64,000 nt of DNA from Cyanidioschyzon merolae (lineage: Eukaryota): assembly GCA_000091205.1 (NCBI GenBank), contig AP006501.2. One strand, given 5' to 3'. The notes beneath the pieces were generated by a model. The model saw nothing but the letters and a program-made list of their open reading frames with translations. It did no database searches and had not been told where the DNA came from. Numbering within the stretch: position 1 is the stretch's first letter; the number at the start of each line of letters is the position of its first letter. Of this stretch, positions 1-64,000 are shown in pieces. The translations under genes and the position numbers were made by a program.

Positions 1-819
1 CGGCGCCACGCAGTGCTTGATGATGTACGAACGCTCTGGACGAGTATGCGTCGCAGCATGCTACCGAGCCCGAGCGCACAGCAGCATGCGGAAACGTCCT
101 CGAGCAACTGTGGCAAACCAACGCAGCGACCTCCTTGCGGAGCAGCGACGCGAATGCGGCGCGCATGCACGCTGATAGACTACCGGCTGCAGCACTGCCG
201 CGCAGCGATGTACGGACTGGTACCGCGGCACACCGACGCGTTTGCCAGCGTCATCGTATACGTAAAATCTGCAACGTGCTAGATGAAGGATCTCAGCTGT
301 TCTGCTGACGCTGCTGTCTCACATCAGCCCCAGACAGGTCCGTCTCGGTCGCATGGAAAGGCATGATTGCTTCAAAGATGCAGCCAGTCCTTCTTTTCAG
401 CGACAGGTTCAGTGAATCTTACCGGGCATCCCCGAGTGTGCGACGATATGCGGAGGCAAGGAGGGCCGCAATCGGTGTACAGCGCACCGTCCGCACTTCC
501 TATAACGCTGGACGCAGCGTCTTAGCCGCAAGGAACGAGCCGGCATCGACCACAGGGCCAGCGTTTCTTCCAGGATGGAGGATCGTCGACACGATCGGGG
601 AATCCCCGATCGCGCTCAATGGATATCGGCATCCGGGAGCGCGTCTCGGATGTCGCACCAGACCTACACCGGTATCAGACGAAAATGAAACACTGAACTA
701 CTCGCTCTGCCCGTGCTTTTTGATTGTTCTCCCGAATAGTTTTAGGTTTACAGCCTCCGCACTTGGAATCCAGCTTTGAGGCCGTACGGACTTGAACATA
801 GTGTCAGGAGTCTCGATCG

Positions 820-1600
820 TCTATTTTGGCGTAGCTGTTGCAACGCTTTGCTGGTGGAATTCGTGACGACACTTGAATCAAGGTTCTTTCACGACACCCT
901 CGAGCAAGCGTTCGTAAAATTACCGATTTCATTATCCACGTAATACGTAAAAACCGCCGCTCTTCTCCGTTTCTTGTGCTGAGCAAGCTAAAATCACGCA
1001 TTCTTCATCTTGTCGATCTTTCTATTTCAGGGAACATGCGGGCGCAGCAATGCGCGCCGCTGGATTGACGAGGAGAAAAGCCCCACGCCCTTTGACTCCT
1101 TGTTCACGAACTCTTGCCAAAAGTTCCAAGATCTTGTTACGTTACAGCACCAATTTGATTCGTTAGGCAAATCCTACTATTTTTCGGGTCATCAACGGCA
1201 CTGCATTCGACAGCAGCGTAATATCGCCCACGGAATATGCTTTGAGATGCTCCAGTTCCTTTTATTTCCATGGAAAAAAGTTTTTTGCACTCGCACCTGA
1301 CTCACCGCAGCAATCGCTTCCATTGGAGAGTCCGTCACCGCTTTGGATGTGGAGAGCGCACACCGATCGAAGTTTTTCGAAGGATTCTCCACTCGGGATA
1401 TTCCTTTCGGTACGTGTCCCGTCATAGACAACATCGCGCCCCACAAATCCTCCATCGAATGGAACAGCGTGCGCTTCCTTATGTCACGGACAAAGCACTT
1501 GCCGTGGGAATCGGCCAGAAGAACCCCGTGATCGTAGCGTAGGCCACGGTGGCGGAAAAGGCGAAGGGTACTGAGGCGAGCCCCCGGTACCCTTCGCGGG
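820..1600 (+). repeat. Dispersed repeat family 1, copy A (about 700-780 bp, non-coding)
   Basis: The segment beginning ggtggaattcgtgacgacac...ccctcgagcaagcgttcgtaaaat aligns by eye with windows 26099-26800, 36230-37030 and the reverse complement of 11480-12228. It contains the near-identical 34-mer aaatcctccatcgaatggaacagcgtgcgcttcc at 1445-1478. No reading frame is conserved between copies. Confidence 0.55.
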
Positions 1601-2423
1601 CATGCATAGATCGATGAGGCAAGCGTTCGCGTGCCAAATGGCGATGCTCGGCGGAGAAGGCGTATGGGACATATGTGTACACCTGACTTCAGTCTCCCGT
1701 GTCACCTCGGCGGAAGTTGCACCGAGGCTGCCTTCAGAAAAGGAGAAAATGGTCAGCGAAATGTAGCTCACAACTTCGGCGCCTTCATGAATTGCGTGTA
1801 CAACAGCCTGAAACTTCGAAATATGGACTTGAGCACTGATAACAACTTTCGTCAACGGCTGACAACGGTGCCGGATACAAAGGAGAGACCGGCGTATTTA
1901 AAGCAGGATATAGTGGTGAGGAAAACGCAGCAGTCGCCGCAAAAACACGCAAATGCTGGTGTTGAATACAATGAGAAGAGCCCCATGCTTTCGAGTCTAT
2001 AACCGCGTCAGCGATCTGGAACCGTCCCAGTTCAGGCTGACCTAGGTCTGGGGATTTCCCGTACCGCCCGTGGCGCTTGGATGCGCACGCGCACGTCCAT
2101 CTGTGCGAGGCCTCGCCGCGTCGCCGTCGCCATCGTCGTCGACGACGACGATGATGGACATAGGTATCACATGCGCCGGCGCTTCGACATAACCTTGCAA
2201 AGCGTATTGTGAGGACTCCGGTTGAGAAAACTGACGTAGCATCCGGCGACGTTGAGCAGACGTGCGCCTGCCAAGAATTCGGGACTTCTGTTTACTGCAC
2301 ACTCTGTTATTGCACTCTGGATTTCCGTCAGCAAGGCGGAGCTAAAATACTGATCAGATTTTCTAGGACCTCCGCTGCGAACGACGACGCTGAGCACGCG
2401 AACGCCGGCGGCTGCGGGAAACG

Positions 2424-2906
2424 ATGGCGGAGCAGCACGATCTCGAGGTTTTGGCGACCGGTGATGCGGGAGCGTCTGATGTGACTCCGATTCAAGCCGG
2501 GGCGGTGAAGAAAGGCGTGTATGTTGTGTTGAAGGGGCAGCCCTGTAAGTGTGTGGATGTGAGCACCAGCAAAACCGGGAAACACGGACATGCCAAGGCC
2601 AATATCGTGGGCCTTGATATATTTACGGGCAAGAAATATGAGGATGTTGCACCAACGAGCCATACCATGTACCAACCAGTGGTGGTTCGTTCCGAGTACC
2701 AGCTAATCGACATCGACGCTGAAAACTTTTGCTCGCTGATGGACGACAAGGGTGAAACCCGTGAGGACCTCAAGCTCGACCCCGATAACGATCCCGTGCA
2801 TGCTAAAATCAAGGAAGACTTTGAAGCCGGGAAACAGCTGACAGTGGTTGTCCTCAAGGCGATGAAACAGGAAAAAATCATGCAGTCCAAGGAGCTGAAC
2901 GAGTGA
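2424..2906 (+). CDS. EIF5A: Eukaryotic translation initiation factor 5A (eIF-5A)
   Basis: The 160-aa ORF carries the hypusine-loop motif STSKTGKHGHAK and the conserved eIF5A SH3-like N-terminal and OB-fold C-terminal sequence (VGLDIFTGKKYED, YQLIDID). It is complete with ATG and stop, and no intron is needed. Confidence 0.95.
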   Translation: MAEQHDLEVLATGDAGASDVTPIQAGAVKKGVYVVLKGQPCKCVDVSTSKTGKHGHAKANIVGLDIFTGKKYEDVAPTSHTMYQPVVVRSEYQLIDIDAENFCSLMDDKGETREDLKLDPDNDPVHAKIKEDFEAGKQLTVVVLKAMKQEKIMQSKELNE

Positions 2907-4819
2907 GGGCGCAGTGCTCTCTCTGGATCGTTTCGGCACGGCGCGGGTGCCGCCTAGTGCGAGCCGGATCGCGTGCGAGCCATCTAGCGTCTAGATCGCC
3001 CAAAGAGCAGTACGACCCTAGAGCGTGCGAGCGTGCAGCGCCCCGAGCACCGTTTCTCAGTGCCCATGAACGAGGTTCTTACGTATCCGAGGCCTAAGCA
3101 GCCTAACAGCGAATCGAAAACAGCGGGCGGTTTGGAGGCGGCTCTGAATACTTCGTATAGCTGAGCTCACGGTTTTTCTGTGTCTATTAACTGGATGCTT
3201 TTCAGTAGAGGCCTAACCAGCGTCACGGCGAATAGGAGCAATCAGGCGATGTTCGTGGAGGCCTGGGATTCTCTAGTAGCCGATTCCGGGCGCGCCTGGA
3301 ACACCGCAAGGTTCAGTTCGAACATACATCCGTTAGACCCAGGACACTGCTCAGGAGCACGCGTTGATGTGGATGGAGCTGGTCCGTTCGGTTTGGAGCG
3401 CTTTCTCTGCCAAGATCTTATGGTTCTTTGGGGGCAGAACTCTCGCTCAGCAGCGTAAAAGGTACCGTAGCCGTTGTCGCCCTATCCAGATCGCACCAAC
3501 GATTTTTTCAATAAGTCTAAAACTCCAAGCATGCGACGCTGTGTTTCATATGCCGAGCTCGATCGGTTGCGATTCGAGTGAGAATGATCGTTGGCGTGCA
3601 GCTGCATAACGCTCGTGCCACCGAAGAACCGAAAGCATCCGCGTGCCTTGCGCGGTGACGAGGCAAGCCTAGCGCACTCGGCGGTACCGCCAACCCGCAC
3701 ACTTCGCTGCAGGTTTTCATCTAGTCAAGCGCGATGGTGTGTCGCTTGCGAAGCTGTGCACCTTGAGCACGTTCTGCAGCCGAATATGAAACGCTTCGAG
3801 CTGCAGCTCCATTCAATATCGACCACGTATCGACAGAGACGTCCAGTATCGCTCCATTTCCATGCAGCCTGCGTCTTGGGCGGAAGCTTTACAGACGCGT
3901 TTGTTCGGCACGAAGTTGACGGCATCATCGTTGAGCGCAGACATCGGATATCTGCGTACCTTCTCAGCCGTCCGCGGTCAAGGTATCCAACGGACTTTTG
4001 TTCAGAACGCCCATAGGGACCCGAGTTCGCGGAGTTTGCTGAAAAAAGCATGCACCAGGACAGCGATCTGAGATACCGTCTCGAGCATAGCCGACCAGAT
4101 GATGAATAAATTTGCAGCTGCTTACGCGTTCGATGCTCTTGGAAGGGAATAAACAGCACCTGCCCGAAAGCATAGTTGGAGCGCTGATACATATCGCGTT
4201 TTTCGCGCGCTCGCACACACACACACACCGTAGAAGCGGCAGAGCAGCAGCGCGTTCTCATTTGAAGACGCTGGAGAGCCCGCCAGCGCACCAGGGATCG
4301 TTCTTTGACCTCAGATACCGCATAACGCCGCACACCAGGAAAAGCATGCGCATCGAACGGAACCTGCGGTTCTAGATTGTTGCGCTTCAATGGACAACGA
4401 ACGATGCACGTTCTTCGCTATAATGCTTGGTACGCTGCCGCGCGGACAGTCAGACGTGCTTCGTATGGCTAAGGCGTCCTTCTTTCCTCAAGTTCGTCCC
4501 ATGGAGAGAGCACTTGTTGAACCGAGTTCCCGAGGCATGCAGACACCGCGTTGCTCTGGATAACAGAAAAAATTGCACACCGTAACACGCTTTCTCAGCT
4601 CCGTATCCTCAGTTGATGTCCGCTGGACAACGAAAGCATGTTACCGAAAAAGGTATGCCTCCCGCACTTGGATGGAACCGGCTGAATAACTTGGCAGCGT
4701 AGTCTCGTGTCTTCGTGCCGGCCGCGGCTGCTGCACTACCTGGGATCCATGCCGATGGCACATGATGCTGGCACTGCCAAGCAACTTGCCCCACAAGCGT
4801 TTTACACTGCCAGCGGCAG

Positions 4820-6475
4820 TTGGCGGCTTTCCTAGAACACTCAAACAGCAGTCTTAACTTGATCAGCAGCAGACAGCCAGAAGAAGGGCATCTATGGTCC
4901 ATGTTTCAGGTGCTTACCGGTACGAGTGTTGCAGGAAACAACGGCTGGCTGACAACCGACGTCGTTTCTGGTGTACCGCAGAGATCGCCGGCCTGGGGGG
5001 CGTACTCAGGTTCATGGCCTGCGCAGAAGCGCTCCTCTTTTGAAGCGCAAAGTCTCCATCTTCCGAGCTCCAATGAATACCGTCTAGAACCTTCGTGGTT
5101 CGGCGGCGGAGCCCGAAAACGAGCAGCCCAGCGGGGACGCTGCCCTAACTGCTACTCTCCGCAGCAAACTACACGCCAAAGTCCGCGTTGTGCAGTCTCC
5201 GACGAGACCTACATGGACCGCTGCATTCAACTGGCTTTAATGGCAAGGCCGTCCCCGAACCCCCCGGTCGGATGTGTGGTCGTCGACCCTGACACAGGTC
5301 GCATTGTCGGAGAGGGTTTCCATCCGCGTGCGGGCTACCCCCACGCGGAGCAATACGCCTTGCAGGCGACCTTTACAACGCTGAGGAACGCGTCATCGCA
5401 CCAAAACCAGCACCTGGCAGCGACTGTCTCTGAGCCCGTGGCCGCACTACCTGGCTCTGCACGAGGTATGCATGTTTACGTGACGCTCGAGCCGTGCAAC
5501 CATTACGGGAGAACGCCTCCCTGCACCGAGTCCCTGATCCAGGCACAGGTGTCGCGGGTTGTCATCGGTACACGAGATCCAGACCCCAGAACTGCTGGTT
5601 CCGGTGCGGAGCGTCTTCGACGAGCGGGTATCGAGGTGCAGTTTGGACCTCGCGCAGCCGAGTGCTTGAAACTCTACGAGGGCTTTCAGCATCGCATCCA
5701 CCATCAGACTCCACTTGGTATCCTCAAATACGCCATGAGTCTGGATGGTAAAATAGCGACGGAAACAGGGGATGCTCGATGGGTGAGTTCGGCGACCAGT
5801 CGACGGTATGTGCATGAGCTACGCGCTCGCTGTGATGCTGTTGTCGTCGGCGCTGGTACGGTACGTCGAGATGATCCCGCTCTGACGGTTCGTTTGGAGG
5901 AATCCATCGATGTACCTGAACTGGGATATGGCCAGCCCTTGCGTGTCGTCATGTGCACCAGCGCTGCACGATTGTGGCGAGATCGACCTGACGCAAAGCT
6001 CTGGGATACATCAGTGGCCCCGACGGTGCTTGCAGTGTCGTCTGCAGGTGAAGTTTCTTCCTCGAAGGAGCTCGATGCTGCTGAAAGAGAGGCGATTCTT
6101 GCGTTACGCTCTAGAGGTGTCCAGATTGCGTATCTGGATGCATTACTTCCCTTGCCGCCGACGCGGGCGCTAATGCAGTGGCTCTACGACTACGGCTGCA
6201 CCACGGTACTCTGGGAGTGTGGTGGTACCCTTGCGACGTCAGCGGTGCGCGAATCAGCTGTCCACAAAATACTTGTATTCGTAGCCCCAAAGCTCGTCGG
6301 GGGCAGGTCGAGCCCGACGCCGATTGCCGCTGATTTGGGTGTTCGCAACATGGAGGAAGCGCTCGCGCTACGACTTGGTCGGATGGAGGTCATCGGATCT
6401 GGGCAGGATGTGCTCATCGAGGCGTACCTCGACAGCAACAAGCTATCGCCCGATGCGGCTAGCGGCACTACTTGA
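4820..6475 (+). CDS. ribD: Bifunctional riboflavin biosynthesis protein RibD-like (pyrimidine deaminase plus reductase) with an N-terminal extension of about 120 aa
   Basis: The cytidine/dCMP deaminase zinc motifs HAEQYALQ and LEPCNHYGRTPPC are followed by a RibD C-terminal reductase-like region (ILKYAMSLDGKIA...GDARWVSS...VVVGAGTVRRDDP). The true start is uncertain, because the first roughly 120 aa are low-complexity and could be a targeting peptide. Confidence 0.85.
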   Translation: MAAFLEHSNSSLNLISSRQPEEGHLWSMFQVLTGTSVAGNNGWLTTDVVSGVPQRSPAWGAYSGSWPAQKRSSFEAQSLHLPSSNEYRLEPSWFGGGARKRAAQRGRCPNCYSPQQTTRQSPRCAVSDETYMDRCIQLALMARPSPNPPVGCVVVDPDTGRIVGEGFHPRAGYPHAEQYALQATFTTLRNASSHQNQHLAATVSEPVAALPGSARGMHVYVTLEPCNHYGRTPPCTESLIQAQVSRVVIGTRDPDPRTAGSGAERLRRAGIEVQFGPRAAECLKLYEGFQHRIHHQTPLGILKYAMSLDGKIATETGDARWVSSATSRRYVHELRARCDAVVVGAGTVRRDDPALTVRLEESIDVPELGYGQPLRVVMCTSAARLWRDRPDAKLWDTSVAPTVLAVSSAGEVSSSKELDAAEREAILALRSRGVQIAYLDALLPLPPTRALMQWLYDYGCTTVLWECGGTLATSAVRESAVHKILVFVAPKLVGGRSSPTPIAADLGVRNMEEALALRLGRMEVIGSGQDVLIEAYLDSNKLSPDAASGTT

Positions 6476-6840
6476 GTTGCGCATTCAAATGTTGTCGTGG
6501 TGTACATTTTGCGAAGCACGCCGCGTTGCAAACGGATAGCGGAATGACTTTTACGAGAAGTGCATTTTCGGATGGTGTTCACTCTACGCTGCAAACGGGC
6601 AACAAGCCATGTCGTGGAGCTGAGCAGCGTTTGCGGGTGGTTTCTACGCTCCGTCGTGCGCGGATAACGAAAGCATCGCTTAGGGCTGGTTTGCGTTCAT
6701 GAGCGGTTCCTCGAAGCACCGCAGAGCAGCGCGCTCCCTCTGCTAAAGCGTATCTGACCCGGCGAACAATGGTTCCACAGTGTTTTGGATGTGTGTGCAT
6801 TCTCTGTCCGCACCAGGAAAGGTGGTGCAACCTTGGAAGC

Positions 6841-7209
6841 TCAGCGACCAGGCGTCATGGGTCGTCTCGACGACGTCAGCGGCGAGGAGGAAGCCTTGGG
6901 CGCTTGCTTCAACCCCAGACGCGGTCTTCGTAAGCCCAGGAATATCAACGACCAACCTGTTGCTGAAAACAAAGCTGCCTTATCATATTTCTCCCTAAAG
7001 CTTTTCTTCTGAGTTTTGTGATGTGCGTATCGCATCGCGAGGTAGCCTGCGGGAAATCCCCCAGCAGCGCCCAGTGCTATAAGGTCGCGCTCCGGAATAC
7101 GCCACTGGTGTTGGAGAGCTCTTCTTTTATCCTCAATAATGCACCCGGCAGATATACCGTTCACGCCAAGTAGGTACCATGGAATAAACCTACGGATAGC
7201 TTGCGCCAT
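6841..7209 (-). CDS. DUF1294-domain small membrane protein (bacterial-type domain)
   Basis: The segment IEDKRRALQHQWRIPERDLIALGAAGGFPAGYLAMRYAHHKTQKKSFREKY matches the DUF1294 consensus as recalled (DK..A..RIPE..L...GG.G...M..F.HKT.K..F). The start is taken at the internal Met MAQAIRRF (complement of 7207-7209); the ORF extends to 7308. Confidence 0.45.
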   Translation of the reverse strand: MAQAIRRFIPWYLLGVNGISAGCIIEDKRRALQHQWRIPERDLIALGAAGGFPAGYLAMRYAHHKTQKKSFREKYDKAALFSATGWSLIFLGLRRPRLGLKQAPKASSSPLTSSRRPMTPGR

Positions 7210-7386
7210 AGACACACGTTTCGTCGTAGCTTTGCTTTTAAAGCGCCCTGCCCGACGCTTCTCTGTTGTGCGACCTTTAACGTTAACCTGTGCCCCGACT
7301 GCGGACACGTTAGAGTAAAAGCTTCAACGCGTTTATACTCGTACTTATAAAAGCACGTCCGTATCCAAACACGTACTTATGCGAGC

Positions 7387-9156
7387 ATGTGTGAAAGCAC
7401 TCGCGTACAGGGTACCTTCCGGCTGGGCGTCTTGCAGTTTTCAGTGGCCACATTGCCGCGCGTCTGCACCGTCGCGCCGCTTCAGCCTACTTTTCTGCGC
7501 TCTCTGTTACTGTTGCTTGACTTGTCGGACGTGCACCGTATACATCCCGCTAGGACGCTGGGGAGAGAGATCCTTATGAGCAGCGAACAGAACCAGCCTT
7601 CATTTGAGTCAGATGGTCTAAAAATTTCGTCAGTAAGGCAACCAGTAGGGGCGTACTTGGCTGCCACGACAGCAGGTACAAGTGCTGCGAGTAGTGGGCG
7701 GCGGCTTGCGTCGCATGGCACCCGCGATGCGGATCCCGGACGCGGGAGCGCTGAAGACGACCGAGTAATGAGCGACTCGGAGTTGCTGTTGCGCAGAAAC
7801 GTTGGTCGACCTGACACCCTAACAGCAGTAGGAACACGCCTCCTGCCGACACGCAGTCGCGAGACGCTACTCGAGAAACTTCCCAAAGTGCGTTCTGTTG
7901 TCATATCCGGTGTTGCACTACTGCAACTGGTGAAAGAATGGCAACGGGCAGGTAAAGGAAGCGCTTCCAAACGCACTGGTGTCCGATCAATGGAAGGCGC
8001 TGCGTCTGAAGCCTATTGCACGGGCCAGCTCGTCGGCTACCTAGAAGTGGAGCGACGCAGTGACCCCACGAGCGACGACGCCAAAACAGCTGACGCTCTC
8101 GTCTGGGGTGACGTGATGCACGTCACAGCAGCCTTTCCCGCTCCCCGTCTGAGCGTCATTGCCGGTGGTCGCTCGACTTCGGGGAGTGCACCGACGTCGT
8201 TGCCCGCTGCGGTGATAGCCAACCAGATGCAGCAGAGGGGCACTTATCTGTGGGAGCGTTGTCGTCTTCTAAGAGAAGCGTCCCGCGAGAATCTGATTGT
8301 GGGTTGGTTTTGCGTTGGCGATACGAGGCAGCTATCGTCTTTTGTGAACGCAGAATGGACGGAGACGCAGTTTCAACACCAGTTCTGGTTGAAAAATGCG
8401 GTCTGTGTTGTATTTGATCCACTACGGAGACACAGTAGCGGGACGCTCGGGATTCGCGTGGTCCGCCTTTCCGATGCGTTCATGCGAGAGTACAGCAGAC
8501 TCATGGATTATCGAGTCGGAGGCTCGGGAAGCTCAAACAAGGGGTCAGCAGCGCTTCAAGCTTACGGTAGAGGTGGCGGTCGCGTCGCAGCCGGCTCAAC
8601 GTTTGTCTCGGAAGTGCTGCGCGATCTGGGGCTCTGCTCCCAGACAATGATCGAGGACGTTCCTTTCACAGTACACGCGTCAGCGCTCTCGGAACAGTAT
8701 CTGGCATGGAGCGCTCTTCAGCATCCACAAGCACGTGAGAACGCAAAGTTTACAGAACACGCTGCTGCCTGTGACTCTGATGTTCAGAGGCTCTCACTGC
8801 GTCGCGATGGGGTGCTCGTGGAGGAAACCGCTGGCGGTTTGATCCAAGATCTCGATGAGGTCACTAGAGAGCAGTCCCGATACCATCACTTTCTTCGGAA
8901 CTATATCCGAATACAGAATCAACAGCATGAATGGCTACGGAGGCGCCGGGCTGAAAACGAACATCGGCGTCAACAGGGACAGGAGCCTCTGCCCGAGGAA
9001 CCGCTTCCCGCGCATCTTAGTTCATATAGTGAGCCGAGTCGTCTTGAGCCTATGATGACCTTTCGTGATCTTTCGGAAACGCTGCGCGATCTTGAACTCG
9101 TCATTGGAGGCCGTTGTGAGAAACAAGTTACGCTCGAATCCTTCAAGACGGTATAG
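7387..9156 (+). CDS. Hypothetical protein with an MPN/JAB-like fold (no JAMM His motif) followed by a coiled coil
   Basis: This is a 589-aa ORF whose alternative start is the Met at 7576 (MSSEQNQ). The region LIVGWFCVGDTRQLSSFVNAEWTETQFQ...NAVCVVFDP...GTLGIRVVRL resembles an MPN core (VGWY...D..Q...VV.DP...G.L), and the C-terminal basic coiled coil reads HEWLRRRRAENEHRRQQ. The domain call is tentative. Confidence 0.35.
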   Translation: MCESTRVQGTFRLGVLQFSVATLPRVCTVAPLQPTFLRSLLLLLDLSDVHRIHPARTLGREILMSSEQNQPSFESDGLKISSVRQPVGAYLAATTAGTSAASSGRRLASHGTRDADPGRGSAEDDRVMSDSELLLRRNVGRPDTLTAVGTRLLPTRSRETLLEKLPKVRSVVISGVALLQLVKEWQRAGKGSASKRTGVRSMEGAASEAYCTGQLVGYLEVERRSDPTSDDAKTADALVWGDVMHVTAAFPAPRLSVIAGGRSTSGSAPTSLPAAVIANQMQQRGTYLWERCRLLREASRENLIVGWFCVGDTRQLSSFVNAEWTETQFQHQFWLKNAVCVVFDPLRRHSSGTLGIRVVRLSDAFMREYSRLMDYRVGGSGSSNKGSAALQAYGRGGGRVAAGSTFVSEVLRDLGLCSQTMIEDVPFTVHASALSEQYLAWSALQHPQARENAKFTEHAAACDSDVQRLSLRRDGVLVEETAGGLIQDLDEVTREQSRYHHFLRNYIRIQNQQHEWLRRRRAENEHRRQQGQEPLPEEPLPAHLSSYSEPSRLEPMMTFRDLSETLRDLELVIGGRCEKQVTLESFKTV

Positions 9157-10175
9157 GGTGCGCTATGCTGCCTAACGAGCTCTGACGGCGAGGCGAACGC
9201 CAGTCGGTGCGCATCAAAGACTCGGGCAGTCAGCGCAGCGTCAAAGTGATGTCCATGTAGAGGCATTCGTATGGGCACTTGGATTCGGCAGTTGACCTCG
9301 GAATGACTGTCCACAGAAGCGTCCTGTGCGCTAGGAGAATGGATCCACTTTCACAGAGAGAGCGGCGTATAGGCGTCCCTGGGCGAGTAAGGAGCGCTTT
9401 ACCTCGCTGATGTTTTTCCGGAACGAATCGAAGGCATGTCGCCCCGGACTACACGGCGAATGTTGCATTGTTGTTGTCGGTCGCAAGGGCAGGAACCTAA
9501 TAATACATGGCGATACAGGTCGCAGGCGGTTGGGTATCTCGCTACCAGAGACCGCCTAAGCAGCTGTGCAAGCTCATGGGATCTCGAAGATCCCCTTATC
9601 AGCTCGAGATTATAGTTTTGTGCCACGAATTCAATGCACCCGTGCATCTGCCAAGTTGACGTGGTCGGAGCGATTGCTTCTCTAGATCACAAACGTTCTC
9701 TCTATCGCAAATTTCTCGAGTAGGTTACGGTATGCGCTAGACACGGCCATCAGCGATCGAAGGTCTGGTGACCTTGAAAACCTCAAGTCCGAGCAATCGG
9801 TCATAACCCAAAAGTTACATTCCTGTGGCCGCACCTGCACGCCTGAACGAATGCGGAGCCCCACGTTGCGACGAAGAAGACGACTGGTTCGCAATATTCC
9901 GAAAAGGTCCGCACGTCGTCGTCGATGTGACATGTCGAGTAAAATTCATCCGCGCCGAACGCTGTGCACTAATACGATAAGCGGTGGAACGTACTTTTCC
10001 AAGAAAGTTCACATGTCGCCATCGATGCGATAGGTCGCGTACGATGCTCACAAACCAGACGCTCTGGCTTCAAGCTCGCCATATCGAGCGCATGATTGTG
10101 TCTGTACCTAAAACGGCGTCACTGAAGCTTAATCGCACGGAGTACGGTGATAAATATCCCAGGCTGCTGTGCTGC

Positions 10176-10712
10176 CTATGGATGCGAGTTGTGTTTTGGA
10201 ATGCATTCACGCTTCGACGCTGATGCACCAGGGCAGTATTCAGTGCTTTTACGCAGTCCTCGTAACATCAACATAGCCCCGATGCCATTCACGAGTGCGA
10301 TACTCCCCAGACATAAACTCAGTGAGAGAGACTCAGCCGGCGAACTCGATGTCGCAATTCGTTGCACAGTCCAGGCGCAGAGCACACCAGCCAGATAAAG
10401 CCGGAAAAAGACGGTCGACCAGAGGAACGCGCCGGGCGAAACAGCTGCAAACCAGTAATAGATCCCAAAACCCTGGGCAACGAGGCCTATCAAGCGTACG
10501 GAGACCACTGAGAAGTGCGGCGGCGGGAAGCACCACCGCAGCGCCAGCTGGGGCCAAACTGCGAGCGCGCTCCCGACAACCAGAAGCGCACAAGCAGTGA
10601 AACGTGCTGCTCGTACGGGTGGTGGTGATGGTGGCGGTGGTGGTGGTGGTGGCGTCAGCTGGACGCCACCACCACCACCACCGGTACCCGAGCACGTCGG
10701 CAAGCCGTACAA
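10176..10712 (-). CDS. Hypothetical small transmembrane protein with a Gly/Pro-rich N-terminus
   Basis: The 178-aa ORF predicts 3-4 hydrophobic helices. Its N-terminal GGGGGGVQLTPPPPPPPP is encoded by the 40-bp palindrome, so the coding status is doubtful. Confidence 0.2.
   Translation of the reverse strand: MYGLPTCSGTGGGGGGVQLTPPPPPPPPSPPPVRAARFTACALLVVGSALAVWPQLALRWCFPPPHFSVVSVRLIGLVAQGFGIYYWFAAVSPGAFLWSTVFFRLYLAGVLCAWTVQRIATSSSPAESLSLSLCLGSIALVNGIGAMLMLRGLRKSTEYCPGASASKRECIPKHNSHP
10639..10678. repeat. Perfect 40-bp palindrome (20+20) centred on CAGCTG
   Basis: The sequence ggtggtggtggtggcgtcag|ctgacgccaccaccaccacc was checked base by base. The arms end where t(10638) and c(10679) break the symmetry. 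Confidence 0.9.
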
Positions 10713-11479
10713 CGGTACCGTCCGAGAACGATACGAGCTGAGACAGCATACCAGACCCGACTACGTCGTGCGTTTTTCAGCGGCACCTGAACGAACATGT
10801 TCCGTCTGAATATTTCACAAGTTGCTTAGCATACCGGAACTTGCTCAGGCAATAGCGTTACAGCAAAAGGTGCTGCAACGAAAGCGCAAGGTGTCATTAC
10901 CGTTTGGGGGGTGATACGGTTCGCAGGCACTTGCCAGAATACGCATACGCAATGTGGAATGGATACCCTCTGCCCCAGTGGCCAGTAGGGTATTTACGCT
11001 GCGTCTGTCGATACGCCCGTGTCAGTGGAAAGTAAAACAGGCTCCGATTTGCTCACTCGAGCGTGCACACACAAGCTTGTGTCCCGTTCCATTGTCATGA
11101 ACAGTAGCTTTTTTGGCTTTTTCTGCAAAAGCTTCGTTTTCCTCTCTCGCTCTCTCTCTCTCATTTCCGAACAGAAAAAAAAACGGCGGTCGAACCCGTG
11201 CTCTTAGACCCCTTATCAGCAGTCAAAGGATGCTGATTGCAGTATCCGAGTCCAAGGTCGCTGATTCCTGCTGCTGTCGAGGCAGTCATGCACAAAATGA
11301 GGTCGCGATCTATGCCTCGCTCGCAACGCTCATCTTCTTTTATTCGCAGACTCGAAGCGTTTTTCGCATCGGTGACACTTGACGATTATCAGGTGATCCG
11401 GTATGTCGACCACACGTCCTCGAGTTCGGAGGATCACCATGTCGCGCTTGGACGATTGCTTCATTGCTCGGTACATGCC

Positions 11480-12228
11480 CTTGACGAGTATGAAAAGCGC
11501 ACCTCCATGCCCGCCTGCGTTTCCACGATCGGTGCCGTACCCGAAGACCATGGCCTTCCTCTGGCAAGGCCTTCGGTGAGTACGGTTTCTGGTGAAGGTG
11601 CAAGCGCGTGCTGTCCCAATCGATGGAGGATTTATGAAACGCGATCCTGCCCAAGATGATGCACTTACCGGAAGTGGAATCTCGACAGGAGACCAAGTCA
11701 GGAGATTCCTATCTGCCAACGCTGCCTGCTTGCAAAGCGTTGACGTAGTGTTCACCGAAAGTGATCGATGCCACGATCGGGGTCTGAGTACCAGCCGTCT
11801 TTTTATGAAAATAGAAGAGACGGGAGCCTCTGAGTGCTTATCTCGTGGTACGGAGCATGCTGCTGTTGAAGGCGATTTTGGCAACGAGCACAAAAAGAGT
11901 AGAATTTGTGCTTCGAACGAAATCGGTTCCTTGTCGTGCCAAGCTTGGTGAAAAATCAACACGAGCATGTTCTAAGGCCGCAAAAAAATGACGTCGTGTT
12001 TTCTTCCTCGTCTATCCGGCTGCGGTAATAGCGACGCCGGCGAGTTGTCCATCAACAAGCTCGCCGAAAACTTGCAGAATGCGTGTTTCGACCATGCTAT
12101 ACGCAAGGAAAGAAGAAGAGTGAACGCTTGCACATATGCCTCAGATAATCGTGCAGGTTATTTTACGAATCTTTGTTGCGTGGCGTCGCGAATCATCCTG
12201 ATTCCGGTGACGCAACGAATTCCGGCAG
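11480..12228 (-). repeat. Dispersed repeat family 1, copy B (reverse orientation)
   Basis: The reverse complement of 12206-12225 is ccggaattcgttgcgtcacc, which matches copy D's ggtggaattcgttgcgtcacc exactly over 18 nt. The reverse complement of 11600-11633 is aaatcctccatcgattgggacagcacgcgcttgc (30/34 identity to copy A), and homology continues across the intervening sequence. Confidence 0.55.
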
Positions 12229-13458
12229 CAAAGCGTCGCGGGAGCCACTCCGAGTCGTCGATCGAGAATCCTAAAACTATGAAGGCATTCGGAAAATCCA
12301 TACTGCCGCAGCTCCAATGTCAAGACATTGCACCAAGGAAAGGTTCCGAATCAAAAACCTGAACGCTGGAACACAGCGAGCAGTTCAGTGTTCCAGTCGA
12401 GTCTGCTGGGGGCGGAGGACGCCCTTGCATCTATTGCTGCAAAATTATTGACGCAGAGAGTTACATCACATAACCTGCTAGGCAGAATGGGCTGCGAACC
12501 GGATGCGCACACGGGCCCAGTGCTTTGTGCACCTACGCCCTGGTAGATGCTAAGCAAACGTCCACGTCGCGAACCGGCAACGCATTTCATACAAGATCGC
12601 GAAGGAGAGGTGGCTCCCGGGACTCATCCCAACAACCAAGTTTCTCCAGCATGTGTTGCACCGAAGGCAAGCCTCTATCCGCTGAGTGATTCAACACGTA
12701 TCGACTTCGAGACCCGACTTTCTATCAGGTGCGGCACGACTCGAGCTGACGCCCCCTGTGGTATTGGGACGCCGTCCTGGCTCCATGCACGACTGGACCG
12801 GTGCTAGGGGCGCTATCGCGGACACGTGTGGCACACACGCAGCGCGCATGACTACCCGGAAAACTATCGGTAGCTCCGAGGGAAAGTGTAGCTAGTGGAA
12901 TTTGGTAGTAGAGCGTGGAACGATGGATGCCGCTCCGAGCGCGGGTATCAAGCGCGCATTCGGGCATCCCCGGTCTCAGTAACGGTTTCGTCAACTGAAA
13001 AAGTGCATATCACGGATCCTACGCTCGACCGGTGTTAAGGCGTCTGCGTCGGAGTTTTTGTTTTTGCTGTGATTCGCGGCAGTACTTGCACACTGCGTGG
13101 AGCCTTGTTCGATCAAATGCTCTTATGCCAATCCAAGGACAAAGGTTTTGCATATCTGCCAAGATCACCGGACGGAAACCTCTTCGATGTATCGCCCTTG
13201 CGCCGCAGAAAAGCGAAAGTGGTACGATACCGCAGCGTTCGTTGTGACACATAAAATACATAAATGAACTATTTGCTCCAGATTCGTGGATCTCTCGCGC
13301 CGCATCTGAATAAAAAAGCAGCCGCTGTCCACTGGCGCACGCTGGGTCATTCGCCCGCGCTCCACGCGCATGCGTCCAGCAAGCGGAAGGTACAAACGTT
13401 TCCAAAGTTTGCGCCAAGCGACGGGAGCCACGCCTCTTGATCGTTTTTTACGGGAAGT

Positions 13459-13857
13459 ATGGACGCTACATCAGCGACTTCTGGACATGCGACAGAAATC
13501 ACGTTACCAAGCGCCAAACAGCTGATAGTGAATACGCTGCGTCGCGCTTGGCGAACCCCAAGGACGCATCGCGCAAAAGCCTGCGTCTGGAAAGCGAAGG
13601 CTCAACGTCAGCGAACCTGGGCAGACAAAGAGGCGGATCGAGAACGTTTGCAAGCAGTAAAAAAGTTAGAGCGCAGCCTGAAGGAGAAGGCGCGGGCACA
13701 GCGGGCAGCTGAAGCAGAGCGAAGAGCCCAAATGCGCGCCGAACGTGAAGCCAACGCCCTCCGCACCGGCACGAAAGTGCAGATTGTGCGTGATTCGAAC
13801 AAGATCAAGCGCATGTCTAAAAAGCAGCAAAAATTGCTACGAAAGATGGCATTATAG
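13459..13857 (+). CDS. Cgr1/CCDC86-family small basic coiled-coil (nucleolar) protein
   Basis: The 132-aa ORF is highly basic with coiled-coil character. Its C-terminus TKVQIVRDSNKIKRMSKKQQKLLRKM matches the Cgr1/cyclon signature as recalled ([25 protein letters not shown]). Confidence 0.55.
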   Translation: MDATSATSGHATEITLPSAKQLIVNTLRRAWRTPRTHRAKACVWKAKAQRQRTWADKEADRERLQAVKKLERSLKEKARAQRAAEAERRAQMRAEREANALRTGTKVQIVRDSNKIKRMSKKQQKLLRKMAL

Positions 13858-14165
13858 GCTGCGCGCAGCCACCTGAACCGAATAAAGTGAGCACCGAGCA
13901 GGTGGTCTAGCTTTCCCTTGCGCTCCAAAGCGAGAACGTTGCTTCGAGTTTGCCAGTTGGCACAACAGTGACAAAACTCGTTCAGGACACGAACCTCACA
14001 CTGCGAAAGAATTCGCACTTAATCCTCTGGTAGAAACGGTGCATACATCATTGTATCCAGCAGGTACACGTTACTCTAAACGAAAGACCTAGACTCTTTT
14101 TCAAGACGCTCGCATGAGGTCTCGGACGCAGCACCAAACGCCAGACACTCCTCTTGGCATGCCCT

Positions 14166-14687
14166 TCATTCCGGAGCACGTCGTTTCGCAGCAGCCGCAG
14201 CCATGAGCTCTTTCACCGTATCTGCCGGGACACTCTTTTGTGCAGGTCCAGTTTCCAGATTGTAGAGCGCTAGCATATGACCGTCAGGGGCCCGCAACGT
14301 CACCGCGGTTGCACCGTAAACTGTCCGTCGTACTGGACCATCCATAACGGCACCTTGTGCAAGGCACTCACGAACTGTTTGATCCAAATCGTGGACCTGA
14401 AACCGCAGAAGCGGCGAGTACCCTGTGAGACTACACGCGAGCGTATCCGTCTCGTGCAACTCTAGCAACCCGTTCGGTGCGTCAAGCGCAGCCCACTGCT
14501 CTGTACGCTGCGCAACCCGAAGACCCAGGCCTTGGGTGTAGAATTCAAGGGAACGTTCCAGGTTCGAGACAAGCAGAAGCACACCTCGCCACAGCGCTCC
14601 CGTCATACCACTGCCGACCTCCAGCAACCGATCTTCTTGTCGCCTGTTTTTGGGCACGATCAGCCTTCGCTCTTCGACTTTGCTCAC
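14166..14687 (-). CDS. Glyoxalase/bleomycin-resistance (VOC) family protein
   Basis: The segment LWRGVLLLVSNLERSLEFYTQGLGLRV is a typical VOC beta-alpha-beta opening, followed by a second half ending DGHMLALY. The start may be the internal Met at about 14606. Confidence 0.7.
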   Translation of the reverse strand: MSKVEERRLIVPKNRRQEDRLLEVGSGMTGALWRGVLLLVSNLERSLEFYTQGLGLRVAQRTEQWAALDAPNGLLELHETDTLACSLTGYSPLLRFQVHDLDQTVRECLAQGAVMDGPVRRTVYGATAVTLRAPDGHMLALYNLETGPAQKSVPADTVKELMAAAAAKRRAPE

Positions 14688-14906
14688 CTAGATGCTTCTG
14701 CTGTCTACAACTGTCGTTTCATCTTCGACGAGTTTACGATACCCGCCCATGCACACAGCAAGTGCTCCAGAGCGTTTCGAGGTTGCGCGCGGGAGTACAC
14801 GTTCGGAGCACGAGGTTGATTCAATGCTGTACAATTTGGTATTAGACAAACATGGACAGCATCCACGTACGCTACCCGCGGACTGAAAAAGCGCGCGCAA
14901 CTCTCT
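14688..14906. promoter_or_regulatory. Putative bidirectional promoter between the divergent VOC gene (-) and SPT16 (+)
   Basis: A 219-bp gap separates two divergently oriented, well-supported genes. This is an inference from gene arrangement only. Confidence 0.3.
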
Positions 14907-17900
14907 GTGGCCTGTGCGCTTGTTCCACACTGGGGCCGGTGCTCCGCCAAAGCAACAGAGATGGCAGCAGTTGGGCAGGCAGCTGCGTCCGAAGCAGCGC
15001 TGAGGAGCCCAACCGCGAACATCCTTTTCAAAGGTGATCTGGAGGCACGTTTGGCGCGAGTTGGCGACGCATGGCTCGATGCAAGCAGGACGTTCGATGC
15101 GCTCTTCGTTTATACGGGAGCGCTCGCAGCTGGAGAGCCTGCCGGTTACCGCAAGTCTTATGCTTTGGTTATGTACATACTTGGTGTGGAAGCGCAGCAG
15201 ACTGCTCTGGTGCTGCAGCACACCGACGCCGCGTCAGTACTGTGGATCGGGACGGCAGATGCCGAGATCTGGGCCGCGCTAGAGACAGCTGCCCCAGCGC
15301 TGGGTCTATCCGCGGGTCACCATGAGGCAGACCGCCATCAAAATGGTGTCGAAGTGAACGACGATCGTAGCGGAGCGTCTTCAACCCCGAAAGCAACCCT
15401 TCTACGGGGCAACTTGGGCTCAGACTGGTTCCTGGTAGCCGCTTGGATAGCAACCAAGCGTGACCTGGAGAAGACGCTTGCCGTGGCGGGGGTTCCTGCG
15501 CGTTCCTCATTGAATTTGGGTGCCCTGGTGAAGGAGCGGAACGTACATCAGGGTGACTTTGCCGCGAAATGCACCGCCTACGTTTTCGGAGACGCGGCAG
15601 GGTCGGACGTTGCCACTCCACCTCCGGTGAATGCAGCGGAATGGATTGGAAACCTGCTCATTGCGAAACTCCCCGATGAAATTCAAAATATCCGGAAAGC
15701 CTCATATCTGTGCGCGAAAGTTTGCCAGGCATACTTTGTGGAACGGATGGAAAGCATTTTGGACGAGGACACACCAGTTTCGCATGATCGCCTAAGCGAG
15801 GAAGTCGAGGCGCGACTGCTCGCACCAGCAACCGTTGGTGTGCAGCTTGTTGCCAGTGAATGTGAAGCCGCATACCCACCGATCATACAGAGTGGACGAG
15901 ATGGTCCCTTCGACCTGCGTCCTAGTGCAATCAGCAATGAACAAAATTTGAGCACGGGCCTGGTGCTCGCCTCGATCGGTGCACGCTATCATCAGTACTG
16001 CGCAAATGTGGTGCGCACTTTTCTCATAGATGTGGAGAAACCCATCCGCAGCATGTACGCGAAGGCGCTGCAAGCGTTGGAAGCGGTGCGACGCGCGTTG
16101 CGCCCGGAGCAGGAGGCATGGGTTGCCTACAACGCAGCCATTCAAGAGCTCGGAGAGGAGCTAGCCGCCGCGCACCTTGCCGGGAAACACGTCGGATTTG
16201 GCATTGGTCTCGAGTTCCGAGACTCAACCTGGCTCTTGAACGAACAGAACCACAAAATTCTTCGTTCCGGAATGACGTTCCAGATTCAGGTCGGCCTGGA
16301 GCGGCTTGGGGAGAACAGTACACTCGCGCTCATGGTAGCAGATACCGTACTCGTTGGTGGTGCGGATCCAGAAGGGGCGGAAGTTTTGACCCAAGCTGCC
16401 TCCAAGAGCCCTGCCAAAGTAACCTATTTCCTCGATATGGACGCCGACGAGGAAGCGGATGACGGCACCGTAGGCAATGCGGGGAAGAATTCTGAAGCGT
16501 TGGCTTCTGAGCAGGTCGCCGGGGAACCCAGTGCTCCGTCGATCGTTACCCGCCGTCGTGCACAACAATCTAGTGCTCCTGATGATGATGATGCAGCTGC
16601 GGAAGCGGAGCGCATTCGACTCCACCAGCAGAAGCTCGCCGAGCAAAAGCTCCGTGAATCGCGTACCCGAATTCTGGGAAAGAGTGCATCCAGTGCAGGG
16701 GACCAATACAGCGCCGAGGGCAAAGGATTTCGTGCGCTGAATGCTTATCGCGCCTACGAGCGAGTTGAAGACTTTCCCGCTGGGCTACGACCGCGCCAAC
16801 TCTTCGTGGATATGGAACGCGAAGTCGTCCTGGCACCAATCACGGGAATTCCCGTTCCTTTTCACATCGCGACGATCAAGAATGCCTCCAAGTCCGATGA
16901 GTCGGGCTTTACGTACCTGCGCATCAACTTCCTTGTGCCTGGCACTAGCGCGTCGACGGCAAGTGCCTCGGGCGCCGGCGGCCTGACGGCCCCCGCAGGT
17001 GTCAGCGGCGCCGCGGCACGACTATCCCTCTTTCCCGATAACCCCGGATTCGTGCTGAAAGAACTCTCCTTCCGCTCCGCAAGTGCCGCCAACCTGAGCG
17101 AGGTCTTCCGCAAGATCAAGGAGCTTCGCAAACGCTTTACCAGCCGGGAAACGGAAGCCCAAGAGAAGGAGACGCTCGTGAAACAGGCTCCTCTGATTCT
17201 TGAGACCGACCCGAGACGCATCCCGCATCTTGTTGACGTGTCGATTCGCCCGTCGTTGGGCGCTGGGGGTCAACGTGCAAACCAGGGTGTCCTCGAAGCG
17301 CATGTCAATGGTCTGCGTTTTCGCTCGCGGCAACAGCGCGCTGTGGACATTCTCTATCGCAACGTGAAGCACGCCTTCTTCCAAGAGGCGCGTAACGAGG
17401 TCATCGTGCTGGTTCATTTCCGTCTGCATACGCCGATCATGGTGGGAAAGCGCAAAACAATTGATATCCAGTTTTACACCGAGGTGATGGATGCGACCGT
17501 CCGCCTCGCGGATACGCGACGGAATCCCTTCGATATCGATGAAATCGAAGAGGAGCAGCGTGAACGGGAGAATCGGCATCGTCTGAACAAACTGTTCTTC
17601 AAGTTTACCAAAGAGGTAGAGGCCAAAGCAAATGAAGAGCTCGAGTTCGATATGCCGTATCGGGAATTGGGCTTTGAGGGTGCTCCTGATAAGATGCAGC
17701 GCTTTTTGATGCCGACGCGCGATTGTCTCGTTGATCTTATCGAGTTTCCACCGGTGATCATTTCGCTGGAGGATATCGAAGTAGCTCACTTTGAACGCGT
17801 GACCTACTCGCTCAAAAACTTTGACCTTGTGTTGGTGATGAAGAATTTCGCACAGGAACCGAGTCGTGGTGAGACTCAATGGATCCGCATCTCGTCAGTT

Positions 17901-18584
17901 CCGAGCACAGAGCTGGACGCGGTGAAAAAGTGGCTTGATTCCGTCAATATCCCCTTCTATCAGGGTCCATCGAATCTGAATTGGAACACGGTGCTGCGCA
18001 CCATTCGAGAAGACCTCGAGGGTTTCTACGAAGAGGGCGGTTGGCGTTTCCTGGACGCCGAAGCGTCGAGTTCTTCCTCTGAAGATGAGGATGAAGAGGA
18101 AGGAGACGACGCTGGTGCCGGCGCAAAAACACGTGCCTCCGCGACCAAGGCTAGCGCTGGCGGGGCCGCTGCGGATCTCTCCGATCAGGATGAAGAATAC
18201 GTTCCTAGCGACGAAGACTTTGAAGCGGAATCTTCCGAAAGCGACTATGACGAAGACGATGATGATGAATCTTTCGAGGCTGACGAGGAAGCAATTGACT
18301 TGGCCGAGGAACTCGGTGATGACGATGCAGGTGAAGCCGAGCTCAGTTCCTCTGACGAAGGCCTCGACTGGGACGAACTCGAACGCCGCACCAAGGAGGA
18401 AGAGCGACAGAAGCGCAAGCGATGGCACGACGACGACGATGACGACGAGGATGATAATGATGGTGATGACGATAACGAGAATGATGGCGATGCGCGACGT
18501 CGACGCCACGGACGCAAGCAGCGTGCCCGGGCGCCCTCCGGACAGACAGCGTTGACGCACGGGCCCAAGCGCGTACTTCGTTAG
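14907..18584 (+). CDS. SPT16: FACT complex subunit SPT16
   Basis: The 1225-aa single ORF has an N-terminal aminopeptidase-like domain (ASIGARYHQYCANVVRTFLID), middle/Rtt106-like regions, and a long acidic D/E-rich C-terminal tail. The likely start is the Met at 14958 (MAAVGQ). Confidence 0.9.
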   Translation: MACALVPHWGRCSAKATEMAAVGQAAASEAALRSPTANILFKGDLEARLARVGDAWLDASRTFDALFVYTGALAAGEPAGYRKSYALVMYILGVEAQQTALVLQHTDAASVLWIGTADAEIWAALETAAPALGLSAGHHEADRHQNGVEVNDDRSGASSTPKATLLRGNLGSDWFLVAAWIATKRDLEKTLAVAGVPARSSLNLGALVKERNVHQGDFAAKCTAYVFGDAAGSDVATPPPVNAAEWIGNLLIAKLPDEIQNIRKASYLCAKVCQAYFVERMESILDEDTPVSHDRLSEEVEARLLAPATVGVQLVASECEAAYPPIIQSGRDGPFDLRPSAISNEQNLSTGLVLASIGARYHQYCANVVRTFLIDVEKPIRSMYAKALQALEAVRRALRPEQEAWVAYNAAIQELGEELAAAHLAGKHVGFGIGLEFRDSTWLLNEQNHKILRSGMTFQIQVGLERLGENSTLALMVADTVLVGGADPEGAEVLTQAASKSPAKVTYFLDMDADEEADDGTVGNAGKNSEALASEQVAGEPSAPSIVTRRRAQQSSAPDDDDAAAEAERIRLHQQKLAEQKLRESRTRILGKSASSAGDQYSAEGKGFRALNAYRAYERVEDFPAGLRPRQLFVDMEREVVLAPITGIPVPFHIATIKNASKSDESGFTYLRINFLVPGTSASTASASGAGGLTAPAGVSGAAARLSLFPDNPGFVLKELSFRSASAANLSEVFRKIKELRKRFTSRETEAQEKETLVKQAPLILETDPRRIPHLVDVSIRPSLGAGGQRANQGVLEAHVNGLRFRSRQQRAVDILYRNVKHAFFQEARNEVIVLVHFRLHTPIMVGKRKTIDIQFYTEVMDATVRLADTRRNPFDIDEIEEEQRERENRHRLNKLFFKFTKEVEAKANEELEFDMPYRELGFEGAPDKMQRFLMPTRDCLVDLIEFPPVIISLEDIEVAHFERVTYSLKNFDLVLVMKNFAQEPSRGETQWIRISSVPSTELDAVKKWLDSVNIPFYQGPSNLNWNTVLRTIREDLEGFYEEGGWRFLDAEASSSSSEDEDEEEGDDAGAGAKTRASATKASAGGAAADLSDQDEEYVPSDEDFEAESSESDYDEDDDDESFEADEEAIDLAEELGDDDAGEAELSSSDEGLDWDELERRTKEEERQKRKRWHDDDDDDEDDNDGDDDNENDGDARRRRHGRKQRARAPSGQTALTHGPKRVLR

Positions 18585-18585
18585 C

Positions 18586-19575
18586 TCAATCAGAATCGTT
18601 CGCTGGCTCTAACTGTACTCCAAAGCACGTCTTCAACGAGTCAAAGAACATAAAGAATATGCCGGACGATACCGCTTCCCAGGTTGCGCGCGGCATGACG
18701 CCCCGGAAGAGTGCAGGGACACCACCCTCTCCGAGCAGCGCTCTGATCGCCTGCAAGACTGAGGTTGCGGGGCGGCCCGGCTGGGTGCCAGAGACCAGCA
18801 TGCGCGTACGCACCACGTCCAGCGGGGTGGTGATGACCCCAATGAGACCGCCGGCGCTCATACCCAGCAGAAGCAGTTCCCATTCGGCGAGTCTTTCGCG
18901 ACCTTGCACTCGCTGCGTGATCTGTTTGAATTGCTCGAACGTCCCAAACTCAAGGGCGTCGAACGGCAAGTTTCGCAAGAGATTCGACCCGTACCCAGTC
19001 CAGAGCGCCATAAGGCCGCCTTCATGAACCCAAAGGTGTCGCGCTGCTGCGACAATATTCGGCTGCAGGCATGACTGCACGCGCTGTTTGATCAACTCCG
19101 CAGGCGTATCGACGAGGCTGCTAACGATATTTGCCATAGCGGCTGCGGTGGTGGACTCCCAGAAGAGCCTCGGGCCCGCGTCCGAGTTCGCACGCAGACC
19201 CTGGTCATGATAATGAGACGCACCGGGGCGCGTTCGACGTAGCGTTCGACGCACCGACTCGTACGTGATCGCGAATAACGCTGCAGTTGGAAGTGAACCA
19301 ATCACGCCGGACAGGACACCGGCGTAGAGCTGGCGAAAACCGCGACCATCCGCCATACGACGTACGGCATGCTGGAATGCGCGTACTGGACCCAGCCAGT
19401 GCAGGCCCGAGGCAGATCGCCACGCCAGTGTCGAAGCAGCTGCAGCTGTTGCGTGGCGAGAGTGGATCAGCCGGCGGTGTGCCGTTGGCAGCTGCTGCGT
19501 CTGCTTGAGCGTGTCGAGTGGGTACAGGAGAAACTCAACTAGGGCCTCGGCGATAGCGCCAGCGCTCGCCTCCAT
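18586..19575 (-). CDS. Mitochondrial carrier family protein (SLC25, possibly SAM-carrier-like)
   Basis: Three Mito_carr repeats are present: YPLDTLKQTQQ, ELIKQRVQS and PLDVVRTRMLVSG, plus ALFRGVMPRATWEAVSSGIFF. The ORF extends to 19908 but the start is taken at MEASAGAIAEAL, giving about 329 aa. Its stop codon lies 1 bp from the SPT16 stop. Confidence 0.8.
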   Translation of the reverse strand: MEASAGAIAEALVEFLLYPLDTLKQTQQLPTAHRRLIHSRHATAAAASTLAWRSASGLHWLGPVRAFQHAVRRMADGRGFRQLYAGVLSGVIGSLPTAALFAITYESVRRTLRRTRPGASHYHDQGLRANSDAGPRLFWESTTAAAMANIVSSLVDTPAELIKQRVQSCLQPNIVAAARHLWVHEGGLMALWTGYGSNLLRNLPFDALEFGTFEQFKQITQRVQGRERLAEWELLLLGMSAGGLIGVITTPLDVVRTRMLVSGTQPGRPATSVLQAIRALLGEGGVPALFRGVMPRATWEAVSSGIFFMFFDSLKTCFGVQLEPANDSD

Positions 19576-21034
19576 CAAGAGCCGTCGACCGAGCCCGAGC
19601 GGTGTTTTCTGCGCTGGTGTCGCGGGTGCGTGTGAGCTCGTTCGCGTATGTGCACTTGGACTCGCGCCCGAGTCGGCCGGCCGCTTTCGTCGGTCCGGTG
19701 GTGACGACGGCATCACAAGAGCGCGCTCTAACGACCAGATTGGCGTGTGCGCGCACCAGCGGGTTGACGACGTGGAGCTACGGCGTCGTAGCGGCTGCTG
19801 GCCTATCAAGGTATGCAACCACGGGCCGGGGGCAACGTCCGCGTCGAACGCCCAGCTGCCATTATGGCCGCTTCCCGGCGAGGCGACCTTTTCGCTCTCG
19901 AACAGCATGACAACGACGCAAGCACGACCGCGATAGGGTGCTTAGCTGGAGTTCGCACGAAACGCTCCTGGTTTTAAAAAAGCTCCACACTCGCATTACA
20001 TAATGACGCTAGAATCTGGTGCGTTTTGGTGTTGATCATGCCCCGCTTCCGTATCGTGAACAACATACGCTCGGCAGGGTAGAATGCAGCGTGGCTATGT
20101 TCGCCAGCCGCCGCACGCCAACGATAGCACACGTCCGCGCACGGGCAGTGCGCCTCGCGCAGCCAATCATCCGGTTGTCCGTTTCTACTATAAAGGTACA
20201 TTTCTTGGTAGTTATGACTGGTTACTGAATCGCCACCTCAATCAGCACGCATTCGACTTGTCGGGTCCGGGACGCGTGCGCGCTCCGGTGCAGGCGTGTG
20301 CCGGCGCATTCACCGCCACGTGCCTCCGCTTCGTGTGCATCCTGCGGCGTGCCTGGCGTTGGAGCTGCCTCCAGCCGCTGACACCAGTGCATACACGACC
20401 GAGGCAGAGTGTGTGTAGCGCGTCCGGGTCGCGCTGGCACTCCTTCGCGCACCAGGTGAGCTCGGCACTGCCGCCCGCACGCACCCGAACAACGTATGCA
20501 CGCGCGCTTACCCGGTACGGCCACACAGAGACGATGCGATGCATGTGCACGTAGCCACTAACGTCGCTATCGAGCAGGATGCAGCATGCATGCGCGTGCG
20601 CCGTCAGGCCGTTTCGCGGGAAACACGCATCCCATGGACACGTGTGTGTCACGGATACACGTAGCACGCATATCAACAGATGCATTGCTATCATTGTGCG
20701 TGTTCACGCACATGTGCTCGAATACGATTGGCGTTCTCGCACCTTTAGGCGCGAGTGTGCGCTCACTGACCGTCCGGGGTGTCTACATGGATCAGCATCC
20801 AATCGACACGGGTGGGCGGCGTTTCGCAGAGCGCTGCGTCCAGCGTCTGGGCGCATCATCACAGCATGGGGTGTGCAGCTCAGTGCGCGAGGTGGATGCG
20901 AAACCGCGCGCTGCGGTCGCGCGCTCACCAGGACTCGTAGTCGCACCATGCATGCTGTTTGCCAATGAGCAGCGCCCATGTACCTAACCGGAACGCAACG
21001 AACTGCTGCGATTAGCCGCGCACGGTGATCATCT

Positions 21035-24000
21035 CTACGGGAGGCGGGTGCGACGTGCCTTAAGCATGCGCCGCGGCGCCATGGTACCAGGAGCGTGCGC
21101 ATCGCCAAGGGCTTGCGTTGGTGCGAATCCAGGCGCTCCCAGCAACGGTGTCGCTGGCGGAGGCACGCCATTCGCCGCCGGGTCACTCGGAGCCAGCGAC
21201 GGCCACGGTAAGGACGCTGGCAACGGTGCGGCAGCGCCCGATGCGGGCCACGGTGATTGCAACGACGACACCGCTGGTGCCGAGACAGTCGGCGTCTGCA
21301 TCGGTGCACTGAGCGATGAGGTCGTCCACATTGATGTACCGTTCGTGCCTTGAGATGCCGATCCAAACCAGAAAGGTTCCGAATTGGTACTTGCTGTCGG
21401 TGCAGAGAACAACCAAGCGGGTGGTTTCGGCGGCGCGTTGCTAGCAGAAGCGGCGACCGTGGTATCAGTTGCGCCAGCCGCTGGTGGACCAAAGTGAAAC
21501 GTGCGCGCAGGAGCCGGTATCGCGAATGCTCCCTGTGAAATAGATGCCTTCGGTGCAGGGGCCGCGGTTGCGGGCACCTGTTGCGATGCCCCACTTGTGT
21601 CCTGCGATTGCAGGGGCGTCTTCTGGGGTGATTCCCCAAGCGCGGCACCAGCTGTGTCAACGGTTTGTATGGACTGCGTTTCTGTGGAATTCGGCTTCCG
21701 GGATGCGGTTCCGTCGCTGACGGGCGCTGCCGATGTCTCAGCCGCGGATTTGGTTTCGTACGCCGCCTTTTGCGGCATCGCCATCTCAGAGGCTGATTCC
21801 TGCTGCTCTTGCCCAGTACTGCCAGGCGGAGCGTGCATCCGTGGTACGTCATCGGGCGACGCTGACGCCAGCGTATTCGGCTTCGGGTCTGCTGGTGCGC
21901 CGGAGCACTGCGCGATCTCATCGTGTTCGTGCGGCAGTTCTGTCTGCACAAATCCCGCGAGCGATGTCTTTGCGATTTCCGACGACGACGGCGCAACGTC
22001 CAATGACCCTGATGCTGTTGGAGCAGGCGCTGCCGCATTCGGTGGTGCTATGTGTACGGAGGAGTCTGTAGATTCCTGTCGCGACGCTGATTCGCTCGAC
22101 ACCGGCACCGTCGAAGGCTGCACAGTCGTATCAACAGGCACGTACCCGGTTCTTTGAGTAGAGCCGGCTGTGGACAGTGATGGCGGTCGCCAAGGTTCCG
22201 GAATACGCGGCAACGCGATCTCGAGAGGGCGCATGCGCGGTGGCAGCGTCGGCAATGTCGGTGCGTCGGGACTGGAACCCTTCGACAACGTTGTCTCTGC
22301 AGCGTCGGCATGGAGCTGGGCTTCTGGTGACGCTTGTTGCGCGTGCTCTCCATGCTCTGGTAGCGACACCGTTCGTTGCACTTGGAGTTCATCATCGCCG
22401 AGTTTTGACGGGACTATTCGCCGCATGGCTTCGAGTTGCATGTCCCTGGCACCACCAGCCGCAGCACCAAATACGGTCGCAGATTTTGACCTGGCCTGCT
22501 GCTCAGCATCTCCTGTAGGTGGCAATGAAACAGCACCAGCATCCCGCGTAGTTGGCGCTGTGGTGTCATGCGTACCAGTGGCGGCGAGGTCCACTGCAGC
22601 AGCACTTGCATGCTGATCGGCCTTCAGCGGTGGTGTTCGCAAATGCATGTCTTGTTCGGCAGTGAGAGACGACGAGATGTTCGCGTCATCAGCGGAAACA
22701 TCCATCGAAAGCGTACGGCGCTTATTCCGAGCCGCCACTGTTTGCGCAGCACGGTCCAATGCGACGTCCAGCTCAGTACTATGGTCTATGGTGAAACCGC
22801 GATTGCTAGTCACGTCGGATGCAGCGGTTGCTGCTGCGGGTGTTCGCTTCCCAGGTGTTATGCAAGTGTCGCGCTCCCGCTCCGGCTGATCGCGAATCCT
22901 CTTCAGCGATTCGATGAGTTGATATAGGCGGCTCGTTGGAGCTCCAGCGCCATCACCATCTTTGCGGATGTCTGCTCGGGCTCGCTGACCATCGCGCCCA
23001 TTTTGATGCCTATCGGAACGCGTACCCGTCACGATAAGGTTAGCGTCTGATCGGCGCCGTTTCGCCGCACTCATCCGCAGTGCAGGCGATCCATCGAACG
23101 TCCAGACGGCATCTAAACTGCGGTTCTGCACGCTGTGCGCCTGGGATGGCACTGATCCGCTGCCCAGGGATCCAGACGGTAGCGCGCCAGCGCTCTGCTC
23201 GAACACGCCAATGGGGCTGGTTCGCTTCGCGGATGTCGCATTGCTTGTTCGCGTTCGCCCATGCGGGACGTCTCGCAGCGGAAGTGTCGTGAGCGGTACC
23301 GCAGGCAACTTCACGTGACGGACGTCTGCTCTATTTCGCAACCAGCCATCACTTCTGTCGTCGATAGCGCTCATTCCTGACCGCTCTAATTCGCGTCCAA
23401 GAAGGCTCGTCGATAACCTAGGATCCAGGTGCTCCTGCTGGTAGCTCTCTGGATGCGCGCAAAGCGTACTGTAGTGCTGCCTCTCGAGTGAAGCGTGCAA
23501 CGACGACGATCGAGCTCTGTAGGTGTCCAGCATCGACGACGACAGGCGTTCGGTGCTATGCTGTGTGAAACGTGCCTCTAGTCGCGACGCACCAGCGACG
23601 AAATCCGACTCGGTCGGTGTCCATGGCGACAGGCGGCGGAAATCGGAACCGCTTGGACGTACCGAGTACATGGTGCTGGTCGGTGTCGCGGCAGGGGCAT
23701 CCATAATACGCCGATGCGGCACGATCCCCAATGCAGACGGCCGTATCTTTGGTGCTGGCGGCAGGTCGGCCAAATTTCGGATGAGCGACTGCTCCTGCGC
23801 AGGAGATCCCCCTTTTGATGCCTGAATCGCAACGCCCATCGATCGCGTCTCTGTTCGCTGCCTGAACGTCCGAATGACATCGTAGCTGGTCACGAGCGAT
23901 GCCTGCCGGGTGCTACGCTCTGGTGCTCGCGAATCGTTCGCGGGTTGCGCTCCGTAAACCCGTGTCGTAGGGGATTCGGTGTGGGTCGCGGTGGTGGCTG

Positions 24001-25825
24001 CGGCGCGTTCATGTCGTGAGGTGCTATCCAGGTTCGTCAAGAGCTGGGTCGGGGCTAGACTCTCGTGCGGCTGCGATACAGCCGTCCGCTGCTCTGGCAA
24101 ACGCGCTGTCGGCACTGGCCCTGAAGAACAGGCGATCGCGGGAGCCAGCGAATCCGCAACATCGCGTGCCAGTGCGGTCGAGGTTGCGCGAGATGACGCA
24201 TCCGGAACCTGTTGCGTCGTGCCCGAGAGCACGGAATCCCGGGAATGCTGCGCTTCACTGGCGTACTGGTCACTTTCGGAGCGAGTGGGATCTCCAGTGT
24301 CCATCAGGAGGCTATCTTGCCTCTGGACGACTCCATCCTTCAGAGGCAACGCTTTCGAGTCGTTCGCATATTCGAGCTGCGTCTCTTGCTTGTGCGGCGT
24401 GTGTTTTGAAGCATCCTCGCACTCACGGGCCGAGTCTGCCGAAGCGGATACAGTCGCTGTTTCGCCGACCATGCGCGTACGCTGCACCGTCCCATTAGAC
24501 GCATCTCCATCTGATGATGCACTCGAATAGCGTCCACGATGTTCTCGTGAATCTGTTCTCGAGGACTGCAAGCCATTGGGAGATCCATGTTCAAGACTAG
24601 TCGACGCGGCAGGGGATCTGCTGCTCCCGCGCCAGAGACGCCACCATCTCGACAATGACATCTGGAGTCGTCCGAGCCACCCGTGCGCACCTCGAATCCT
24701 GAGCATAGCTCCAAGCGTCAAGTCTTCCCGTGAATTTGCGCAAAGCTCCTGTGCCTCCATCGAGCTCAGGGCTCGCGCGATGGCCCGGGTTTCGACGGCC
24801 ACTGCCCTGCTGGATTGCTTCCGTACGCCACCGTCGTGCTGTTTCGGTTTCGTCGCTCGCTGTACAGCTCTTGTGGTGCCTTTTTTACCAGGCACACTGT
24901 CCCGATTCATAACATGAGCTGTTCCTGTTCGCCTCTGTACGGGATGCGAGCGTCTGCCTGTCTGGCGTCCATGGACAACACCCGTCCCGGTCGTGGTCTG
25001 GTCATGCGCCTCGCGCACTGCATACAAGTGAGAATGTTCGTCCGATGAGGAGACGCTCCGCTGAGGCGATGCCTCCTCCTGATGATGACGCTCCCGCGGC
25101 AACGACTCCATTCCGGACGGCAAGTGCACGGACGCTGTGGCGCTGGGCACGCTCGAGCGCCCGCGTGGCGCTCGCTGCTGTGAGCCCCTGCCCGGAGACT
25201 CCGACTCGAGCGCACCTTGATTCGATGAACTCTGGACATATGTCGCTATATGATCGCTAGACTGGCGTTGTGCACTTGTGGAAACCGTTGATCGAGGCGT
25301 CTGCTCCGTCGCTCGGCAAGCAAGGGCAGCAGCTCTGCGCACCTGAGACCGCGTGAGTGGGCCATTCTCGTTCGAAAAGCTCGCTGTTGCACGCTTCTGA
25401 CCAGGAGCAAGTTCGTAGCCGGCCTCAACCGTCACACTTAGCCTTCGCACCGGGGTTTCGTGCTCGGGTCGCACGGGCGTGTCGGACGGAGTACCTGCGA
25501 GTCCTCCGTGTGGCTCCTGCACAGCTACTGGCGAACTCTCCGCTGACTGGTCTCTCCTTGAAAGGGTAGTGTCGCTACGCTCCCCAGCTGACTTTCTTCG
25601 AGCGGCTGATGTCTTGCGACTAGACTTCGTCTTCAAAGGCACGTCCGTCTCTACGGAGTGAGACGGCGTCCGCGTACTCGTCGACCTACTGGAACGCCGT
25701 CGGGGGGTCCGTCGTCGCGGGCTTGTCCTCCAACGGGCTTCGATGCGGGATCCTTCCGGCAAGTCATAGTTGCCGTGTCGCGTGCTTACCATACCAGCTG
25801 TCAGTGGACGCCTTGAGCGCACCAA
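21035..25825 (-). CDS. Very large (1596 aa) Ser/Thr/Ala/Pro-rich low-complexity, predicted-disordered protein of unknown function
   Basis: A 4.8-kb open frame is far longer than expected by chance at this GC content. The C-terminal part carries FG-like motifs (FHFGP, FWFGS) and there is no recognisable domain. A long Arg-rich shadow ORF (20704-22038) overlaps it in another frame. Confidence 0.5.
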   Translation of the reverse strand: MVRSRRPLTAGMVSTRHGNYDLPEGSRIEARWRTSPRRRTPRRRSSRSTSTRTPSHSVETDVPLKTKSSRKTSAARRKSAGERSDTTLSRRDQSAESSPVAVQEPHGGLAGTPSDTPVRPEHETPVRRLSVTVEAGYELAPGQKRATASFSNENGPLTRSQVRRAAALACRATEQTPRSTVSTSAQRQSSDHIATYVQSSSNQGALESESPGRGSQQRAPRGRSSVPSATASVHLPSGMESLPRERHHQEEASPQRSVSSSDEHSHLYAVREAHDQTTTGTGVVHGRQTGRRSHPVQRRTGTAHVMNRDSVPGKKGTTRAVQRATKPKQHDGGVRKQSSRAVAVETRAIARALSSMEAQELCANSREDLTLGAMLRIRGAHGWLGRLQMSLSRWWRLWRGSSRSPAASTSLEHGSPNGLQSSRTDSREHRGRYSSASSDGDASNGTVQRTRMVGETATVSASADSARECEDASKHTPHKQETQLEYANDSKALPLKDGVVQRQDSLLMDTGDPTRSESDQYASEAQHSRDSVLSGTTQQVPDASSRATSTALARDVADSLAPAIACSSGPVPTARLPEQRTAVSQPHESLAPTQLLTNLDSTSRHERAAATTATHTESPTTRVYGAQPANDSRAPERSTRQASLVTSYDVIRTFRQRTETRSMGVAIQASKGGSPAQEQSLIRNLADLPPAPKIRPSALGIVPHRRIMDAPAATPTSTMYSVRPSGSDFRRLSPWTPTESDFVAGASRLEARFTQHSTERLSSSMLDTYRARSSSLHASLERQHYSTLCAHPESYQQEHLDPRLSTSLLGRELERSGMSAIDDRSDGWLRNRADVRHVKLPAVPLTTLPLRDVPHGRTRTSNATSAKRTSPIGVFEQSAGALPSGSLGSGSVPSQAHSVQNRSLDAVWTFDGSPALRMSAAKRRRSDANLIVTGTRSDRHQNGRDGQRARADIRKDGDGAGAPTSRLYQLIESLKRIRDQPERERDTCITPGKRTPAAATAASDVTSNRGFTIDHSTELDVALDRAAQTVAARNKRRTLSMDVSADDANISSSLTAEQDMHLRTPPLKADQHASAAAVDLAATGTHDTTAPTTRDAGAVSLPPTGDAEQQARSKSATVFGAAAGGARDMQLEAMRRIVPSKLGDDELQVQRTVSLPEHGEHAQQASPEAQLHADAAETTLSKGSSPDAPTLPTLPPRMRPLEIALPRIPEPWRPPSLSTAGSTQRTGYVPVDTTVQPSTVPVSSESASRQESTDSSVHIAPPNAAAPAPTASGSLDVAPSSSEIAKTSLAGFVQTELPHEHDEIAQCSGAPADPKPNTLASASPDDVPRMHAPPGSTGQEQQESASEMAMPQKAAYETKSAAETSAAPVSDGTASRKPNSTETQSIQTVDTAGAALGESPQKTPLQSQDTSGASQQVPATAAPAPKASISQGAFAIPAPARTFHFGPPAAGATDTTVAASASNAPPKPPAWLFSAPTASTNSEPFWFGSASQGTNGTSMWTTSSLSAPMQTPTVSAPAVSSLQSPWPASGAAAPLPASLPWPSLAPSDPAANGVPPPATPLLGAPGFAPTQALGDAHAPGTMAPRRMLKARRTRLP

Positions 25826-26098
25826 GGGCTTTCAAGGCGTACGCAATGGTCGAAAACGCTTCTACGAGGTTCGTGCTGATCGCGCCAAGCCTCTGAGATC
25901 CGCTTGGTCCAGACCCGTGCTGGATCCTAGTCGGACACTGAGCTGCTTGATCTGCGCTTGCCTAGAAACTTTTTCACGAGTTTTTATACATGTCCAGCGT
26001 TAACATTCTAAATGCAGTTGTAGGGGCCCAGGGATTCATAAACACTTTTGCGATTGCCCGTTCATCTTTTCGGAATGGCTCACTCGACGCCGTCTGCC

Positions 26099-26800
26099 CG
26101 GTGGAATTCGTTGCGTCACCGATATCAAGACCATTCAAGACGTCCTCGAACAAGGTTTCTTGATGTAACCGATATCGTTTTCCAACGCATACGTAGAAGC
26201 GTCAAATTCGTTTCTGTCAAGCTAGCCTGTTGACGTCGTGCGTTCTTCTAGTTTTCCACGTTTCTGTTTCGAGGCAACTCGTGGGCGCAGCTGTTCGCGC
26301 TCCTGAATTGACGAGAAAAAGACTTGACGTCGACCATTGATGAATTGTTCACGAGTTCACGCAGAAATTTTTCCCAAAATCTTCACGTCGAATAATCAAT
26401 TCCTTTCGAAAGAAAACCCCTTATCTTATCACGGCCATCGATGCAACCGCATTCCACAAAAGCACGATGCTGCTCACCTGGGATCGTACACCAGACGATC
26501 ATACCGCTTCGGATTGCATGGTAAATGGCCGCGGATTCGGACTCGAGTCATTGCAGTGATCGTCCGGATTGGACAGATGTCAATGCTTTGCACGAGGGAA
26601 GCGTAGATGGATCGTAATTTATCGATACGCTCCGTCTTCTCAATTCACCACTCTGTGCTTGTCTCATCACGAGTGATATAGCGGCGCTCAAATCTTCCTC
26701 TGTTCTGGAGAAAGGCAGATGACATGGGACTCGTTATCTTTTACATTCGAACGAATTCTCCACGGTTCAACCCGGTCGAGTAGTTCGGGGCCTTGAAAAA
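26099..26800 (+). repeat. Dispersed repeat family 1, copy D
   Basis: It begins ggtggaattcgttgcgtcacc. The internal block gggcgcagctgttcgcgctcctgaattgacgagaaaaag...ttgttcacgag aligns with copy A (gggcgcagcaatgcgcgccgctggattgacgaggagaaaag...ttgttcacgaa). It is more diverged toward the 3' end, so that boundary is approximate. Confidence 0.45.
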
Positions 26801-28456
26801 CAGCTCCCGAGAAGCAAATGTCGGATTTGGATATCTTGGATCTGCCTCGACACGAACTGGTACTCGAGACTTGTGGCGCCGCAGTGGCGGCCATCTGACT
26901 CGCAGGGGCTACTTGCGCAAAAATTGTTTCCCTATTCGGATAGGGGATTCTTGCAGGGGCCGTAAGAAACGGGAAGACCACACAGTCAAGAATAAATATG
27001 CTTTGCCTGTTGCTCATCGGAGGAACACGCCCGAAGCGCGCCAGGTATGGCAGAGAGACCATCATGCAAGTGCAAACCGATATCCTGGCGCGTTTCCAGT
27101 GTAGTTGCGTGCCGCTCCCGGAGAACCTCGCTATTCTCGGATGGAACGCCCTCCTGGAAGAAGGTCATCGCTTGGACATCGTCTCGGATGAGAAGCTCTG
27201 TTTAACGCTGTTGCACGACGCATCGATTGTAGAGAGAAACCCGAGAATACACATACACTTGCCGGAACGCAAAGCCCGCATCCCAAAAATACGCACTGCT
27301 CTGTAGCAAGCTGAACAACGAGGTTACTTCACGCGTAACCTCCTGCTCTTTCTGTGTATCGTTGAGCTTTGGAACCTGTATGCGATCATTCAATCTCTGC
27401 TGTTTGCTCTTTTTCCGAATACAAGAGCATCTGTGGCGCGCGTTGTCGCCAGATAAGGAATACGCAGCGGAAAGAGACCCCAGTCTGGCGAACAAGTACC
27501 GCAATTTGGATCCGTCTACGCTCCATTCATGCAAAGTTCTGAGGGAATCTCCAATGAAAACGATCGCCGTGGTGACTCAAGTCCCAGCCCAAAGCCGTTT
27601 CTAATGCAAACAACGACTACGGGAGCCAATGGGAACGTATCCCGTGCGAGGCAACACGCTGCTGTCGAATGCTCTTTCGCCGATGCCCACAAAGAGAGGC
27701 GGATGTGACTTGCGAACGAAGTCGATTCTTTGGTGTAACAAGTTTGGTGCAATTTTGGCATGAACTCGTGAGGAACTCGGCAATGGTCGGCACTGAGCTT
27801 CTTTCGCTCGTCAGAATGCCGGCCGGAATTGCTGCACCTGCCACTTGCCCCGAGACGAAAACAACGCATCTAGGAAGCATGCGTGATTGAAGCCTGCCTT
27901 CCGCAAGAAAACGAATCGAATGCCAATGCATACGCATTTGCGAATGATATCGCTTATGGTACGAACCGTTCTTCGAGCGCGTCACGCATCATGTTGATTC
28001 CAGTGAGGTACCGAATTCAAGTGTCATAGATTCAACGATGCCGTTTCGCAAAAACAACCGAGAACCTTTATACTACGTCTGCACCCGTAACCTCGTATTG
28101 TTGCCCTGTGCTTGTCGAGACTGGACGTCTGAAAAATGATCCGAAAATGAGTCATACGGCAGGGAGCGTATGAGCTGTTCCGTGGACCATTCGATTCGGA
28201 GAGCGCATTTACGCGGTGGATGCGGCAGCCGTGAGTCTTTGCCTTTTAGAACAATAGGAGCACAAGCGGACATGAGCCTGGGCGCAACGCCCCGAGCCGC
28301 CGCCTGCGGGATCCGCGGCGGCGGGAACGTCCGCTTTCGGAAAGCGCGGGAACACGGCGACCTCGAACGACGAAGCGGCTAGCGCGCACAGCCAGCACAC
28401 GACAAGCCGCACTGCATTGTTCCGCAAGTGCACACACTCCTACGACGTTCGGAAAT

Positions 28457-29680
28457 ATGACGGGGGCACTGCGGTATCGAGCACTGGCTCGAGTCATAGA
28501 ACGCTGTCTGGGCTCGCGTGCGCTCGGCGAGAGCGGCTCAGCAGCTGCAGTCAGCAACTATGTCTGGCAGCGCGAAGCATCACGGGGTTTCGTGTTAGGG
28601 ACGCGCCTGCTGCCGTGGTGCCCGCTAGGGTCGCGTTTACTGCACAGTCCATCACAGACAGCGTCAGTTATCAGGATGAATACCGGTTCGTTTGCACCTA
28701 AACCCGATTTGGGTGAACAACAACCAAACACTCTGACGGGGCAGCCACGTATCATGGTCGTTGGGGTTGGCGGCGCCGGTGGAAACGCAGTCAACAACAT
28801 GATCGCGTCTTCACTGCCCGGGGTCGAGTTCCTCGTCGCGAATACAGACGCACAAGCGCTGAAAATGAGCTTATGTCCTAACCGTATCCAGTTAGGTGCA
28901 AGCCTAACTGAGGGGCTCGGCGCGGGCGCTCGACCCGATATTGGACGAGCCGCAGCAGAGGAAGCGTATGAGACGCTCAAGCGAGAGTTCCGAGGCGTAC
29001 ACTTACTGTTCGTCACTGCCGGCATGGGTGGGGGCACCGGCACTGGCGCTGCGCCCATCATTGCACGAGCAGCCGCAGAGCTCGGTTGCCTGACGGTTGC
29101 CGTCGTCACGAAACCGTTCCATTTTGAGGGCATGATCCGAATGAAAACAGCCGAGCAAGGCATCGTCGAGCTCACAGAACATGTCGATACGATGCTGGTC
29201 ATCCCGAACCAGAATCTCTTCAAAGTCGCCTCGCCGCGCACTAGCTTCCTGGATGCATTCCGCCTCGCCGATCACGTGCTCTACTCTGGTGTTCGTTCGA
29301 TTACAGACCTGATGACGGTACCAGGCCTGATCAATTTGGATTTCGCTGATGTTCGCAGTGTTGTTAGGGAAATGGGACGAGCCATGATGGGATCCGGTGA
29401 GGTCGAGATGGAGGCCGGCAACGAAGAACGCGCCATTCGCGCGAGTGAAGCGGCTATCTGTAACCCGCTGCTCGACGAGACCTCCTTACGCGGCGCTCGC
29501 GGGGTGCTTGTGAACATTACCGGTGGTACGGACATGACGCTTTTTGAGATAGATGCTGCAGCGAATCGAATTCGAGAACAGGTCGATCCCGATGCGAACA
29601 TTATTTTCGGATCGGCTTTCGATGCTTCGATGCAGGGGAGGCTTCGCGTCAGTGTTCTCGCGACCGGCATTCCATCCTGA
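28457..29680 (+). CDS. ftsZ: FtsZ, alpha-proteobacterial/mitochondrial type, with N-terminal presequence
   Basis: Tubulin/FtsZ GTPase motifs are present: [51 protein letters not shown] (TGTG variant), [15 protein letters not shown] and [12 protein letters not shown]. About 90 aa of Arg/Ala/Leu-rich N-terminal extension precedes the core, and the protein ends immediately after the core domain. Confidence 0.9.
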
Positions 29681-30584
29681 TAGGGTGCAAATTTCGAACA
29701 GGCCGACGACTGCTGAACGCGCTCACTTTGGGAACGTGATTCAGATCGTGCGGCGCTGGCGGCAGCAGATGCTCGTCACCTGTCGATATTACCCGATGAC
29801 GTCATATAGCATGCCGAACAGGTGCGCGATGCGGCTGCCACGCCTTGTCGCCACCGGCGTCTGCTCTGGACTGCTATCTTGCGACTGTCCACAGGCATGT
29901 GTTGTTGCTCAGTGCATACGCATCCCGTTGTTCTGTATCCGGCGTGTCGGTGGCGCAATCGACGCTCATCAGGCGCAGCGCTGGCAACAGGTGGACTTGC
30001 GTGGGCCGCACCCAGTTGTTCGGACAAGTCGCAACATGTGCGCAAATCGAGCGGGCGACATGAAACACCCCCGATCTAGACATTGACCTGTGCATAGAGG
30101 GCAACTATGGCTTCAACCGTGTTCATAGCATTCATCGCATATCTTTGTTTTACCCAATTCACGTTGTGTTTCTCTAAATACTTCACGTATCGCCACAGCA
30201 CCTGCAGTTCTCCCGGAGCATGATCGATCCGACAGGCAAAACGGATGACACGTTTGAGCGGCACCCGCTGCGTCTGCGTCATCTTTGAAAACTATGTGCA
30301 ACGGGCTGGGTGCGCATTGACGCCCAGTTGAGTTCGGACGCGCCACAGCACCGCCGTTTCATCACCTCTACCGTGAAGGCGGCGTCACCGCTTTCAGCTG
30401 GCTATTTCGGTAACACAGTCGATCTTTATATGATACATACAGCGTCGCTAGCGCATACAATCGCCCGTAACGCTGCCCGTTGATGCAGCATGCGGGCACC
30501 ATGCTACCTCGGTCAGCTACGAGCGCGCTCGACTCAAGGAGTACGTGGCGCGCCCCGGACATTCGGCGCATCGATCCAAGCGCA

Positions 30585-32417
30585 TCAGAACCTGAACAAG
30601 GGTAGTGAACTATCCACTTCGTTCCAGTTCTTGCTCTCGAACAGATCCTGAACTGTGCGACGTTTGGGCTGGGGTTGGAAAACCTGCGCCGTCCACGTAC
30701 CGTGCAGTCCCATGGGAAGAAACGTTCGTAGGGGCACTTTGCAAACGAGCTTGAGATCCGAGGCATCAAGAATGACCAAGTATGTGCTCCGATGCAACCC
30801 GTCACTGACCACACTGAGTATGTAACCGTCATCTTCCGCTGATTCCTTATCAGGTTCGATCAAGCGGGGCGCAAAAACTGGTTCCCCAGCGAATTCGTAG
30901 ACCGATGGCGGTTGCCACGTAGCTAGCGTCTGGCCGGTGTCGGCGTCGACCTTGATGATGTTCTTGAGAGGGCCTGGCTCCGTGCCAAGTGCGCTTGCCC
31001 CCATGTACACATAGCGATACGGCTGCGTAAGGCGGCTCGGGTTCACCACCGGAAAGTCAACGTGCGTCGTATTCACCTCACGCCAGGTTGCGCGCTGCGT
31101 TCCGCTGCCGCTGCGAGTCGGTATGCGACAGCGCCAAAGGCTGCACTTGGGAACTTGGGTCCCAAAATCGACTGCCTCCACGACACGCTGCGTGCGCGAC
31201 AATCCGTTTCGATGGCGACGAGTCTCTCCCAGGAACAACCGATCCATTCGACAAGCGTCAAGAACAACAGCGTCGTCGTCGTCGTCGTCGTAGGCGTTCA
31301 CAAAATGGAACGCTGTGCAGGTCTCACTCAGAACCTCACGCACAGGTGCACCCGGGTCGTCGCGAGGTATCAGCAGCAAACGCGTCGGCATTCGATCCCC
31401 TTCCCAGGTAATACACTCTCCTGGACACTTGAGTCCGAGCACGAAAGGAAGCGGATGGAAGCGCAGTGGCGCCTGCAGCAAAATATAGTAACGCTGCGTG
31501 ATCATAAAATCGTGGAAGAAACCAAATCCATCAATGTCCACCGTTCGTTCCGAGCATAGCTTCCAATTCTCTGATGCGAATTCCAAAAACCGGATCCGTA
31601 ACCCATTCAAATGCATCCGAGAGGAGAACCCCACGAGGCGTCCCCGGCGAAGTGGATCGACGTGCGGGTGTGCGGTGAACATCGGCATGGGGCCGGTGAG
31701 CGTCCCCCCGAGCCTGAAGACGCCCTTCGTTTCGAGCGTATCAGGGCGCAGCTCATAGGGCAGGCCGCCTTCGTACAAGGCAAGCAACTGGTTCGCGTGG
31801 TAGATCACGTTTGTGTTGGCGAGATTCTTTTGCTCAAGGCGGAACGCGTTGGTCACGATTCCACCCGGCAGCGGTGTAGCAAAAGTGCCGCGGTAGAGCT
31901 GATAGCCGGCGCGACGCTCTTTTAAGTAGCCCTCTGTTCGAACAAAACGATTGCGGAACCATACTGTTCCGTCTCCGCGCAGCGTGAACGCTGCAACGGC
32001 TCCATCACCTTCCCAGGGATGAAGCATTCGTCGAGAGCCAATGGTGAACTTGGATGGACCGTTTCGATACAGGGTGCCGACGAGGTCATGAGGAAGGTCG
32101 GGTAAGTCCAGTACGTAGGAGTCCTCCTCGTTCATATCGCCGTGCGCTAGCTCCCAGGATCGACGATCGAAAGCACTCAGCGACTGTGTTTTACCTGGTG
32201 CCGAGGTTAGCTGGCCCTGTTCACGAACCGTGTTGGTCGCTCCGCTTTCCTGGGAACTCAGATGTGTCGCACCGCCGCTGCGAGCAGGCCGAAGGCTTCT
32301 TCTCTTCAGTCTGCCACATTGGAAAGTAGCGGTGGCGTTCACACTAGCGCCCTTCCAGTGCCTGAGTGCACCGTTGCCGACCACGAAGGCAGTCTTATCT
32401 CCAGGATGCAAATTCAT
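30585..32417 (-). CDS. Carotenoid cleavage oxygenase (RPE65/CCD family)
   Basis: The 610-aa ORF spans the whole family. It has a conserved His-containing ladder (HPHVDP, FFHDFMITQRYYIL, HFVNAYDD, HGTW) and includes an acidic DDDDDD insertion. Confidence 0.85.
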   Translation of the reverse strand: MNLHPGDKTAFVVGNGALRHWKGASVNATATFQCGRLKRRSLRPARSGGATHLSSQESGATNTVREQGQLTSAPGKTQSLSAFDRRSWELAHGDMNEEDSYVLDLPDLPHDLVGTLYRNGPSKFTIGSRRMLHPWEGDGAVAAFTLRGDGTVWFRNRFVRTEGYLKERRAGYQLYRGTFATPLPGGIVTNAFRLEQKNLANTNVIYHANQLLALYEGGLPYELRPDTLETKGVFRLGGTLTGPMPMFTAHPHVDPLRRGRLVGFSSRMHLNGLRIRFLEFASENWKLCSERTVDIDGFGFFHDFMITQRYYILLQAPLRFHPLPFVLGLKCPGECITWEGDRMPTRLLLIPRDDPGAPVREVLSETCTAFHFVNAYDDDDDDAVVLDACRMDRLFLGETRRHRNGLSRTQRVVEAVDFGTQVPKCSLWRCRIPTRSGSGTQRATWREVNTTHVDFPVVNPSRLTQPYRYVYMGASALGTEPGPLKNIIKVDADTGQTLATWQPPSVYEFAGEPVFAPRLIEPDKESAEDDGYILSVVSDGLHRSTYLVILDASDLKLVCKVPLRTFLPMGLHGTWTAQVFQPQPKRRTVQDLFESKNWNEVDSSLPLFRF

Positions 32418-33753
32418 ACTGCAATGATATTATACGAGTTTAATCACTGGACCAACGAGTCCTCAAACGTCGTATAGTGGCCTGCGCACGAGTCCCTTCG
32501 ATGCTGTAGCGGGAACATGCGCGTGATAGAATGGACTACGAGTCAGAGGTATGCATTTGCTCGAAGGATCGATCACAGGATGCAGGGGCGATTTGTACAA
32601 ACCCTTCCAGACCTAACATTTCTGTATATCATAGAACAAGCGTCACGCACGGGCATCCCGCATATGCGAAACGCGCAGCGGCGGCCTATAACCTCATTGC
32701 GGGCGATGCTTGATGACCCACGATGTGCGTGTCTCGAATGGGATTTTCCCAGGAGATGCCGTCCATATCGGTTCTTGGAGGCGAGATACCTCCTCTTCAG
32801 CAGACAATTCTGCATTCTACTGCCGCAGAACCGGTCTTCTCGTAGGGGATAGTTGTTCGGTGCATCCAAAGGTCCACCTAGCGCCCAGGCATGCGTAGGC
32901 GATTGCTGTACCACCGTCGCGGTCGCTGACTTCAGCCAGTGCGGCTTCGCGGTGCCTTGAGAGCCCGCACTGCGTTCTATTCTCGGGCACGAGCATTGCA
33001 CCGCACTCAATGCCCGTGGACGCGCGAACGCTGCCGATAATTTTCTACTGGATTCGCGTATCGCTTAGAATACACGCTCTGATTTTTTCCATATCGCAAA
33101 CGATCGCCTCCATGAAGCAACTTTGTCGCTCACGAAGCATCCGAAAGTGACCGTTCCTAACATGCCTTCGATAATCCTGCTCAAGATCAAGTACGGCTTG
33201 AGGAAGCGAGCGGCGCGAACGCCTTTCGATGCCTCGCGCGTACGCACATGATCCCTTCCTATCTGCGCAAGATCGATGAATCTGGACAAAACTCCTCACG
33301 GACACGACGATCGAAAAAGACGTGCACACAGTCTCAAGTTTCTCGATACGCGCACGCATCTGCAGGCCATGATCACGTAATCGGAACGCTTGCACTTTCT
33401 TCACTGTGTTTCCCCTGCCCTCATGTATTCCATGCCCTGAGATCGCGTGCTTCGTCATCGCATGCCGCGCATCCCCATGAGGTATCCGGATGCTGCGCTG
33501 CTGCATTCCCCCGAGGGGGCTTTTCCTCTCCATTCGCTGCCTGATGCAGAACTAGCGTGCGTCATTGAGACTGCACCAGAACCTTGCCTTCCCCGCACGG
33601 AAACAAGTCGTCGACATATGTTATCGGTATGCAACGCGAGATGGTCTATATCGTCTTGAGCAAGAAACACCGTACATAAAGCGAGCAAATTCGAACACGA
33701 TTTCCATGATACCCAGCGACGATCGTTGAGCGAGCGCGCGGGGCGCCACACCT

Positions 33754-35607
33754 GTGGATCTGGTAGTAGTGTCGGTACCCGCGCTGCAGGTAACGTTTCG
33801 TGTACCCAAACTGCAGACTGAGGACCTTGTTTCCAAAGCTTTTCTCATAATGTGGGTTGTACCTGGCAGTTTTAGGGCACGACGATGCGACGGTTTTGGT
33901 GTAGAATGGACCTGGTCTGTTGATCGGGCCTGTGCAACAGTTCCGTGCTCGAGCCTGAGGCGACCGCGACCACGACAGGGCGCTACGGTGCGGCGAGAGC
34001 GAAACTGGAGTCAAAAGCCGTGTGGCGTCCCGGGCAACACAGTGGTGAGAGTCTCTTGCCATATAGGGCAAAGTTCGAGTAATGACGAGGGTGGCACTGG
34101 AGAGCCTCTGGTGCACAGCAGTGGCGAACAGGCGTGGCAGCGTCGTGCGCTCTCCAGCACCGGTACAAAGGACGCGGAGCTCGACGCTAATGAGCTGGAT
34201 GACGGCCTCTGGGGTATTGTTTCTCAGCTGCCAGTCAAGCGCATTCTCATCTGGGCTGCGTTCTGCTGGCTCGTGTACCTTTGTCGCCCGTTCATGGGTG
34301 TGTTATTCGGTACGTTCGTCGTCTCGTACGTCGGGGTCTCTTTTTGCCAATGGGGCACACGTTTTCTCCAGCGGTTCGGTATCCAGGCTGCCCGCCGTGT
34401 CATTGTTGGCGTCTACTACAGCGGCATCGCTTTGTTCATCACGACGATGAGCCTGTTGACGATCCCGCGGATCATCAAAGAGGGCCAGTACTTTGTGGGC
34501 ATCATACGGAGTAGCAATCCATACGTATGGATCGCGGATACCATGCGACGAGCCCTGGGTGATGAACTCTCTGCCAAGGTGGAGGCCTTGGTGCTCTCAG
34601 AGGGTTATGCTGAGCTTGCAGACCAAGACACCGGGTCGAGTGCTGGCCAGAGCCCGTCCACAAACGGAGCCGAGACTTCCGAAAGCACAAACGAGGCTTC
34701 TCCGGGGCCGGTGCAAGTCCGCATACCGCATCGCGGCAGCGCAGCAGATGCCAAGGCGGAACGAGCCCCTGGCATCGCTGCCGGTCCGCTAGCGACCATG
34801 AATGCACCGGCAGAGTGGACAGAGGAGCGATCGAGACGACTCGGTTTGATCATCCAAAAGTCACTTTCGCGTTATGTGAATCGTTTCGCCTCCATCGTCA
34901 GCAGGATTTTGAGCAACAGCACAAAAATCATTGTGAAAGTACTGCTTTCCCTGGTGTTCTCATTCCTGATCGTCTGGGATCTGCCATCTGTGGCTGCTGG
35001 CCTGCGTTCTCTTCGCCGCTCCCGACTGCGGGCAGCGTACTTGGAACTGGCGCCGGCCATTGGTGAGTTCTGCGCCCTCCTCGGCCGTTCATTCGAAGCA
35101 CAGTCGATTATTGCGCTTGTGAACACGACGTTGACAACGATTGGCATGGGGATTCTCGGGTTACCGGGTATTGGCTTTCTCTCTCTTCTCTGCTTGATAT
35201 GCTCTTTTATTCCGCTTTTCGGGATTCTGCTCAGCACACTGCCGATGTGTGTCGTCGCGCTGACGGAATACGGGCCAATGCGTGCATTCGCCGTCGTGGT
35301 TATGGTTGCAATTGTTCACCTGATTGAGGCCTATTTCCTGAATCCACAAATCTACAGCGCTCATCTCAAGCTGCCGCCCTTGGTTGTTCTTATGGTTCTG
35401 TACATTGGCGAGCATGCAGGTGGCGTCATGGGTCTTATTCTTGCAGTGCCGCTGACGGTTTATTTGTTGCGATGGATCTATGATATTCCAGAAACGAAGG
35501 AACGTTCTGCGTACGTGAGCTCTATGCGAGCGACCAGCTCGAATGGCAGAGAAGAGCCAAGCGAAGACGTGACGATCACGCGCCAGCAGCAGCAGCAGCA
35601 GCAATAG
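33754..35607 (+). CDS. AI-2E family transporter (PF01594/UPF0118-like) with a long N-terminal extension and C-terminal polyQ tail
   Basis: The C-terminal block CSFIPLFGILLSTLPMCVVALTEYGP...HLIEAYFLNPQIYSAHLKLPPLVVLMVLYIGEHAGGVMGLILAVPLTVYLL fits the AI-2E consensus as recalled (fIP.iG...P......v...E.n.l.P...g....l.P..v..s.......G..G..lavPl). Multiple TM helices are predicted, and the protein ends QQQQQQQ, encoded by (CAG)n. Confidence 0.7.
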   Translation: MDLVVVSVPALQVTFRVPKLQTEDLVSKAFLIMWVVPGSFRARRCDGFGVEWTWSVDRACATVPCSSLRRPRPRQGATVRRERNWSQKPCGVPGNTVVRVSCHIGQSSSNDEGGTGEPLVHSSGEQAWQRRALSSTGTKDAELDANELDDGLWGIVSQLPVKRILIWAAFCWLVYLCRPFMGVLFGTFVVSYVGVSFCQWGTRFLQRFGIQAARRVIVGVYYSGIALFITTMSLLTIPRIIKEGQYFVGIIRSSNPYVWIADTMRRALGDELSAKVEALVLSEGYAELADQDTGSSAGQSPSTNGAETSESTNEASPGPVQVRIPHRGSAADAKAERAPGIAAGPLATMNAPAEWTEERSRRLGLIIQKSLSRYVNRFASIVSRILSNSTKIIVKVLLSLVFSFLIVWDLPSVAAGLRSLRRSRLRAAYLELAPAIGEFCALLGRSFEAQSIIALVNTTLTTIGMGILGLPGIGFLSLLCLICSFIPLFGILLSTLPMCVVALTEYGPMRAFAVVVMVAIVHLIEAYFLNPQIYSAHLKLPPLVVLMVLYIGEHAGGVMGLILAVPLTVYLLRWIYDIPETKERSAYVSSMRATSSNGREEPSEDVTITRQQQQQQQ

Positions 35608-35790
35608 CATCAGCAATGACGACAGTAGCAATAGCTACGGTAACAATAGCTGGGGCAAGGGCGTCAGGCAGCACCTGCTGGAAATATCCAGGAGACCTCT
35701 CTCGAATCACTTCGCAACAGCAGCAGCAGTAGTAGCATTGATAACGACAGTACCAGTAGTAGTAGCAGCAGCAGCAGCAGCTATGACTGG
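35584..35790. repeat. Imperfect CAG/CAA/TAG trinucleotide repeat region (two roughly 60-bp related blocks)
   Basis: The first block is cagcagcagcagcagcagcaatagcatcagcaatgacgacagtagcaatagc and the second is cagcagcagcagtagtagcattgataacgacagtaccagtagtagtagcagcagcagcagcagc. The first block encodes the transporter's polyQ C-terminus and stop. Confidence 0.8.
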
Positions 35791-36229
35791 GGCGCGGACG
35801 TCGAAGCGCTCCTGCTCGGAGTATCCGGATATCGATCCCGCCAGTGATGCGCTTCTTTGCACCATGAGCGCGCGTGGCAACCAGCTGTGCACAAGAGAGG
35901 AAAGTGCACCCATAACGAGCGCTTGCGTGCTCAGAGGCGTGCGCTTTTCGGTGGTGAGCACAGCGTGGTCCCAAACCTGCACCGAAGCTGGGGTGCTCTC
36001 TGTGATCTGGTTTCTGCAATTTTGGGTCGGGGCAAAGCCCAGATACCCTAAAGCCCACTGGGATTAGAATGGAACACTGAGTTGCTTGCTCTGTTTTAGT
36101 CTTTCGATTTCTTTCCGGGGTCTTTTCAGATGTGGAGCTTATTTATTCGAAGCTTGGCAGTAGGAGCTTACGGATGCGCACGTCGGCATCGGATTCTTGG
36201 TCGTCTTCTCCAAATGACTAATTCGACCA

Positions 36230-37030
36230 TTTGCTGCTTGAATTCCTTACGGCACAGGGGTAAAGATGCTCTGTGACGCCCTCGAGCAAAGCTTCGAATC
36301 ATAATCGATATTATCGCCCTTTGCGTATGTTCATGTCTGTACGCTTCTCCTTTCTTAGCGTATGGCATGCGAAAGTCGTGCATTCCTCAATTCCTCAACC
36401 TTTCTGTTTGAAGCCGACCTGTGCACACTGCAATTCGCACGCTTCCATGAACGTGGAAATTACTCGACGTCGAGCCTTGACGACCGGTTCACAAGCACAT
36501 GCCCAACGCTCACTGAACTCGACGTACGATTCTAGAATCGATTCAATTTTGGGTGGCAAATCAGCCGCGCGCTGTGGCTATCGACGAACCGACATGGAGC
36601 AACTGGTCGACACCTCTCACGGTACGTGCTGCAAGAGGCTTCCGTCTCTTCTGTTTGCACGAAAACTGGTCTCGGACATCCACTTCAGTTATCACAGCGA
36701 TCGCTTCCAGCGCAGCGTGCAGCAACGCTTGACAAGAAGCGAGCCTAGCCGGATCGAATTTTCTCGATTTGTTCTCCAAACTGGATATAACTTTCCATGC
36801 TTGCTGCATCAACGACAGCACCCGATGCCGCATATCACCCATCGAATGGAACAGAGTGCACTTGTGTGCGCACTGGAAAGAGCTCTCTCCTGGCGAATCG
36901 CCCAGCGGATGCCCGTATTCGTGGGGTACGTACGGCACTGGGTGCTACGCATCCAGACTTGGCTTGTGCTCGAGTCCGGCGTTCGAGCAGGACACAGCAG
37001 GTATCCGCTGCTGGTTACCGAGGGTACTCC
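36230..37030 (+). repeat. Dispersed repeat family 1, copy C
   Basis: The segment gacgccctcgagcaaagcttcg...attatcgccc aligns with copy A (gacaccctcgagcaagcgttcg...attatccacg). The core cccatcgaatggaacagagtgcacttgtg lies at 36847-36875, and homology continues to about 37030. The 307-aa ORF 36273-37196 inside it is probably fortuitous, because the other copies are frame-broken. Confidence 0.55.
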
Positions 37031-37211
37031 AGCGCACATGCCACGCTTTTTCTGCGACAGTGAAGCTGCGAGCGCAGCCCGTGGAGCTCCCGGTACGTCG
37101 AAACGTTCGCAAAGTTTGCGAACGAGTCAGCGGTACTCACGTCTGGTGAGCGTTTCGCGAGAAACCTGCTTCGGCTCTGCGTGTCGTACCGCTTGATTCT
37201 GACGAGATCTA

Positions 37212-39194
37212 GTGCAGCGTACGATGGAGAGTCGACCGTATCACCGTTCATTTCTTGAACAGCTTAACGCAGAACTGTTGCTTTGGATCGCAGCGTACCT
37301 GGAGCCGTCGGAGGTGGAAGCTCTCTGGAGCGCCTCCCAATCGACTGCCTCAACTCTTCAATGGAATGATCTTGAGCACTTTTGCTTTGAGACGCTCCGC
37401 CGTCGCTATGGTTCTCTCTTCGCCCGACACCTTCAGCAAGCGTACCGCCAGGAGCGGGAAAGACGGGGTCCCGGTGGCGTCCGCGGGCCCTGGAGCTGGC
37501 GGCGGGCCTTCCACTGCGTCTACCACGCTCACCGGTGGCTGTTTGGCGTGAGCTTTCGCGCCAGCGCTCCGCATACGGAGACTTCGTCCATGACGTGGTC
37601 AGCAGTTTTTCGGGAGCGACGCAGCGCTCCGTCTGAGTCATCCCCGAGTCCACCGTGGGGCCGTCTCCTGGTCCAACGCTTCGACCAACGGGCCGTCGAG
37701 GGTATCGGGAATGGTGCGCTGCTCGCTGCCGTACTACGCATGCGACCTGACAGCGCTAGCCGAGACCCAGTGTATGCGGAATGTGCGCTGATTGTGACCC
37801 CGTATCGCATTGTCTGGTTCGAAGCGACACCCCTGTCCGGCTCTGATCTGTGCCTGGACACCGAGCGGAGTCACTTGCTCACCACGCCGCTCGTGCTGAC
37901 GGCAGCGCTGAGCGACGATGAGCGACTACTGGTGCTAGGTCGTCGAGGCTGCACCCTCGAAGTGCGTGATGTCATGACCTGCAACGTTGTTGCTGAGGCC
38001 CGCCTCCCGGTGCGCATTTCGAAACGGGACGAGTACTCGTGCCTCGACGCTGCGGGCGATATGATCGCAGCAGGCACCATGGCTGGTAGGCTTTTGATTT
38101 TCGATTGCACGCAAGCTCTCCAGAAGGGTGTCCAGCGAACGGGTACCGTGCGCCTGAAACCTGTGCGAATGGAAATAAGTACAAGCGGTGAGCCGCTCTC
38201 GCAGGTGCGCCTCTGCCGAAGCGCCGAAAGCAGTCATCGTCCCGATCTCGTTGTGGTGTGCACTCAAAAGCAGTTGCGCATCTACTATATCCAACTGGGA
38301 CTTTTTATCTTCCAGCGGGATTTCGAGCGCCCCATCCGTAGCGTACACAGCGCGCGCTCTCGTACCTGCATTTACATTGCTTCGGGGAGTACGGTGGACA
38401 TTATCGAACTACCGGCCTTGGAGTATGCGGCGACACTGGGGCGTCCATCGATCATGAGCGAAGACGATCAATTGACCTGTATTGCCGTTGACGAGCACGG
38501 CAATGTTGCTGGCGGCTGGAGCAGCGGACACGTAACCTTTTGGCCGGCACGAGGACGCCTCGTTGGCATCGCGCTAACCTACCACGATCGTCACTTGGAC
38601 CTGCACGAATGGAAGCAGTCTGGGCGTGTCTGTCGGACGGATCTCTCACAGGACGTCGATGAGCTTGAAAGGAATGCCCAGTCGGCATGGTGCGGATCCC
38701 GAAGCCCCATCCGAAGCATCTACGTCGATCGTGATCGAGTGATCAGCGCCTCGAGTGGCGGCGTTATAGAGGTTTTTGCTCACCAGCAGGTAATCGAGGC
38801 ACCAGCAGTTCATTCCTTACGACACGAATCATATGCTCATGCCTGGCAGCATTGCCGCACCGCTCGTATTTCGATACCGAACCTGCACGGAGACATCACG
38901 CATCTTAGTGCCGGGGAAGGGACACTGCTAGGCGGTCTCTGTGGCGACGCAGCGAGTGCGCAGCGGTTGCCGCTCGTCTTGCTTCAGTTCTCTGCGCTGC
39001 GAGACCAGAGTAATGGTGGCGCTGCAGAGGCCGACGAGTCGGCTGACACACTCGGCTGTGCTGGAGTTGCTGGCGGAGCACCCGTGCGGTATCGCGAAAA
39101 CGGTTGGCTCCCGCCCGCAGACATCATCCAGGCGTTCTGGGTGCTGGAGTCATCTGGTCCCGACAAGCTCGCGCCCGTCATCACCCGAGACTGA
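37212..39194 (+). CDS. F-box domain protein (possible beta-propeller C-terminal region)
   Basis: The N-terminal segment LNAELLLWIAAYLEPSEVEALWSASQSTASTLQWNDLEHFCFE resembles an F-box. The rest of the 660-aa ORF has no confidently recognised motif. Confidence 0.5.
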   Translation: MQRTMESRPYHRSFLEQLNAELLLWIAAYLEPSEVEALWSASQSTASTLQWNDLEHFCFETLRRRYGSLFARHLQQAYRQERERRGPGGVRGPWSWRRAFHCVYHAHRWLFGVSFRASAPHTETSSMTWSAVFRERRSAPSESSPSPPWGRLLVQRFDQRAVEGIGNGALLAAVLRMRPDSASRDPVYAECALIVTPYRIVWFEATPLSGSDLCLDTERSHLLTTPLVLTAALSDDERLLVLGRRGCTLEVRDVMTCNVVAEARLPVRISKRDEYSCLDAAGDMIAAGTMAGRLLIFDCTQALQKGVQRTGTVRLKPVRMEISTSGEPLSQVRLCRSAESSHRPDLVVVCTQKQLRIYYIQLGLFIFQRDFERPIRSVHSARSRTCIYIASGSTVDIIELPALEYAATLGRPSIMSEDDQLTCIAVDEHGNVAGGWSSGHVTFWPARGRLVGIALTYHDRHLDLHEWKQSGRVCRTDLSQDVDELERNAQSAWCGSRSPIRSIYVDRDRVISASSGGVIEVFAHQQVIEAPAVHSLRHESYAHAWQHCRTARISIPNLHGDITHLSAGEGTLLGGLCGDAASAQRLPLVLLQFSALRDQSNGGAAEADESADTLGCAGVAGGAPVRYRENGWLPPADIIQAFWVLESSGPDKLAPVITRD

Positions 39195-39249
39195 TTAGGA
39201 AGGCGACTAGATACCACCATGCAACGGTGAGATGCATCTGGTACAAGGC

Positions 39250-39900
39250 ACCGCGGAACGAACGCACGAGACGTTCGACTGCGTTCGTATAGTCAGCACA
39301 ACGGAAAACGTTCTGCAACCCTCGAGGGTATACGTCTATATATGTACTCACGTGCAGACGCCTATCAGCCGTTTTTTGACCTGCCACCTGCTATCGGTTT
39401 TAGTTTATCCAGGCACACTTTGAGTCTGAGAAGCTGAATAACAAAGTTGGATGGTGTCCGCTTCTCGGGTCTGGTCTTCAGCACCGCATATCCTCTAGTA
39501 TTGGTGGTGGCGTTCAAGTCTCCGTTCAAGGACGCCAAGCATTTGTATAGCCTCTGCTGGTTGCACGGACGAGTGCAAGAATAGCTAGCGTTTGCGCCCT
39601 CTGTGCTAATAAAGTCTCGTCGGCAAACATCTTTTCTCGCGTAGCTCCGCTCTTCTCCTTCTTTTTGCCCTACATCATTCGATAGTCGACAAGAAGAGTT
39701 TTTTTGTCGAACCTGGCGATGACAGGCCTCCGGGATCCCCGACTTGCATGTCCATATCTTTCCCTTGGATTTTCATTTCATCAAATGAACGTACGTTGAA
39801 CGCGTCTGCTATAAACCTCGAAAAAGCGTTTAGTCACACGCACTTAAGGCTGGAACACATTCGAGGCGAAAGACGATAACAACCGAGCCACCAGCTTGTC
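39250..39900 (+). repeat. Dispersed repeat family 2, copy 1
   Basis: The segment ggttttagtttatccaggcacactttgagtctgagaagctg...cgtcggcaaacatcttttctcgcgtagctccgctcttc...agagtttttttgtcgaacctggcgatgacagg aligns over about 600 bp with 54430-55080, at a visually estimated identity of about 75%. The coordinates are approximate. Confidence 0.55.
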
Positions 39901-40175
39901 CATAGTTGTCATTATATCAGCCGTTTCGCAGTCGGCAGCCTTGCGTACCGTTGTGCTCACCTCGGTACGCGAGTCGACCAGGACGTTCGTCGCCACGAGA
40001 GACAGTGTGGCGCGGCAGTCTCCCTCACAGCCAGTTTCTCACTCGTCAAGCAGCAGCAGCAGCAACAGCAACCTTCTCCAGTGTTCGCAACACGTGTTGC
40101 TCGCGAGCAGAAACACGCCCCGCGAAGCGACGCAGGTGACTTGAAAAGAACAAACAGCAAGCCACGAACACTTGT

Positions 40176-40691
40176 ATGGCTCGTGCTGCAGAGAAACAAC
40201 GGTTGAAAACGAACCGTAAGCGACTGCGGTTGCTATTATACTGGGGACTCGCTGGTGCTCTGCTGTACAGCGTGGCGAACGCCAGACGCTATCGACTTGT
40301 GCACTGGAGCTGGTTCCTGTTCGCGGCAGAGAACGTGTGCGTTTGGAGTCTGTACGGTGTGCTCGTTCGGGCTGCAGCACCCGAGTTCGACAAGGCAACT
40401 GGAGCCTTGGTTGATGCCGGCCTGGACCTGGGCGCGCCAGGCGTACTCGAGTACCTGAACGACACTCTGTACGTCCTTCTTCTAGCGGAGAGTCTAGCGG
40501 CGCTGTCGAACTGGTGCTGGCTTCTATTAGTCACGATACCTGGGTTCCTTATCTACCAGTTACTGGGGCACCTCGGTCGTGGACACGCGAGCGCTGTCGA
40601 GCGTGCGTCGCTGGAACCGCGTCCCGGACGCAGCAGGGAACGGCCGCTCCCGCGCGACCGAGCACCGCCCGAGTCCAGGCGCCTGCGCTGA
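40176..40691 (+). CDS. TMEM208/SND2-family ER membrane protein
   Basis: The 171-aa ORF has a basic N-terminus and three hydrophobic segments. The motif GALVDAGLDLGAPGVLEYLNDTLYVLLLA matches the TMEM208 GALMDGGMDL...LKDVILLTAI region as recalled. Confidence 0.55.
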   Translation: MARAAEKQRLKTNRKRLRLLLYWGLAGALLYSVANARRYRLVHWSWFLFAAENVCVWSLYGVLVRAAAPEFDKATGALVDAGLDLGAPGVLEYLNDTLYVLLLAESLAALSNWCWLLLVTIPGFLIYQLLGHLGRGHASAVERASLEPRPGRSRERPLPRDRAPPESRRLR

Positions 40692-41548
40692 GAGCTCTCC
40701 GCTTTACGAGAGAACACAAACATGGGTCGCAGTGTTCTGCAAAGAGGAGTAAGAGTTGGCGGCGACAACGCGGAGCGTTTCCAGAAGAAACAGCGTCCAA
40801 GATCGTCTCAGAGAAAAATTTGCGAAACAGCGTCGCTTCCTCCTCCAATGAAGCGTTCCACATTCAGATGGCAGTAGACCGGTATAAAGCCGGTCATAGG
40901 GACAGTGCTTGTTTCCAGCACGCGTTCTCAGACTGGACATGTTCGATGGTGGGATTGGCGCACTGAACGCAATCGCACTGGTGCGCGTCTTCGCGGACTA
41001 TGATGTTTTTCCGCATGCAGCCTGCGTTTCGGCTAGATGTCGCATCTGAAGCGTCGAGCTTCGCGGAACGTGTATTTCATAGAGGAATGAGGAGATTTTC
41101 GCGTAGTGCGTGCATGGCGACACGTTTTTCAGCAGCATCGAGCATTCGATGCGGTATCGCTGGTGAACGGAACACACTCAATGGTGCTGGTTTCGCGATC
41201 AGCGACGCTTCCGTCTCGGTACGAGCGTCTTAAGAATAGAAACGAGTTGGATGCATGGCGTTGATCCGAAACGCTTGCGTGCAGTACCTAGTCCTCGAAG
41301 CGGAGTGCTGCTTTCGTGCCGGGCACATGCGGCGCTCACCCGGAATTGACGCACGCCAAGCTCGCGGAATCGCGGAATGCAAGTCTAAGGCAGTAACTTG
41401 CACCAAACGAAGCGAGTTGCAAGCACAGGACGCTTGCTTTTAAGTGTGTGAAAGGAGCAGCGGGTTATCCTTGCAGCTTGCAAGATTTTTGAACGCGGTG
41501 CTGCGGAGCCGCACGCGCTGGTACCCGTTGTGCACTGTTCGCGGAAGC

Positions 41549-42547
41549 TCAGGACTCGTCATCAAGTTCGAACTGTTGCAAAAGTGAATCTAGTTCAGCG
41601 CGAGTGACCGAATTCCAAATCATACCACTATTACCTTTGGTTGGTGTCGAGGCTTTCAGGGCAGCAGATGCCCGCGTCAAGCAACCCGGAGAACGTCCGA
41701 TGATTTCAGCAGAAACGACGCCGCCGTTTCGGGCATCGCGCTCGCCGGCATTCGACTCCAGCCGCGACGTCTTGTTGGCCTTGTTGGCTATGGCCTTGTC
41801 GCTAGAGGAATTCCCTTGAATGCTGCCGTTTTGCACTGCGTCGGCTTGCTTCGCTTTCTGGTTCTCGCCGCGTGCGTACGCAGGAATCGCAGGAACCTGG
41901 ATGCTGCCTAGAGCGTAGTCGCCGCTTCGAGCACCCGCTAGAGCGGCGTGACCCAGAGCCCCACTCGTGAGCATCGCCAGAAACTCTTTATCATAGAGCA
42001 TTAAACCGAGACGGCGCCCAAAATTCTTTAGCGCCCTCTTCATCGCATCTGTGCAGGCTTCTTTCTTGACTTTCTGCAAGGCGTCACCGCGGGTTCGCAT
42101 CCCATCGCAAACGCCACATCCGATATCTTCATGGAATGCACCAGTTTCCATTAGCGTGACGCGCATGACTGCAGTAGCCATTGCGTTCCAGCGACCGTCG
42201 GGACCCTGCTCACAATAGTCAACGTCGAAGGACTGGAGCGCATTGCTCCAACCACCGTATCCGAAGATCTCGTTTGCAACCTGAATCGCTTGCCACCCTT
42301 GAAGATAGTAAAGCGCCTTGCCCCCAGGTCCGACTCGCTTTGAAACCTCTCGCGCTGGGATAGCTTCATTCAACCGGCTCGTGGTTGTTGCGCTGGAGCG
42401 ATTCGCAAACGACGGGGTAACTGGCGGCGAACGCGTACCCCCGAATAACGCCGACGTCTCCCGTGAACGTTTCAAAGGTGGCGTTCTCCACGGTGACGAC
42501 TTCATAACGTTTGCACTCACGCGTTGAGCATCGGGAAGTGAAGGCAC
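41549..42547 (-). CDS. RAD52: DNA repair/recombination protein RAD52 homolog
   Basis: The RAD52 N-terminal DNA-binding domain is present: NEIFGYGGWSN...HEDIGCGV...KKEACTDAMKRALKNFGRRLGLMLYDKEF. The C-terminus is low-complexity. Confidence 0.85.
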   Translation of the reverse strand: MPSLPDAQRVSANVMKSSPWRTPPLKRSRETSALFGGTRSPPVTPSFANRSSATTTSRLNEAIPAREVSKRVGPGGKALYYLQGWQAIQVANEIFGYGGWSNALQSFDVDYCEQGPDGRWNAMATAVMRVTLMETGAFHEDIGCGVCDGMRTRGDALQKVKKEACTDAMKRALKNFGRRLGLMLYDKEFLAMLTSGALGHAALAGARSGDYALGSIQVPAIPAYARGENQKAKQADAVQNGSIQGNSSSDKAIANKANKTSRLESNAGERDARNGGVVSAEIIGRSPGCLTRASAALKASTPTKGNSGMIWNSVTRAELDSLLQQFELDDES

Positions 42548-42670
42548 AGCTGGAGCAGTCGCACTGGAAGAGGTCTCACAGTGCGGAGAGACGACGCGGG
42601 AACTGCCTCATACACGCTGAACACACAGGCGGTGGCGATTTGAATATGCGTGTTGACGCGCGTCGACAGC

Positions 42671-42935
42671 GGAGCGTTCATGCGTGCAGGTCGGCAGCAG
42701 CGCGTACTGCGTCCTGCTCGGGGTATGCTGTATTCAGCGTGTGTGAAACGACTGGATGCACCGGGCTCGTGCTTCGTAGTGAACGCTGGAGCTGGACTGG
42801 ACTACCGCGGAGCGTTCATGCGTGCAGGTAGGCAGCAGCGCGTACTGCGTCCTGCTCGGGGTATGCTGTATTCAGCGTGTGTGAAACGACTGGATGCACC
42901 GGGCTCGTGTTTCGTAGTGAACGCTGGAGCTGGAC
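42671..42935. repeat. Tandem direct duplication, 2 x about 138 bp at about 97% identity
   Basis: The unit ggagcgttcatgcgtgcaggt(c/a)ggcagcagcgcgtactgcgtcctgctcggggtatgctgtattcagcgtgtgtgaaacgactggatgcaccgggctcgtg(c/t)ttcgtagtgaacgctggagctgga occurs at 42671 and again at 42809. It lies 125-390 bp upstream of the RAD52 start. Confidence 0.85.
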
Positions 42936-44013
42936 GGATCCGACGTTCCGAAATATCGACATGTACACTGCTGTGGATATTGTCGTTATTGTCGACGGAC
43001 TGGGCACGATGAGGTGAGATGATTTTTCAAGGATGCTTCCTGGATATGCCCCCTTCCAGAGAAGGCGAAGACGCCATCGCTGTTCTGCTGCCTCTAAGCA
43101 CTTCGATGCAGCTCGGAGGTATGTGAATTTTTTGCAGGGCGCCGTACGCGACCCCTGAGGGAGGAGTTGTCGCCCGGAACACGATGGTGGACGACGACGC
43201 ACCGTAAGCGTCGCTCGTGATAGCAAGATTTGGCGTCATGCTCGGAAGGTCGCATCGCCGTGGCGAAGCGATCGTGTCGAGCCCCTCGTTTCATGCTGTA
43301 CGATCGATGAGACTCAACAGAACATCTCGGATGTGCGAATGGATTTGGCAATCCCAGGAAAACGACCAGTGCGTCTCACCGGGCGCTCCTGTGTTTGACT
43401 AGACTCAGTCGCGCCCTCAAGGTACGTATGGACGAGGCTTTGATCCGAGGATGCGCTGGCAGCCGCTGAGCGCCCTGGATCCAAGGCGCTTGCTCTGCCG
43501 ATTGCGCATCATGCTCCGCAATCTTGATGCTATCGATGCCATAAAGCAGAATGCTTGGCATTTTTCAGCCAACGCAACAAATGCTCGCCGAGAAAACCTT
43601 CGAACTGGTCCGTGGGCCTGAACGCTCCCTCGTTTGCGCTACTGAAATACCTGTCTCTGAGCGTTAGCAAAAATATGGGCGCGACCTGATGACCTGAAAC
43701 GTTGAGATGCAGCGGCGTTATCGCCACCGAGCAGGACGCGCCCGTTGTCTGTATGGTGCCCTTTAAGTTCATCGATTGTGATGCCAAATCATGCGCATCA
43801 TCAACGATGTCTATGCCACCGAAAAAAATCGCACACCAGGCTGTGCTCCGAGGGCGCATCACGTCCCGAATGTGTCGAAGACAATCGCGTCGAGGAGCGC
43901 ATGCCTGGGTGTTTCGCACGCTAAGTTCGCCGAGCGCTCTGGTTTTCGAATATGGGGACTGTGGACTAGCACCTGGCACAAAGCCCGTCTTTTTCCTCGA
44001 AACAGTAGGCAGC

Positions 44014-44871
44014 ATGTCTTTGAAGCGTCCGTTGCCCGACCCGACGGACTCGGAGCTGGTTTCGGTAAATAGCGCGGACGTGAGAGAGCCCGAAGCGAGT
44101 CACACCATCACGAAACTGTTTACTGCGCTCGGAGCTGCTTTGGACGAGCGTCTGGAGCGACGTGAGCGTTTCGTGCGCGCCTCGCGAGACCTCACCATGG
44201 CAGCGAAGAAGGCCATCTTTGAACTTCAGAGACTGAAAAGCTCGTTACGCCGCCTGCGAGACACACAAACACAAGAAGCCTGGGCAAAGACGGAGCAAAC
44301 GTTTGATCGGTTGCAAGGCCTGCTACGAGGTGGAATTCTCAAGGAACTCGAGGCGACGCCCGCGTTCAGCGATACCTACTGGCAGTACCACCAGGTGTTT
44401 TCGCCTGGCGTCCAGGAGTACGTGGAGGCTCTTGCGTTTCGCCACTGGTTCAAAGACGCACGGATTCTACAGTTTCAAGCTACCTGCGAAAAATTGGCAC
44501 CGTTTCCGCTCGAAGTATCCGACTATTTACTTGGACTCTGTGATGCGTCCGGCGAAGTGATGCGACTAGCAGTCCAGAGCAGTGCTCTTGGAGAGCAGGG
44601 CGTTGCCTTTGAGGCGAGCAGTTTTCTCGATACACTCCGACGGGAGTGCACGAGAATCAGCGCTCGCACCCGCCGGGCGTGGCCGCCTTCCATGCAGCAG
44701 GATCTGGACCGCAAACTCGTTACCATGGGTGAGAGTTTGCAAAAAGTGCAGGATGTTTGTTATCGGTTATGTTTGAGACGCGCCGAGCGTGCCGTGTTAG
44801 GTCTTGATGACCGTGATGAAGCTGACGACGGCGCCGATGCTGGTATTCAGGCGGAAGAGATCATCGGATGA
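44014..44871 (+). CDS. Translin-family protein (translin-associated factor X/TRAX-like)
   Basis: The C-terminal signature SDYLLGLCDASGEVMRLAV corresponds to the translin DYLLG.ADLTGELMR motif, and the N-terminal region is helical. The start is taken at MSLKRPL (ATG at 44014); the ORF opens at 43702. Confidence 0.7.
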   Translation: MSLKRPLPDPTDSELVSVNSADVREPEASHTITKLFTALGAALDERLERRERFVRASRDLTMAAKKAIFELQRLKSSLRRLRDTQTQEAWAKTEQTFDRLQGLLRGGILKELEATPAFSDTYWQYHQVFSPGVQEYVEALAFRHWFKDARILQFQATCEKLAPFPLEVSDYLLGLCDASGEVMRLAVQSSALGEQGVAFEASSFLDTLRRECTRISARTRRAWPPSMQQDLDRKLVTMGESLQKVQDVCYRLCLRRAERAVLGLDDRDEADDGADAGIQAEEIIG

Positions 44872-45642
44872 GCTCCGGCAAGAGACTCTTTTCTCGTGGC
44901 GAGGCATTAGCGCTGATTTACGCAGAGCCGTTTGCACGCATTTGACCGAGAGCGCTTCGTTTCTGTATCGTTTACAGGAAAGCGCTGATCTTCAGCGTGA
45001 GGAAATCCGCGCACCCTCTGACGGAACTGGCCCATCTAGAAGGGATCGAATCCAACAATGGAGGCCTAGTGACAAGAGCAGTAGCAGCAGCAGCAGCAGC
45101 AGCCGGCAAGGCCGCGATTTGCGGTTCGGAATGATGCTCAGGATCCGGGCTCCTCCGATGAAACCTGGGATCAGCGTGTCGTTTGCGTTGCAAAAACTGG
45201 TTCTTCCTGGTGCAATCGAGCATACGTCTGCTCGATCGAGTCAGAAGCGATGCGCCTTTTGCGCGTATATAGAAGATCCCCCCCCTGACACATCAACCAA
45301 TATTCTCGAAGCACCTATCCATTCGACATCGCAACGCAGGACCACTGAGTGGCAGTTTTTGGACACGCGCTTCCGAACAGACCAAAGGACACTGGTTAGG
45401 CAACGTCGAAGCCGCGCACGACGCACGCTGTACCCGAGACATGTCGGATAAGGCAACGTCTCCTGCGCTGCGGAGACATTTTTGCCCGACGCAGCGCTAT
45501 ATCAACGGCTGTATGGACGCCCCCGGTGCCAGCATGGTACCTGTTGCTGAGGCTCCAAGGACGCGCCCATTGCTAGCATGACTAAGGCACTTGGCGTCTA
45601 GAACATACGTAACTCCGAGGGATCCGTGCCTGATTAAAGGCA

Positions 45643-46563
45643 CTAGTGCTTGTCGCTTGTCGTCTCGTATGGTGTGCTCGGACGAGATGCGACTTGGTGA
45701 AGTGCAACGACCAGTGAGGGTGCCTGTCGCCGGTTGAGCCAGCGATGCGCAACCGCCGTCCACTGAGACGCGTCCAGCGCTTGCGCCCAGTCCATCACGG
45801 CGGCTCCTTCGGCGGCCCCGCCGTCGTGTCCGGTGTAACAACTAACAGAAATGAGACCCTCACGGGGAGCAATCAACCCTTCAAGGAGTTTCAAGCTTTT
45901 TATGGTCGTGTCGGCGCGCGTGCGGATGCTTCTATCCGAGTCTAGGCCGGGCAGGTAGCCTAAATTGTATGCAGCGACCTTGAACCATGTTGGCCGAGCT
46001 TTGACGTCAGCAAGCCAACTATCCAGCATGTCTCGCTGAAACTGCTCGTGGGGAAACTGCCTGAGTTCACAAATGAAGCCGTTTTCAGTCCAAAGACGGC
46101 AACGGAGGCGTCCTTGCGTGTATTCGGAGTGGATGTGCAGCTCTGTTGATCGGAATCTGCTTTGAAACATGTCAACCAGGCGATTCCTCGTTCGCATCAC
46201 AGCTTTATCTTGGATATCCAGGGCGATCAGGGTGCCCGTAACCGGCGCACCGATATATTCGGCGAGCGCCAGTGTATCATGACCGTTACCACAGGTGGCA
46301 TCTAGGACCATATCACCGGGTTCGAGGACGCTGCGCCAGTACGTGTGCGCAAGTTGTGTGTTCTTCTCCAGGTGGTGCGCCGAGCAGAGCGGTGGTGGCT
46401 CTGTGCACCGCGGCCTGCGCTGGACCACCCGCGGAACGCGTGAACACCCCGGGCGGCTATAGCGACGTGTTGAGAGCCAGTTACAGAAAGCGAAACAACA
46501 CGTTCTCTCCCAGTAAACGAGAGAGGGCTTTCTTTCGCCGGTCAGCGCTCTCGAAAAGTTCAT
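45643..46563 (-). CDS. YtqB-like class I SAM-dependent methyltransferase (bacterial 'putative rRNA methylase' family) with an N-terminal extension
   Basis: The segment VLDATCGNGHDTLALAEYIG...LIALDIQDKAV matches YtqB (VIDATMGNGHDTQFLA...VYGFDIQ). The roughly 60-aa N-terminal extension could be an organelle-targeting peptide. Confidence 0.7.
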   Translation of the reverse strand: MNFSRALTGERKPSLVYWERTCCFAFCNWLSTRRYSRPGCSRVPRVVQRRPRCTEPPPLCSAHHLEKNTQLAHTYWRSVLEPGDMVLDATCGNGHDTLALAEYIGAPVTGTLIALDIQDKAVMRTRNRLVDMFQSRFRSTELHIHSEYTQGRLRCRLWTENGFICELRQFPHEQFQRDMLDSWLADVKARPTWFKVAAYNLGYLPGLDSDRSIRTRADTTIKSLKLLEGLIAPREGLISVSCYTGHDGGAAEGAAVMDWAQALDASQWTAVAHRWLNRRQAPSLVVALHQVASRPSTPYETTSDKH

Positions 46564-48015
46564 TTCGGAGGCAGTCTGTCCCCGTCAAACTGCAGCTTTT
46601 TGCGCCGAAAACAAGTTCGCGCGTCCCAAGGATTGAGCCACTTGGCTCAGCAGAAAGTTCGATCGCAACAACTTTACACCAGAAACGTATCGACCGAATA
46701 CACTTATTCGGCTGAGCGTCTGGTCGCAGAATAGCAACCGGCTTCGCGCGGAAGCTTGGCGACTGCGTTGGCGTCAAGACGCTGCAGCTGCCCCGTACTG
46801 ACCGCTGAGGAACGATGGTCAAGTTTGAAGCGTTCGGGTCGCATCAGCGGCAGCGTGGACGTAAATGATCCAAATCTTGTACTGCTCTTGTCGACAGCTT
46901 TCATAGCTTACATACTCACCCGCAAAGCCTGCTTACGTCCGCTTCCGTCAAGACCCAGACACCAGATCATGCGCATTCGGGGTCATTGTTGGATGTCGGT
47001 AGACGGTTGTGCGCTGCATCTTGACGATGTTGACGCCTCAGTTGCTGCGTGCAGAAGACTTGGAACGAACAGCGAAGCGCGATTCGCTTTCAGACTTTCG
47101 CGAGGTCTGTGTTTCCAGCGCTGGGTCGTCCACTTGACACAGATCTTTGGGGCGGTGCTCGTAGGGATCACGCGGCACGCGGGAGATGCTTTCCAGAAAC
47201 GTTCTCTGTATCCGTTGGACACGACTGCAGGTTCCGTGGGATGATGACGTGATGCGGGTGCGCGTCCTCACTGAGACTGCTCCATACTGATCACCTACAG
47301 CGCGGGGATCGAGAACGGTATAGCCCAACTGAGCCCGAGGACGTGTCGGTATCGTACAGAAGCTCGATGAGATCGTGTCCGATGACGATGACGACGACGC
47401 GATGGACACAGCGACGTTGAGAAACCTCGTCCGTCGCAGACACCCCCTAGCATGCTGCAGCTACGTGAGGCTATGCTTTGCTGGGTGGAACGCTCCGTTG
47501 CCGATCGTTTCCTGTTCCGTTGCACGCGGAATCAAAGACTGCAACAGAGCGGCTGCTGAACGAAGAAAACTTGTCTTGTGGCGTCTCCCAGCTTTTTTTT
47601 TCGCTGTTTGGCCCATCCCGAGCATGTTTACGTCGCGTACGTCCATGTTCACGACGCACAACTCCCATACTACAATACGTGATGCACGTAGGTCAGGATT
47701 GGCGTCACAGATGCATATGAAGAGGTTTTCGAAGCAGCACCCGGACGAACGGTCTCTGCAGCTGATTCGACACCGTAGCCGCACACTCAGTCATTTGCTC
47801 ATGTACTGATTTCCTTCGGTAAGCACTCTTGCTCCGCTGCGGTATCCAAGCGCGTCCACGCCTTCCCAGCTATGTGTACCTGATCGCGTGTTGTACAAAA
47901 TCGATCCGCGCATCGCTCGCTCGCGGGATTCGCCTGCCCACACGCGAAACGCCTGGAGATTCGCGGCGATGCGCCGGCCGAGCGCATGGGCCCTGTGTGT
48001 GCGTATACGTGCCCT

Positions 48016-48075
48016 GCAGCAGCAGCAGCAGCAGCAGCAGGAGCAGCAGCAGCGGCGGCGGCGGCAGCGGCGACT
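48016..48075. repeat. (CAG)n/(CGG)n trinucleotide microsatellite
   Basis: The run cagcagcagcagcagcagcagcaggagcagcagcagcggcggcggcggcagcggcg is read directly from the sequence. Confidence 0.85.
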
Positions 48076-48443
48076 CGCGCATCGCGCGAGCAGCGATCCG
48101 CGTATGAACGGTGGCGTACCGAGTCGATCTGCGGTCCTGTCGCCGCCGCCTGTTGATTGTGGAACCCGCCGCCGTGTGCCCCCATTTTCACGCATGCGTT
48201 CCGTTGAGCGCACGCGTGCGATTCGTGCGATGATCGCAAAGCCGGTCACTCGATGCAGCAGATCGATCCGAGATTGCACGCACCGACGTGACCAATCGCT
48301 GCGCTGTGCGATTCGCGTCCACGCCACCGTGTACGGGGACGACGTACGCACGTGCCAATAGGGTTTAGGGGTCCGCCTAGAGAGCCTCTTTTCGGCGTTC
48401 TATAGTGGTCCGCTGGGCGACTAGTATTCGGTTTCCTAAGACA

Positions 48444-50195
48444 ATGGGGTCCGAAAAGCATGAGCGCCTGCCGTCGGAAACACCTGTTGGGGTCGCGAGG
48501 CCCTCGACTGGGCTTTCTGGGGCGCATCTGGGGCTCACGCTCGGCACGCTGAAAACAGGGACACCGACGACAAGCACATCTGCCAAAGGCGCAGCAGCGC
48601 AGGCTTCGGAGACTAGGGAAGGATCCTCGGACCAAGAGCAAGCCGGAGCGCTGCCAGGTAACGGAGAAACATTGAACGTGGACGCGGCAGCAGAGGGAGT
48701 ATATGAACGGCCTACGGACCGCCTACAGGTTCGCACTGGCACGGAGTTGCCGGCAAAGAGCCCACCAAAGGGACAGAAGCAGCGGAGGCCATATTTTCTG
48801 CGGAAACAGCGCGAGTCGTGGTCTCCAGAGGAACACCAGCGTTTTCTGCAGGCACTCGCACAGTATGGGCGCCTGTGGACGCAGGTCCAGCGCGTTGTCA
48901 AGACTAAGACAGCAGAGCAGATTCGATCACATGCTCAAAAGTACTTTATTCAGCTGGAAAAAAAGCGTATGAAGGAGAAATCGTCCACAAATTCTTCAGA
49001 CTCGAAACCGAGCGAGGCTCTTCGGGAGCCAGCTGCTAGTGGTGGCGCTCCAAGACACGCGGAGAACGCCGCTCTGCAGCCCGGAGCCGTTGGCACTAGA
49101 ATGCCGCATGAAGCATCACAGCAGCAGACAGTGTTTCAGTCGACAGAGATGAGACATTTGGGTAGATTGCAACCTCTGCCTCTAGCCGTGCCGGAGAACA
49201 CTTGCACAGAACACGAGCATAATGTGGCCAGGGTACCACGGGTGGAGAATCGTTTGCCACATGGAATCGTGGGGAGCCCTTCTGCTTCTACGCATCATTA
49301 CCGCTGGGGTCGCACTGTAAGCGGGACAAGTCAGGTCGTCGCCGCATGCGGCTATCACCCGAAGGACATGACTGCACGCATTCGAGAAGGAGCCGCTGTA
49401 GCGCCTCATACGGATATACCATTGAACTTGCCTGCAATGCGTGCCGCAGACCGTCTGGAGGCGAATCAGCACGCCGTCCACGAACGCTGTATCGGTAATT
49501 CGTTACTGGTAGGCACGTCGGCTGGTGGTTCCCACGTACGCCGCGATGCGTATGCCACGCTTGGGTTTTGCGATCCGAGTATCGCGCAAGCCCAGCGAGC
49601 ACAGTTCACCTCAATGCCAGTTTTGAGCAGCACTGCCCAGACACACCTATCAGATTCACATTCAGGCGTCACCTGGTGTCAACGAGCGAGCACAGATACG
49701 GACTACCGGACCGGAGCATCGCTTCCGCGGCCAATAGAACCATGGGGCGGGACGCGGCCTTTGTCACCGTTGTCACTATCGGTGACGCAGTCATCATCTG
49801 ATTGGTGCCCGTCCAGTTGCGCATCCTCGGTGCCATCGATCGCGTCGCCGATGCAGGACTCACCGGCGGTATCGCACGATCGGCTGAGGCAGGCGCTCGA
49901 CTCTCTCGTCAATGGAAGGAAATCGATTGAGCGCTTGGGAACCGGACCGATCTTGAAGCATTTTGATCAGCATCTCTTACAGTATGGCGTCTTTCAAACA
50001 ATTCCGCAGACTACACCCAGTCCCTCGCTGCCTGTTTCCGCGACCGAGGCCGCCATTCCCCATTCACCGCCGTCTGCCAGGAACCCTGTGACTGCAGGCG
50101 CCAAGGTACAGTTACCCTCCGTTTCTTCATTGATTTCTAATCGATTTGCCGTGTCGCATAGCACATCGCAGAAAGAGAGCATGCCCTATTCGTGA
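48444..50195 (+). CDS. MYB-related transcription factor, SHAQKYF class (single Myb/SANT repeat)
   Basis: The repeat WSPEEHQRFLQALAQYGRLWTQVQRVVKTKTAEQIRSHAQKYFIQLEK carries the literal SHAQKYF signature. The rest is low-complexity. The start is taken at MGSEKHE; the ORF opens at 48405. Confidence 0.75.
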   Translation: MGSEKHERLPSETPVGVARPSTGLSGAHLGLTLGTLKTGTPTTSTSAKGAAAQASETREGSSDQEQAGALPGNGETLNVDAAAEGVYERPTDRLQVRTGTELPAKSPPKGQKQRRPYFLRKQRESWSPEEHQRFLQALAQYGRLWTQVQRVVKTKTAEQIRSHAQKYFIQLEKKRMKEKSSTNSSDSKPSEALREPAASGGAPRHAENAALQPGAVGTRMPHEASQQQTVFQSTEMRHLGRLQPLPLAVPENTCTEHEHNVARVPRVENRLPHGIVGSPSASTHHYRWGRTVSGTSQVVAACGYHPKDMTARIREGAAVAPHTDIPLNLPAMRAADRLEANQHAVHERCIGNSLLVGTSAGGSHVRRDAYATLGFCDPSIAQAQRAQFTSMPVLSSTAQTHLSDSHSGVTWCQRASTDTDYRTGASLPRPIEPWGGTRPLSPLSLSVTQSSSDWCPSSCASSVPSIASPMQDSPAVSHDRLRQALDSLVNGRKSIERLGTGPILKHFDQHLLQYGVFQTIPQTTPSPSLPVSATEAAIPHSPPSARNPVTAGAKVQLPSVSSLISNRFAVSHSTSQKESMPYS

Positions 50196-50684
50196 TTCTA
50201 ACTTTGATGACCGCGAGTGCGCGCTGCATTGCATGGAGTACGTCTGCTGACTACTAAAGAGTTCTAAAAATAGCTCTCACTCAATACACGCTAACGAATG
50301 GAATTTGTCGTCCGCTTACCAAGCGCTGTGTCGGAATTGCGTCCTGCTGCACTGCCCGCTCGCCCCGCGCCCCCGAACGGCTCCGCGGTCCAGGAGTACC
50401 TCCCAGTGGACGAGGCACTGGGTCTGCGCGACCTGACCGGCTCCTTTTCGAATACAAACCTGGCCTGGATTCCATATTATTCCAAAAAAGAGACTTCGAT
50501 TAAGCATAATGAAAACGATTGCAAAGAACCGGAAAGCCTTTATGGTTGCGCGCTACGTGGTTTCGGTGGAACGTGGCGCTGGCGCCGAGTTCCACCTGCA
50601 AGTGCAAAACCGCAATCGTTTCAGCAGTCGACTCAGTTTGCGAGCGATGATTCACCACAGGCAGTTTCCGGACCTCGGTTTTTC

Positions 50685-51074
50685 TCACTTGGCGTGCGCG
50701 TTGTTGGTGACGTACTCAACGGCGTCAGCGACACTGAGAATCTTCTCCGCGGCCGCATCGGGAATTTCAATCGCAAACTCATCCTCGAATGCCATAACGA
50801 GCTCCACAGTATCCAGCGAGTCTAGAGCCAGATCTTTCACGAAGTGTGCATCTGGTGTAACTTTAGAAGCGTCTACTTTCTCAAAGTTCCGTACAACGTT
50901 CAGCACTCGTTCGAGAACGTCTTTCCGGTCGAGAAAGACGCTACCTCCGCTCCCCGCCTCACTGGACCAGCTACGCGTCGAAGTCAGAGCACCTCTGTAC
51001 CAGCCTCCGATCGATCCCTGTCTCGCGAAACCTAGCGCCCGCGCAAGACTGCGCGCTACTGTAACGAGCGTCAT
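50685..51074 (-). CDS. Mitochondrial acyl carrier protein with presequence
   Basis: The phosphopantetheine-attachment motif LALDSLDTVELVMAFEDEFAIEIPD is present. It is preceded by a basic and hydroxylated presequence (MTLVTVARSLARALGFARQ). The ORF extends to 51170. Confidence 0.85.
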   Translation of the reverse strand: MTLVTVARSLARALGFARQGSIGGWYRGALTSTRSWSSEAGSGGSVFLDRKDVLERVLNVVRNFEKVDASKVTPDAHFVKDLALDSLDTVELVMAFEDEFAIEIPDAAAEKILSVADAVEYVTNNAHAK

Positions 51075-53482
51075 CAGGAGCACACAACAGCAGCGGACAC
51101 GTTCCCAACGAGACGTCCGTGTTCTGTGCGCGACAGGATGTGCGAGCCCATCGTCGTGCAGAGCGATCACGGCTTGTGTACCAGGATATCAATGTTCTTT
51201 CCTATATGTATAGTATTGTTCTCGAACGTCACTGGCGACGGCGTGCGCGCCTGCTGCTGCGATGTGCAGGGCGGACTGCACAGGCGCTCGCACGCCACGC
51301 ACAGGCCCCGATGCCGCTGATCGGGCGACGGTGCGCATGCGGAGGATACAGTCGCTCAAAGAGGATTTTTAGGGACGATTATAGAAGTAACGGACAAAGC
51401 CATTCGTGCAACGCAGACGCTGTCCGATCCGGAGATCTACCCGTAGAATGCGCGCTCTATGGACGATACGCAGTTGTGGCTGCTGGCGTCGAGCGCGCTT
51501 GGTTGCCGTCCAGAGGGGTGCGTTTTGGTGACGACGCGCCGTACACAGGCCTTGTGTGGCGAGATCATGCAGCTGTGAAGCGAGTGTATTTTGTCCAGAC
51601 TTGCAATCAGTCTGAGGCAGCTCGTGACGTCTGCGTTGCAGGGCACGACGCCTTAACCTCATTTTGATTGCTGCTGAGCCGTTACCCGCTTTACCGAGGC
51701 GCACGTCCAGGTTCAGGTATCGCGCTGCGCTGTGGTCACGGCGGGCGGCAAACTCGCATTGTTGGACGGCGGATCGTTATGCATCGTGATCGTAGCAGCG
51801 ACGCGTCAGCAGAGGACTCTGCCAACCGCCGGAAGCACTTTCGCGAACCGCTCAAGGTGCGCGCGCTGAACGGGGCATTTACGATCTATGCCGAGTACCC
51901 GCTGCCTAATGGAGAGAGTATACGACCGCGAAATGCCGCGAGCTTGCGTATGCTCGTTACGGAACTAACCGGTGAGCACGTCGTTGCGCTCTACAGGTCC
52001 ATCCCGGAGAGCGCAGCAGAGCGGGCGTCTCTCCTCATTGAGGACACTGAGGAAAACATGCCCACAATCGTGTATGCTGAGACCGCTTCGTCTGCTGGTG
52101 CGGATGACCCCAGGTCGACGGTTACCGCGCATGAAGCAACTTCGCGATGACTGAACGCCTATACGCGCATCGAATGCAGAACGATCGACGCAAGTGTGCC
52201 CAGCAGCTGTGTGAACCCGCTGGCGCCTTCCCCTGCATGCGTCTACATATCTGTGGCACCAAACCGAATGGGCGTCCTCTAGCGTGGTTGCTACATGATG
52301 CCGCAAGAGTACAGACCGATCCCTGTTAACAAGTCCATCATCGGTGGTGGCCACGAGATCGGTGCCTTGGTCGCGGACACGTGTGCATGCTGCCGGACCC
52401 GAAACGAATCCAGCGAGCGTCGGCGTGTCATCTGCGTTCATGGAACGGATCTGGTAATGGGAGCGCCAGGGGTCGGTAGTCCTTCTTGGTGCATCGGCGC
52501 TGACGAATGCTCTTGAAGAGCATCAGCGCCCCGTGCGACGCGCAGGACGGACGGATCATGAGGTATTCGGCCCCGTCGATGGGCCTCTCGGGGATACGCC
52601 GTTCGCAGTGATTCCGCTGCACCGCTCCCAAATGTGGCTACGAATACTCACAGGTCCAGCTTGCTTGAATCTGCCTAGACCCCATCGAAGAGACACGATC
52701 TCGTATACTTTGGTCGAGGTTGATGCATCGCTGCCGATACCTCATCAAATGCGGTAATGTTCGGCAATGAGCAAATGCATTCCGACCTGCTAAACTAGTG
52801 GAGAGTGGGTGCACATCCGTGCGGCACAGGAACGCCGCAGAAATCACATGTCCAATGAGGAAATGATGGCTCGAGCGCTGCCGTCTAGGGTCGGCTGAGA
52901 ATGCACGTACCCTAGTCTTGTCGGAGCTTGTGTTTCGTTTCGGGTGGTCTTGGATCAACGCTGCCCTCCCTCAAAAACCGCTCGCGAATGATGTAGCGCT
53001 CCGAATCTGAATGCAACGCAACACCCTTGCATCCGGATGCCGCTTGCGTTATCCCCAACGAACCACATATAAGGAGCGGGACATGATCGGGATGCGTGAC
53101 GTCTCGTGCATTCGACCGCCATGCACACTTGAGTCAAAAAGGAGCGTATCGCACAATGCAGAGAAACGCTGTTAATCCTTGATGGTTGCGGTGCCGTTCA
53201 CCTGCGTCCGGCCTCATACGCAGGCACCCGGGAGCGAGCATTTCCCCAGGATGAGCGCGGGCGCGCGTCCGACCCGGCTCTGCACCCCGATGAGAGCGCC
53301 GAATCATTGCAAAGGCGCGTGCCTTTCTCCGCCTTTGATGCTGTCGAGTGTATCATAATCCGAGTCGTTTTCTCGAATCGCTGGTGCCGGCCACTGCTGC
53401 CGCTGTTCAGAGCTCGTCTGTCGTAGTGTGTTCTCATCTGCAGAAGTATTCGCTTTCCCAGAATCCCTTTGTGCTGCTCGAG

Positions 53483-54034
53483 TTACTCGCACACAACCTG
53501 AATGGGGCGGTCAGCGAACAGCCCAGGCTCCTTTTCACCAAAAAGACGTGCGAAATGTTCATATCCACCTTCCATGACTGCGATGCTGGGCAAGTCCAGC
53601 TGCGCCAGATCTGAACCCTCTCTTTTCCATTGGACATGCATCCGCGGTAGCGTCGAAGCGAGCCCGATAGCGATCTCCGGTCCGCGGCACTTGGAAAGCA
53701 TACAGTGGCATATGACCAAGTGCCGATCTCCTGCGGATGTCGACTGCATTTTCAGCGCAAAGCGCATGAGTTTCACGGCCAAGGCACCCAGATTCCCTAT
53801 AGCTTCGTCGTACGGAGCATGCCATGCGCCTCGTATGCATCCACCGTGAAAGTCAACGTCGCGTACATCGAGGATCGTTACTGGCCACGGAATGGCGCCC
53901 TTTCGCACCAAGTCAGCGACTCGCTCACAACTGATGGTCTGAACCCGCGAGCTCATTCTCGTACGAGTTGGAGAACGTTTCTTCGGTGTAAAGAAGTTTT
54001 CGCGAGGATGAACTCTGGAAAGCGTTTTTACCAA
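53483..54034 (-). CDS. Rhodanese-domain protein of the Cdc25/ACR2 phosphatase/arsenate-reductase class
   Basis: The catalytic loop HCMLSKCRGP is C-X5-R in an HCxxSxxRGP context, flanked by ILDVRDVDFHGGCIRGAWHAPYDE and MEGGYEHF, as in Cdc25/Acr2 rhodanese domains. Confidence 0.7.
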   Translation of the reverse strand: MVKTLSRVHPRENFFTPKKRSPTRTRMSSRVQTISCERVADLVRKGAIPWPVTILDVRDVDFHGGCIRGAWHAPYDEAIGNLGALAVKLMRFALKMQSTSAGDRHLVICHCMLSKCRGPEIAIGLASTLPRMHVQWKREGSDLAQLDLPSIAVMEGGYEHFARLFGEKEPGLFADRPIQVVCE

Positions 54035-54429
54035 ACCAGGTTGCGTGTTTCAAAGCCGATAGCTCTTGTGACTGGAGACCGTTCCGCGGACGCTCTGCAA
54101 AGGTTGGTACACCTATTTGCGCTTGAAACAACCACACAACAACGGTTGACGCCCGCAATGGCCGGCAGCGCTTATGGCTCTCTGATTCGTGGAAAACCTC
54201 TGCAAATAAAGTGGACAGCAGAGACAGATCCAGGCTATACACGTAAGCCCGCCGCCAACGAGACAAAAAAGCAAGCGTTGTGAAACGCGCAAAGCAAACG
54301 CTCCTCAACTTTTCCCCAGACCAACTGCCGGCGGTAGCAACTGGGCCGGAACGATTTTTACGACAAGAAGAGGAAACCCTGCGAATACGCACTCTGGATA
54401 GACGTACGGCTTCGAGTGGATGCAAAGCG

Positions 54430-55080
54430 AGGCGTCTCAGGTCTGTGGGGCAATGCGCATTGCCAATACGATCGGGAAAACGAACAATGTCCAGCGACGA
54501 TGCAGGGTACATGAATAGACTCCCGTGGACGGCTTCCAGTCATTTTTGAACGGCCCGATGCCATCGGGTTCAGTTTATCCAGGCACAGTGCGAGTCTGAG
54601 AGGCTGCTTCACAAAGTCGGCTCGCGTCAGCTCCTCAGATCTCGTCTTCAGGACCGCAGCTTGTCTGGTCAAGAGTACGGCGTCAAGGCTCGGGTCACGA
54701 ACGCCATATGTTTCTTGCCTCGCGTTGAACTCAGCCATGGAGGGAGTCCTAGAAAACGTGCCCGCTGTACGACTAGAGTCTCGTCATCGTCTCGTCGGGC
54801 AAACACCTTTTCTAGCCTATCTCCGCTCTTCATCCGCATCACTTGCACTTCTTCGCTCGATCGTCGAGGAGAAGAGTTTTTTGTCGAAACTGACGATGAC
54901 GGTCCTTCAGGATCCCGGATTTCCATCTCCGTACCTTTCTCTTGGGTTTTTTGTTTCCTCAAATGGACACACTTTGAACACATCTGTTATAGACCGCGAA
55001 TATACACTTCATGACACGCACCCGGAAACGGAACACCATTACGGTAAAAGACACCAGCGTACACCGCTGCAGCTACCTTG
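54430..55080 (+). repeat. Dispersed repeat family 2, copy 2
   Basis: The segment gggttcagtttatccaggcacagtgcgagtctgagaggctg...cgtcgggcaaacaccttttctagcctatctccgctcttc...agagttttttgtcgaaactgacgatgacgg aligns with 39250-39900. The ORFs inside it (54661-55014 and 54725-55204) have no counterpart in copy 1. Confidence 0.55.
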
Positions 55081-57087
55081 GCTAGCTATGGAGCCCCAGA
55101 CCGCATCCCGGTATAACCACGTCGCTCTATCCCTGTGCAGCGACATGTGTGATATGAGGTCTCGTTCGAGGGCGTCGCGAATGATCCCGATGACGATGCC
55201 GTAAAGAATTCCACTGGTCGAGAGTCGAGCGAGCCTGCCCGAACAAATGTACTGCGAATCTAAGAACTGGATGAGTCCTTGGGCACTTGTTGCTCTACTT
55301 TGAACATCGAGGTTGTACATAGAAAAAAAGAGGTCGAAAAGAAATCCAAATGCTGGGGCAGAGCGAGCAGCTCGTTATCCCGTTCTAATCTGACACGAAC
55401 GCAGATACATCACAGGTGTCGGTGATCCGGTCGAGGACGTCAGCGCTTCCGGAGCCTCGACACAGCGCCACGTTCAGCGACCCCGTGTTCCTTTACAATG
55501 GAGACGTTTTTCATGTATCCGCTGAATCCCTAGATTCCAAATCCATCAAAGTCGGATAGAACCAGATGATTTGCAGTACTCGGGATGGCGTCGGCTCAGG
55601 CTTGCCAACACCGCACCTCGTATGGAATGGATGCGCCTCGGCCATGCGACAACCGCGGGCACGCAAGCATACCGCACGACATTCACGTCGACGGACATAA
55701 TACTCGTGAACCAGCCTTTCTCCATGAAGCTGCACCCAATTACGATCGTGTGTATCACGCAAGCATCGATTCGTGCCCGTCTAATGCACCGGTGCAGGGC
55801 AGTGCTGTGTCGTGCGAAGTTCGTGGAAAACGCACCGGCCTCTGGGGTGCTGGTAGCATCCTGCTCTTCGACTGTAGCTTTTGAGAGATGTGCACGTGAT
55901 CGCGCTGGGTCAAGTCGATCCATACCGAGCGCCCGCCCAGGTTTTTCGCGTAGACAGGATCGGGGACCACAGCCATGGATCGATCGATGCGAAGTCGACG
56001 AGATCGCTCCCGAGCTACAGGGACGTGCATCGGGCTTCCTCGACGAGACTTGGCCAGTGCTCGCTGACACATGCTGGAAAACGAAATCCGGGGATCGAAC
56101 CAGCCACTGAGACATACATCGAAAGAGAATGGAAAAACTGCGAATCCACGAGCGGCCCTATGTCGGAATGCTCCCGTCAGAAGCGGCAAGGACAGCGCTG
56201 TGACGCATCCGTCACGATCCAGATCTCGACACGCTGACCGCGGCTCCAGCGCATCTGACACAAGATACCCTAATTCATGCCGAGCTTCCAAACGCTGATG
56301 TACTTTCTTCGAACGAGTCCTCCGTGAATTCATCGTTGTCATGCCGCTCCGATCGAAGCAGACGCAGGTTTGCATGCAGATCTTGTTCGGTAGGAGCGCG
56401 AGTCCCATTGGCGTGCCGACGGCCGATCAAGCATCGATGGTGCCTCCCAAACCCCGTGCAACGTGAATCACGCCTCTAATAAACACCCTCAAGGATAGAA
56501 ACAAGCTGTTCTGCCTCCGTGCTGCGTCCGCAATGGCGCGATAAGCGTCGCAGAGAGCGCGCGCGCACACACACACACTCCACACACCAGACTCGGCATC
56601 CGGATGATTGTATCAATCATCCAGGATTCCCAATCGAATCTACGGGTGCTGTTGACCGATGGAATGGAACGTTACAGTGCGACATGATGGACGCTTCCCC
56701 GGATGCGCTGGACCATTCGTAGCACTGGGTATTCCCTGGTCCTTGGAGACGATCCGTCGATCAGCTGTTGGAAACGAACGTCTACCTAGCGGGTATCGCG
56801 ATGCCGGACGTTATCGTCAGCGATCCGCAGCGGTGGCGGCAGGCGCCAGGGCGCCCCGCGCGCTGGCATGTCCGCATTGTCGCAGGTTACGTAGCCGTAG
56901 CCTGTTTTTTACCGAAGAACGGACGACCTGTGCGAACATCCTCAAGTTGCTAACGCTGAAACGTTTGTTCGTGAACGCTTGGCAACTCCTTGTGTCCGGG
57001 GACAAGTATTTCGGTTAGGGGAGCAGGATACCGGGGGTTAGCGAGCGTTCTGAATACGACGACACACAGCCCGGAGAGTCATAGAGG

Positions 57088-60000
57088 TTGCTCTTCGTGC
57101 TTCGCTTGGGAGGGTGGCTAGCGCTGCCTCCGGACAGGACGAGTACTCCGGTCCAACTTCAGCAAACCGGAAACCGAACAGCGATGGACCCACAGCGACG
57201 TACGAAGGGTCTTTCCCGACGTTCTGCCGCAGAGCGCATCCTCCGCCTAGGGACGCAGTCGCTTGGGGAGAACGGGAGCTCGGAACGCATCCACGAAACG
57301 GGGGCAATGACTGAAACGACCGGTGCGCTGTCAGGTGCTCGTTCCAGGCGAGCGCCGGGGACTGCCACTTCTTGGCAAGGCCCACGCGCCGGGCGGTATC
57401 TGCCACCTGGCGTGGACGTGGACGGTCTGGGTGCGCTTCCGCACGAGAGCCTCTCGCCGCTCACTGTGGAGAAAACAGCACTTGAGACACCGACGCCCGC
57501 TGACCTGAAGCAAAACGGCGCACTCGCGTTCGCTAACGACGAGCAGGTTTCCATCAACTTGCCGGAAAAGAACGAACCATCTGGTGATCCAGGCCCGGAG
57601 GCGTACTCCAAAGCGTCTACCCTACAGACCTTGCGGCAGCGCTGGTTCGTGAAAGCACCGCCCCGGCCACGCACCATATACCTGGAGAGTGGTACCACTA
57701 ATCCCAGCAAGCGTCGTTTTCCTGACAATGCAGTGCGGAACTCCAAATACAATGCGCTAACATTCTTTCCGCGGGCATTGTACGAGGAGTTTCGAATGTT
57801 TTACAATATATTCTTCCTGCTTATCGCGATTTCGCAGCTCATCCCCGCGTTGCGCGTCGGCTACCTGGTTACCTACATTGGACCGCTTGCCTTTGTGCTG
57901 GCGGTGTCCATGAGTAAATCCGCCGTGGACGACATCCTCCGCCGCCGCCGGGATCACGAAGTCAATCGTCAGGTCTACGAGAAGCTCGTAGCTGGCGGCA
58001 ATGGTGCTGTGGAGCGACGCACAACCCGCGCCTGCGATCTACGCGTCGGTGACCTCATCGTGCTGTCGAAGGACCAGCGCGTCCCAGCGGACTGTATCCT
58101 CATGAGGGCATCTCCGGATCCGAACGGAACTGTTTTTCTCCGCACAGACCATTTGGACGGGGAAACAGATTGGAAGCTGCGCCGCGCCGCCCATTCGACG
58201 CAGTTGCTTCCCAGTGACGAGAGCCTCGTCGGGTTACAAGCCTCGGTTTGGGCAGAGGCACCGCGCAAGGAGATCTACGAGTTTCACGGTAACTTGTACC
58301 TGCAGAATGGAACGATCGAACCCCTTGGTCTGGAAAATACGCTCTGGGCAAGCACGGTGCTCGCTAGCGGGAATGCGATCGCGCTGGTGATCTACACCGG
58401 CGCGGAGACGCGTTCGATGATGAACATGACGGAGCCGCCATCCAAAGTGGGTCTGCTCGATGAAGAAATCAATTTTCTGAGCAAACTGCTTTTCTTATTG
58501 CTCTTCTCAATGGCGTTTATTCTGCTCTGTTTCAAGGGCTTTGGTCGTCACTGGTTTCTCTACCTGCTGCGCTACCTACTGCTGCTGGCGTCGATCATTC
58601 CGATTTCGATGCGCATCAATTTGGATTTAGCGAAATATGTGTACAAATTTGTAATTGAACGAGATCATGCCATGCCCGGTGCCGTGGTGCGCAACTCGGA
58701 TATCCCCGAGGAGCTCGGTCGCCTGGACTTCATCCTCACAGATAAGACCGGAACACTCACGAAGAATGAGATGGTTTTCAAGAAAATTCATTTTGGGTCC
58801 ATGTTATTCGGGCGAGAGGCCATGGACGACCTGAAAACGTATGTGGAACGCGCGTTCGACGGCGGCAAAGAGTCGCTCGATCGCGAGATCCGCGAGTCTA
58901 TGCTCGCGATCGCCCTGGCTCACAACGTGACCCCAGTTGATAACGATTTTCAGGCTGCATCACCGGATGAGGTTGCCTTGGTTCAGTTCGCAAACGCGAC
59001 TGGGGTGCAGCTCATCGAGCATACACCGACCCGGATTCGCTTGCGCGTTCCTGGTGGTGGCATTGCAACATTCGAGATTCTGGTTGAGTTTCCGTTCACC
59101 TCGGTGGCCAAACGCATGGGTATTGTGGTGCATGGACCGCAGGAGCCTAATGTGCCGATTCCGCGGCGCATTATGTTCTTTGTGAAAGGTGCCGATTCTA
59201 TCATCGGTCGAATGGTGCGAGCGAATGACTGGCTCGATGAAGAGTGCGGGAACATGGCTCGGGAGGGTCTACGCACACTCGTCTACGCCATGCGGTATCT
59301 GACAGAACCCGAATATCGGGAGTTCGCTGAGCTGTATGGAGCGGCGCGTGCGCGCACCCAGGGGCGTACCGAGGCCATGGCCGCCGCCCAGGCGCGTCTG
59401 GAACGCGATCTGAAGCTGCTCTGTATCACCGGTGTCGAGGACACGCTGCAGGATGGTGTGAAGGCGACCCTGGAACAACTGCGCCAAGCAGAATTCCATA
59501 TTTGGATGCTCACCGGTGACAAGGTCGAGACCGCCAAATGCATCGGTACCAGCAGTCGCCTAGTCGGTCGGAATCAGCGCACGTTCACGATAAGCGGCGT
59601 CGAGAGCCGTACCGTTGCCTCCCGACAACTCGCACAGTTCAAGCGTCGCCAGAATGAGGTGCTCGTGATCGACGGCACCACACTGGATGTCATGTTGCAC
59701 CATTTCCCCGAGGATTTCATTCAGGTGGCGGGCAAAGCGCCGGCCGTTATCGCATGTCGCTGTTCGCCGACGCAGAAAGGCGAGCTAGCGCGCCTCATCC
59801 GTCGACATCTGGGCAAGCGGGTGCTCGCCATTGGCGACGGCGGCAATGACGTAGCCATGATTCGACGGGCGAACGTGGGTGTCGGGATACCCGGCAAGGA
59901 GGGTCGCCAAGCCAGCATGGCCGCCGACTTTAGCGTTGCACAGTTCTCGCATCTGCCGCGGTTGCTCGTGTGGCACGGCCGCAACTGCTACAAACGCTCG

Positions 60001-60657
60001 GCGTGCTTGGCGCAATTCGTCATTCATCGAGGCCTGATGATCGCGGTGATTCAGATGTGTTTCTCGGCGTTTTTCTATTTCGCGGCAGTTTCCGTTTTCA
60101 ATGGGCTCCTCATGGTCGGCTATGCCACCATCTTCACCATGTTGCCGATATTCTCGCTCATCCTCGACCGAGACGTTCGAGATACGATCGCCATGGCGTA
60201 CCCGGAACTCTACAGCGAGCTCCGGCGCGGGCGTTCTTTGAACGTGCGCACGTTTCTGACCTGGGTTTTGAAAGGGTTTTACAGCGGCACGGCGATTATG
60301 ACATTTGCTGTCTTGGTGCTATGGAACGACGATTTTTTCACCACCGCGAATATTCAAGCGGTGGCATTCACTGCGCTCATAATCTTGGAGCTGCTCATGG
60401 TTGCGAGCGAAATTCACACCTGGCATTATTTGATGCTGCTCAGCGAAGCCTTGAGTCTGCTGTTCTATGCGCTCGCGATCTTTATCCTTACACAGGAGTT
60501 CAATCGCCGGCTCGTGTTCTCGGTCGGGTTCATCTGGAAGACGGCGGTTATCGTGATCGTTGCTTGGTTGCCCATTGAGCTCGCCAAGCGCATCGATCGC
60601 TGCCTTCGGCCGCCGCGGTACCTCAAAGTCGGCGAAGCGCCCGCGAGTACTGCGTAA
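57088..60657 (+). CDS. P4-type ATPase (phospholipid flippase), Neo1/ATP9 subfamily
   Basis: The segment RFPDNAVRNSKYNALTFFP...LYEEF is present, along with the TDHLDGETDWKLR loop characteristic of Neo1/ATP9. P-type motifs are DKTGTLTKNEM, KGADSII, TGDKVETA and IGDGGNDVAMIRRANVGVGI. Ten TM segments are predicted and the N-terminal start is ambiguous. Confidence 0.9.
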   Translation: MLFVLRLGGWLALPPDRTSTPVQLQQTGNRTAMDPQRRTKGLSRRSAAERILRLGTQSLGENGSSERIHETGAMTETTGALSGARSRRAPGTATSWQGPRAGRYLPPGVDVDGLGALPHESLSPLTVEKTALETPTPADLKQNGALAFANDEQVSINLPEKNEPSGDPGPEAYSKASTLQTLRQRWFVKAPPRPRTIYLESGTTNPSKRRFPDNAVRNSKYNALTFFPRALYEEFRMFYNIFFLLIAISQLIPALRVGYLVTYIGPLAFVLAVSMSKSAVDDILRRRRDHEVNRQVYEKLVAGGNGAVERRTTRACDLRVGDLIVLSKDQRVPADCILMRASPDPNGTVFLRTDHLDGETDWKLRRAAHSTQLLPSDESLVGLQASVWAEAPRKEIYEFHGNLYLQNGTIEPLGLENTLWASTVLASGNAIALVIYTGAETRSMMNMTEPPSKVGLLDEEINFLSKLLFLLLFSMAFILLCFKGFGRHWFLYLLRYLLLLASIIPISMRINLDLAKYVYKFVIERDHAMPGAVVRNSDIPEELGRLDFILTDKTGTLTKNEMVFKKIHFGSMLFGREAMDDLKTYVERAFDGGKESLDREIRESMLAIALAHNVTPVDNDFQAASPDEVALVQFANATGVQLIEHTPTRIRLRVPGGGIATFEILVEFPFTSVAKRMGIVVHGPQEPNVPIPRRIMFFVKGADSIIGRMVRANDWLDEECGNMAREGLRTLVYAMRYLTEPEYREFAELYGAARARTQGRTEAMAAAQARLERDLKLLCITGVEDTLQDGVKATLEQLRQAEFHIWMLTGDKVETAKCIGTSSRLVGRNQRTFTISGVESRTVASRQLAQFKRRQNEVLVIDGTTLDVMLHHFPEDFIQVAGKAPAVIACRCSPTQKGELARLIRRHLGKRVLAIGDGGNDVAMIRRANVGVGIPGKEGRQASMAADFSVAQFSHLPRLLVWHGRNCYKRSACLAQFVIHRGLMIAVIQMCFSAFFYFAAVSVFNGLLMVGYATIFTMLPIFSLILDRDVRDTIAMAYPELYSELRRGRSLNVRTFLTWVLKGFYSGTAIMTFAVLVLWNDDFFTTANIQAVAFTALIILELLMVASEIHTWHYLMLLSEALSLLFYALAIFILTQEFNRRLVFSVGFIWKTAVIVIVAWLPIELAKRIDRCLRPPRYLKVGEAPASTA

Positions 60658-60737
60658 CGCCAGCAGTTTGCAGCGACAGCGATAACTGCGACCAGGAGCG
60701 TCGCCCGACGACTCAGACGCTTGGTCGCAAGCACCTG

Positions 60738-61919
60738 CTACCGCGGCGACGGCGCTGGTGGCGGCTCCGAATACGGCAGTGGTGCCGCTGTCGTCGGAGG
60801 CGCCGGTCGCCCGTATGCTGTGTCCGGTCGCGTCAGGTATCGGACCGGAACGGCAATATCCTCGGGGGTATCGAGCTCGAGCTCCTGCTTGCCAGCGTAG
60901 TTTTCTCCGACATCGGCCCGATTCGCGCCGCAACTCCCGGTATCGTCGGCGGGCATCGCCGCCACCCCGGATTCCATCGTAGCGCCTGTCGGTGCTTCCA
61001 GTGCTGCCTTTCGCATGAGGGTCCAGTCGAACGCATTGTCGTCCTGATAGCCTTTGCGCCGATAAAGGTCCCGGAATAGCCTTCGCAGATAATTGTAGTC
61101 GGGCTTGTCCTCAAAGCGCAGTGAGCGGCAGTAGTTCAGATACGTGGCGAACTCGGACGGAAAGCCGCGACACAAGATATCCACAGGGGTGCATATTTTG
61201 CGTTCACTGATTTTTTCGTACTTTTGTTTCTTGGTGGCTGCTTTCAGACCTTGCCACGGCAAGCTGCCTCGATTAAAATACATGAGTACGTAGCCAAGTG
61301 ACTCGAGGTCGTCGCGTCGGCACTGTTCAATGCCAAGGTGCGTGTTGATACTCGCATACCGCGCGGTCCCAGTCAGGTTCTTGTTCTCTCGATACGGAAT
61401 ATGCACAAGCGTACGCGGGTCACGATACTTTTTCGCCAAGCCAAAGTCGATGAGAAATACCACGCTCGAGTCCCGTCGCAGACCCATGAGAAAGTTGTCC
61501 GGTTTGATATCGCGGTGAATGAAGGAGCGACTGTGCACGTACTCGATACGCTGGATCATTTGGTCCGCCAGCATCAACACGGTTTTCAGGGAAAACCGCC
61601 GGTGACAAAAGTTGAAAAGATCTTCCAGCGACGGACCGAGTAACTGCATCGCTAGGATGTTAAAGTCGCCCTCGGTGCCGTACCAGTGAACCTGCGGGAT
61701 CCCGACCGCAGGCTGACCCGTCGCAGGGTTCGTTCCCAGGTAACGGTAGATTTTGCTCTCATAGCTCAGCTGGGGATGCCTTGTTTTCGTCGACTCGAGC
61801 TTTATCGCAACCTCCTCACCAGTGTACACGTTTGTACCGAGGTAGATGTCCCCGAAGGAGCCGGAACCGATTTTGCGGCCGAGCCGCCACTTCCCACCAA
61901 CCCGCAGTTCAACCGACAT
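60738..61919 (-). CDS. Casein kinase I
   Basis: Kinase motifs are [31 protein letters not shown] and [26 protein letters not shown]. The start is taken at [11 protein letters not shown] (complement of 61917-61919); the ORF opens at 62207 through a GT-repeat region. The C-terminus is Pro-rich. Confidence 0.9.
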
Positions 61920-62043
61920 GATTGCGCCCTTTCCCAGACACCACCAGGTGTTCAGCGAGCACGTGTAGCTTTCCGAGACGTCCTCTCGAACAGGGACGTT
62001 TCTCGCGCTGGACTCGACGCTCGAGCGCTCGCCTCGTATACAG

Positions 62044-62093
62044 GTGCGTGTGCGTATGCGTGTGCGTGCACGTGACTGCGTGTGCGTGTGTGA
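62044..62093. repeat. GT-rich (GTGCGT)-like simple repeat
   Basis: The run gtgcgtgtgcgtatgcgtgtgcgtgcacgtgactgcgtgtgcgtgtgtg lies immediately upstream of the casein kinase I start. Confidence 0.8.
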
Positions 62094-64000
62094 CAACGGG
62101 CGAGCGCGCGATGCGTGCAGGTACGACGTATGCGCCCGCTGGGCATGCAGCAGCAGCGCCGTCGACGTCGACGCCGCTGATGCCGTCGACGGCGACGACG
62201 ACGGCAATGCGGCACGCCTGGCAGCAACGGTCTTGAGACCAAGGCGGTGTACCGCCTGACCCCATGTCCGCGGACTTGTACACGAAGCGGGCTGGGATTA
62301 GAGGCCGGTAACGCCGGCAACCTCAAAAGGCGCCGAAACGCCCTGCAAGTGCCGGCACTGGTGACCGCGGAGCGCCAACTGCCGCTTGGTGTGCTCAATG
62401 ATCCTAACGCTGATGATCCTGCTATTGCAGTTTTCATAGCAGCTCGGCAACCGCGCTTTGGTAAGGAGCAAAATCGTCAAAAGCCGGCAGTGATCGCTGT
62501 CGCTGCGGTTGCCGCATCACCTCTTGGTATCGCGAATGGCGTCCTTGATGCCATTGTCGATGCACTCGTGGACGTCGTTCGACGTCTGGATCCCTCGTTG
62601 CCGTCGACATCGGTCCATGAGCGAGCGATTCGAAGGTCGATGGTTGCAGCGATAGGGCCGAACCCTGCGACTGCAGATTACGGGTTCGTCACGGTTCGTT
62701 CGGATGTGCTGAAAGCGATTTTCTTGCCGTGGGCGGAACGCCCGCATGTCGGCCTGTCACGCCGCTGCTATTTTGTTCAGGATATTCAAAACGATGTGCA
62801 TTCAGTGATTTGTCGGAGCCGACGTACGCGTCTATCCTTTACGGTTTTGGCGCAGCGTCTGACGGGGCGTCACCGGAGCCTGGCGAACCCGTTACCAGCG
62901 ACACGTGAGTCGCACGGTATCCAGTTCCCGTTGCAAGAGTGGCATCTTCGACTCGCGCCTCCTGTTTACGAACGATTGCGCTGCATTGGCGTTGGACAAG
63001 TTGAGTTGACGCGCGTGCTTTTGCCGCGCGTGCCGATCACATCTCGCGAGGATATGCGTCATTTTTCCTACATCGTTTTTGGAGTGATTGAGAGTGTGGG
63101 CGTTGTCTGATGCAATGCAGACCGGGGGTTTCCCCAGCCCTAGTGTGCAACGCGTTCCAAAAGACGTGTTCTGCTTGATGGACACTAAGCGTTTTGATCA
63201 GCGGCCGACTTGTTGCATCGTACGCGAGTCCCGGTGCCAGAGCGGAGGCAGCCTTTTCCGCCAGCCTGTGTCAATGGAGATGTGCTTTAGCGGGCTCGCG
63301 TCTGCTGACCTTGATTCCAGTTTAGTGCGCTTTCGGCATGAGTCTGTGAGCAATTCATCACCGGACGAGATCAAGTGTTTCCCCTGCCTATCCAGCGCTG
63401 CGAGTGATTGCATGCGCAAGTTGCCTCGCGATAGAACAATAGGAGACTTGAAGAACGTCTGCTTCGAGCTTGCGACATGGAAGGAAAACGCAAGAATCGG
63501 GGCCTGTACATATAAATGGGTTTTCATATCGATTACTGTACGAAGCCTTGCACGAGGGCATCGCTCATCATCATCATGATACCAATCACGTAACGTTTCC
63601 CAGCGACAGAGCGTCGAAGGAGCCACTCCGAAAAAATCGGTCTATCATCGTGGAACTAGGCGTGAATCCGTAAATCCTAATTGCTGAACTTGGATTATCA
63701 AGGCTGTCCGAGTATAAAATCAAGTTCCGAAAATCAACGAAAAGCAGGAGTAGAACGAGCAGTCCAGTTATCTCGTTTTATCGGAGCCGCGCGCATGGTG
63801 GATGCGCTTCTGCAGCGTGTTTGCGTTCGGTCCGTTAGCGCGCGTTGCGAGGCTTGCGTTCTGATTTTATGAAAGCTGGTGTTTCTCAGGTTATTGTAGA
63901 TACGTTTGTGGTGGCTTGTCTCGGTCTTGCCGGAGCCATTATTGGTCTGGAGTACGCTTTGGACGGTGACGAAGCCGCCTGCAGCGAACTCACCAACGGC

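Follow-up and report, generated by a model that had tools for sequence, protein, structure and literature searches.

Interspersed repeats of Cyanidioschyzon merolae labelled as LTR retrotransposons appear to be a class II Mariner-type element with a Fanzor relic

Introduction

Internally deleted derivatives of DNA transposons can outnumber their parents, as Ds outnumbers Ac and MADE1 outnumbers Hsmar1. In Fanzor and TnpB systems the sequence for the guide RNA lies at the 3′ end of the gene, at the transposon end. The closest described systems to the repeats studied here are the Mariner-type Fanzor1 elements PUl-1, PUl-2, PUl-4 and PGv-1 (Bao and Jurka 2013, Mobile DNA, PMC3627910), in which a Tc1/mariner transposase gene is followed by a Fanzor1 gene within ~3.3-3.8 kb and which have terminal inverted repeats (TIRs) of 24-33 nt and a TA duplication. 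The only Fanzor family given in that work for the red alga Cyanidioschyzon merolae is CMe-1A, which is not the family described here: it is an unclassified element of 3,169 bp and ~150 copies that has no TIRs, shows ~80% identity to its own consensus and encodes a 734-aa Fanzor1 (PMC3627910). CMe-1A (also TE-N2_CMe) is probably the same as an interspersed element with a WSV486-like ORF that Nozaki et al. 2007 described as novel and present in 253 copies. More recently, Rudenko and Korotkov (2024, PMC11050394) listed repeat families 11, 13 and 15, with 1,687-2,202 members, and discussed repeats as possible nucleosome-positioning sequences.

Here we describe a repeat family in a 64-kb stretch of chromosome 19 of C. 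merolae 10D (the whole of which is henceforth referred to as ‘the window’). A preliminary description of this DNA had reported four copies of a non-coding repeat and had listed a solo LTR, a non-autonomous transposable element, a promoter-proximal regulatory module and a structured ncRNA as readings, of which the second is the correct one.

Results

Seven copies of the family in the window

Searches with nhmmer detected seven copies of the family in the window, a density of ~1 copy per 9 kb, and these are listed below with their positions on the family model.

Copy A, 664-2051, plus strand: full length, 1,388 bp; 5′ TIR 664-691, 3′ TIR 2024-2051; model positions 2-1385 match 665-2049 (E = 0, nhmmer, full-length model); 76% identity to the consensus
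Copy B, 11011-12417, minus strand: full length, 1,407 bp; model positions 4-1386 match 12414-11012 (nhmmer); 73% identity to the consensus
Copy C, 25909-26696, plus strand: 5′ part only, model positions 8-788, E 7.9e-119
Copy D, 36048-36945, plus strand: 5′ part, model positions 15-891, E 4.4e-140
Copy E, 27424-28211, minus strand: 5′ part only, model positions 20-790, E 3e-113
Copy F, 55151-55404, minus strand: first ~250 bp only, model positions 3-253, E 2.1e-32
Copy G, 63319-63796, minus strand: first ~470 bp only, model positions 15-473, E 1.6e-64

The four intervals of the preliminary description are all linked by self-BLASTN and nhmmer similarity at E values of 1e-40 to <1e-100, far above chance, and the shared blocks and the 34-mer that it quoted were recovered where it had placed them. 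All four copies are real, but copies E, F and G had been overlooked, and the unit is not ~700 bp as proposed: the consensus unit is ~1,385 bp, and copies A and B are full length. Genes in the window include eIF5A and FtsZ1-1, which are identical to the C. merolae 10D proteins, and the start codon of eIF5A (2424) lies 373 bp downstream of the end of copy A. The statement that every copy lies upstream of, and in the same orientation as, a gene had to be given up, as about four of the seven copies are co-oriented (the level expected by chance), copies E and G point toward their neighbours (convergent) and copy F is followed by another repeat. The supposed F-box gene after copy C is an ORF (26998-27306) without any Pfam domain. 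The 307-aa ORF at 36273-37196 in copy D arose by chance, and in other strains it is broken, with lengths of 231, 200 and 93 aa.

Consensus and termini of the element

A consensus was built from 26 non-redundant copies, seven from the window and 19 from C. merolae-like metagenome contigs; the latter contigs were scanned with a degenerate motif, which gave 38 loci; these represent 11 further places in the genome and, with redundancy removed, 144 kb of sequence. The consensus measures 1,385 bp, 10 of the 12 copies with both ends measure 1,319-1,407 bp, and beyond these ends no sequence is common to any pair of copies. The 5′ end of the consensus reads CTGCACCCGTGTCAGATTAAAATGGAAC and its 3′ end, as the reverse complement, reads CTACACCCGTGTCAGAATAAAATGGAAC; the two match at 26 of 28 positions (the next best register matches at ~40%) and thus form TIRs of ~25-28 nt. 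The termini read CTRCACCC...GGGTGYAG, with no TG at the start and no CA at the end; the 3′ end sequence of copy B is CTGACACGGGCGTAT. The TIRs were found only with the copy ends stacked in register, and blastn-short found none on single copies. A 5′-truncated LINE, a candidate suggested by one common and one variable end, was dropped after both ends and the TIR had been found.

The dinucleotide just outside the element is TA at 9 of 34 ends (4 of 20 at the 5′ side and 5 of 14 at the 3′ side) and TG at eight more, compared with a genomic TA frequency of 3%; since TA is a palindrome, a TA duplication is not distinguishable here from an extension of the TIR. The outer TA is probably a target-site duplication. 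A search for duplications outside the CTR...YAG ends (k = 2-10, several offsets, permutation null) gave nothing at z > 2.

Relics of a transposase and of a Fanzor protein

The consensus from nt 83 to ~835 derives from a Tc1/mariner–IS630 transposase, of which it holds the N-terminal ~250 codons, from the helix-turn-helix region into DDE_3 through the second catalytic Asp. In frame +1, DDE_3 (PF13358) was matched at E 3e-10 and 40.6 bits (cut-off 28.6) over residues 175-272, and HTH_Tnp_Tc3_2 and HTH_33 gave weak Pfam matches. The second catalytic Asp lies at consensus nt 758 in the motif IMDNIAFHKS, and the 34-mer of the preliminary description (1445-1478, plus strand, copy A) encodes ...KSSIEWNSVR... 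in the ancestral transposase frame, just past this motif. Because only DDE_3 profile positions 3-103 of 146 remain, the third catalytic residue is absent, and, judged from its sequence, the frame is to be regarded as a relic and not a working enzyme. Pfam found no match to gag, protease, RT, RNase H or integrase in the consensus.

Joined to this frame, out of phase, nt 832-1327 of the consensus encode the C-terminal ~165 codons of a Fanzor1/TnpB-like protein, covering the RuvC-II region, the CxxC...CxxC zinc ribbon and the motif RDLNAAINI. Cas12f1-like_TNB (PF07282) was matched just above its cut-off (27.1 bits versus 26.3). The Fanzor C-terminal motif as defined in PMC3627910, [TS][TS]-x-x-[C4 zinc finger]-x(5,50)-RD, is present in the consensus as ...EHLTIVKCHRC...CLCMKC...RNRDLNAAINI, though one [TS] is Ile (T-I at the first [TS][TS]). 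The consensus lacks a complete RuvC, whose first Asp should lie 125-275 residues upstream, as well as the N-terminal half, and the upstream sequence is all transposase-derived. As read from the consensus, the family holds a Fanzor fragment and not a Fanzor gene. A profile made from the relic matched 340 proteins; ten longer homologues (551-798 aa) were scanned, in which TNB was the sole Pfam match, mostly near the C-terminus, and reached the family cut-off in five. Among PDB sequences, the Fanzor relic had no match apart from an antibody hit due to chance.

These domains were seen only in the 10- and 26-copy consensuses; the individual copies are too decayed. When window 1-2423, the region of copy A, was translated in six frames, Pfam gave no transposon-related match, only chance-level ones below the cut-offs (E 0.05-0.3). 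Among the copies, substitutions showed no 3-periodicity and tblastx no frame preference. The description ‘non-coding’ is accurate for every present copy, though not for the ancestral element, in whose consensus protein domains can be recognised; likewise, ‘not a protein gene family’ holds for the copies today, which are nevertheless pseudogenised fragments of two protein genes.

Relatives of the element and searches for its parent

The closest intact transposase, P0023 (DDE_3), shows 31% identity across 98% of the query and shares the start MYSLD..R..AIR..Y. P0023 is encoded at 110-1033 of a contig of 3,273 bp and directly downstream, on the same strand, a 636-aa PF07282 protein is encoded at 1126-3036; by its gene content this contig has the architecture predicted for the parent. 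Taken with the TIRs and the two relics, this arrangement argues that the family represents a non-autonomous Mariner-type Fanzor element shortened by internal deletion.

The ~208 kb of C. merolae-type sequence examined contained no autonomous parent with the same TIRs, two word-indexed protein searches yielded nothing beyond fragmentary ORFs of decayed copies and the distant P0023, and the conserved motif had no matches in viral contigs. Several candidates were set aside on inspection. A copy of 2,494 bp (L024), considered as a less-deleted intermediate, owes its length to an extra 1.3 kb that is unique and non-coding; the segment at 13.8-14.2 kb of another locus (L042), considered as the parent Fanzor, is a diverged CMe-1 copy; and an intact 756-aa Fanzor (L052) and a fragment (L051) belong to AT-rich contigs of other organisms and have no adjoining transposase.

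With respect to CMe-1A, the relic and the published C. merolae Fanzor1 (CMe-1) align at a pairwise E of 1e-5 with 25% identity over 130 residues, and nhmmer found no similarity between CMe-1A and the family at the DNA level. CMe-1A DNA and protein queries match other places in the window and the loci, not the family copies, which rules against the family being CMe-1A itself. CMe-1A relics adjoin family copies in the window and at other loci. When the flanks of two-ended copies were examined as CMe-1A sequence split by insertion (empty sites), at most one flank was matched.

Age and neutrality of the copies

The copies are 70-79% identical to the consensus (about 74%; mean K2P 0.33) and 52-63% identical to each other in a star-like pattern, which is consistent with one old burst. 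In the copies polymorphism is 0.0197, as against 0.0166 for the remaining intergenic DNA and 0.0076 for CDS, and the copies show no constraint. No copies were present in 20 kb of syntenic Cyanidiococcus sequence, in which two spacers measure 1.0 and 1.6 kb versus 2.9 and 4.3 kb in C. merolae; this absence is in line with reports that repeats have expanded the intergenic DNA of Cyanidioschyzon (PMC9812998). Overall, these results argue against a present function of the copies, of which we saw no sign.

Alternative explanations

Since the public annotation treats the family as LTR sequence, we considered whether the copies could be solo LTRs or other fragments of LTR retrotransposons. Ensembl Plants RepeatMasker labels family members LTR/Copia or LTR/Gypsy; the consensus strings of Rudenko and Korotkov families 11, 13 and 15, which are enriched in LTR labels, match all seven copies and no other part of the window (E 1e-20 to 1e-30 for family 15); the tally of Cho et al. 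for C. merolae includes 1,930 LTR-class copies that together span 2.09 Mb; and short terminal inverted repeats also occur in LTRs. However, the 28-nt TIR has neither the TG start nor the CA end of an LTR, and the consensus consists of Tc1/IS630 DDE_3 and Fanzor relics without any retroelement domain, evidence that is strongly contrary to this reading. Among the 26 copies there are no direct-orientation pairs flanking retroelement genes or any other internal region, no 4-6-bp duplication was detected, and the C. merolae genome paper found LTR retrotransposons to be absent (PMC1955436). The labels themselves are inconsistent: chr20:961243-961817 (LTR/Copia) and chr20:1165384-1165865 (LTR/Gypsy), an example from the supplement of Rudenko and Korotkov, share the family 34-mer region, and one family bearing both labels suggests an unreliable library entry. 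An LTR origin is hence very unlikely in our judgement, and the public label is probably wrong. We give equally little credence to a promoter-proximal regulatory module, or an exapted supplier of promoters or start sites, even though the copies are intergenic and three of them (A, C and D) are co-oriented with a plus-strand ORF downstream: copies E, F and G break this pattern, the truncation points are arbitrary, the copies are no less polymorphic than other intergenic DNA, and the Cyanidiococcus orthologues (eIF5A and eIF3h neighbourhood) have no upstream copy.

The deletion derivative kept precisely the end that encodes the guide RNA in Fanzor and TnpB, which raises the possibility of structured ncRNA genes, including a Fanzor guide RNA (omega/fRNA) retained at each 3′ end. 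Repeats of C. merolae have also been reported to be transcribed (PMC1955436), but that report concerns the WSV486-like element and not the present family. Rfam detected no family at gathering score in the whole 64-kb window, and a 230-nt segment at the 3′ end of the consensus, made up of ~170 nt from the end of the Fanzor-like frame plus the untranslated end, did not fold better than its shuffles (z = -1.56, with 10 of 200 shuffled sequences folding equally well); because this folding is not significant, there is no evidence for a retained guide-RNA gene. The copies decay at the neutral rate, and an intact Fanzor of the same lineage was not found in C. merolae-type sequence, which makes ncRNA genes highly improbable. 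We attach still less weight to local segmental duplication of an intergenic segment in place of transposition. It would account for seven copies inside 64 kb and for the common truncation point of copies C and E, an inverted pair cut at the same model position (788 and 790), which suggests that at least one pair derives from duplication or rearrangement and not from independent insertion. On the other hand, copies occur at 11 other places, to which published lists add chromosomes 1, 2 and 20, the same two termini recur throughout between unrelated flanks, and the divergence is star-like and not nested. Segmental duplication is contradicted for the family as a whole and may still fit the C/E pair alone.

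Discussion

We conclude that the repeats very probably go back to one class II (cut-and-paste) transposon, a non-autonomous member of the Tc1/mariner–IS630 superfamily, whose copies have decayed. Its parent would have been a Mariner-type element of ~3 kb with a transposase gene followed by a Fanzor gene, from which ~1.7 kb may have been lost internally, leaving a defective element with both ends retained. This element could then have been mobilised in trans by the transposase of the parent, and a single old burst in the Cyanidioschyzon lineage, after the split from Cyanidiococcus, would have produced roughly a thousand or more copies, which have decayed neutrally since.

The repeat family as such is already known: it corresponds to families 11, 13 and 15 of Rudenko and Korotkov, it is masked in Ensembl and it has been counted in a comparative genomics paper. 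The remark in the preliminary description that it resembled no recognised element family was understandable, but the family is present in published consensus sets and in the Ensembl repeat masking. In the accessible literature we found no assignment of the family to class II or to Fanzor elements. The C. merolae repeats that carry the LTR label appear to be a class II Mariner-type element with a Fanzor relic. This corrected identity alters the transposon make-up of a model genome that has long been called nearly transposon-free and without LTR elements, and adds a second, extinct Fanzor lineage to a genome for which one had been listed. The family would account for most of the doubling in intergenic length relative to Cyanidiococcus, and, for the choice of neutral integration sites or promoters in C. 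merolae, the 1.4-kb blocks would count as dispensable junk and not as regulatory DNA.

A bolder proposal is that the most abundant repeat in the ‘simplest’ genome of a free-living eukaryote, making up ~10% of C. merolae DNA, is an undescribed Mariner–Fanzor deletion derivative that owed its success to the Fanzor 3′ end, or guide-RNA region, kept beside the transposon end. We consider this improbable. If true, an RNA-guided nuclease would be tied to how a cut-and-paste element is amplified or maintained, and the close tail-to-tail contacts with copies of CMe-1A would result from targeting between the two families, each of which bears a Fanzor.

Compared with known systems, the family in the window resembles CMe-1A in being an old interspersed family of the same genome that carries Fanzor1 sequence, but differs from it in having TIRs and the CxxC pair, both of which CMe-1A lacks. 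The families of PMC11050394 represent 600-nt windows of the element, on either strand, that were treated separately, and their termini, class and coding content were not given; nevertheless, their member counts agree with the density in the window. Like the PUl and PGv-1 elements, the family has a matching TIR length, and it shows TA enrichment at its ends and the remains of a transposase gene and a Fanzor gene, with order and strand unchanged. Unlike them, it is a 1.385-kb internal deletion in which neither gene is intact, and its copy number would be of the order of 1,000 or more versus 1-8. A typical MITE is usually <800 bp and has no coding capacity, whereas the present element measures 1,385 bp, almost all of it the relics of two genes, and its parent was not found. 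Like Ds and MADE1, it kept both ends, lost the middle of its coding region and would have been amplified in trans beyond its autonomous parent, and deletion derivative is a better description of it than MITE.

Copies of the family in the window

The window encodes eIF5A (2424-2906) and FtsZ1-1 (28457-29680), whose ORFs match the C. merolae 10D proteins BAM82931 and BAM82940 exactly, and window-like contigs (~99% identical) are present in many hot-spring metagenomes. The preliminary description had proposed a family of four copies (A to D). Similarity among the four intervals was significant by repeat scan, self-BLASTN and nhmmer, but the window contains seven copies, the three that had been missed (E, F and G) all lying on the minus strand. 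The copies are as follows, where model positions refer to the full-length family profile:

Copy A, 664-2051, full length
Copy B, 12417-11011, minus strand, full length
Copy C, cut at model position 788
Copy D, cut at model position 891
Copy E, ~28240-27417, minus strand, cut at model position 790
Copy F, ~55403-55150, minus strand, cut at model position 253
Copy G, ~63795-63312, minus strand, cut at model position 473

The seven copies occupy ~6.0 kb, or 9% of the 64 kb. In our first alignment they were mutually 52-63% identical with very few indels, and no pair was clearly closer than any other. Copies C and E (25909-28211) form an inverted pair and share their cut point in the model (788 and 790); between them lie 727 bp of unrelated DNA that include a 102-aa ORF (26998-27306). 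Gene callers report this ORF, previously called an F-box gene, in four of five strains, but it lacks any Pfam domain. A rearrangement could explain the pair, as could a derivative with two 5' ends. Most of copy D is covered by a 307-aa ORF (36273-37196) of junk-like composition, for which Pfam returned no match; since gene callers give 231, 200 or 93 aa at its position in other strains, it is a chance ORF. The window also contains a tandem duplication (42666-42935; 132-bp unit, 98% identity, spacing 138 bp) and CAG/GCA trinucleotide runs (35580-35800, 40049-40073, 45073-45119 and 48008-48081), the latter apparently within long ORFs.

The repeat unit and its termini

Metagenomes were scanned with a degenerate motif derived from the best conserved block, TGAYNYYGGTGACGNNACGAATTCC. 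This returned 38 loci, all from samples that also contained C. merolae-like contigs; six were the window region itself and the rest resolved into 11 new genomic places (144 kb of non-redundant sequence). When the better preserved copies were aligned, homology extended over ~1.3-1.45 kb and ended on both sides, and the ends, stacked in register, revealed two fixed termini. The unit is therefore longer than the ~700 bp originally estimated: 10 of the 12 two-ended copies measure 1,319-1,407 bp, and the remaining two carry an internal deletion in one case and a 1.3-kb unique insertion in the other.

The consensus of the 5' end (20 ends) is CTGCACCCGTGTCAGATTAAAATGGAAC and that of the 3' end (14 ends), read as its reverse complement, is CTACACCCGTGTCAGAATAAAATGGAAC. 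In one register 26 of the 28 positions are the same in both, compared with ~40% in the second-best register. Positions two and three of the ends are TA in 9 of 34 cases and TG in 8 more, whereas TA has a frequency of 3% in the genome. The pattern is consistent with a TA target duplication bordering a ~25-nt terminal inverted repeat (TIR) that starts with CA, a palindromic TA being indistinguishable from an extension of the repeat. No longer duplication was detectable outside the family ends.

Present copies are non-coding and show no sign of constraint

Mismatches between window copies lack three-base periodicity, tblastx between copies gave similar scores in all frames, and a six-frame Pfam search of the copy A region yielded no transposon-related match. 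The copies as they stand are therefore non-coding, as had been stated at the outset. Rfam gave no match in the window. Using nine metagenome contigs (~99% identity) that cover 27 kb of the window as a polymorphism sample, we found polymorphic sites at 1.97% in repeat copies, compared with 1.66% in other intergenic DNA and 0.76% in coding sequence, and thus saw no purifying selection on the family copies in this sample. The suggestion that each copy lies upstream of, and co-oriented with, a gene did not survive the larger set. The eIF5A start codon is 373 bp beyond the end of copy A, and copy D has a plus-strand gene downstream, but E and G are directed at their neighbours' 3' ends, and next after F comes a relic of another element, CMe-1A; overall, about four of the seven share the orientation of the next gene, which is the chance level.

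The family consensus restores parts of a transposase and a Fanzor protein

A consensus built from 10 full-length copies, and subsequently from 26 non-redundant copies, restored long open stretches in both versions. In frame +1 from nt 83 it reads MYSLDIRSAAIRAYG...FVAIDETAFD...IMDNIAFHKS..., with a single stop. This part matches the DDE_3 transposase domain (PF13358; E 3e-10, 40.6 bits against a cut-off of 28.6) over positions 3-103 of the 146 in the profile; upstream of it are weak matches of the Tc3 helix-turn-helix type. The conserved blocks of the preliminary description correspond to the helix-turn-helix region and to a segment just past the second catalytic Asp. Frame +0, from nt ~832 to a stop at 1327, reads ...KKPVIVGYGTGRGNGGGHRGEPSVPVKGMYRAMKQAF...VVDIWEHLTIVKCHRCEG...CLCMKCVDNSRKQRNRDLNAAINILRLL... 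and matches Cas12f1-like TNB, formerly OrfB_Zn_ribbon (PF07282; 27.1 bits, cut-off 26.3), the C-terminal motif by which TnpB and Fanzor proteins are defined (PMC3627910).

A word-indexed protein search with the transposase part recovered fragmentary ORFs of other decayed copies and one intact relative, P0023, a 307-aa DDE_3 protein that begins with the same residues as the query and aligns with 98% of it at 31% identity. P0023 lies at 110-1033 of a 3,273-bp contig (ENA ERZ1426603), and the next gene on that strand encodes a 636-aa PF07282 protein (1126-3036), an arrangement of two genes that would be expected in the parent of the family; ENA contig ERZ1426850 also encodes both proteins. If such an element lost the end of its transposase gene (~45 codons), the spacer and the start of its Fanzor gene (~470 codons), ~1.4 kb would be left.

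Searching 1.8 billion representatives with a profile of the Fanzor relic returned 340 proteins. In Pfam, ten longer homologues (551-798 aa) each matched only PF07282, mostly near the C-terminus, and five of the ten reached its cut-off. The relic aligned with CMe-1, the published C. merolae Fanzor1 protein, at 25% identity (pairwise E 1e-5) and is therefore a Fanzor, though one of a different lineage. Two metagenome contigs carry further relatives. One (ENA ERZ27265933, 2,977 bp), AT-rich at 32.5% GC and from the same kind of hot-spring sample, encodes an intact 756-aa Fanzor whose C-terminus is 45% identical to the relic, with no transposase beside it; on the other (44.7% GC) a related C-terminal Fanzor fragment adjoins a Prim-Pol-like gene.

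Contacts with CMe-1A

An element of 3.2 kb, present in 253 copies and containing an ORF with weak similarity to WSSV wsv486, was described by Nozaki et al. (PMC1955436). Bao and Jurka reported a single Fanzor1 in WSSV and, for C. merolae, a single Fanzor1 family: CMe-1A, an unclassified element of 3,169 bp with about 150 copies and without TIRs (PMC3627910). The two C. merolae elements are very probably the same, and they are distinct from the present family. A 70%-identical pair in the window (39289-39881 and 54468-55059, minus strand) consists of 3' fragments of CMe-1A (tblastn with CMe-1, residues 664-720 and 672-725), the second lying 92 bp from truncated copy F. Window 12473-12784, 55 bp outside the 5' end of B, matches family 12 of Rudenko and Korotkov (E 1e-10), a consensus that corresponds to the CMe-1A (TE-N2_CMe) 5' region in reverse complement. 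Among three metagenome loci (L016 ~4364-4613, L049 ~11237-11579 and L043 ~12834-13542), two have the family 3' TIR followed tail to tail by CMe-1A, ~25-45 nt from its stop-codon end, and the third has the same neighbours, both truncated. Such contacts may reflect either chance in repeat-dense spacers or a target preference.

Earlier annotation and lineage distribution

Rudenko and Korotkov published consensus strings for 20 diverged C. merolae repeat families (PMC11050394). Their family 15 matched all seven window copies (E 1e-20 to 1e-30), family 11 matched all seven in the opposite orientation, and family 13 matched A, B, C, D and E in their 3' parts; outside the copies, the three gave no match in the window. 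These families have 1,687-2,202 members and, in that study, overlapped Ensembl RepeatMasker features that carry the labels LTR/Copia and LTR/Gypsy (PMC11050394), and the window density agrees with ~1,900 copies genome-wide. A published chromosome 20 alignment of an 'LTR/Copia' with an 'LTR/Gypsy' feature includes the 34-mer region of the family (best window matches 1431-1458 and 11620-11645). Furthermore, family motifs are essentially absent from the hard-masked genome of the same authors and occur among the repeats they list for chromosomes 1 and 2. Because it has already been annotated and published as a repeat, the family is not new; its assignment to the Tc1/mariner superfamily with a Fanzor relic and the likely error of the LTR labels, neither found in the literature examined, are modest additions. 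The earlier option of a non-autonomous transposable element was right.

In Cyanidiococcus yangmingshanensis the genes of the syntenic region (two contigs, 20 kb) run in the same order, eIF5A, RibD, DUF1294, eIF3h, 138-aa gene, glyoxalase and SPT16, and the region contains no family copy. The spacers holding A and B measure 2.9 and 4.3 kb in C. merolae, whereas those of Cyanidiococcus measure 1.0 and 1.6 kb. This fits the published doubling of Cyanidioschyzon intergenic regions by repeat expansion (1,890 versus 930 bp), with total repeats at 25.9% of the genome versus 3.2% in Cyanidiococcus and 'LTR elements' at 1,930 copies (2.09 Mb) versus 52 copies (PMC9812998, Supplementary Dataset 4). From number and mean length, we infer that the family is the 1,930 'LTR' copies of Cho et al.

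Origin and age of the family

Identity to the consensus ranges from 70 to 79% among the copies (mean K2P 0.33), and transitions are about as frequent as transversions. These values suggest a single old burst and neutral decay since then. No autonomous copy was found in ~208 kb of C. merolae-type sequence; the parent element is either rare or extinct. The folding of the consensus 3' end was not significant (z = -1.56) and gave no sign of a retained guide-RNA function. In the best-supported reading, a Mariner-type parent carrying a Fanzor gene would have undergone internal deletion, and the defective product would then have been mobilised in trans. Such a parent would belong with the Mariner-type Fanzor elements of Bao and Jurka, which were described with 24-33-nt TIRs and TA duplications (PMC3627910).

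Follow-up and report, generated by a model that had tools for sequence, protein, structure and literature searches.

Bacterial-type nuclear genes of Cyanidioschyzon merolae: probably ancient acquisitions, domesticated by their host

Gene content and composition of the locus

The window analysed here is a stretch of 64,000 nucleotides of Cyanidioschyzon merolae DNA, in which an initial annotation had picked out four genes of predominantly bacterial families, coding for a fused RibD, a DUF1294 protein, an AI-2E family transporter and a YtqB-like methylase. Pfam bore out the domain call for each of them, with matches above the gathering scores and far above chance (RibD_C at 5e-38 with deaminase at 4.4e-18, DUF1294 at 1.9e-18, AI-2E_transport at 1.8e-36 and rRNA_methylase PF06962 at 9e-27), and insignificant E-values for the last two, named beforehand as refuting, were not seen. 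We worked with the coding regions that begin at ATG, namely 4901-6475 (+), 6841-7209 (-), 33850-35607 (+) and 45643-46563 (-); the starts first placed at 4820 and 33754 are those of non-ATG open reading frames and move to 4901 and 33850. The four translations are identical to the C. merolae 10D proteins BAM82932.1, BAM82933.1, BAM82942.1 and BAM82946.1, which belong to a 1,282,939-bp chromosome record.

The surrounding genes are eukaryotic, and the four are, as had been claimed, interleaved with nuclear genes, among them eIF5A, eIF3h, SPT16, Rad52, translin, a mitochondrial carrier, TMEM208, Myb, a P4-ATPase and a protein kinase. In composition the four resemble these neighbours: GC3 is 0.53-0.62, compared with 0.55-0.69 in 13 neighbouring genes, and the synonymous-codon log-likelihood under host usage places RibD, AI-2E and the methylase within the neighbour range, with DUF1294 (-1.334 over 122 codons) slightly under it. 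Contamination had been judged unlikely, and the exact chromosomal proteins and unambiguous eukaryotic neighbours exclude it. The one point that speaks for bacterial contamination or misassembly is the predominantly bacterial distribution of the families; the match of the window to a finished 1.28-Mb C. merolae chromosome record, the eukaryotic genes interleaved on both flanks, the uniform composition, the recovery of the genes on many independent metagenome contigs of C. merolae (up to 69 kb) and the orthologues in sister species together refute it, leaving it a negligible probability.

A fifth bacterial-type nuclear gene lies within the same interval. This is FtsZ1-1 (28457..29680, +; Pfam Tubulin/FtsZ 2.3e-47 and FtsZ_C 2.8e-33; exact match to BAM82940.1), which is annotated as a mitochondrial division protein and also has an N-terminal extension, of about 95 amino acids.

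RibD

RibD (BAM82932.1, 524 amino acids; 4901..6475, +) was identified by Pfam, by TIGR00326 and by its exact protein match, and consists of a deaminase domain at about 5198-5572 (+) followed by a RibD_C reductase domain at about 5717-6403 (+). Both zinc-binding deaminase motifs, H-A-E and P-C-x(n)-C, can be read in the sequence (HAE at residue 148 and PCNHYGRTPPC at residue 198) with an insertion between them, as most matches align in two stretches; the reductase domain covers positions 3-194 of the 197 in the PF01872 profile and has an SLDGK motif at residue 280. The NCBIfam equivalog eubact_ribD (TIGR00326) was matched at 315.9 bits, against a cut-off of 156.35, over model positions 1-338 of 343, and the best of the RibD matches in the PDB reached 3.5e-55. 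Judged by these motifs and profiles, the protein is an apparently complete bifunctional riboflavin-pathway deaminase/reductase.

Among the 1.84 billion representatives searched, the best match outside Cyanidioschyzon (P0280, 53% identity) is encoded on a compact contig (L097) next to a cyanobacterial-type LptD (DUF3769, 543 bits), PAP_fibrillin, DUF3134 and MraY. In 56 of 58 cyanobacteria LptD is a DUF3769 protein (PMC4365693), and from this gene content we infer that the contig is cyanobacterial. A neighbour-joining tree unites P0280 and P0281 with the RibDs of Galdieria, Porphyridium and C. merolae at a bootstrap of 90, and the match that falls outside this clade is a member of a classical rib operon. 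From this grouping with the red algal enzymes and with the product of a cyanobacterial-type contig, RibD appears to be a classic plastid-derived gene, which the cyanobacterial ancestor of the plastid would have passed on by endosymbiotic gene transfer; a cyanobacterial nearest relative, the mark of such a transfer, was found for RibD and not for AI-2E or MnmM. PyrD and PyrR are the chloroplast homologues of RibD in plants, and the localisation of PyrR is described in the literature (PMC6793443); by analogy with these, C. merolae RibD most likely works in the plastid.

The MnmM methyltransferase

The methylase gene (45643..46563, -) codes for a protein of 306 amino acids recognised through PF06962, the PDB and its exact match to BAM82946.1, an entry annotated as 'similar to rRNA methylase'. 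The name 'putative rRNA methylase' of the initial annotation is outdated, the family being that of the tRNA nm5s2U34 methyltransferase MnmM (PMC9976899). The protein matches PF06962 at 94.1 bits (gathering score 22.7), YtqB/MnmM in the PDB (8h0s) at 2.1e-25, and NCBIfam NF053511 at 134.4 bits, which is 0.6 bits under the cut-off of 135 in a match split in two by a lineage-specific insertion; an insertion of about 34 amino acids inside residues 135-194 is specific to Cyanidiales. Among the residues found essential by mutagenesis of bsMnmM, D34, N101, Y104, Y141 and H144 are identical, K110 is replaced by R, and K11 by H, as it is in 107 of 120 homologues including those of mosses. Judged by PF06962, the PDB match and these residues, BAM82946.1 is a predicted MnmM/YtqB-type SAM-dependent tRNA (nm5s2U34) methyltransferase. 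Its substrates would be organellar tRNAs, most likely plastid tRNA-Glu/Gln/Lys, in which it would turn the wobble nucleoside nm5s2U34 into mnm5s2U.

The Arabidopsis and rice orthologues are active enzymes, which were cloned without their predicted chloroplast signal peptides, and the plant orthologues are treated as chloroplast proteins; the family is distributed over Firmicutes, Chlamydia, Mollicutes and plants, while cyanobacteria use MnmC (PMC9976899). The named top matches of the C. merolae protein comprise 3 Cyanidiales, 5 Chlamydiae, 2 mosses and 1 Nitrosomonas, with orthologues in Cyanidium, Cyanidiococcus and mosses. Beyond the Cyanidiales clade the neighbour-joining bootstraps are 0-35, so that the chlamydial affinity rests on the match names and the published distribution and on no supported node; on this basis the ancestry of the gene, which is common to land plants, would be non-cyanobacterial and Chlamydiae-like, and its transfer probably preceded the red/green split.

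The AI-2E family transporter

The AI-2E (UPF0118/PerM) family transporter (BAM82942.1, 585 amino acids; 33850..35607, +) was recognised by Pfam PF01594, alignment, hydropathy and AlphaFold. Its PF01594 match scores 126.4 bits (gathering score 34.3) over profile positions 102-324 of 327, and it aligns with algal and Planctomycetota homologues over the entire membrane core (residues ~120-545, with a long low-complexity loop at ~255-320), the N-terminal helices also aligning with bacterial members. Hydropathy (segments 127-159, 184-202, 360-378, 420-461 and 479-541) and AlphaFold (pLDDT 85-94 in the core helices, below 50 in residues 1-117) agree on a multi-helix membrane topology with a big loop following the third helix. 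The functions described for characterised members of the family are AI-2 export and Na+(Li+)/H+ antiport. Phmmer against the PDB gave no significant sequence match to solved structures, and Foldseek ranked YdiK (7ot9) second at E=2.0 and TM 0.14-0.28, with no significant link to YdiK/TqsA structures. The polyQ tail that had been noted is present as a run of seven glutamines encoded by a (CAG)6CAA microsatellite (35584..35604, +), read in the sequence, but it is not conserved, Cyanidiococcus having SQPQQAQS at this position and the other algae likewise lacking the tail. The protein would be a secondary transporter with several membrane passes that resides in an organelle, probably in the envelope or the thylakoids of the plastid.

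Orthologues with 36-77% identity are present in two green algae, Sanguina and Haematococcus, and in six named red algae, among them Cyanidiococcus, Galdieria, Gracilariopsis and Pyropia; bacterial proteins start at about 30%. The eukaryotic sequences, 57 in all, form a clade at a neighbour-joining bootstrap of 78 whose members all appear to come from red or green algae, and its sister, which would be the closest bacterial relative, is a Planctomycetota protein on a compact bacterial contig (L001; bootstrap 70), although the gene could have moved from alga to L001 instead of the reverse. A motif-seeded scan of GTDB species genomes returned more than 565 matches, the best 80 of which came from Planctomycetota, Verrucomicrobiota, Thermoanaerobaculia, Riflebacteria and others and included no cyanobacterium, in a design that divergent cyanobacterial homologues could escape. 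A search of the accessible literature, including that on chloroplast transporters, found no mention of the algal protein.

These relationships bear on the proposal that all four genes came from the cyanobacterial endosymbiont, with sampling, or gene loss in modern cyanobacteria, accounting for the non-cyanobacterial neighbours seen with MnmM and AI-2E. The grouping of RibD with a cyanobacterial-type sequence, the restriction of RibD, AI-2E and MnmM to photosynthetic eukaryotes among the named eukaryotic matches, and the poor support for deep nodes in the AI-2E and MnmM trees are in keeping with it. We nevertheless hold it to be very unlikely, given the lack of a cyanobacterium among those best 80 AI-2E matches, the Planctomycetota sister of the algal clade and the reported absence of MnmM from cyanobacteria.

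DUF1294

DUF1294 (BAM82933.1, 122 amino acids; 6841..7209, -; Pfam PF06961 and exact match) is encoded tail-to-tail with RibD at a distance of 365 bp. The PF06961 match (66.9 bits against a gathering score of 25) takes in 53 of 55 profile positions, and in length and layout the protein is like its metagenomic homologues of 82-122 amino acids; it would be a small bacterial-type membrane protein with three helices, seen so far in the Cyanidioschyzon/Cyanidiococcus lineage. The relatives found were that of Cyanidiococcus (66% identity) and one further relative, and a word-index search, in which absence is weak evidence, detected no orthologues outside this lineage; among metagenomic sequences, those closest to it are small proteins of bacterial type, 36-51% identical. 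Because it has no presequence and orthologues went undetected outside its own lineage, DUF1294 may be a separate, later transfer.

The same gene raises the question of recent horizontal transfer specific to the extremophilic Cyanidiales, an adaptive process with hot-spring bacteria as donors that is reported for about 1% of their genes. Horizontally acquired genes are known in Cyanidiales (PMC6629376), the DUF1294 family is listed as a horizontal transfer candidate in Dictyostelium, and the narrow distribution and purely bacterial architecture of the C. merolae protein would fit. However, the composition of all four genes resembles that of their neighbours, the four family names are absent from the main text of the Cyanidiales horizontal transfer survey, and for RibD, AI-2E and MnmM the idea is refuted by orthologues in mesophilic red algae and/or green algae and land plants, so that as an account of the locus we regard it as unlikely.

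N-terminal extensions and probable targeting

Relative to bacterial homologues, RibD is extended by about 95 residues (1-95; 4901-5185, +), AI-2E by about 119 (1-119; 33850-34206, +) and MnmM by about 62 (1-62; 46378-46563, -), while the DUF1294 domain begins at residue ~19 of 122, as in bacteria; the claim that each protein carries an extension thus holds for three and fails for DUF1294. The extensions are rich in S/T/R, that of AI-2E is disordered in the model, and acidic residues (D+E) are low in RibD (4%) and MnmM (5%) and amount to 12% in AI-2E. These three proteins are probably sent to an organelle. What we observed is the identity of the proteins, their domains and catalytic motifs, where their orthologues occur, how they place in trees and what their composition is; organelle localisation, including the assignment to plastid or mitochondrion, as well as substrates and the direction of transfer, we infer.

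Origin of the four genes

Taking these lines of evidence as a whole, all four are probably ancient bacterial genes that have been domesticated, with host codon usage, eukaryotic neighbours and, in three cases, N-terminal presequences. Of the earlier suggestion that they are organelle-derived or horizontally acquired, bacterial ancestry is supported for three of the four, RibD, AI-2E and the methylase. Vertically inherited eukaryotic orthologues, named beforehand as refuting, were in fact found for the first three; they leave bacterial ancestry standing and date the transfers to early algal evolution. Origins would differ by gene, RibD being cyanobacterial and MnmM and AI-2E non-cyanobacterial; the trees are neighbour-joining on corrected p-distances, not maximum likelihood, and the majority of the database matches come without an organism name. 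These are ancient transfers, routine acquisitions of the plastid era, and nothing about them is peculiar to this locus.

A more specific idea, which we put forward tentatively and rate as rather improbable, is that the algal AI-2E protein is a previously unlisted plastid membrane transporter recruited early from a Planctomycetota-like (PVC) bacterium. If true, AI-2E and the Chlamydiae-like MnmM would widen the PVC footprint left when primary plastids became established; neither gene was found in the published lists of Chlamydiae-like Archaeplastida genes that were consulted.

Comparison with known systems

Chlamydiae/PVC-like genes of Archaeplastida have reportedly been described by Huang and Gogarten in 2007 and 2008 and by Moustafa et al. 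and Becker et al. in 2008. Their pattern, in which the genes are non-cyanobacterial and common to the red and green lineages and the proteins have presequences, is one that MnmM (Chlamydiae-like) and AI-2E (Planctomycetota-like) fit, although donor support for MnmM is weak and AI-2E points to Planctomycetota, not Chlamydiae.

The transporter shares the PF01594 family with E. coli TqsA and YdiK and the Halobacillus UPF0118 Na+(Li+)/H+ antiporter, and likewise their layout, in which three helices at the N-terminus are followed by a large hydrophilic loop and then by a C-terminal bundle of helices, and has the CSFIP and EAYxLNP motifs in common with bacterial members. Unlike TqsA and YdiK it is eukaryotic and nuclear-encoded, has a disordered extension of ~119 amino acids, and belongs to an algae-only clade without a characterised member.

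Similarly, MnmM has the PF06962 fold and GNGHDT SAM motif of B. subtilis and S. aureus MnmM (YtqB), and the bsMnmM residues for U33/U34 recognition and catalysis, including a basic residue at 110, appear to be kept, whereas the U35-contacting Q163, Q176 and N178 become A, R and Q and position 11 is H, as in most non-Firmicute members. Its 306 amino acids exceed the ~190-200 of bacterial enzymes by the presequence, a feature shared with atMnmM and osMnmM, and by the internal insertion.

RibD has the domain order of the bacterial enzyme, zinc deaminase before RibD_C reductase, with the HAE and PCx9C zinc site intact, and like plant PyrD and PyrR it is nuclear-encoded with an N-terminal presequence. 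However, higher plants have two distinct homologues, PyrD and a PyrR with an extra COG3236 domain (PMC6793443), whereas C. merolae has one apparently complete, bacterial-style bifunctional enzyme.

Genomic setting and composition

The initial annotation described genes of bacterial type, encoding RibD, a DUF1294 protein, an AI-2E family transporter and an 'rRNA methylase', interleaved with nuclear genes, and our analysis bears out both the domain calls, with every Pfam score far exceeding its gathering threshold, and the nuclear setting. The flanking ORFs are eukaryotic (eIF5A, eIF3h, SPT16, a mitochondrial carrier and TMEM208/SND2), as are further neighbours (Rad52, translin, a Myb protein, a P4-ATPase and a protein kinase), and, translated from their ATG starts, the four flagged ORFs and the one for FtsZ reproduce annotated C. 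merolae 10D proteins exactly, all five of them on a 1,282,939-bp record of this strain. We therefore regard the window as finished nuclear red-algal DNA. Bacterial contamination is excluded by these neighbours and matches, and also by composition: GC is even (0.50-0.62), long ORFs without introns run on both strands, and GC3 of the four genes is 0.53-0.62 versus 0.55-0.69 in 13 neighbours. Under the codon usage of these neighbours the synonymous-codon likelihood of three of the four genes falls within the neighbour range, with that of DUF1294 (122 codons) at -1.334, just under the neighbour minimum of -1.298. The four genes thus carry no compositional trace of recent arrival. No tRNA genes were found in the whole window.

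Two of the proposed gene starts needed correction, since 4820 and 33754 mark the earliest TTG and GTG codons in mechanical ORFs and the real starts of RibD and the AI-2E gene lie at 4901 and 33850. An N-terminal extension had been ascribed to every one of the proteins, and relative to bacterial homologues it is indeed present in RibD (~95 aa), AI-2E (~119 aa) and the methylase (~62 aa), where it is rich in S/T and R/K, with D+E making up 4-5% in RibD and the methylase and 12% in AI-2E. DUF1294 has none: the domain starts as early as residue ~19 in this 122-aa protein, as it does in the bacterial-type homologues of 82-122 aa. The general proposal, of bacterial ancestry with organelle targeting as probable, is borne out for three of the four genes, DUF1294 being the one left aside.

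Several other features of the interval deserve mention. A fifth bacterial-type nuclear gene, which the initial annotation did not list, encodes FtsZ1-1, annotated as the mitochondrial division protein (28457-29680, + strand; BAM82940.1), with some ~95 aa of N-terminal extension. At 30585-32417 (- strand) the window encodes an RPE65/carotenoid cleavage oxygenase (9.6e-115), of a family common to bacteria and eukaryotes. At 21035-25825 (- strand) lies a 1596-aa ORF with no Pfam match, in a region that forms the GC maximum of the window (0.60-0.62) with strongly negative AT skew. ORFs overlap there in large numbers on the two strands, suggesting that the coding sequence is repetitive or of low complexity. 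GC dips locally to 0.50 at 26001-28000, where there are just short ORFs, none with a Pfam match.

RibD

RibD (4901-6475, + strand; BAM82932.1, annotated as RibD) scores 315.9 bits against a cut-off of 156 on the NCBI eubacterial RibD equivalog model, retains both zinc motifs (HAE148 and PCNHYGRTPPC198) and a complete RibD_C domain, and is matched by solved bacterial RibDs at E-values to ~1e-55. When 1.84 billion representatives were scanned in full with HMMER, its nearest relatives, once its own cluster and one relative at 71% are set aside, were P0280 (53% identity) and P0281 (50%), followed by the proteins of Galdieria phlegrea and Porphyridium purpureum (both 48%). When the 148 best sequences were joined in a neighbour-joining tree (351 columns, 100 bootstraps), these four and C. 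merolae RibD fell into a single clade with bootstrap 90, which also takes in proteins with N-terminal extensions and beyond which the tree gave no resolution. P0280 itself has no extension, and its gene lies 24 bp downstream of one for a DUF3769 protein (543 bits) on L097, a compact contig that also encodes PAP_fibrillin, DUF3134, DAHP synthase and MraY. DUF3769 proteins were found to be LptD in 56 of 58 cyanobacteria surveyed (PMC4365693), and from its gene content we infer that L097 is cyanobacterial. A RibD match outside the clade sits within a classical ribD-ribE-ribBA-ribH operon. Because it shares a clade with P0280, C. merolae RibD is best read as an endosymbiotic gene transfer from the plastid ancestor.

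In both L097 (3-2956) and L098 (4152-7122), the bacterial contigs with the closest RibD relatives, ribD is found immediately downstream of a gene for a ~600-aa protein, identified as DUF3769/LptD on L097 and lacking any Pfam match on L098; this common arrangement suggests conserved local synteny in the lineage of the two contigs. The Porphyridium protein (P0285, 686 aa) has its RibD domains from residue ~311, and the preceding ~310 aa, much longer than a transit peptide, have no Pfam match and may reflect a fusion or a gene-model error.

AI-2E transporter

The AI-2E protein (33850-35607, + strand; BAM82942.1, annotated as AI-2E family) has orthologues at 36-77% identity in the red algae Cyanidiococcus, three Galdieria species, Gracilariopsis and Pyropia, in an MMETSP transcriptome and in the green algae Sanguina and Haematococcus, with bacterial matches starting near 30%; neither land plants nor non-photosynthetic eukaryotes were among its database matches. 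Homology in the alignment extends across the entire membrane core, including three N-terminal helices missed by Pfam. Scanning one genome per bacterial or archaeal species, we found more than 565 relatives, of which the best 80 came from Planctomycetota, Verrucomicrobiota, Thermoanaerobaculia, Riflebacteria, Elusimicrobiota and others, with no cyanobacteria among these 80. In a tree of 138 sequences and 330 columns the 57 eukaryotic sequences formed one clade (bootstrap 78), the sister of which was a Planctomycetota protein (bootstrap 70) encoded on L001, a compact bacterial contig. This gene (1414-2814, + strand, of the Planctomycetota MAG contig JARGOJ010000432.1) adjoins one for an ABC1/UbiB-type kinase, and its product is unusually near the algal clade (2e-82; best segment 38%), sharing the same long lysine/glutamate-rich central loop.

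The AlphaFold model has a helical core at pLDDT 85-94, with residues 1-117 disordered, and searches of the PDB with phmmer and Foldseek gave no significant match (YdiK was second at E=2). The polyQ tail noted previously does exist, as seven Q encoded by (CAG)6CAA at 35584-35604, but it is a trivial microsatellite and the sister species has SQPQQAQS there. Characterised members of the family carry out AI-2 export or Na+(Li+)/H+ exchange, and our literature search turned up no work on members from algae or plastids; we infer that the algal protein is a putative organelle-membrane secondary transporter.

MnmM

The 'similar to rRNA methylase' gene (45643-46563, - strand; BAM82946.1) is, judged by its sequence, MnmM. 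Its nearest solved relatives are YtqB of B. subtilis and S. aureus (8h0s, 8h1a), and YtqB, since renamed MnmM, converts nm5s2U34 to mnm5s2U34 in tRNA (Cho et al. 2023, PMC9976899). On the NCBIfam MnmM equivalog, where the cut-off is 135 bits, the algal protein reaches 134.4, the match being split by a Cyanidiales-specific insertion of ~34 aa. Among sites where mutation abolishes activity, D34, N101, Y104, Y141 and H144 are unchanged; R stands in place of K110 and H in place of K11, the latter a replacement seen in 107 of 120 homologues, the moss proteins among them. The insertion (45980-46160, - strand, within residues ~135-194) is common to the closest Cyanidiales relatives (P0158, and in shorter form Cyanidium) and missing from bacterial and moss homologues.

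Organisms named among the 120 best matches were Cyanidiococcus, Cyanidium, five Chlamydiae, two mosses and one Nitrosomonas. The neighbour-joining tree had no supported node beyond the Cyanidiales clade, so we make no tree-based claim about the donor, and Chlamydiae-like ancestry is for this reason tentative. Two close bacterial matches have a bacterial gene context with no indication of phylum. MnmM would likely complete the wobble modification of organellar tRNAs. The orthologues from Arabidopsis and rice showed activity when the chloroplast signal peptides predicted for them were left out of the expressed proteins (PMC9976899), and by analogy with these plant data the plastid is the most likely compartment.

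DUF1294

Among the matches listed for DUF1294 (6841-7209, - strand; BAM82933.1, 'hypothetical protein, conserved'), at least three proteins, relatives came from Cyanidiococcus (66% identity) and one other source; in a metagenome scan the next were distant, small bacterial-type proteins (36-51%), one of which carries a cold-shock domain as a fusion. The family is sporadic in eukaryotes, being an HGT candidate in Dictyostelium with a few copies in cnidarians, and the C. merolae gene may represent a separate, later transfer. It is convergent with RibD, 365 bp away (6476-6840). We considered that the two adjacent genes had been transferred together and rejected this, as L097 has no DUF1294 gene beside ribD.

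Origins and significance

It is textbook knowledge that plastid-bearing eukaryotes encode organelle proteins by nuclear genes with bacterial ancestry. The transfers described here are ancient and from mixed sources, and a cyanobacterial RibD, a Chlamydiae-like MnmM and a Planctomycetota-like AI-2E within one 42-kb stretch illustrate the mosaic ancestry of the organelle proteome. As a discovery this carries little weight, being the state expected in such a eukaryote, and the genome is finished and annotated. The main text of a Cyanidiales HGT survey names none of the four families. In published chlamydial and HGT gene lists, the 'Methylase-related' entry of Moustafa et al. is an isoamylase tree (CMS197C), the 'S-adenosyl-methyltransferase' entries carry mraW/msrW-type annotation and are probably not MnmM, and we found no link between a 'cytidine/deoxycytidylate deaminase' entry and RibD. 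Two points alone are mildly new: the annotation update from 'similar to rRNA methylase' to tRNA nm5s2U34 methyltransferase MnmM, and an algal AI-2E clade, itself uncharacterised, that has a Planctomycetota sister and whose conserved transporter is a candidate for further work in C. merolae, a genetically tractable alga. The RibD and MnmM families are already biochemically understood in plants; for the algal enzymes the corresponding activities are predicted. RibD is represented in higher plants by two separate homologues, PyrD and PyrR, and DEK33, the PyrR homologue of maize, localises to the chloroplast (PMC6793443); in contrast, C. merolae RibD appears to be one complete, bacterial-style enzyme.

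Follow-up and report, generated by a model that had tools for sequence, protein, structure and literature searches.

FtsZ1-1 of Cyanidioschyzon merolae: a nucleus-encoded, tail-less mitochondrial FtsZ of alphaproteobacterial descent

Alphaproteobacterial FtsZ proteins, among them those of Rhodovibrio sodomensis, Pelagibius, Azospirillum and Geminicoccaceae, share the T1 loop and the motifs GLGAGA/S, PFHFEG and NLDFAD with the mitochondrial division protein FtsZ1-1 of Cyanidioschyzon merolae, but differ from it at both ends, as they carry no N-terminal extension and continue into a variable linker of 164–281 aa that ends in the anchor-binding peptide DIPAFLRR. Two FtsZs from other eukaryotic supergroups resemble FtsZ1-1 in architecture: Dictyostelium FszB, a tail-less mitochondrial FtsZ, and protein CCI39333.1 of the oomycete Albugo candida (62% identity, 6-residue tail) both combine a nucleus-encoded alphaproteobacterial-type core with roughly 100 additional N-terminal residues and end only a few residues past the core, although their extensions are unrelated in sequence to that of FtsZ1-1. 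The same two-paralogue design, with one member lacking the C-terminal anchor-binding motif, is found in plastids, where red-algal FtsZB and green-lineage FtsZ1 are the tail-less partners; the FtsZB proteins of C. merolae and Galdieria stop right after ...VVATGF(A)S, just as FtsZ1-1 stops at the end of its core. In contrast to FtsZ1-1, however, these plastid paralogues are of cyanobacterial descent, share 45–52% identity with it, fall on the other side of the FtsZ tree and belong to the plastid stroma.

[quoted passage not shown] This ring forms earlier than the dynamin and MD rings. The findings are summarized in reviews whose sources for the localization are Takahara 2000, Nishida 2003 and Yoshida 2009. 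These accounts agree with the mitochondrial division ring that a sequence-only reading of the locus had proposed for this organism. FtsZ1-1 was first published by Takahara et al. 2000. The literature also reports that ftsZ1-1 was induced in late S phase in synchronized cultures and that the haploid stage accounts for most of the expression of both FtsZ1 genes. The gene is a textbook case for the view that mitochondrial division once relied on a bacterial Z-ring, which some eukaryotes have kept in use beside dynamin, and for exactly this gene the evidence has been in the literature since 2000–2004.

Within the window, by which we mean the whole stretch of 64,000 nt of C. merolae DNA analysed here, a complete single-exon coding sequence of 407 aa plus a TGA stop occupies positions 28457–29680 (+), precisely as the sequence-only reading had given it. 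The ATG at 28457 is the first in-frame ATG, and the upstream in-frame stop ends at 28249. An exact-sequence look-up revealed that the translation is 100% identical over 407/407 residues to FtsZ1-1 of C. merolae 10D (BAM82940.1 / XP_005538976.1 / BAA85115.1), the entry name being 'mitochondrial division protein FtsZ1-1'. The comparison with CmFtsZ1-1 (CMS361C; BAA85115.1 / XP_005538976.1) showed residue-for-residue identity over 28457–29677 without any difference, and the adjoining gene fits CMS362C; a 2026 Plant Cell supplementary table also lists CMS361C as FtsZ1-1 and as the neighbour of CMS362C (9-cis-epoxycarotenoid-dioxygenase-like). It is as good as certain that the open reading frame is the nuclear gene CMS361C of C. 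merolae 10D, placed on chromosome 19 because of its CMS locus prefix, and that FtsZ1-1 is a tubulin-like GTPase whose origin lies in the alphaproteobacterium that gave rise to mitochondria; none of our results speaks against this. FtsZ1-1 is thereby an already known, experimentally studied gene and not a new one. The text of a 2009 DNA Research paper (PMC2646357) calls CMS361C 'ftsZ2-1'. As the exact match in the database and the 2026 Plant Cell supplement both give mitochondrial FtsZ1-1, this is probably a label slip.

Core domains and alphaproteobacterial descent

Profile searches revealed that the Tubulin/FtsZ GTPase domain, with the T1 loop and the T3 motif GLGAGA present, covers residues 98–258 (28748–29230, +; Pfam PF00091, E = 2.3e-47, score 162.2 against a cut-off of 33), and that the C-terminal globular domain of FtsZ covers residues 307–405 (29375–29671, +; Pfam PF12327, E = 2.8e-33, score 114.5 against a cut-off of 27, profile positions 1–94 of 95). 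The NCBIfam equivalog TIGR00065 ftsZ scored 388.2 bits against a cut-off of 295.2, and residues 89–405 align end to end and without large gaps with residues 5–317 of the solved FtsZ chain 8h1o_A (E = 5e-96). The motifs GVGGAGGN (residues 103–110, T1), GGGTGTG (191–197, G-box) and NLDFAD (293–298, T7) are all in place. The G-box / T4 loop, which the sequence-only reading had quoted, lies at residues 189–203 (29021–29065, +) and is the sole FtsZ signature found when the window is translated in all six frames. The T7 synergy loop NLDFADVRS at residues 293–301 (29333–29359, +) is kept in all aligned sequences and aligns to NVDFADVR of 8h1o_A; through this loop, each subunit of a filament contributes catalytic Asp residues to the one that follows. 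The final strand of the core closes at ...VSVLATGI, the last strand predicted by AlphaFold2 comprising residues 395–403. A chance match as the basis of the FtsZ assignment of 28457–29680 is ruled out, and FtsZ1-1 is a full, apparently functional FtsZ core with all GTP-binding and T7 catalytic motifs intact.

Database comparisons placed the cyanidiophyte orthologues first, with Cyanidiococcus at 78% identity overall and Cyanidium caldarium and one further relative at 76–78% over the core. After these, the best 120 matches were alphaproteobacterial wherever the source was named, which was nearly always the case, and shared 67–71% core identity with FtsZ1-1; examples include Rhodovibrio, Kiloniellaceae, Geminicoccaceae, Azospirillum, Tistlia and Dongia. 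In the direct comparison of the two types, core identity to FtsZ1-1 amounted to 66–69% for alphaproteobacterial FtsZ versus 45–53% for cyanobacterial and plastid FtsZ. A neighbour-joining tree was calculated from 318 well-aligned columns with 300 bootstraps for FtsZ1-1, its four cyanidiophyte orthologues, eight alphaproteobacteria, cyanobacterial and plastid FtsZ, and two outgroup sequences. The cyanobacterial and plastid sequences came partly from a bait search, while plastid FtsZA and FtsZB of C. merolae and Galdieria were taken from the supplementary FASTA of PMC11285052. FtsZ1-1 and the four orthologues formed one clade with 100% bootstrap, and this clade joined the eight alphaproteobacteria, all of them Rhodospirillales-like taxa chosen from among the best matches, again with 100% bootstrap. 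The plastid FtsZA and FtsZB of C. merolae and Galdieria fell with the cyanobacterial and plastid sequences, a grouping with only 53% support.

These data bear on the question whether FtsZ1-1 might instead be a plastid-targeted FtsZ of cyanobacterial origin whose extension is a transit peptide. The plastid of C. merolae does divide with FtsZ, an N-terminal extension alone cannot tell the organelles apart, and tail-less plastid FtsZs such as FtsZB exist. Against this stand the identity values and the 100% bootstrap for the alphaproteobacterial grouping, as well as the fact that C. merolae FtsZA and FtsZB already serve the plastid and branch elsewhere in the same tree, inside the cyanobacterial/plastid group from which FtsZ1-1 is excluded. 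Moreover, the database name and the reviews put FtsZ1-1 in mitochondria, and its T1, T3 and T7 motifs have the alphaproteobacterial form. A plastid origin is refuted by the phylogeny, and we give it practically no credence. The alphaproteobacterial, mitochondrial type that the sequence-only reading had preferred over the plastid type was therefore borne out by the FtsZ phylogeny it had called for, with the core identities and the uniformly alphaproteobacterial best bacterial matches pointing the same way.

The marker on which that earlier assignment had leaned did not hold, however, since the G-box is variable in both clades. GTGTGAAP is found in cyanobacteria, C. merolae FtsZB, Arabidopsis FtsZ2, E. 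coli and B. subtilis, and the Cyanidium mitochondrial orthologues carry GTGSGAAPVVA, the very variant that had been taken as plastid-type. This variation within both clades ruled out the G-box as a lineage marker. Three other loops separate the types in our sample: T1, with the form shared by FtsZ1-1 and alphaproteobacteria versus the plastid/cyanobacterial GGGGxNAVNRM; T3, with alphaproteobacterial GLGAGA/S (GLGAGA in FtsZ1-1) versus GLGAGG; and T7, with NLDFAD in alphaproteobacteria and FtsZ1-1 versus NVDFAD.

The tail-less C-terminus and the second mitochondrial paralogue

FtsZ1-1 ends two residues past the core end ...VLATGI, where tandem stop codons TGA TAG (29678–29683, +; context CCATCCTGATAG) close the reading frame, whereas its alphaproteobacterial homologues run 164–281 residues further to DIPAFLRR. 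The tail motif [DE]xPx[FWL][LMI][RK] was found in no forward frame over 29581–30600, and a search of the 900 bases downstream of FtsZ1-1 yielded no tail-like motif in any frame. The stop lies 1–3 residues after ATGI in all five cyanidiophyte sequences, i.e. FtsZ1-1 and its four orthologues, while the Albugo candida protein has a tail of 6 residues past the core. The tail-less state is thus common to Cyanidiococcus, Cyanidium, one further relative and A. candida.

As canonical bacterial FtsZ always has a linker and a C-terminal peptide, a stop at the end of the core looks suspicious at first sight and could indicate an artefact, be it a truncated pseudogene, a stop introduced by a sequencing error or a missed 3' exon. 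Such an error would have to account for two consecutive stops with no tail motif in any frame behind them, and for a stop position shared by five out of five cyanidiophyte sequences and nearly matched in Albugo. The core is strongly constrained, with 92–93% identity to Cyanidiococcus, and variants of the gene from metagenomes encode the same 407-aa product. The gene is cell-cycle regulated, FtsZ1 proteins have been detected by proteome analyses in Cc. yangmingshanensis, and C. merolae has only 27 introns. An artefact of this kind has a negligible chance of being correct. Judged from the compared sequences, the tail-less state of FtsZ1-1 is real, old and conserved, and a truncation artefact is excluded, because the alphaproteobacterial homologues run on to DIPAFLRR, no motif follows downstream and the stop position is shared among the cyanidiophytes. 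The absence of the linker and C-terminal peptide noted in the initial reading was thereby confirmed. What FtsZ1-1 lacks is the canonical bacterial linker together with the D/E-I-P-x-F-L-R peptide, which is a trait of the canonical architecture and not of the family, as plastid FtsZB is without it too.

A second paralogue elsewhere in the genome, which the sequence-only reading had suggested looking for, does exist: it is FtsZ1-2 (CMT493C), which lies on another chromosome and is described in the literature as single-copy in three cyanidiophyte genera, with mtFtsZA/mtFtsZB as an alternative naming of the two mitochondrial paralogues. Its Cyanidiococcus orthologue is BHE84217.1. A six-frame search did not find FtsZ1-2 within the 64,000-nt window, and it was absent from the best 120 word-index matches and from the best 150 matches of an exhaustive representative search. 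Among the latter 150, the proteins with long N-terminal extensions were bacterial, save that of Albugo candida. Of the two mitochondrial FtsZs in C. merolae, one reportedly lacks the C-terminal variable domain (Miyagishima and colleagues, 2004). The present data identify FtsZ1-1 as this member, and FtsZ1-2 would then be the tail-bearing one. Regarding the wider distribution, the list of lineages previously named as keeping mitochondrial FtsZ (stramenopiles, amoebozoans and red algae) was too narrow, as glaucophytes, haptophytes and jakobids also retain it. Within the Cyanidiophyceae, Galdieria has lost mitochondrial FtsZ.

From these features a mode of action can be proposed in which FtsZ1-1 would be synthesized in the cytosol, imported via its presequence and polymerized head to tail with GTP. 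Since FtsZ1-1 has no C-terminal peptide with which to dock on membrane anchors in the bacterial manner, its filaments are probably tethered indirectly, which may occur by co-assembly with FtsZ1-2 (CMT493C), through core-binding partners such as ZED, or both. Tethering within the FtsZ1-2/FtsZ1-1 pair would then parallel that of the tail-bearing and tail-less plastid pairs FtsZA/FtsZB and FtsZ2/FtsZ1. The locus touches on how a tail-less FtsZ holds at the inner membrane, which is a real question, though not a new one.

The N-terminal extension

Residues 1–82 (28457–28702, +) form an N-terminal extension that is absent from alphaproteobacterial FtsZ and can be described as a putative mitochondrial presequence followed by a disordered spacer. 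The core motif starts at residue 97 in FtsZ1-1 versus residues 15–16 in alphaproteobacteria. An extension of about 90 aa had been proposed initially; its presence was confirmed, while its length was corrected to 81–82 aa in comparison with alphaproteobacterial FtsZ. Counted as far as the Pfam domain it is 97 aa, which makes 90 a fair approximation. The extension evolves fast, with 26–29% identity between FtsZ1-1 and Cyanidiococcus compared with 92–93% in the core. Acidic residues are absent from its first 14 positions, where three Arg occur, and an Arg-rich amphipathic segment at residues 8–18 (28478–28510, +), within the putative presequence, has a helical hydrophobic moment of 0.89. When the first 40 residues were shuffled 2000 times, only 1.8% of the shuffled sequences attained this value; for the plastid FtsZA and FtsZB of C. 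merolae, the N-termini do not exceed 0.45–0.46. AlphaFold2 predicted a helix at residues 2–17 and gave pLDDT values below 50 for residues 36–94, in a model that is mediocre overall (mean pLDDT 62.9, from a 16-sequence alignment).

These features are typical of a targeting peptide; as simple measures of composition and amphipathicity they are consistent with a mitochondrial presequence but not conclusive. The presequence call also draws on the published localization, which is the decisive evidence for mitochondrial targeting. The proposal of a nuclear-encoded protein with an N-terminal targeting extension is supported by the fast-evolving, Arg-rich amphipathic start and by the name of the identical database entry.

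An internal in-frame ATG at 28676–28678 (codon 74) lies near where the bacterial protein would begin and may be what is left of the start codon of the ancestral gene. It raises the alternative that translation begins at Met74 for part of the FtsZ1-1 pool, which would then remain outside mitochondria or have a dual localization. The position of this ATG close to the bacterial start point, a prokaryotic-style gene call from a metagenome (P0122, 334 aa) that begins at Met74 and the presence of a Met nearby in the Cyanidiococcus orthologues are in line with this idea. The Met is not kept in Cyanidium, however, the P0122 call is an automatic prediction, and the published work describes a mitochondrial ring only. 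We therefore regard an internal start as very unlikely. A broader proposal starts from the observation that only the first ~20–40 of the 82 residues are presequence-like. Residues ~40–95, predicted to be disordered, might be kept on mature FtsZ1-1 as a eukaryote-specific adaptor or membrane tether that replaces the C-terminal peptide, or else a Met74 start might give rise to an untargeted pool. We consider this combined proposal a long shot; if true, either variant would represent a mode of tethering or localization undescribed for any FtsZ. The preferred reading is that of an imported FtsZ1-1 with an N-terminal presequence.

Genomic setting and hot-spring variants

The neighbours of FtsZ1-1 encode a RibD-like protein, eIF3h, SPT16/FACT, a mitochondrial carrier, an AI-2E-family transporter, Rad52, translin and an rRNA methylase, together with a Myb protein, a P4-ATPase and a protein kinase. 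Directly downstream, at 30585–32417 (−), lies an RPE65/carotenoid-cleavage-oxygenase-family gene (CMS362C, NCED-like), and the gene order given in the PMC13353863 supplement shows the two genes side by side in Cyanidium caldarium as well. The GC content of FtsZ1-1 (0.577) and its GC3 (0.593) agree with those of its neighbours, and the exact match sits on a C. merolae contig of 1,282,939 bp. FtsZ1-1 is nuclear-encoded, as evident from the ordinary eukaryotic nuclear genes on its flanks and from the match on this 1.28-Mb contig.

An identity of ~70% to FtsZ of free-living alphaproteobacteria is unusually high for a eukaryotic gene and could point to an alphaproteobacterial contaminant or a recent horizontal transfer instead of an old organelle-derived nuclear gene. 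Typical eukaryotic nuclear genes stand on both sides, however, and GC and GC3 fit the neighbours, so that contamination or recent transfer is excluded. In addition, the 82-aa extension and the loss of the tail are unseen in the bacterial homologues, three other cyanidiophyte genera have orthologues of the same architecture, and Cyanidium keeps the NCED-like neighbour. We assign this explanation a vanishingly small probability and retain that of an old nuclear gene derived from the mitochondrial ancestor.

The stretch upstream of FtsZ1-1 (25826–28456) is unusually long for one without a called gene (2.6 kb) and has a GC content of 0.50 versus ~0.56. It lies between FtsZ1-1 and a divergently oriented 1596-aa open reading frame at 21035–25825 (−), which has no Pfam domain at E <= 0.001 and is called as a 1585-aa gene in metagenome contigs carrying FtsZ1-1. 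The E2F-like motif TTTSSCGC, sought in view of the S-phase expression, was not found in 25826–28456, and its 17 occurrences in the window, compared with 16.5 expected, show no enrichment. No tRNA or Rfam family was detected in the window. Two antisense open reading frames inside FtsZ1-1, at 28558–29241 (−) and 29281–29670 (−), have no Pfam match and were set aside as ordinary shadows of a GC-rich gene. Pfam matches were likewise absent from three open reading frames of 307, 660 and 287 aa within 36273–39194 (+) and 62247–63110 (+).

Near-identical C. merolae-like contigs carrying FtsZ1-1 (L001–L006) are present in the JGI metagenomes 3300050354, 3300050355 and 3300050385 and in several SRR296058xx/059xx runs (Logan). 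The variants encoded in these hot-spring metagenomes differ from FtsZ1-1 by one to two residues (G27S, R73G, G109R). Two of the three polymorphisms, G27S and R73G, fall within the N-terminal extension. The third, G109R in variant P0123, affects the invariant T1 loop and would probably weaken GTP binding, unless it is an assembly error.
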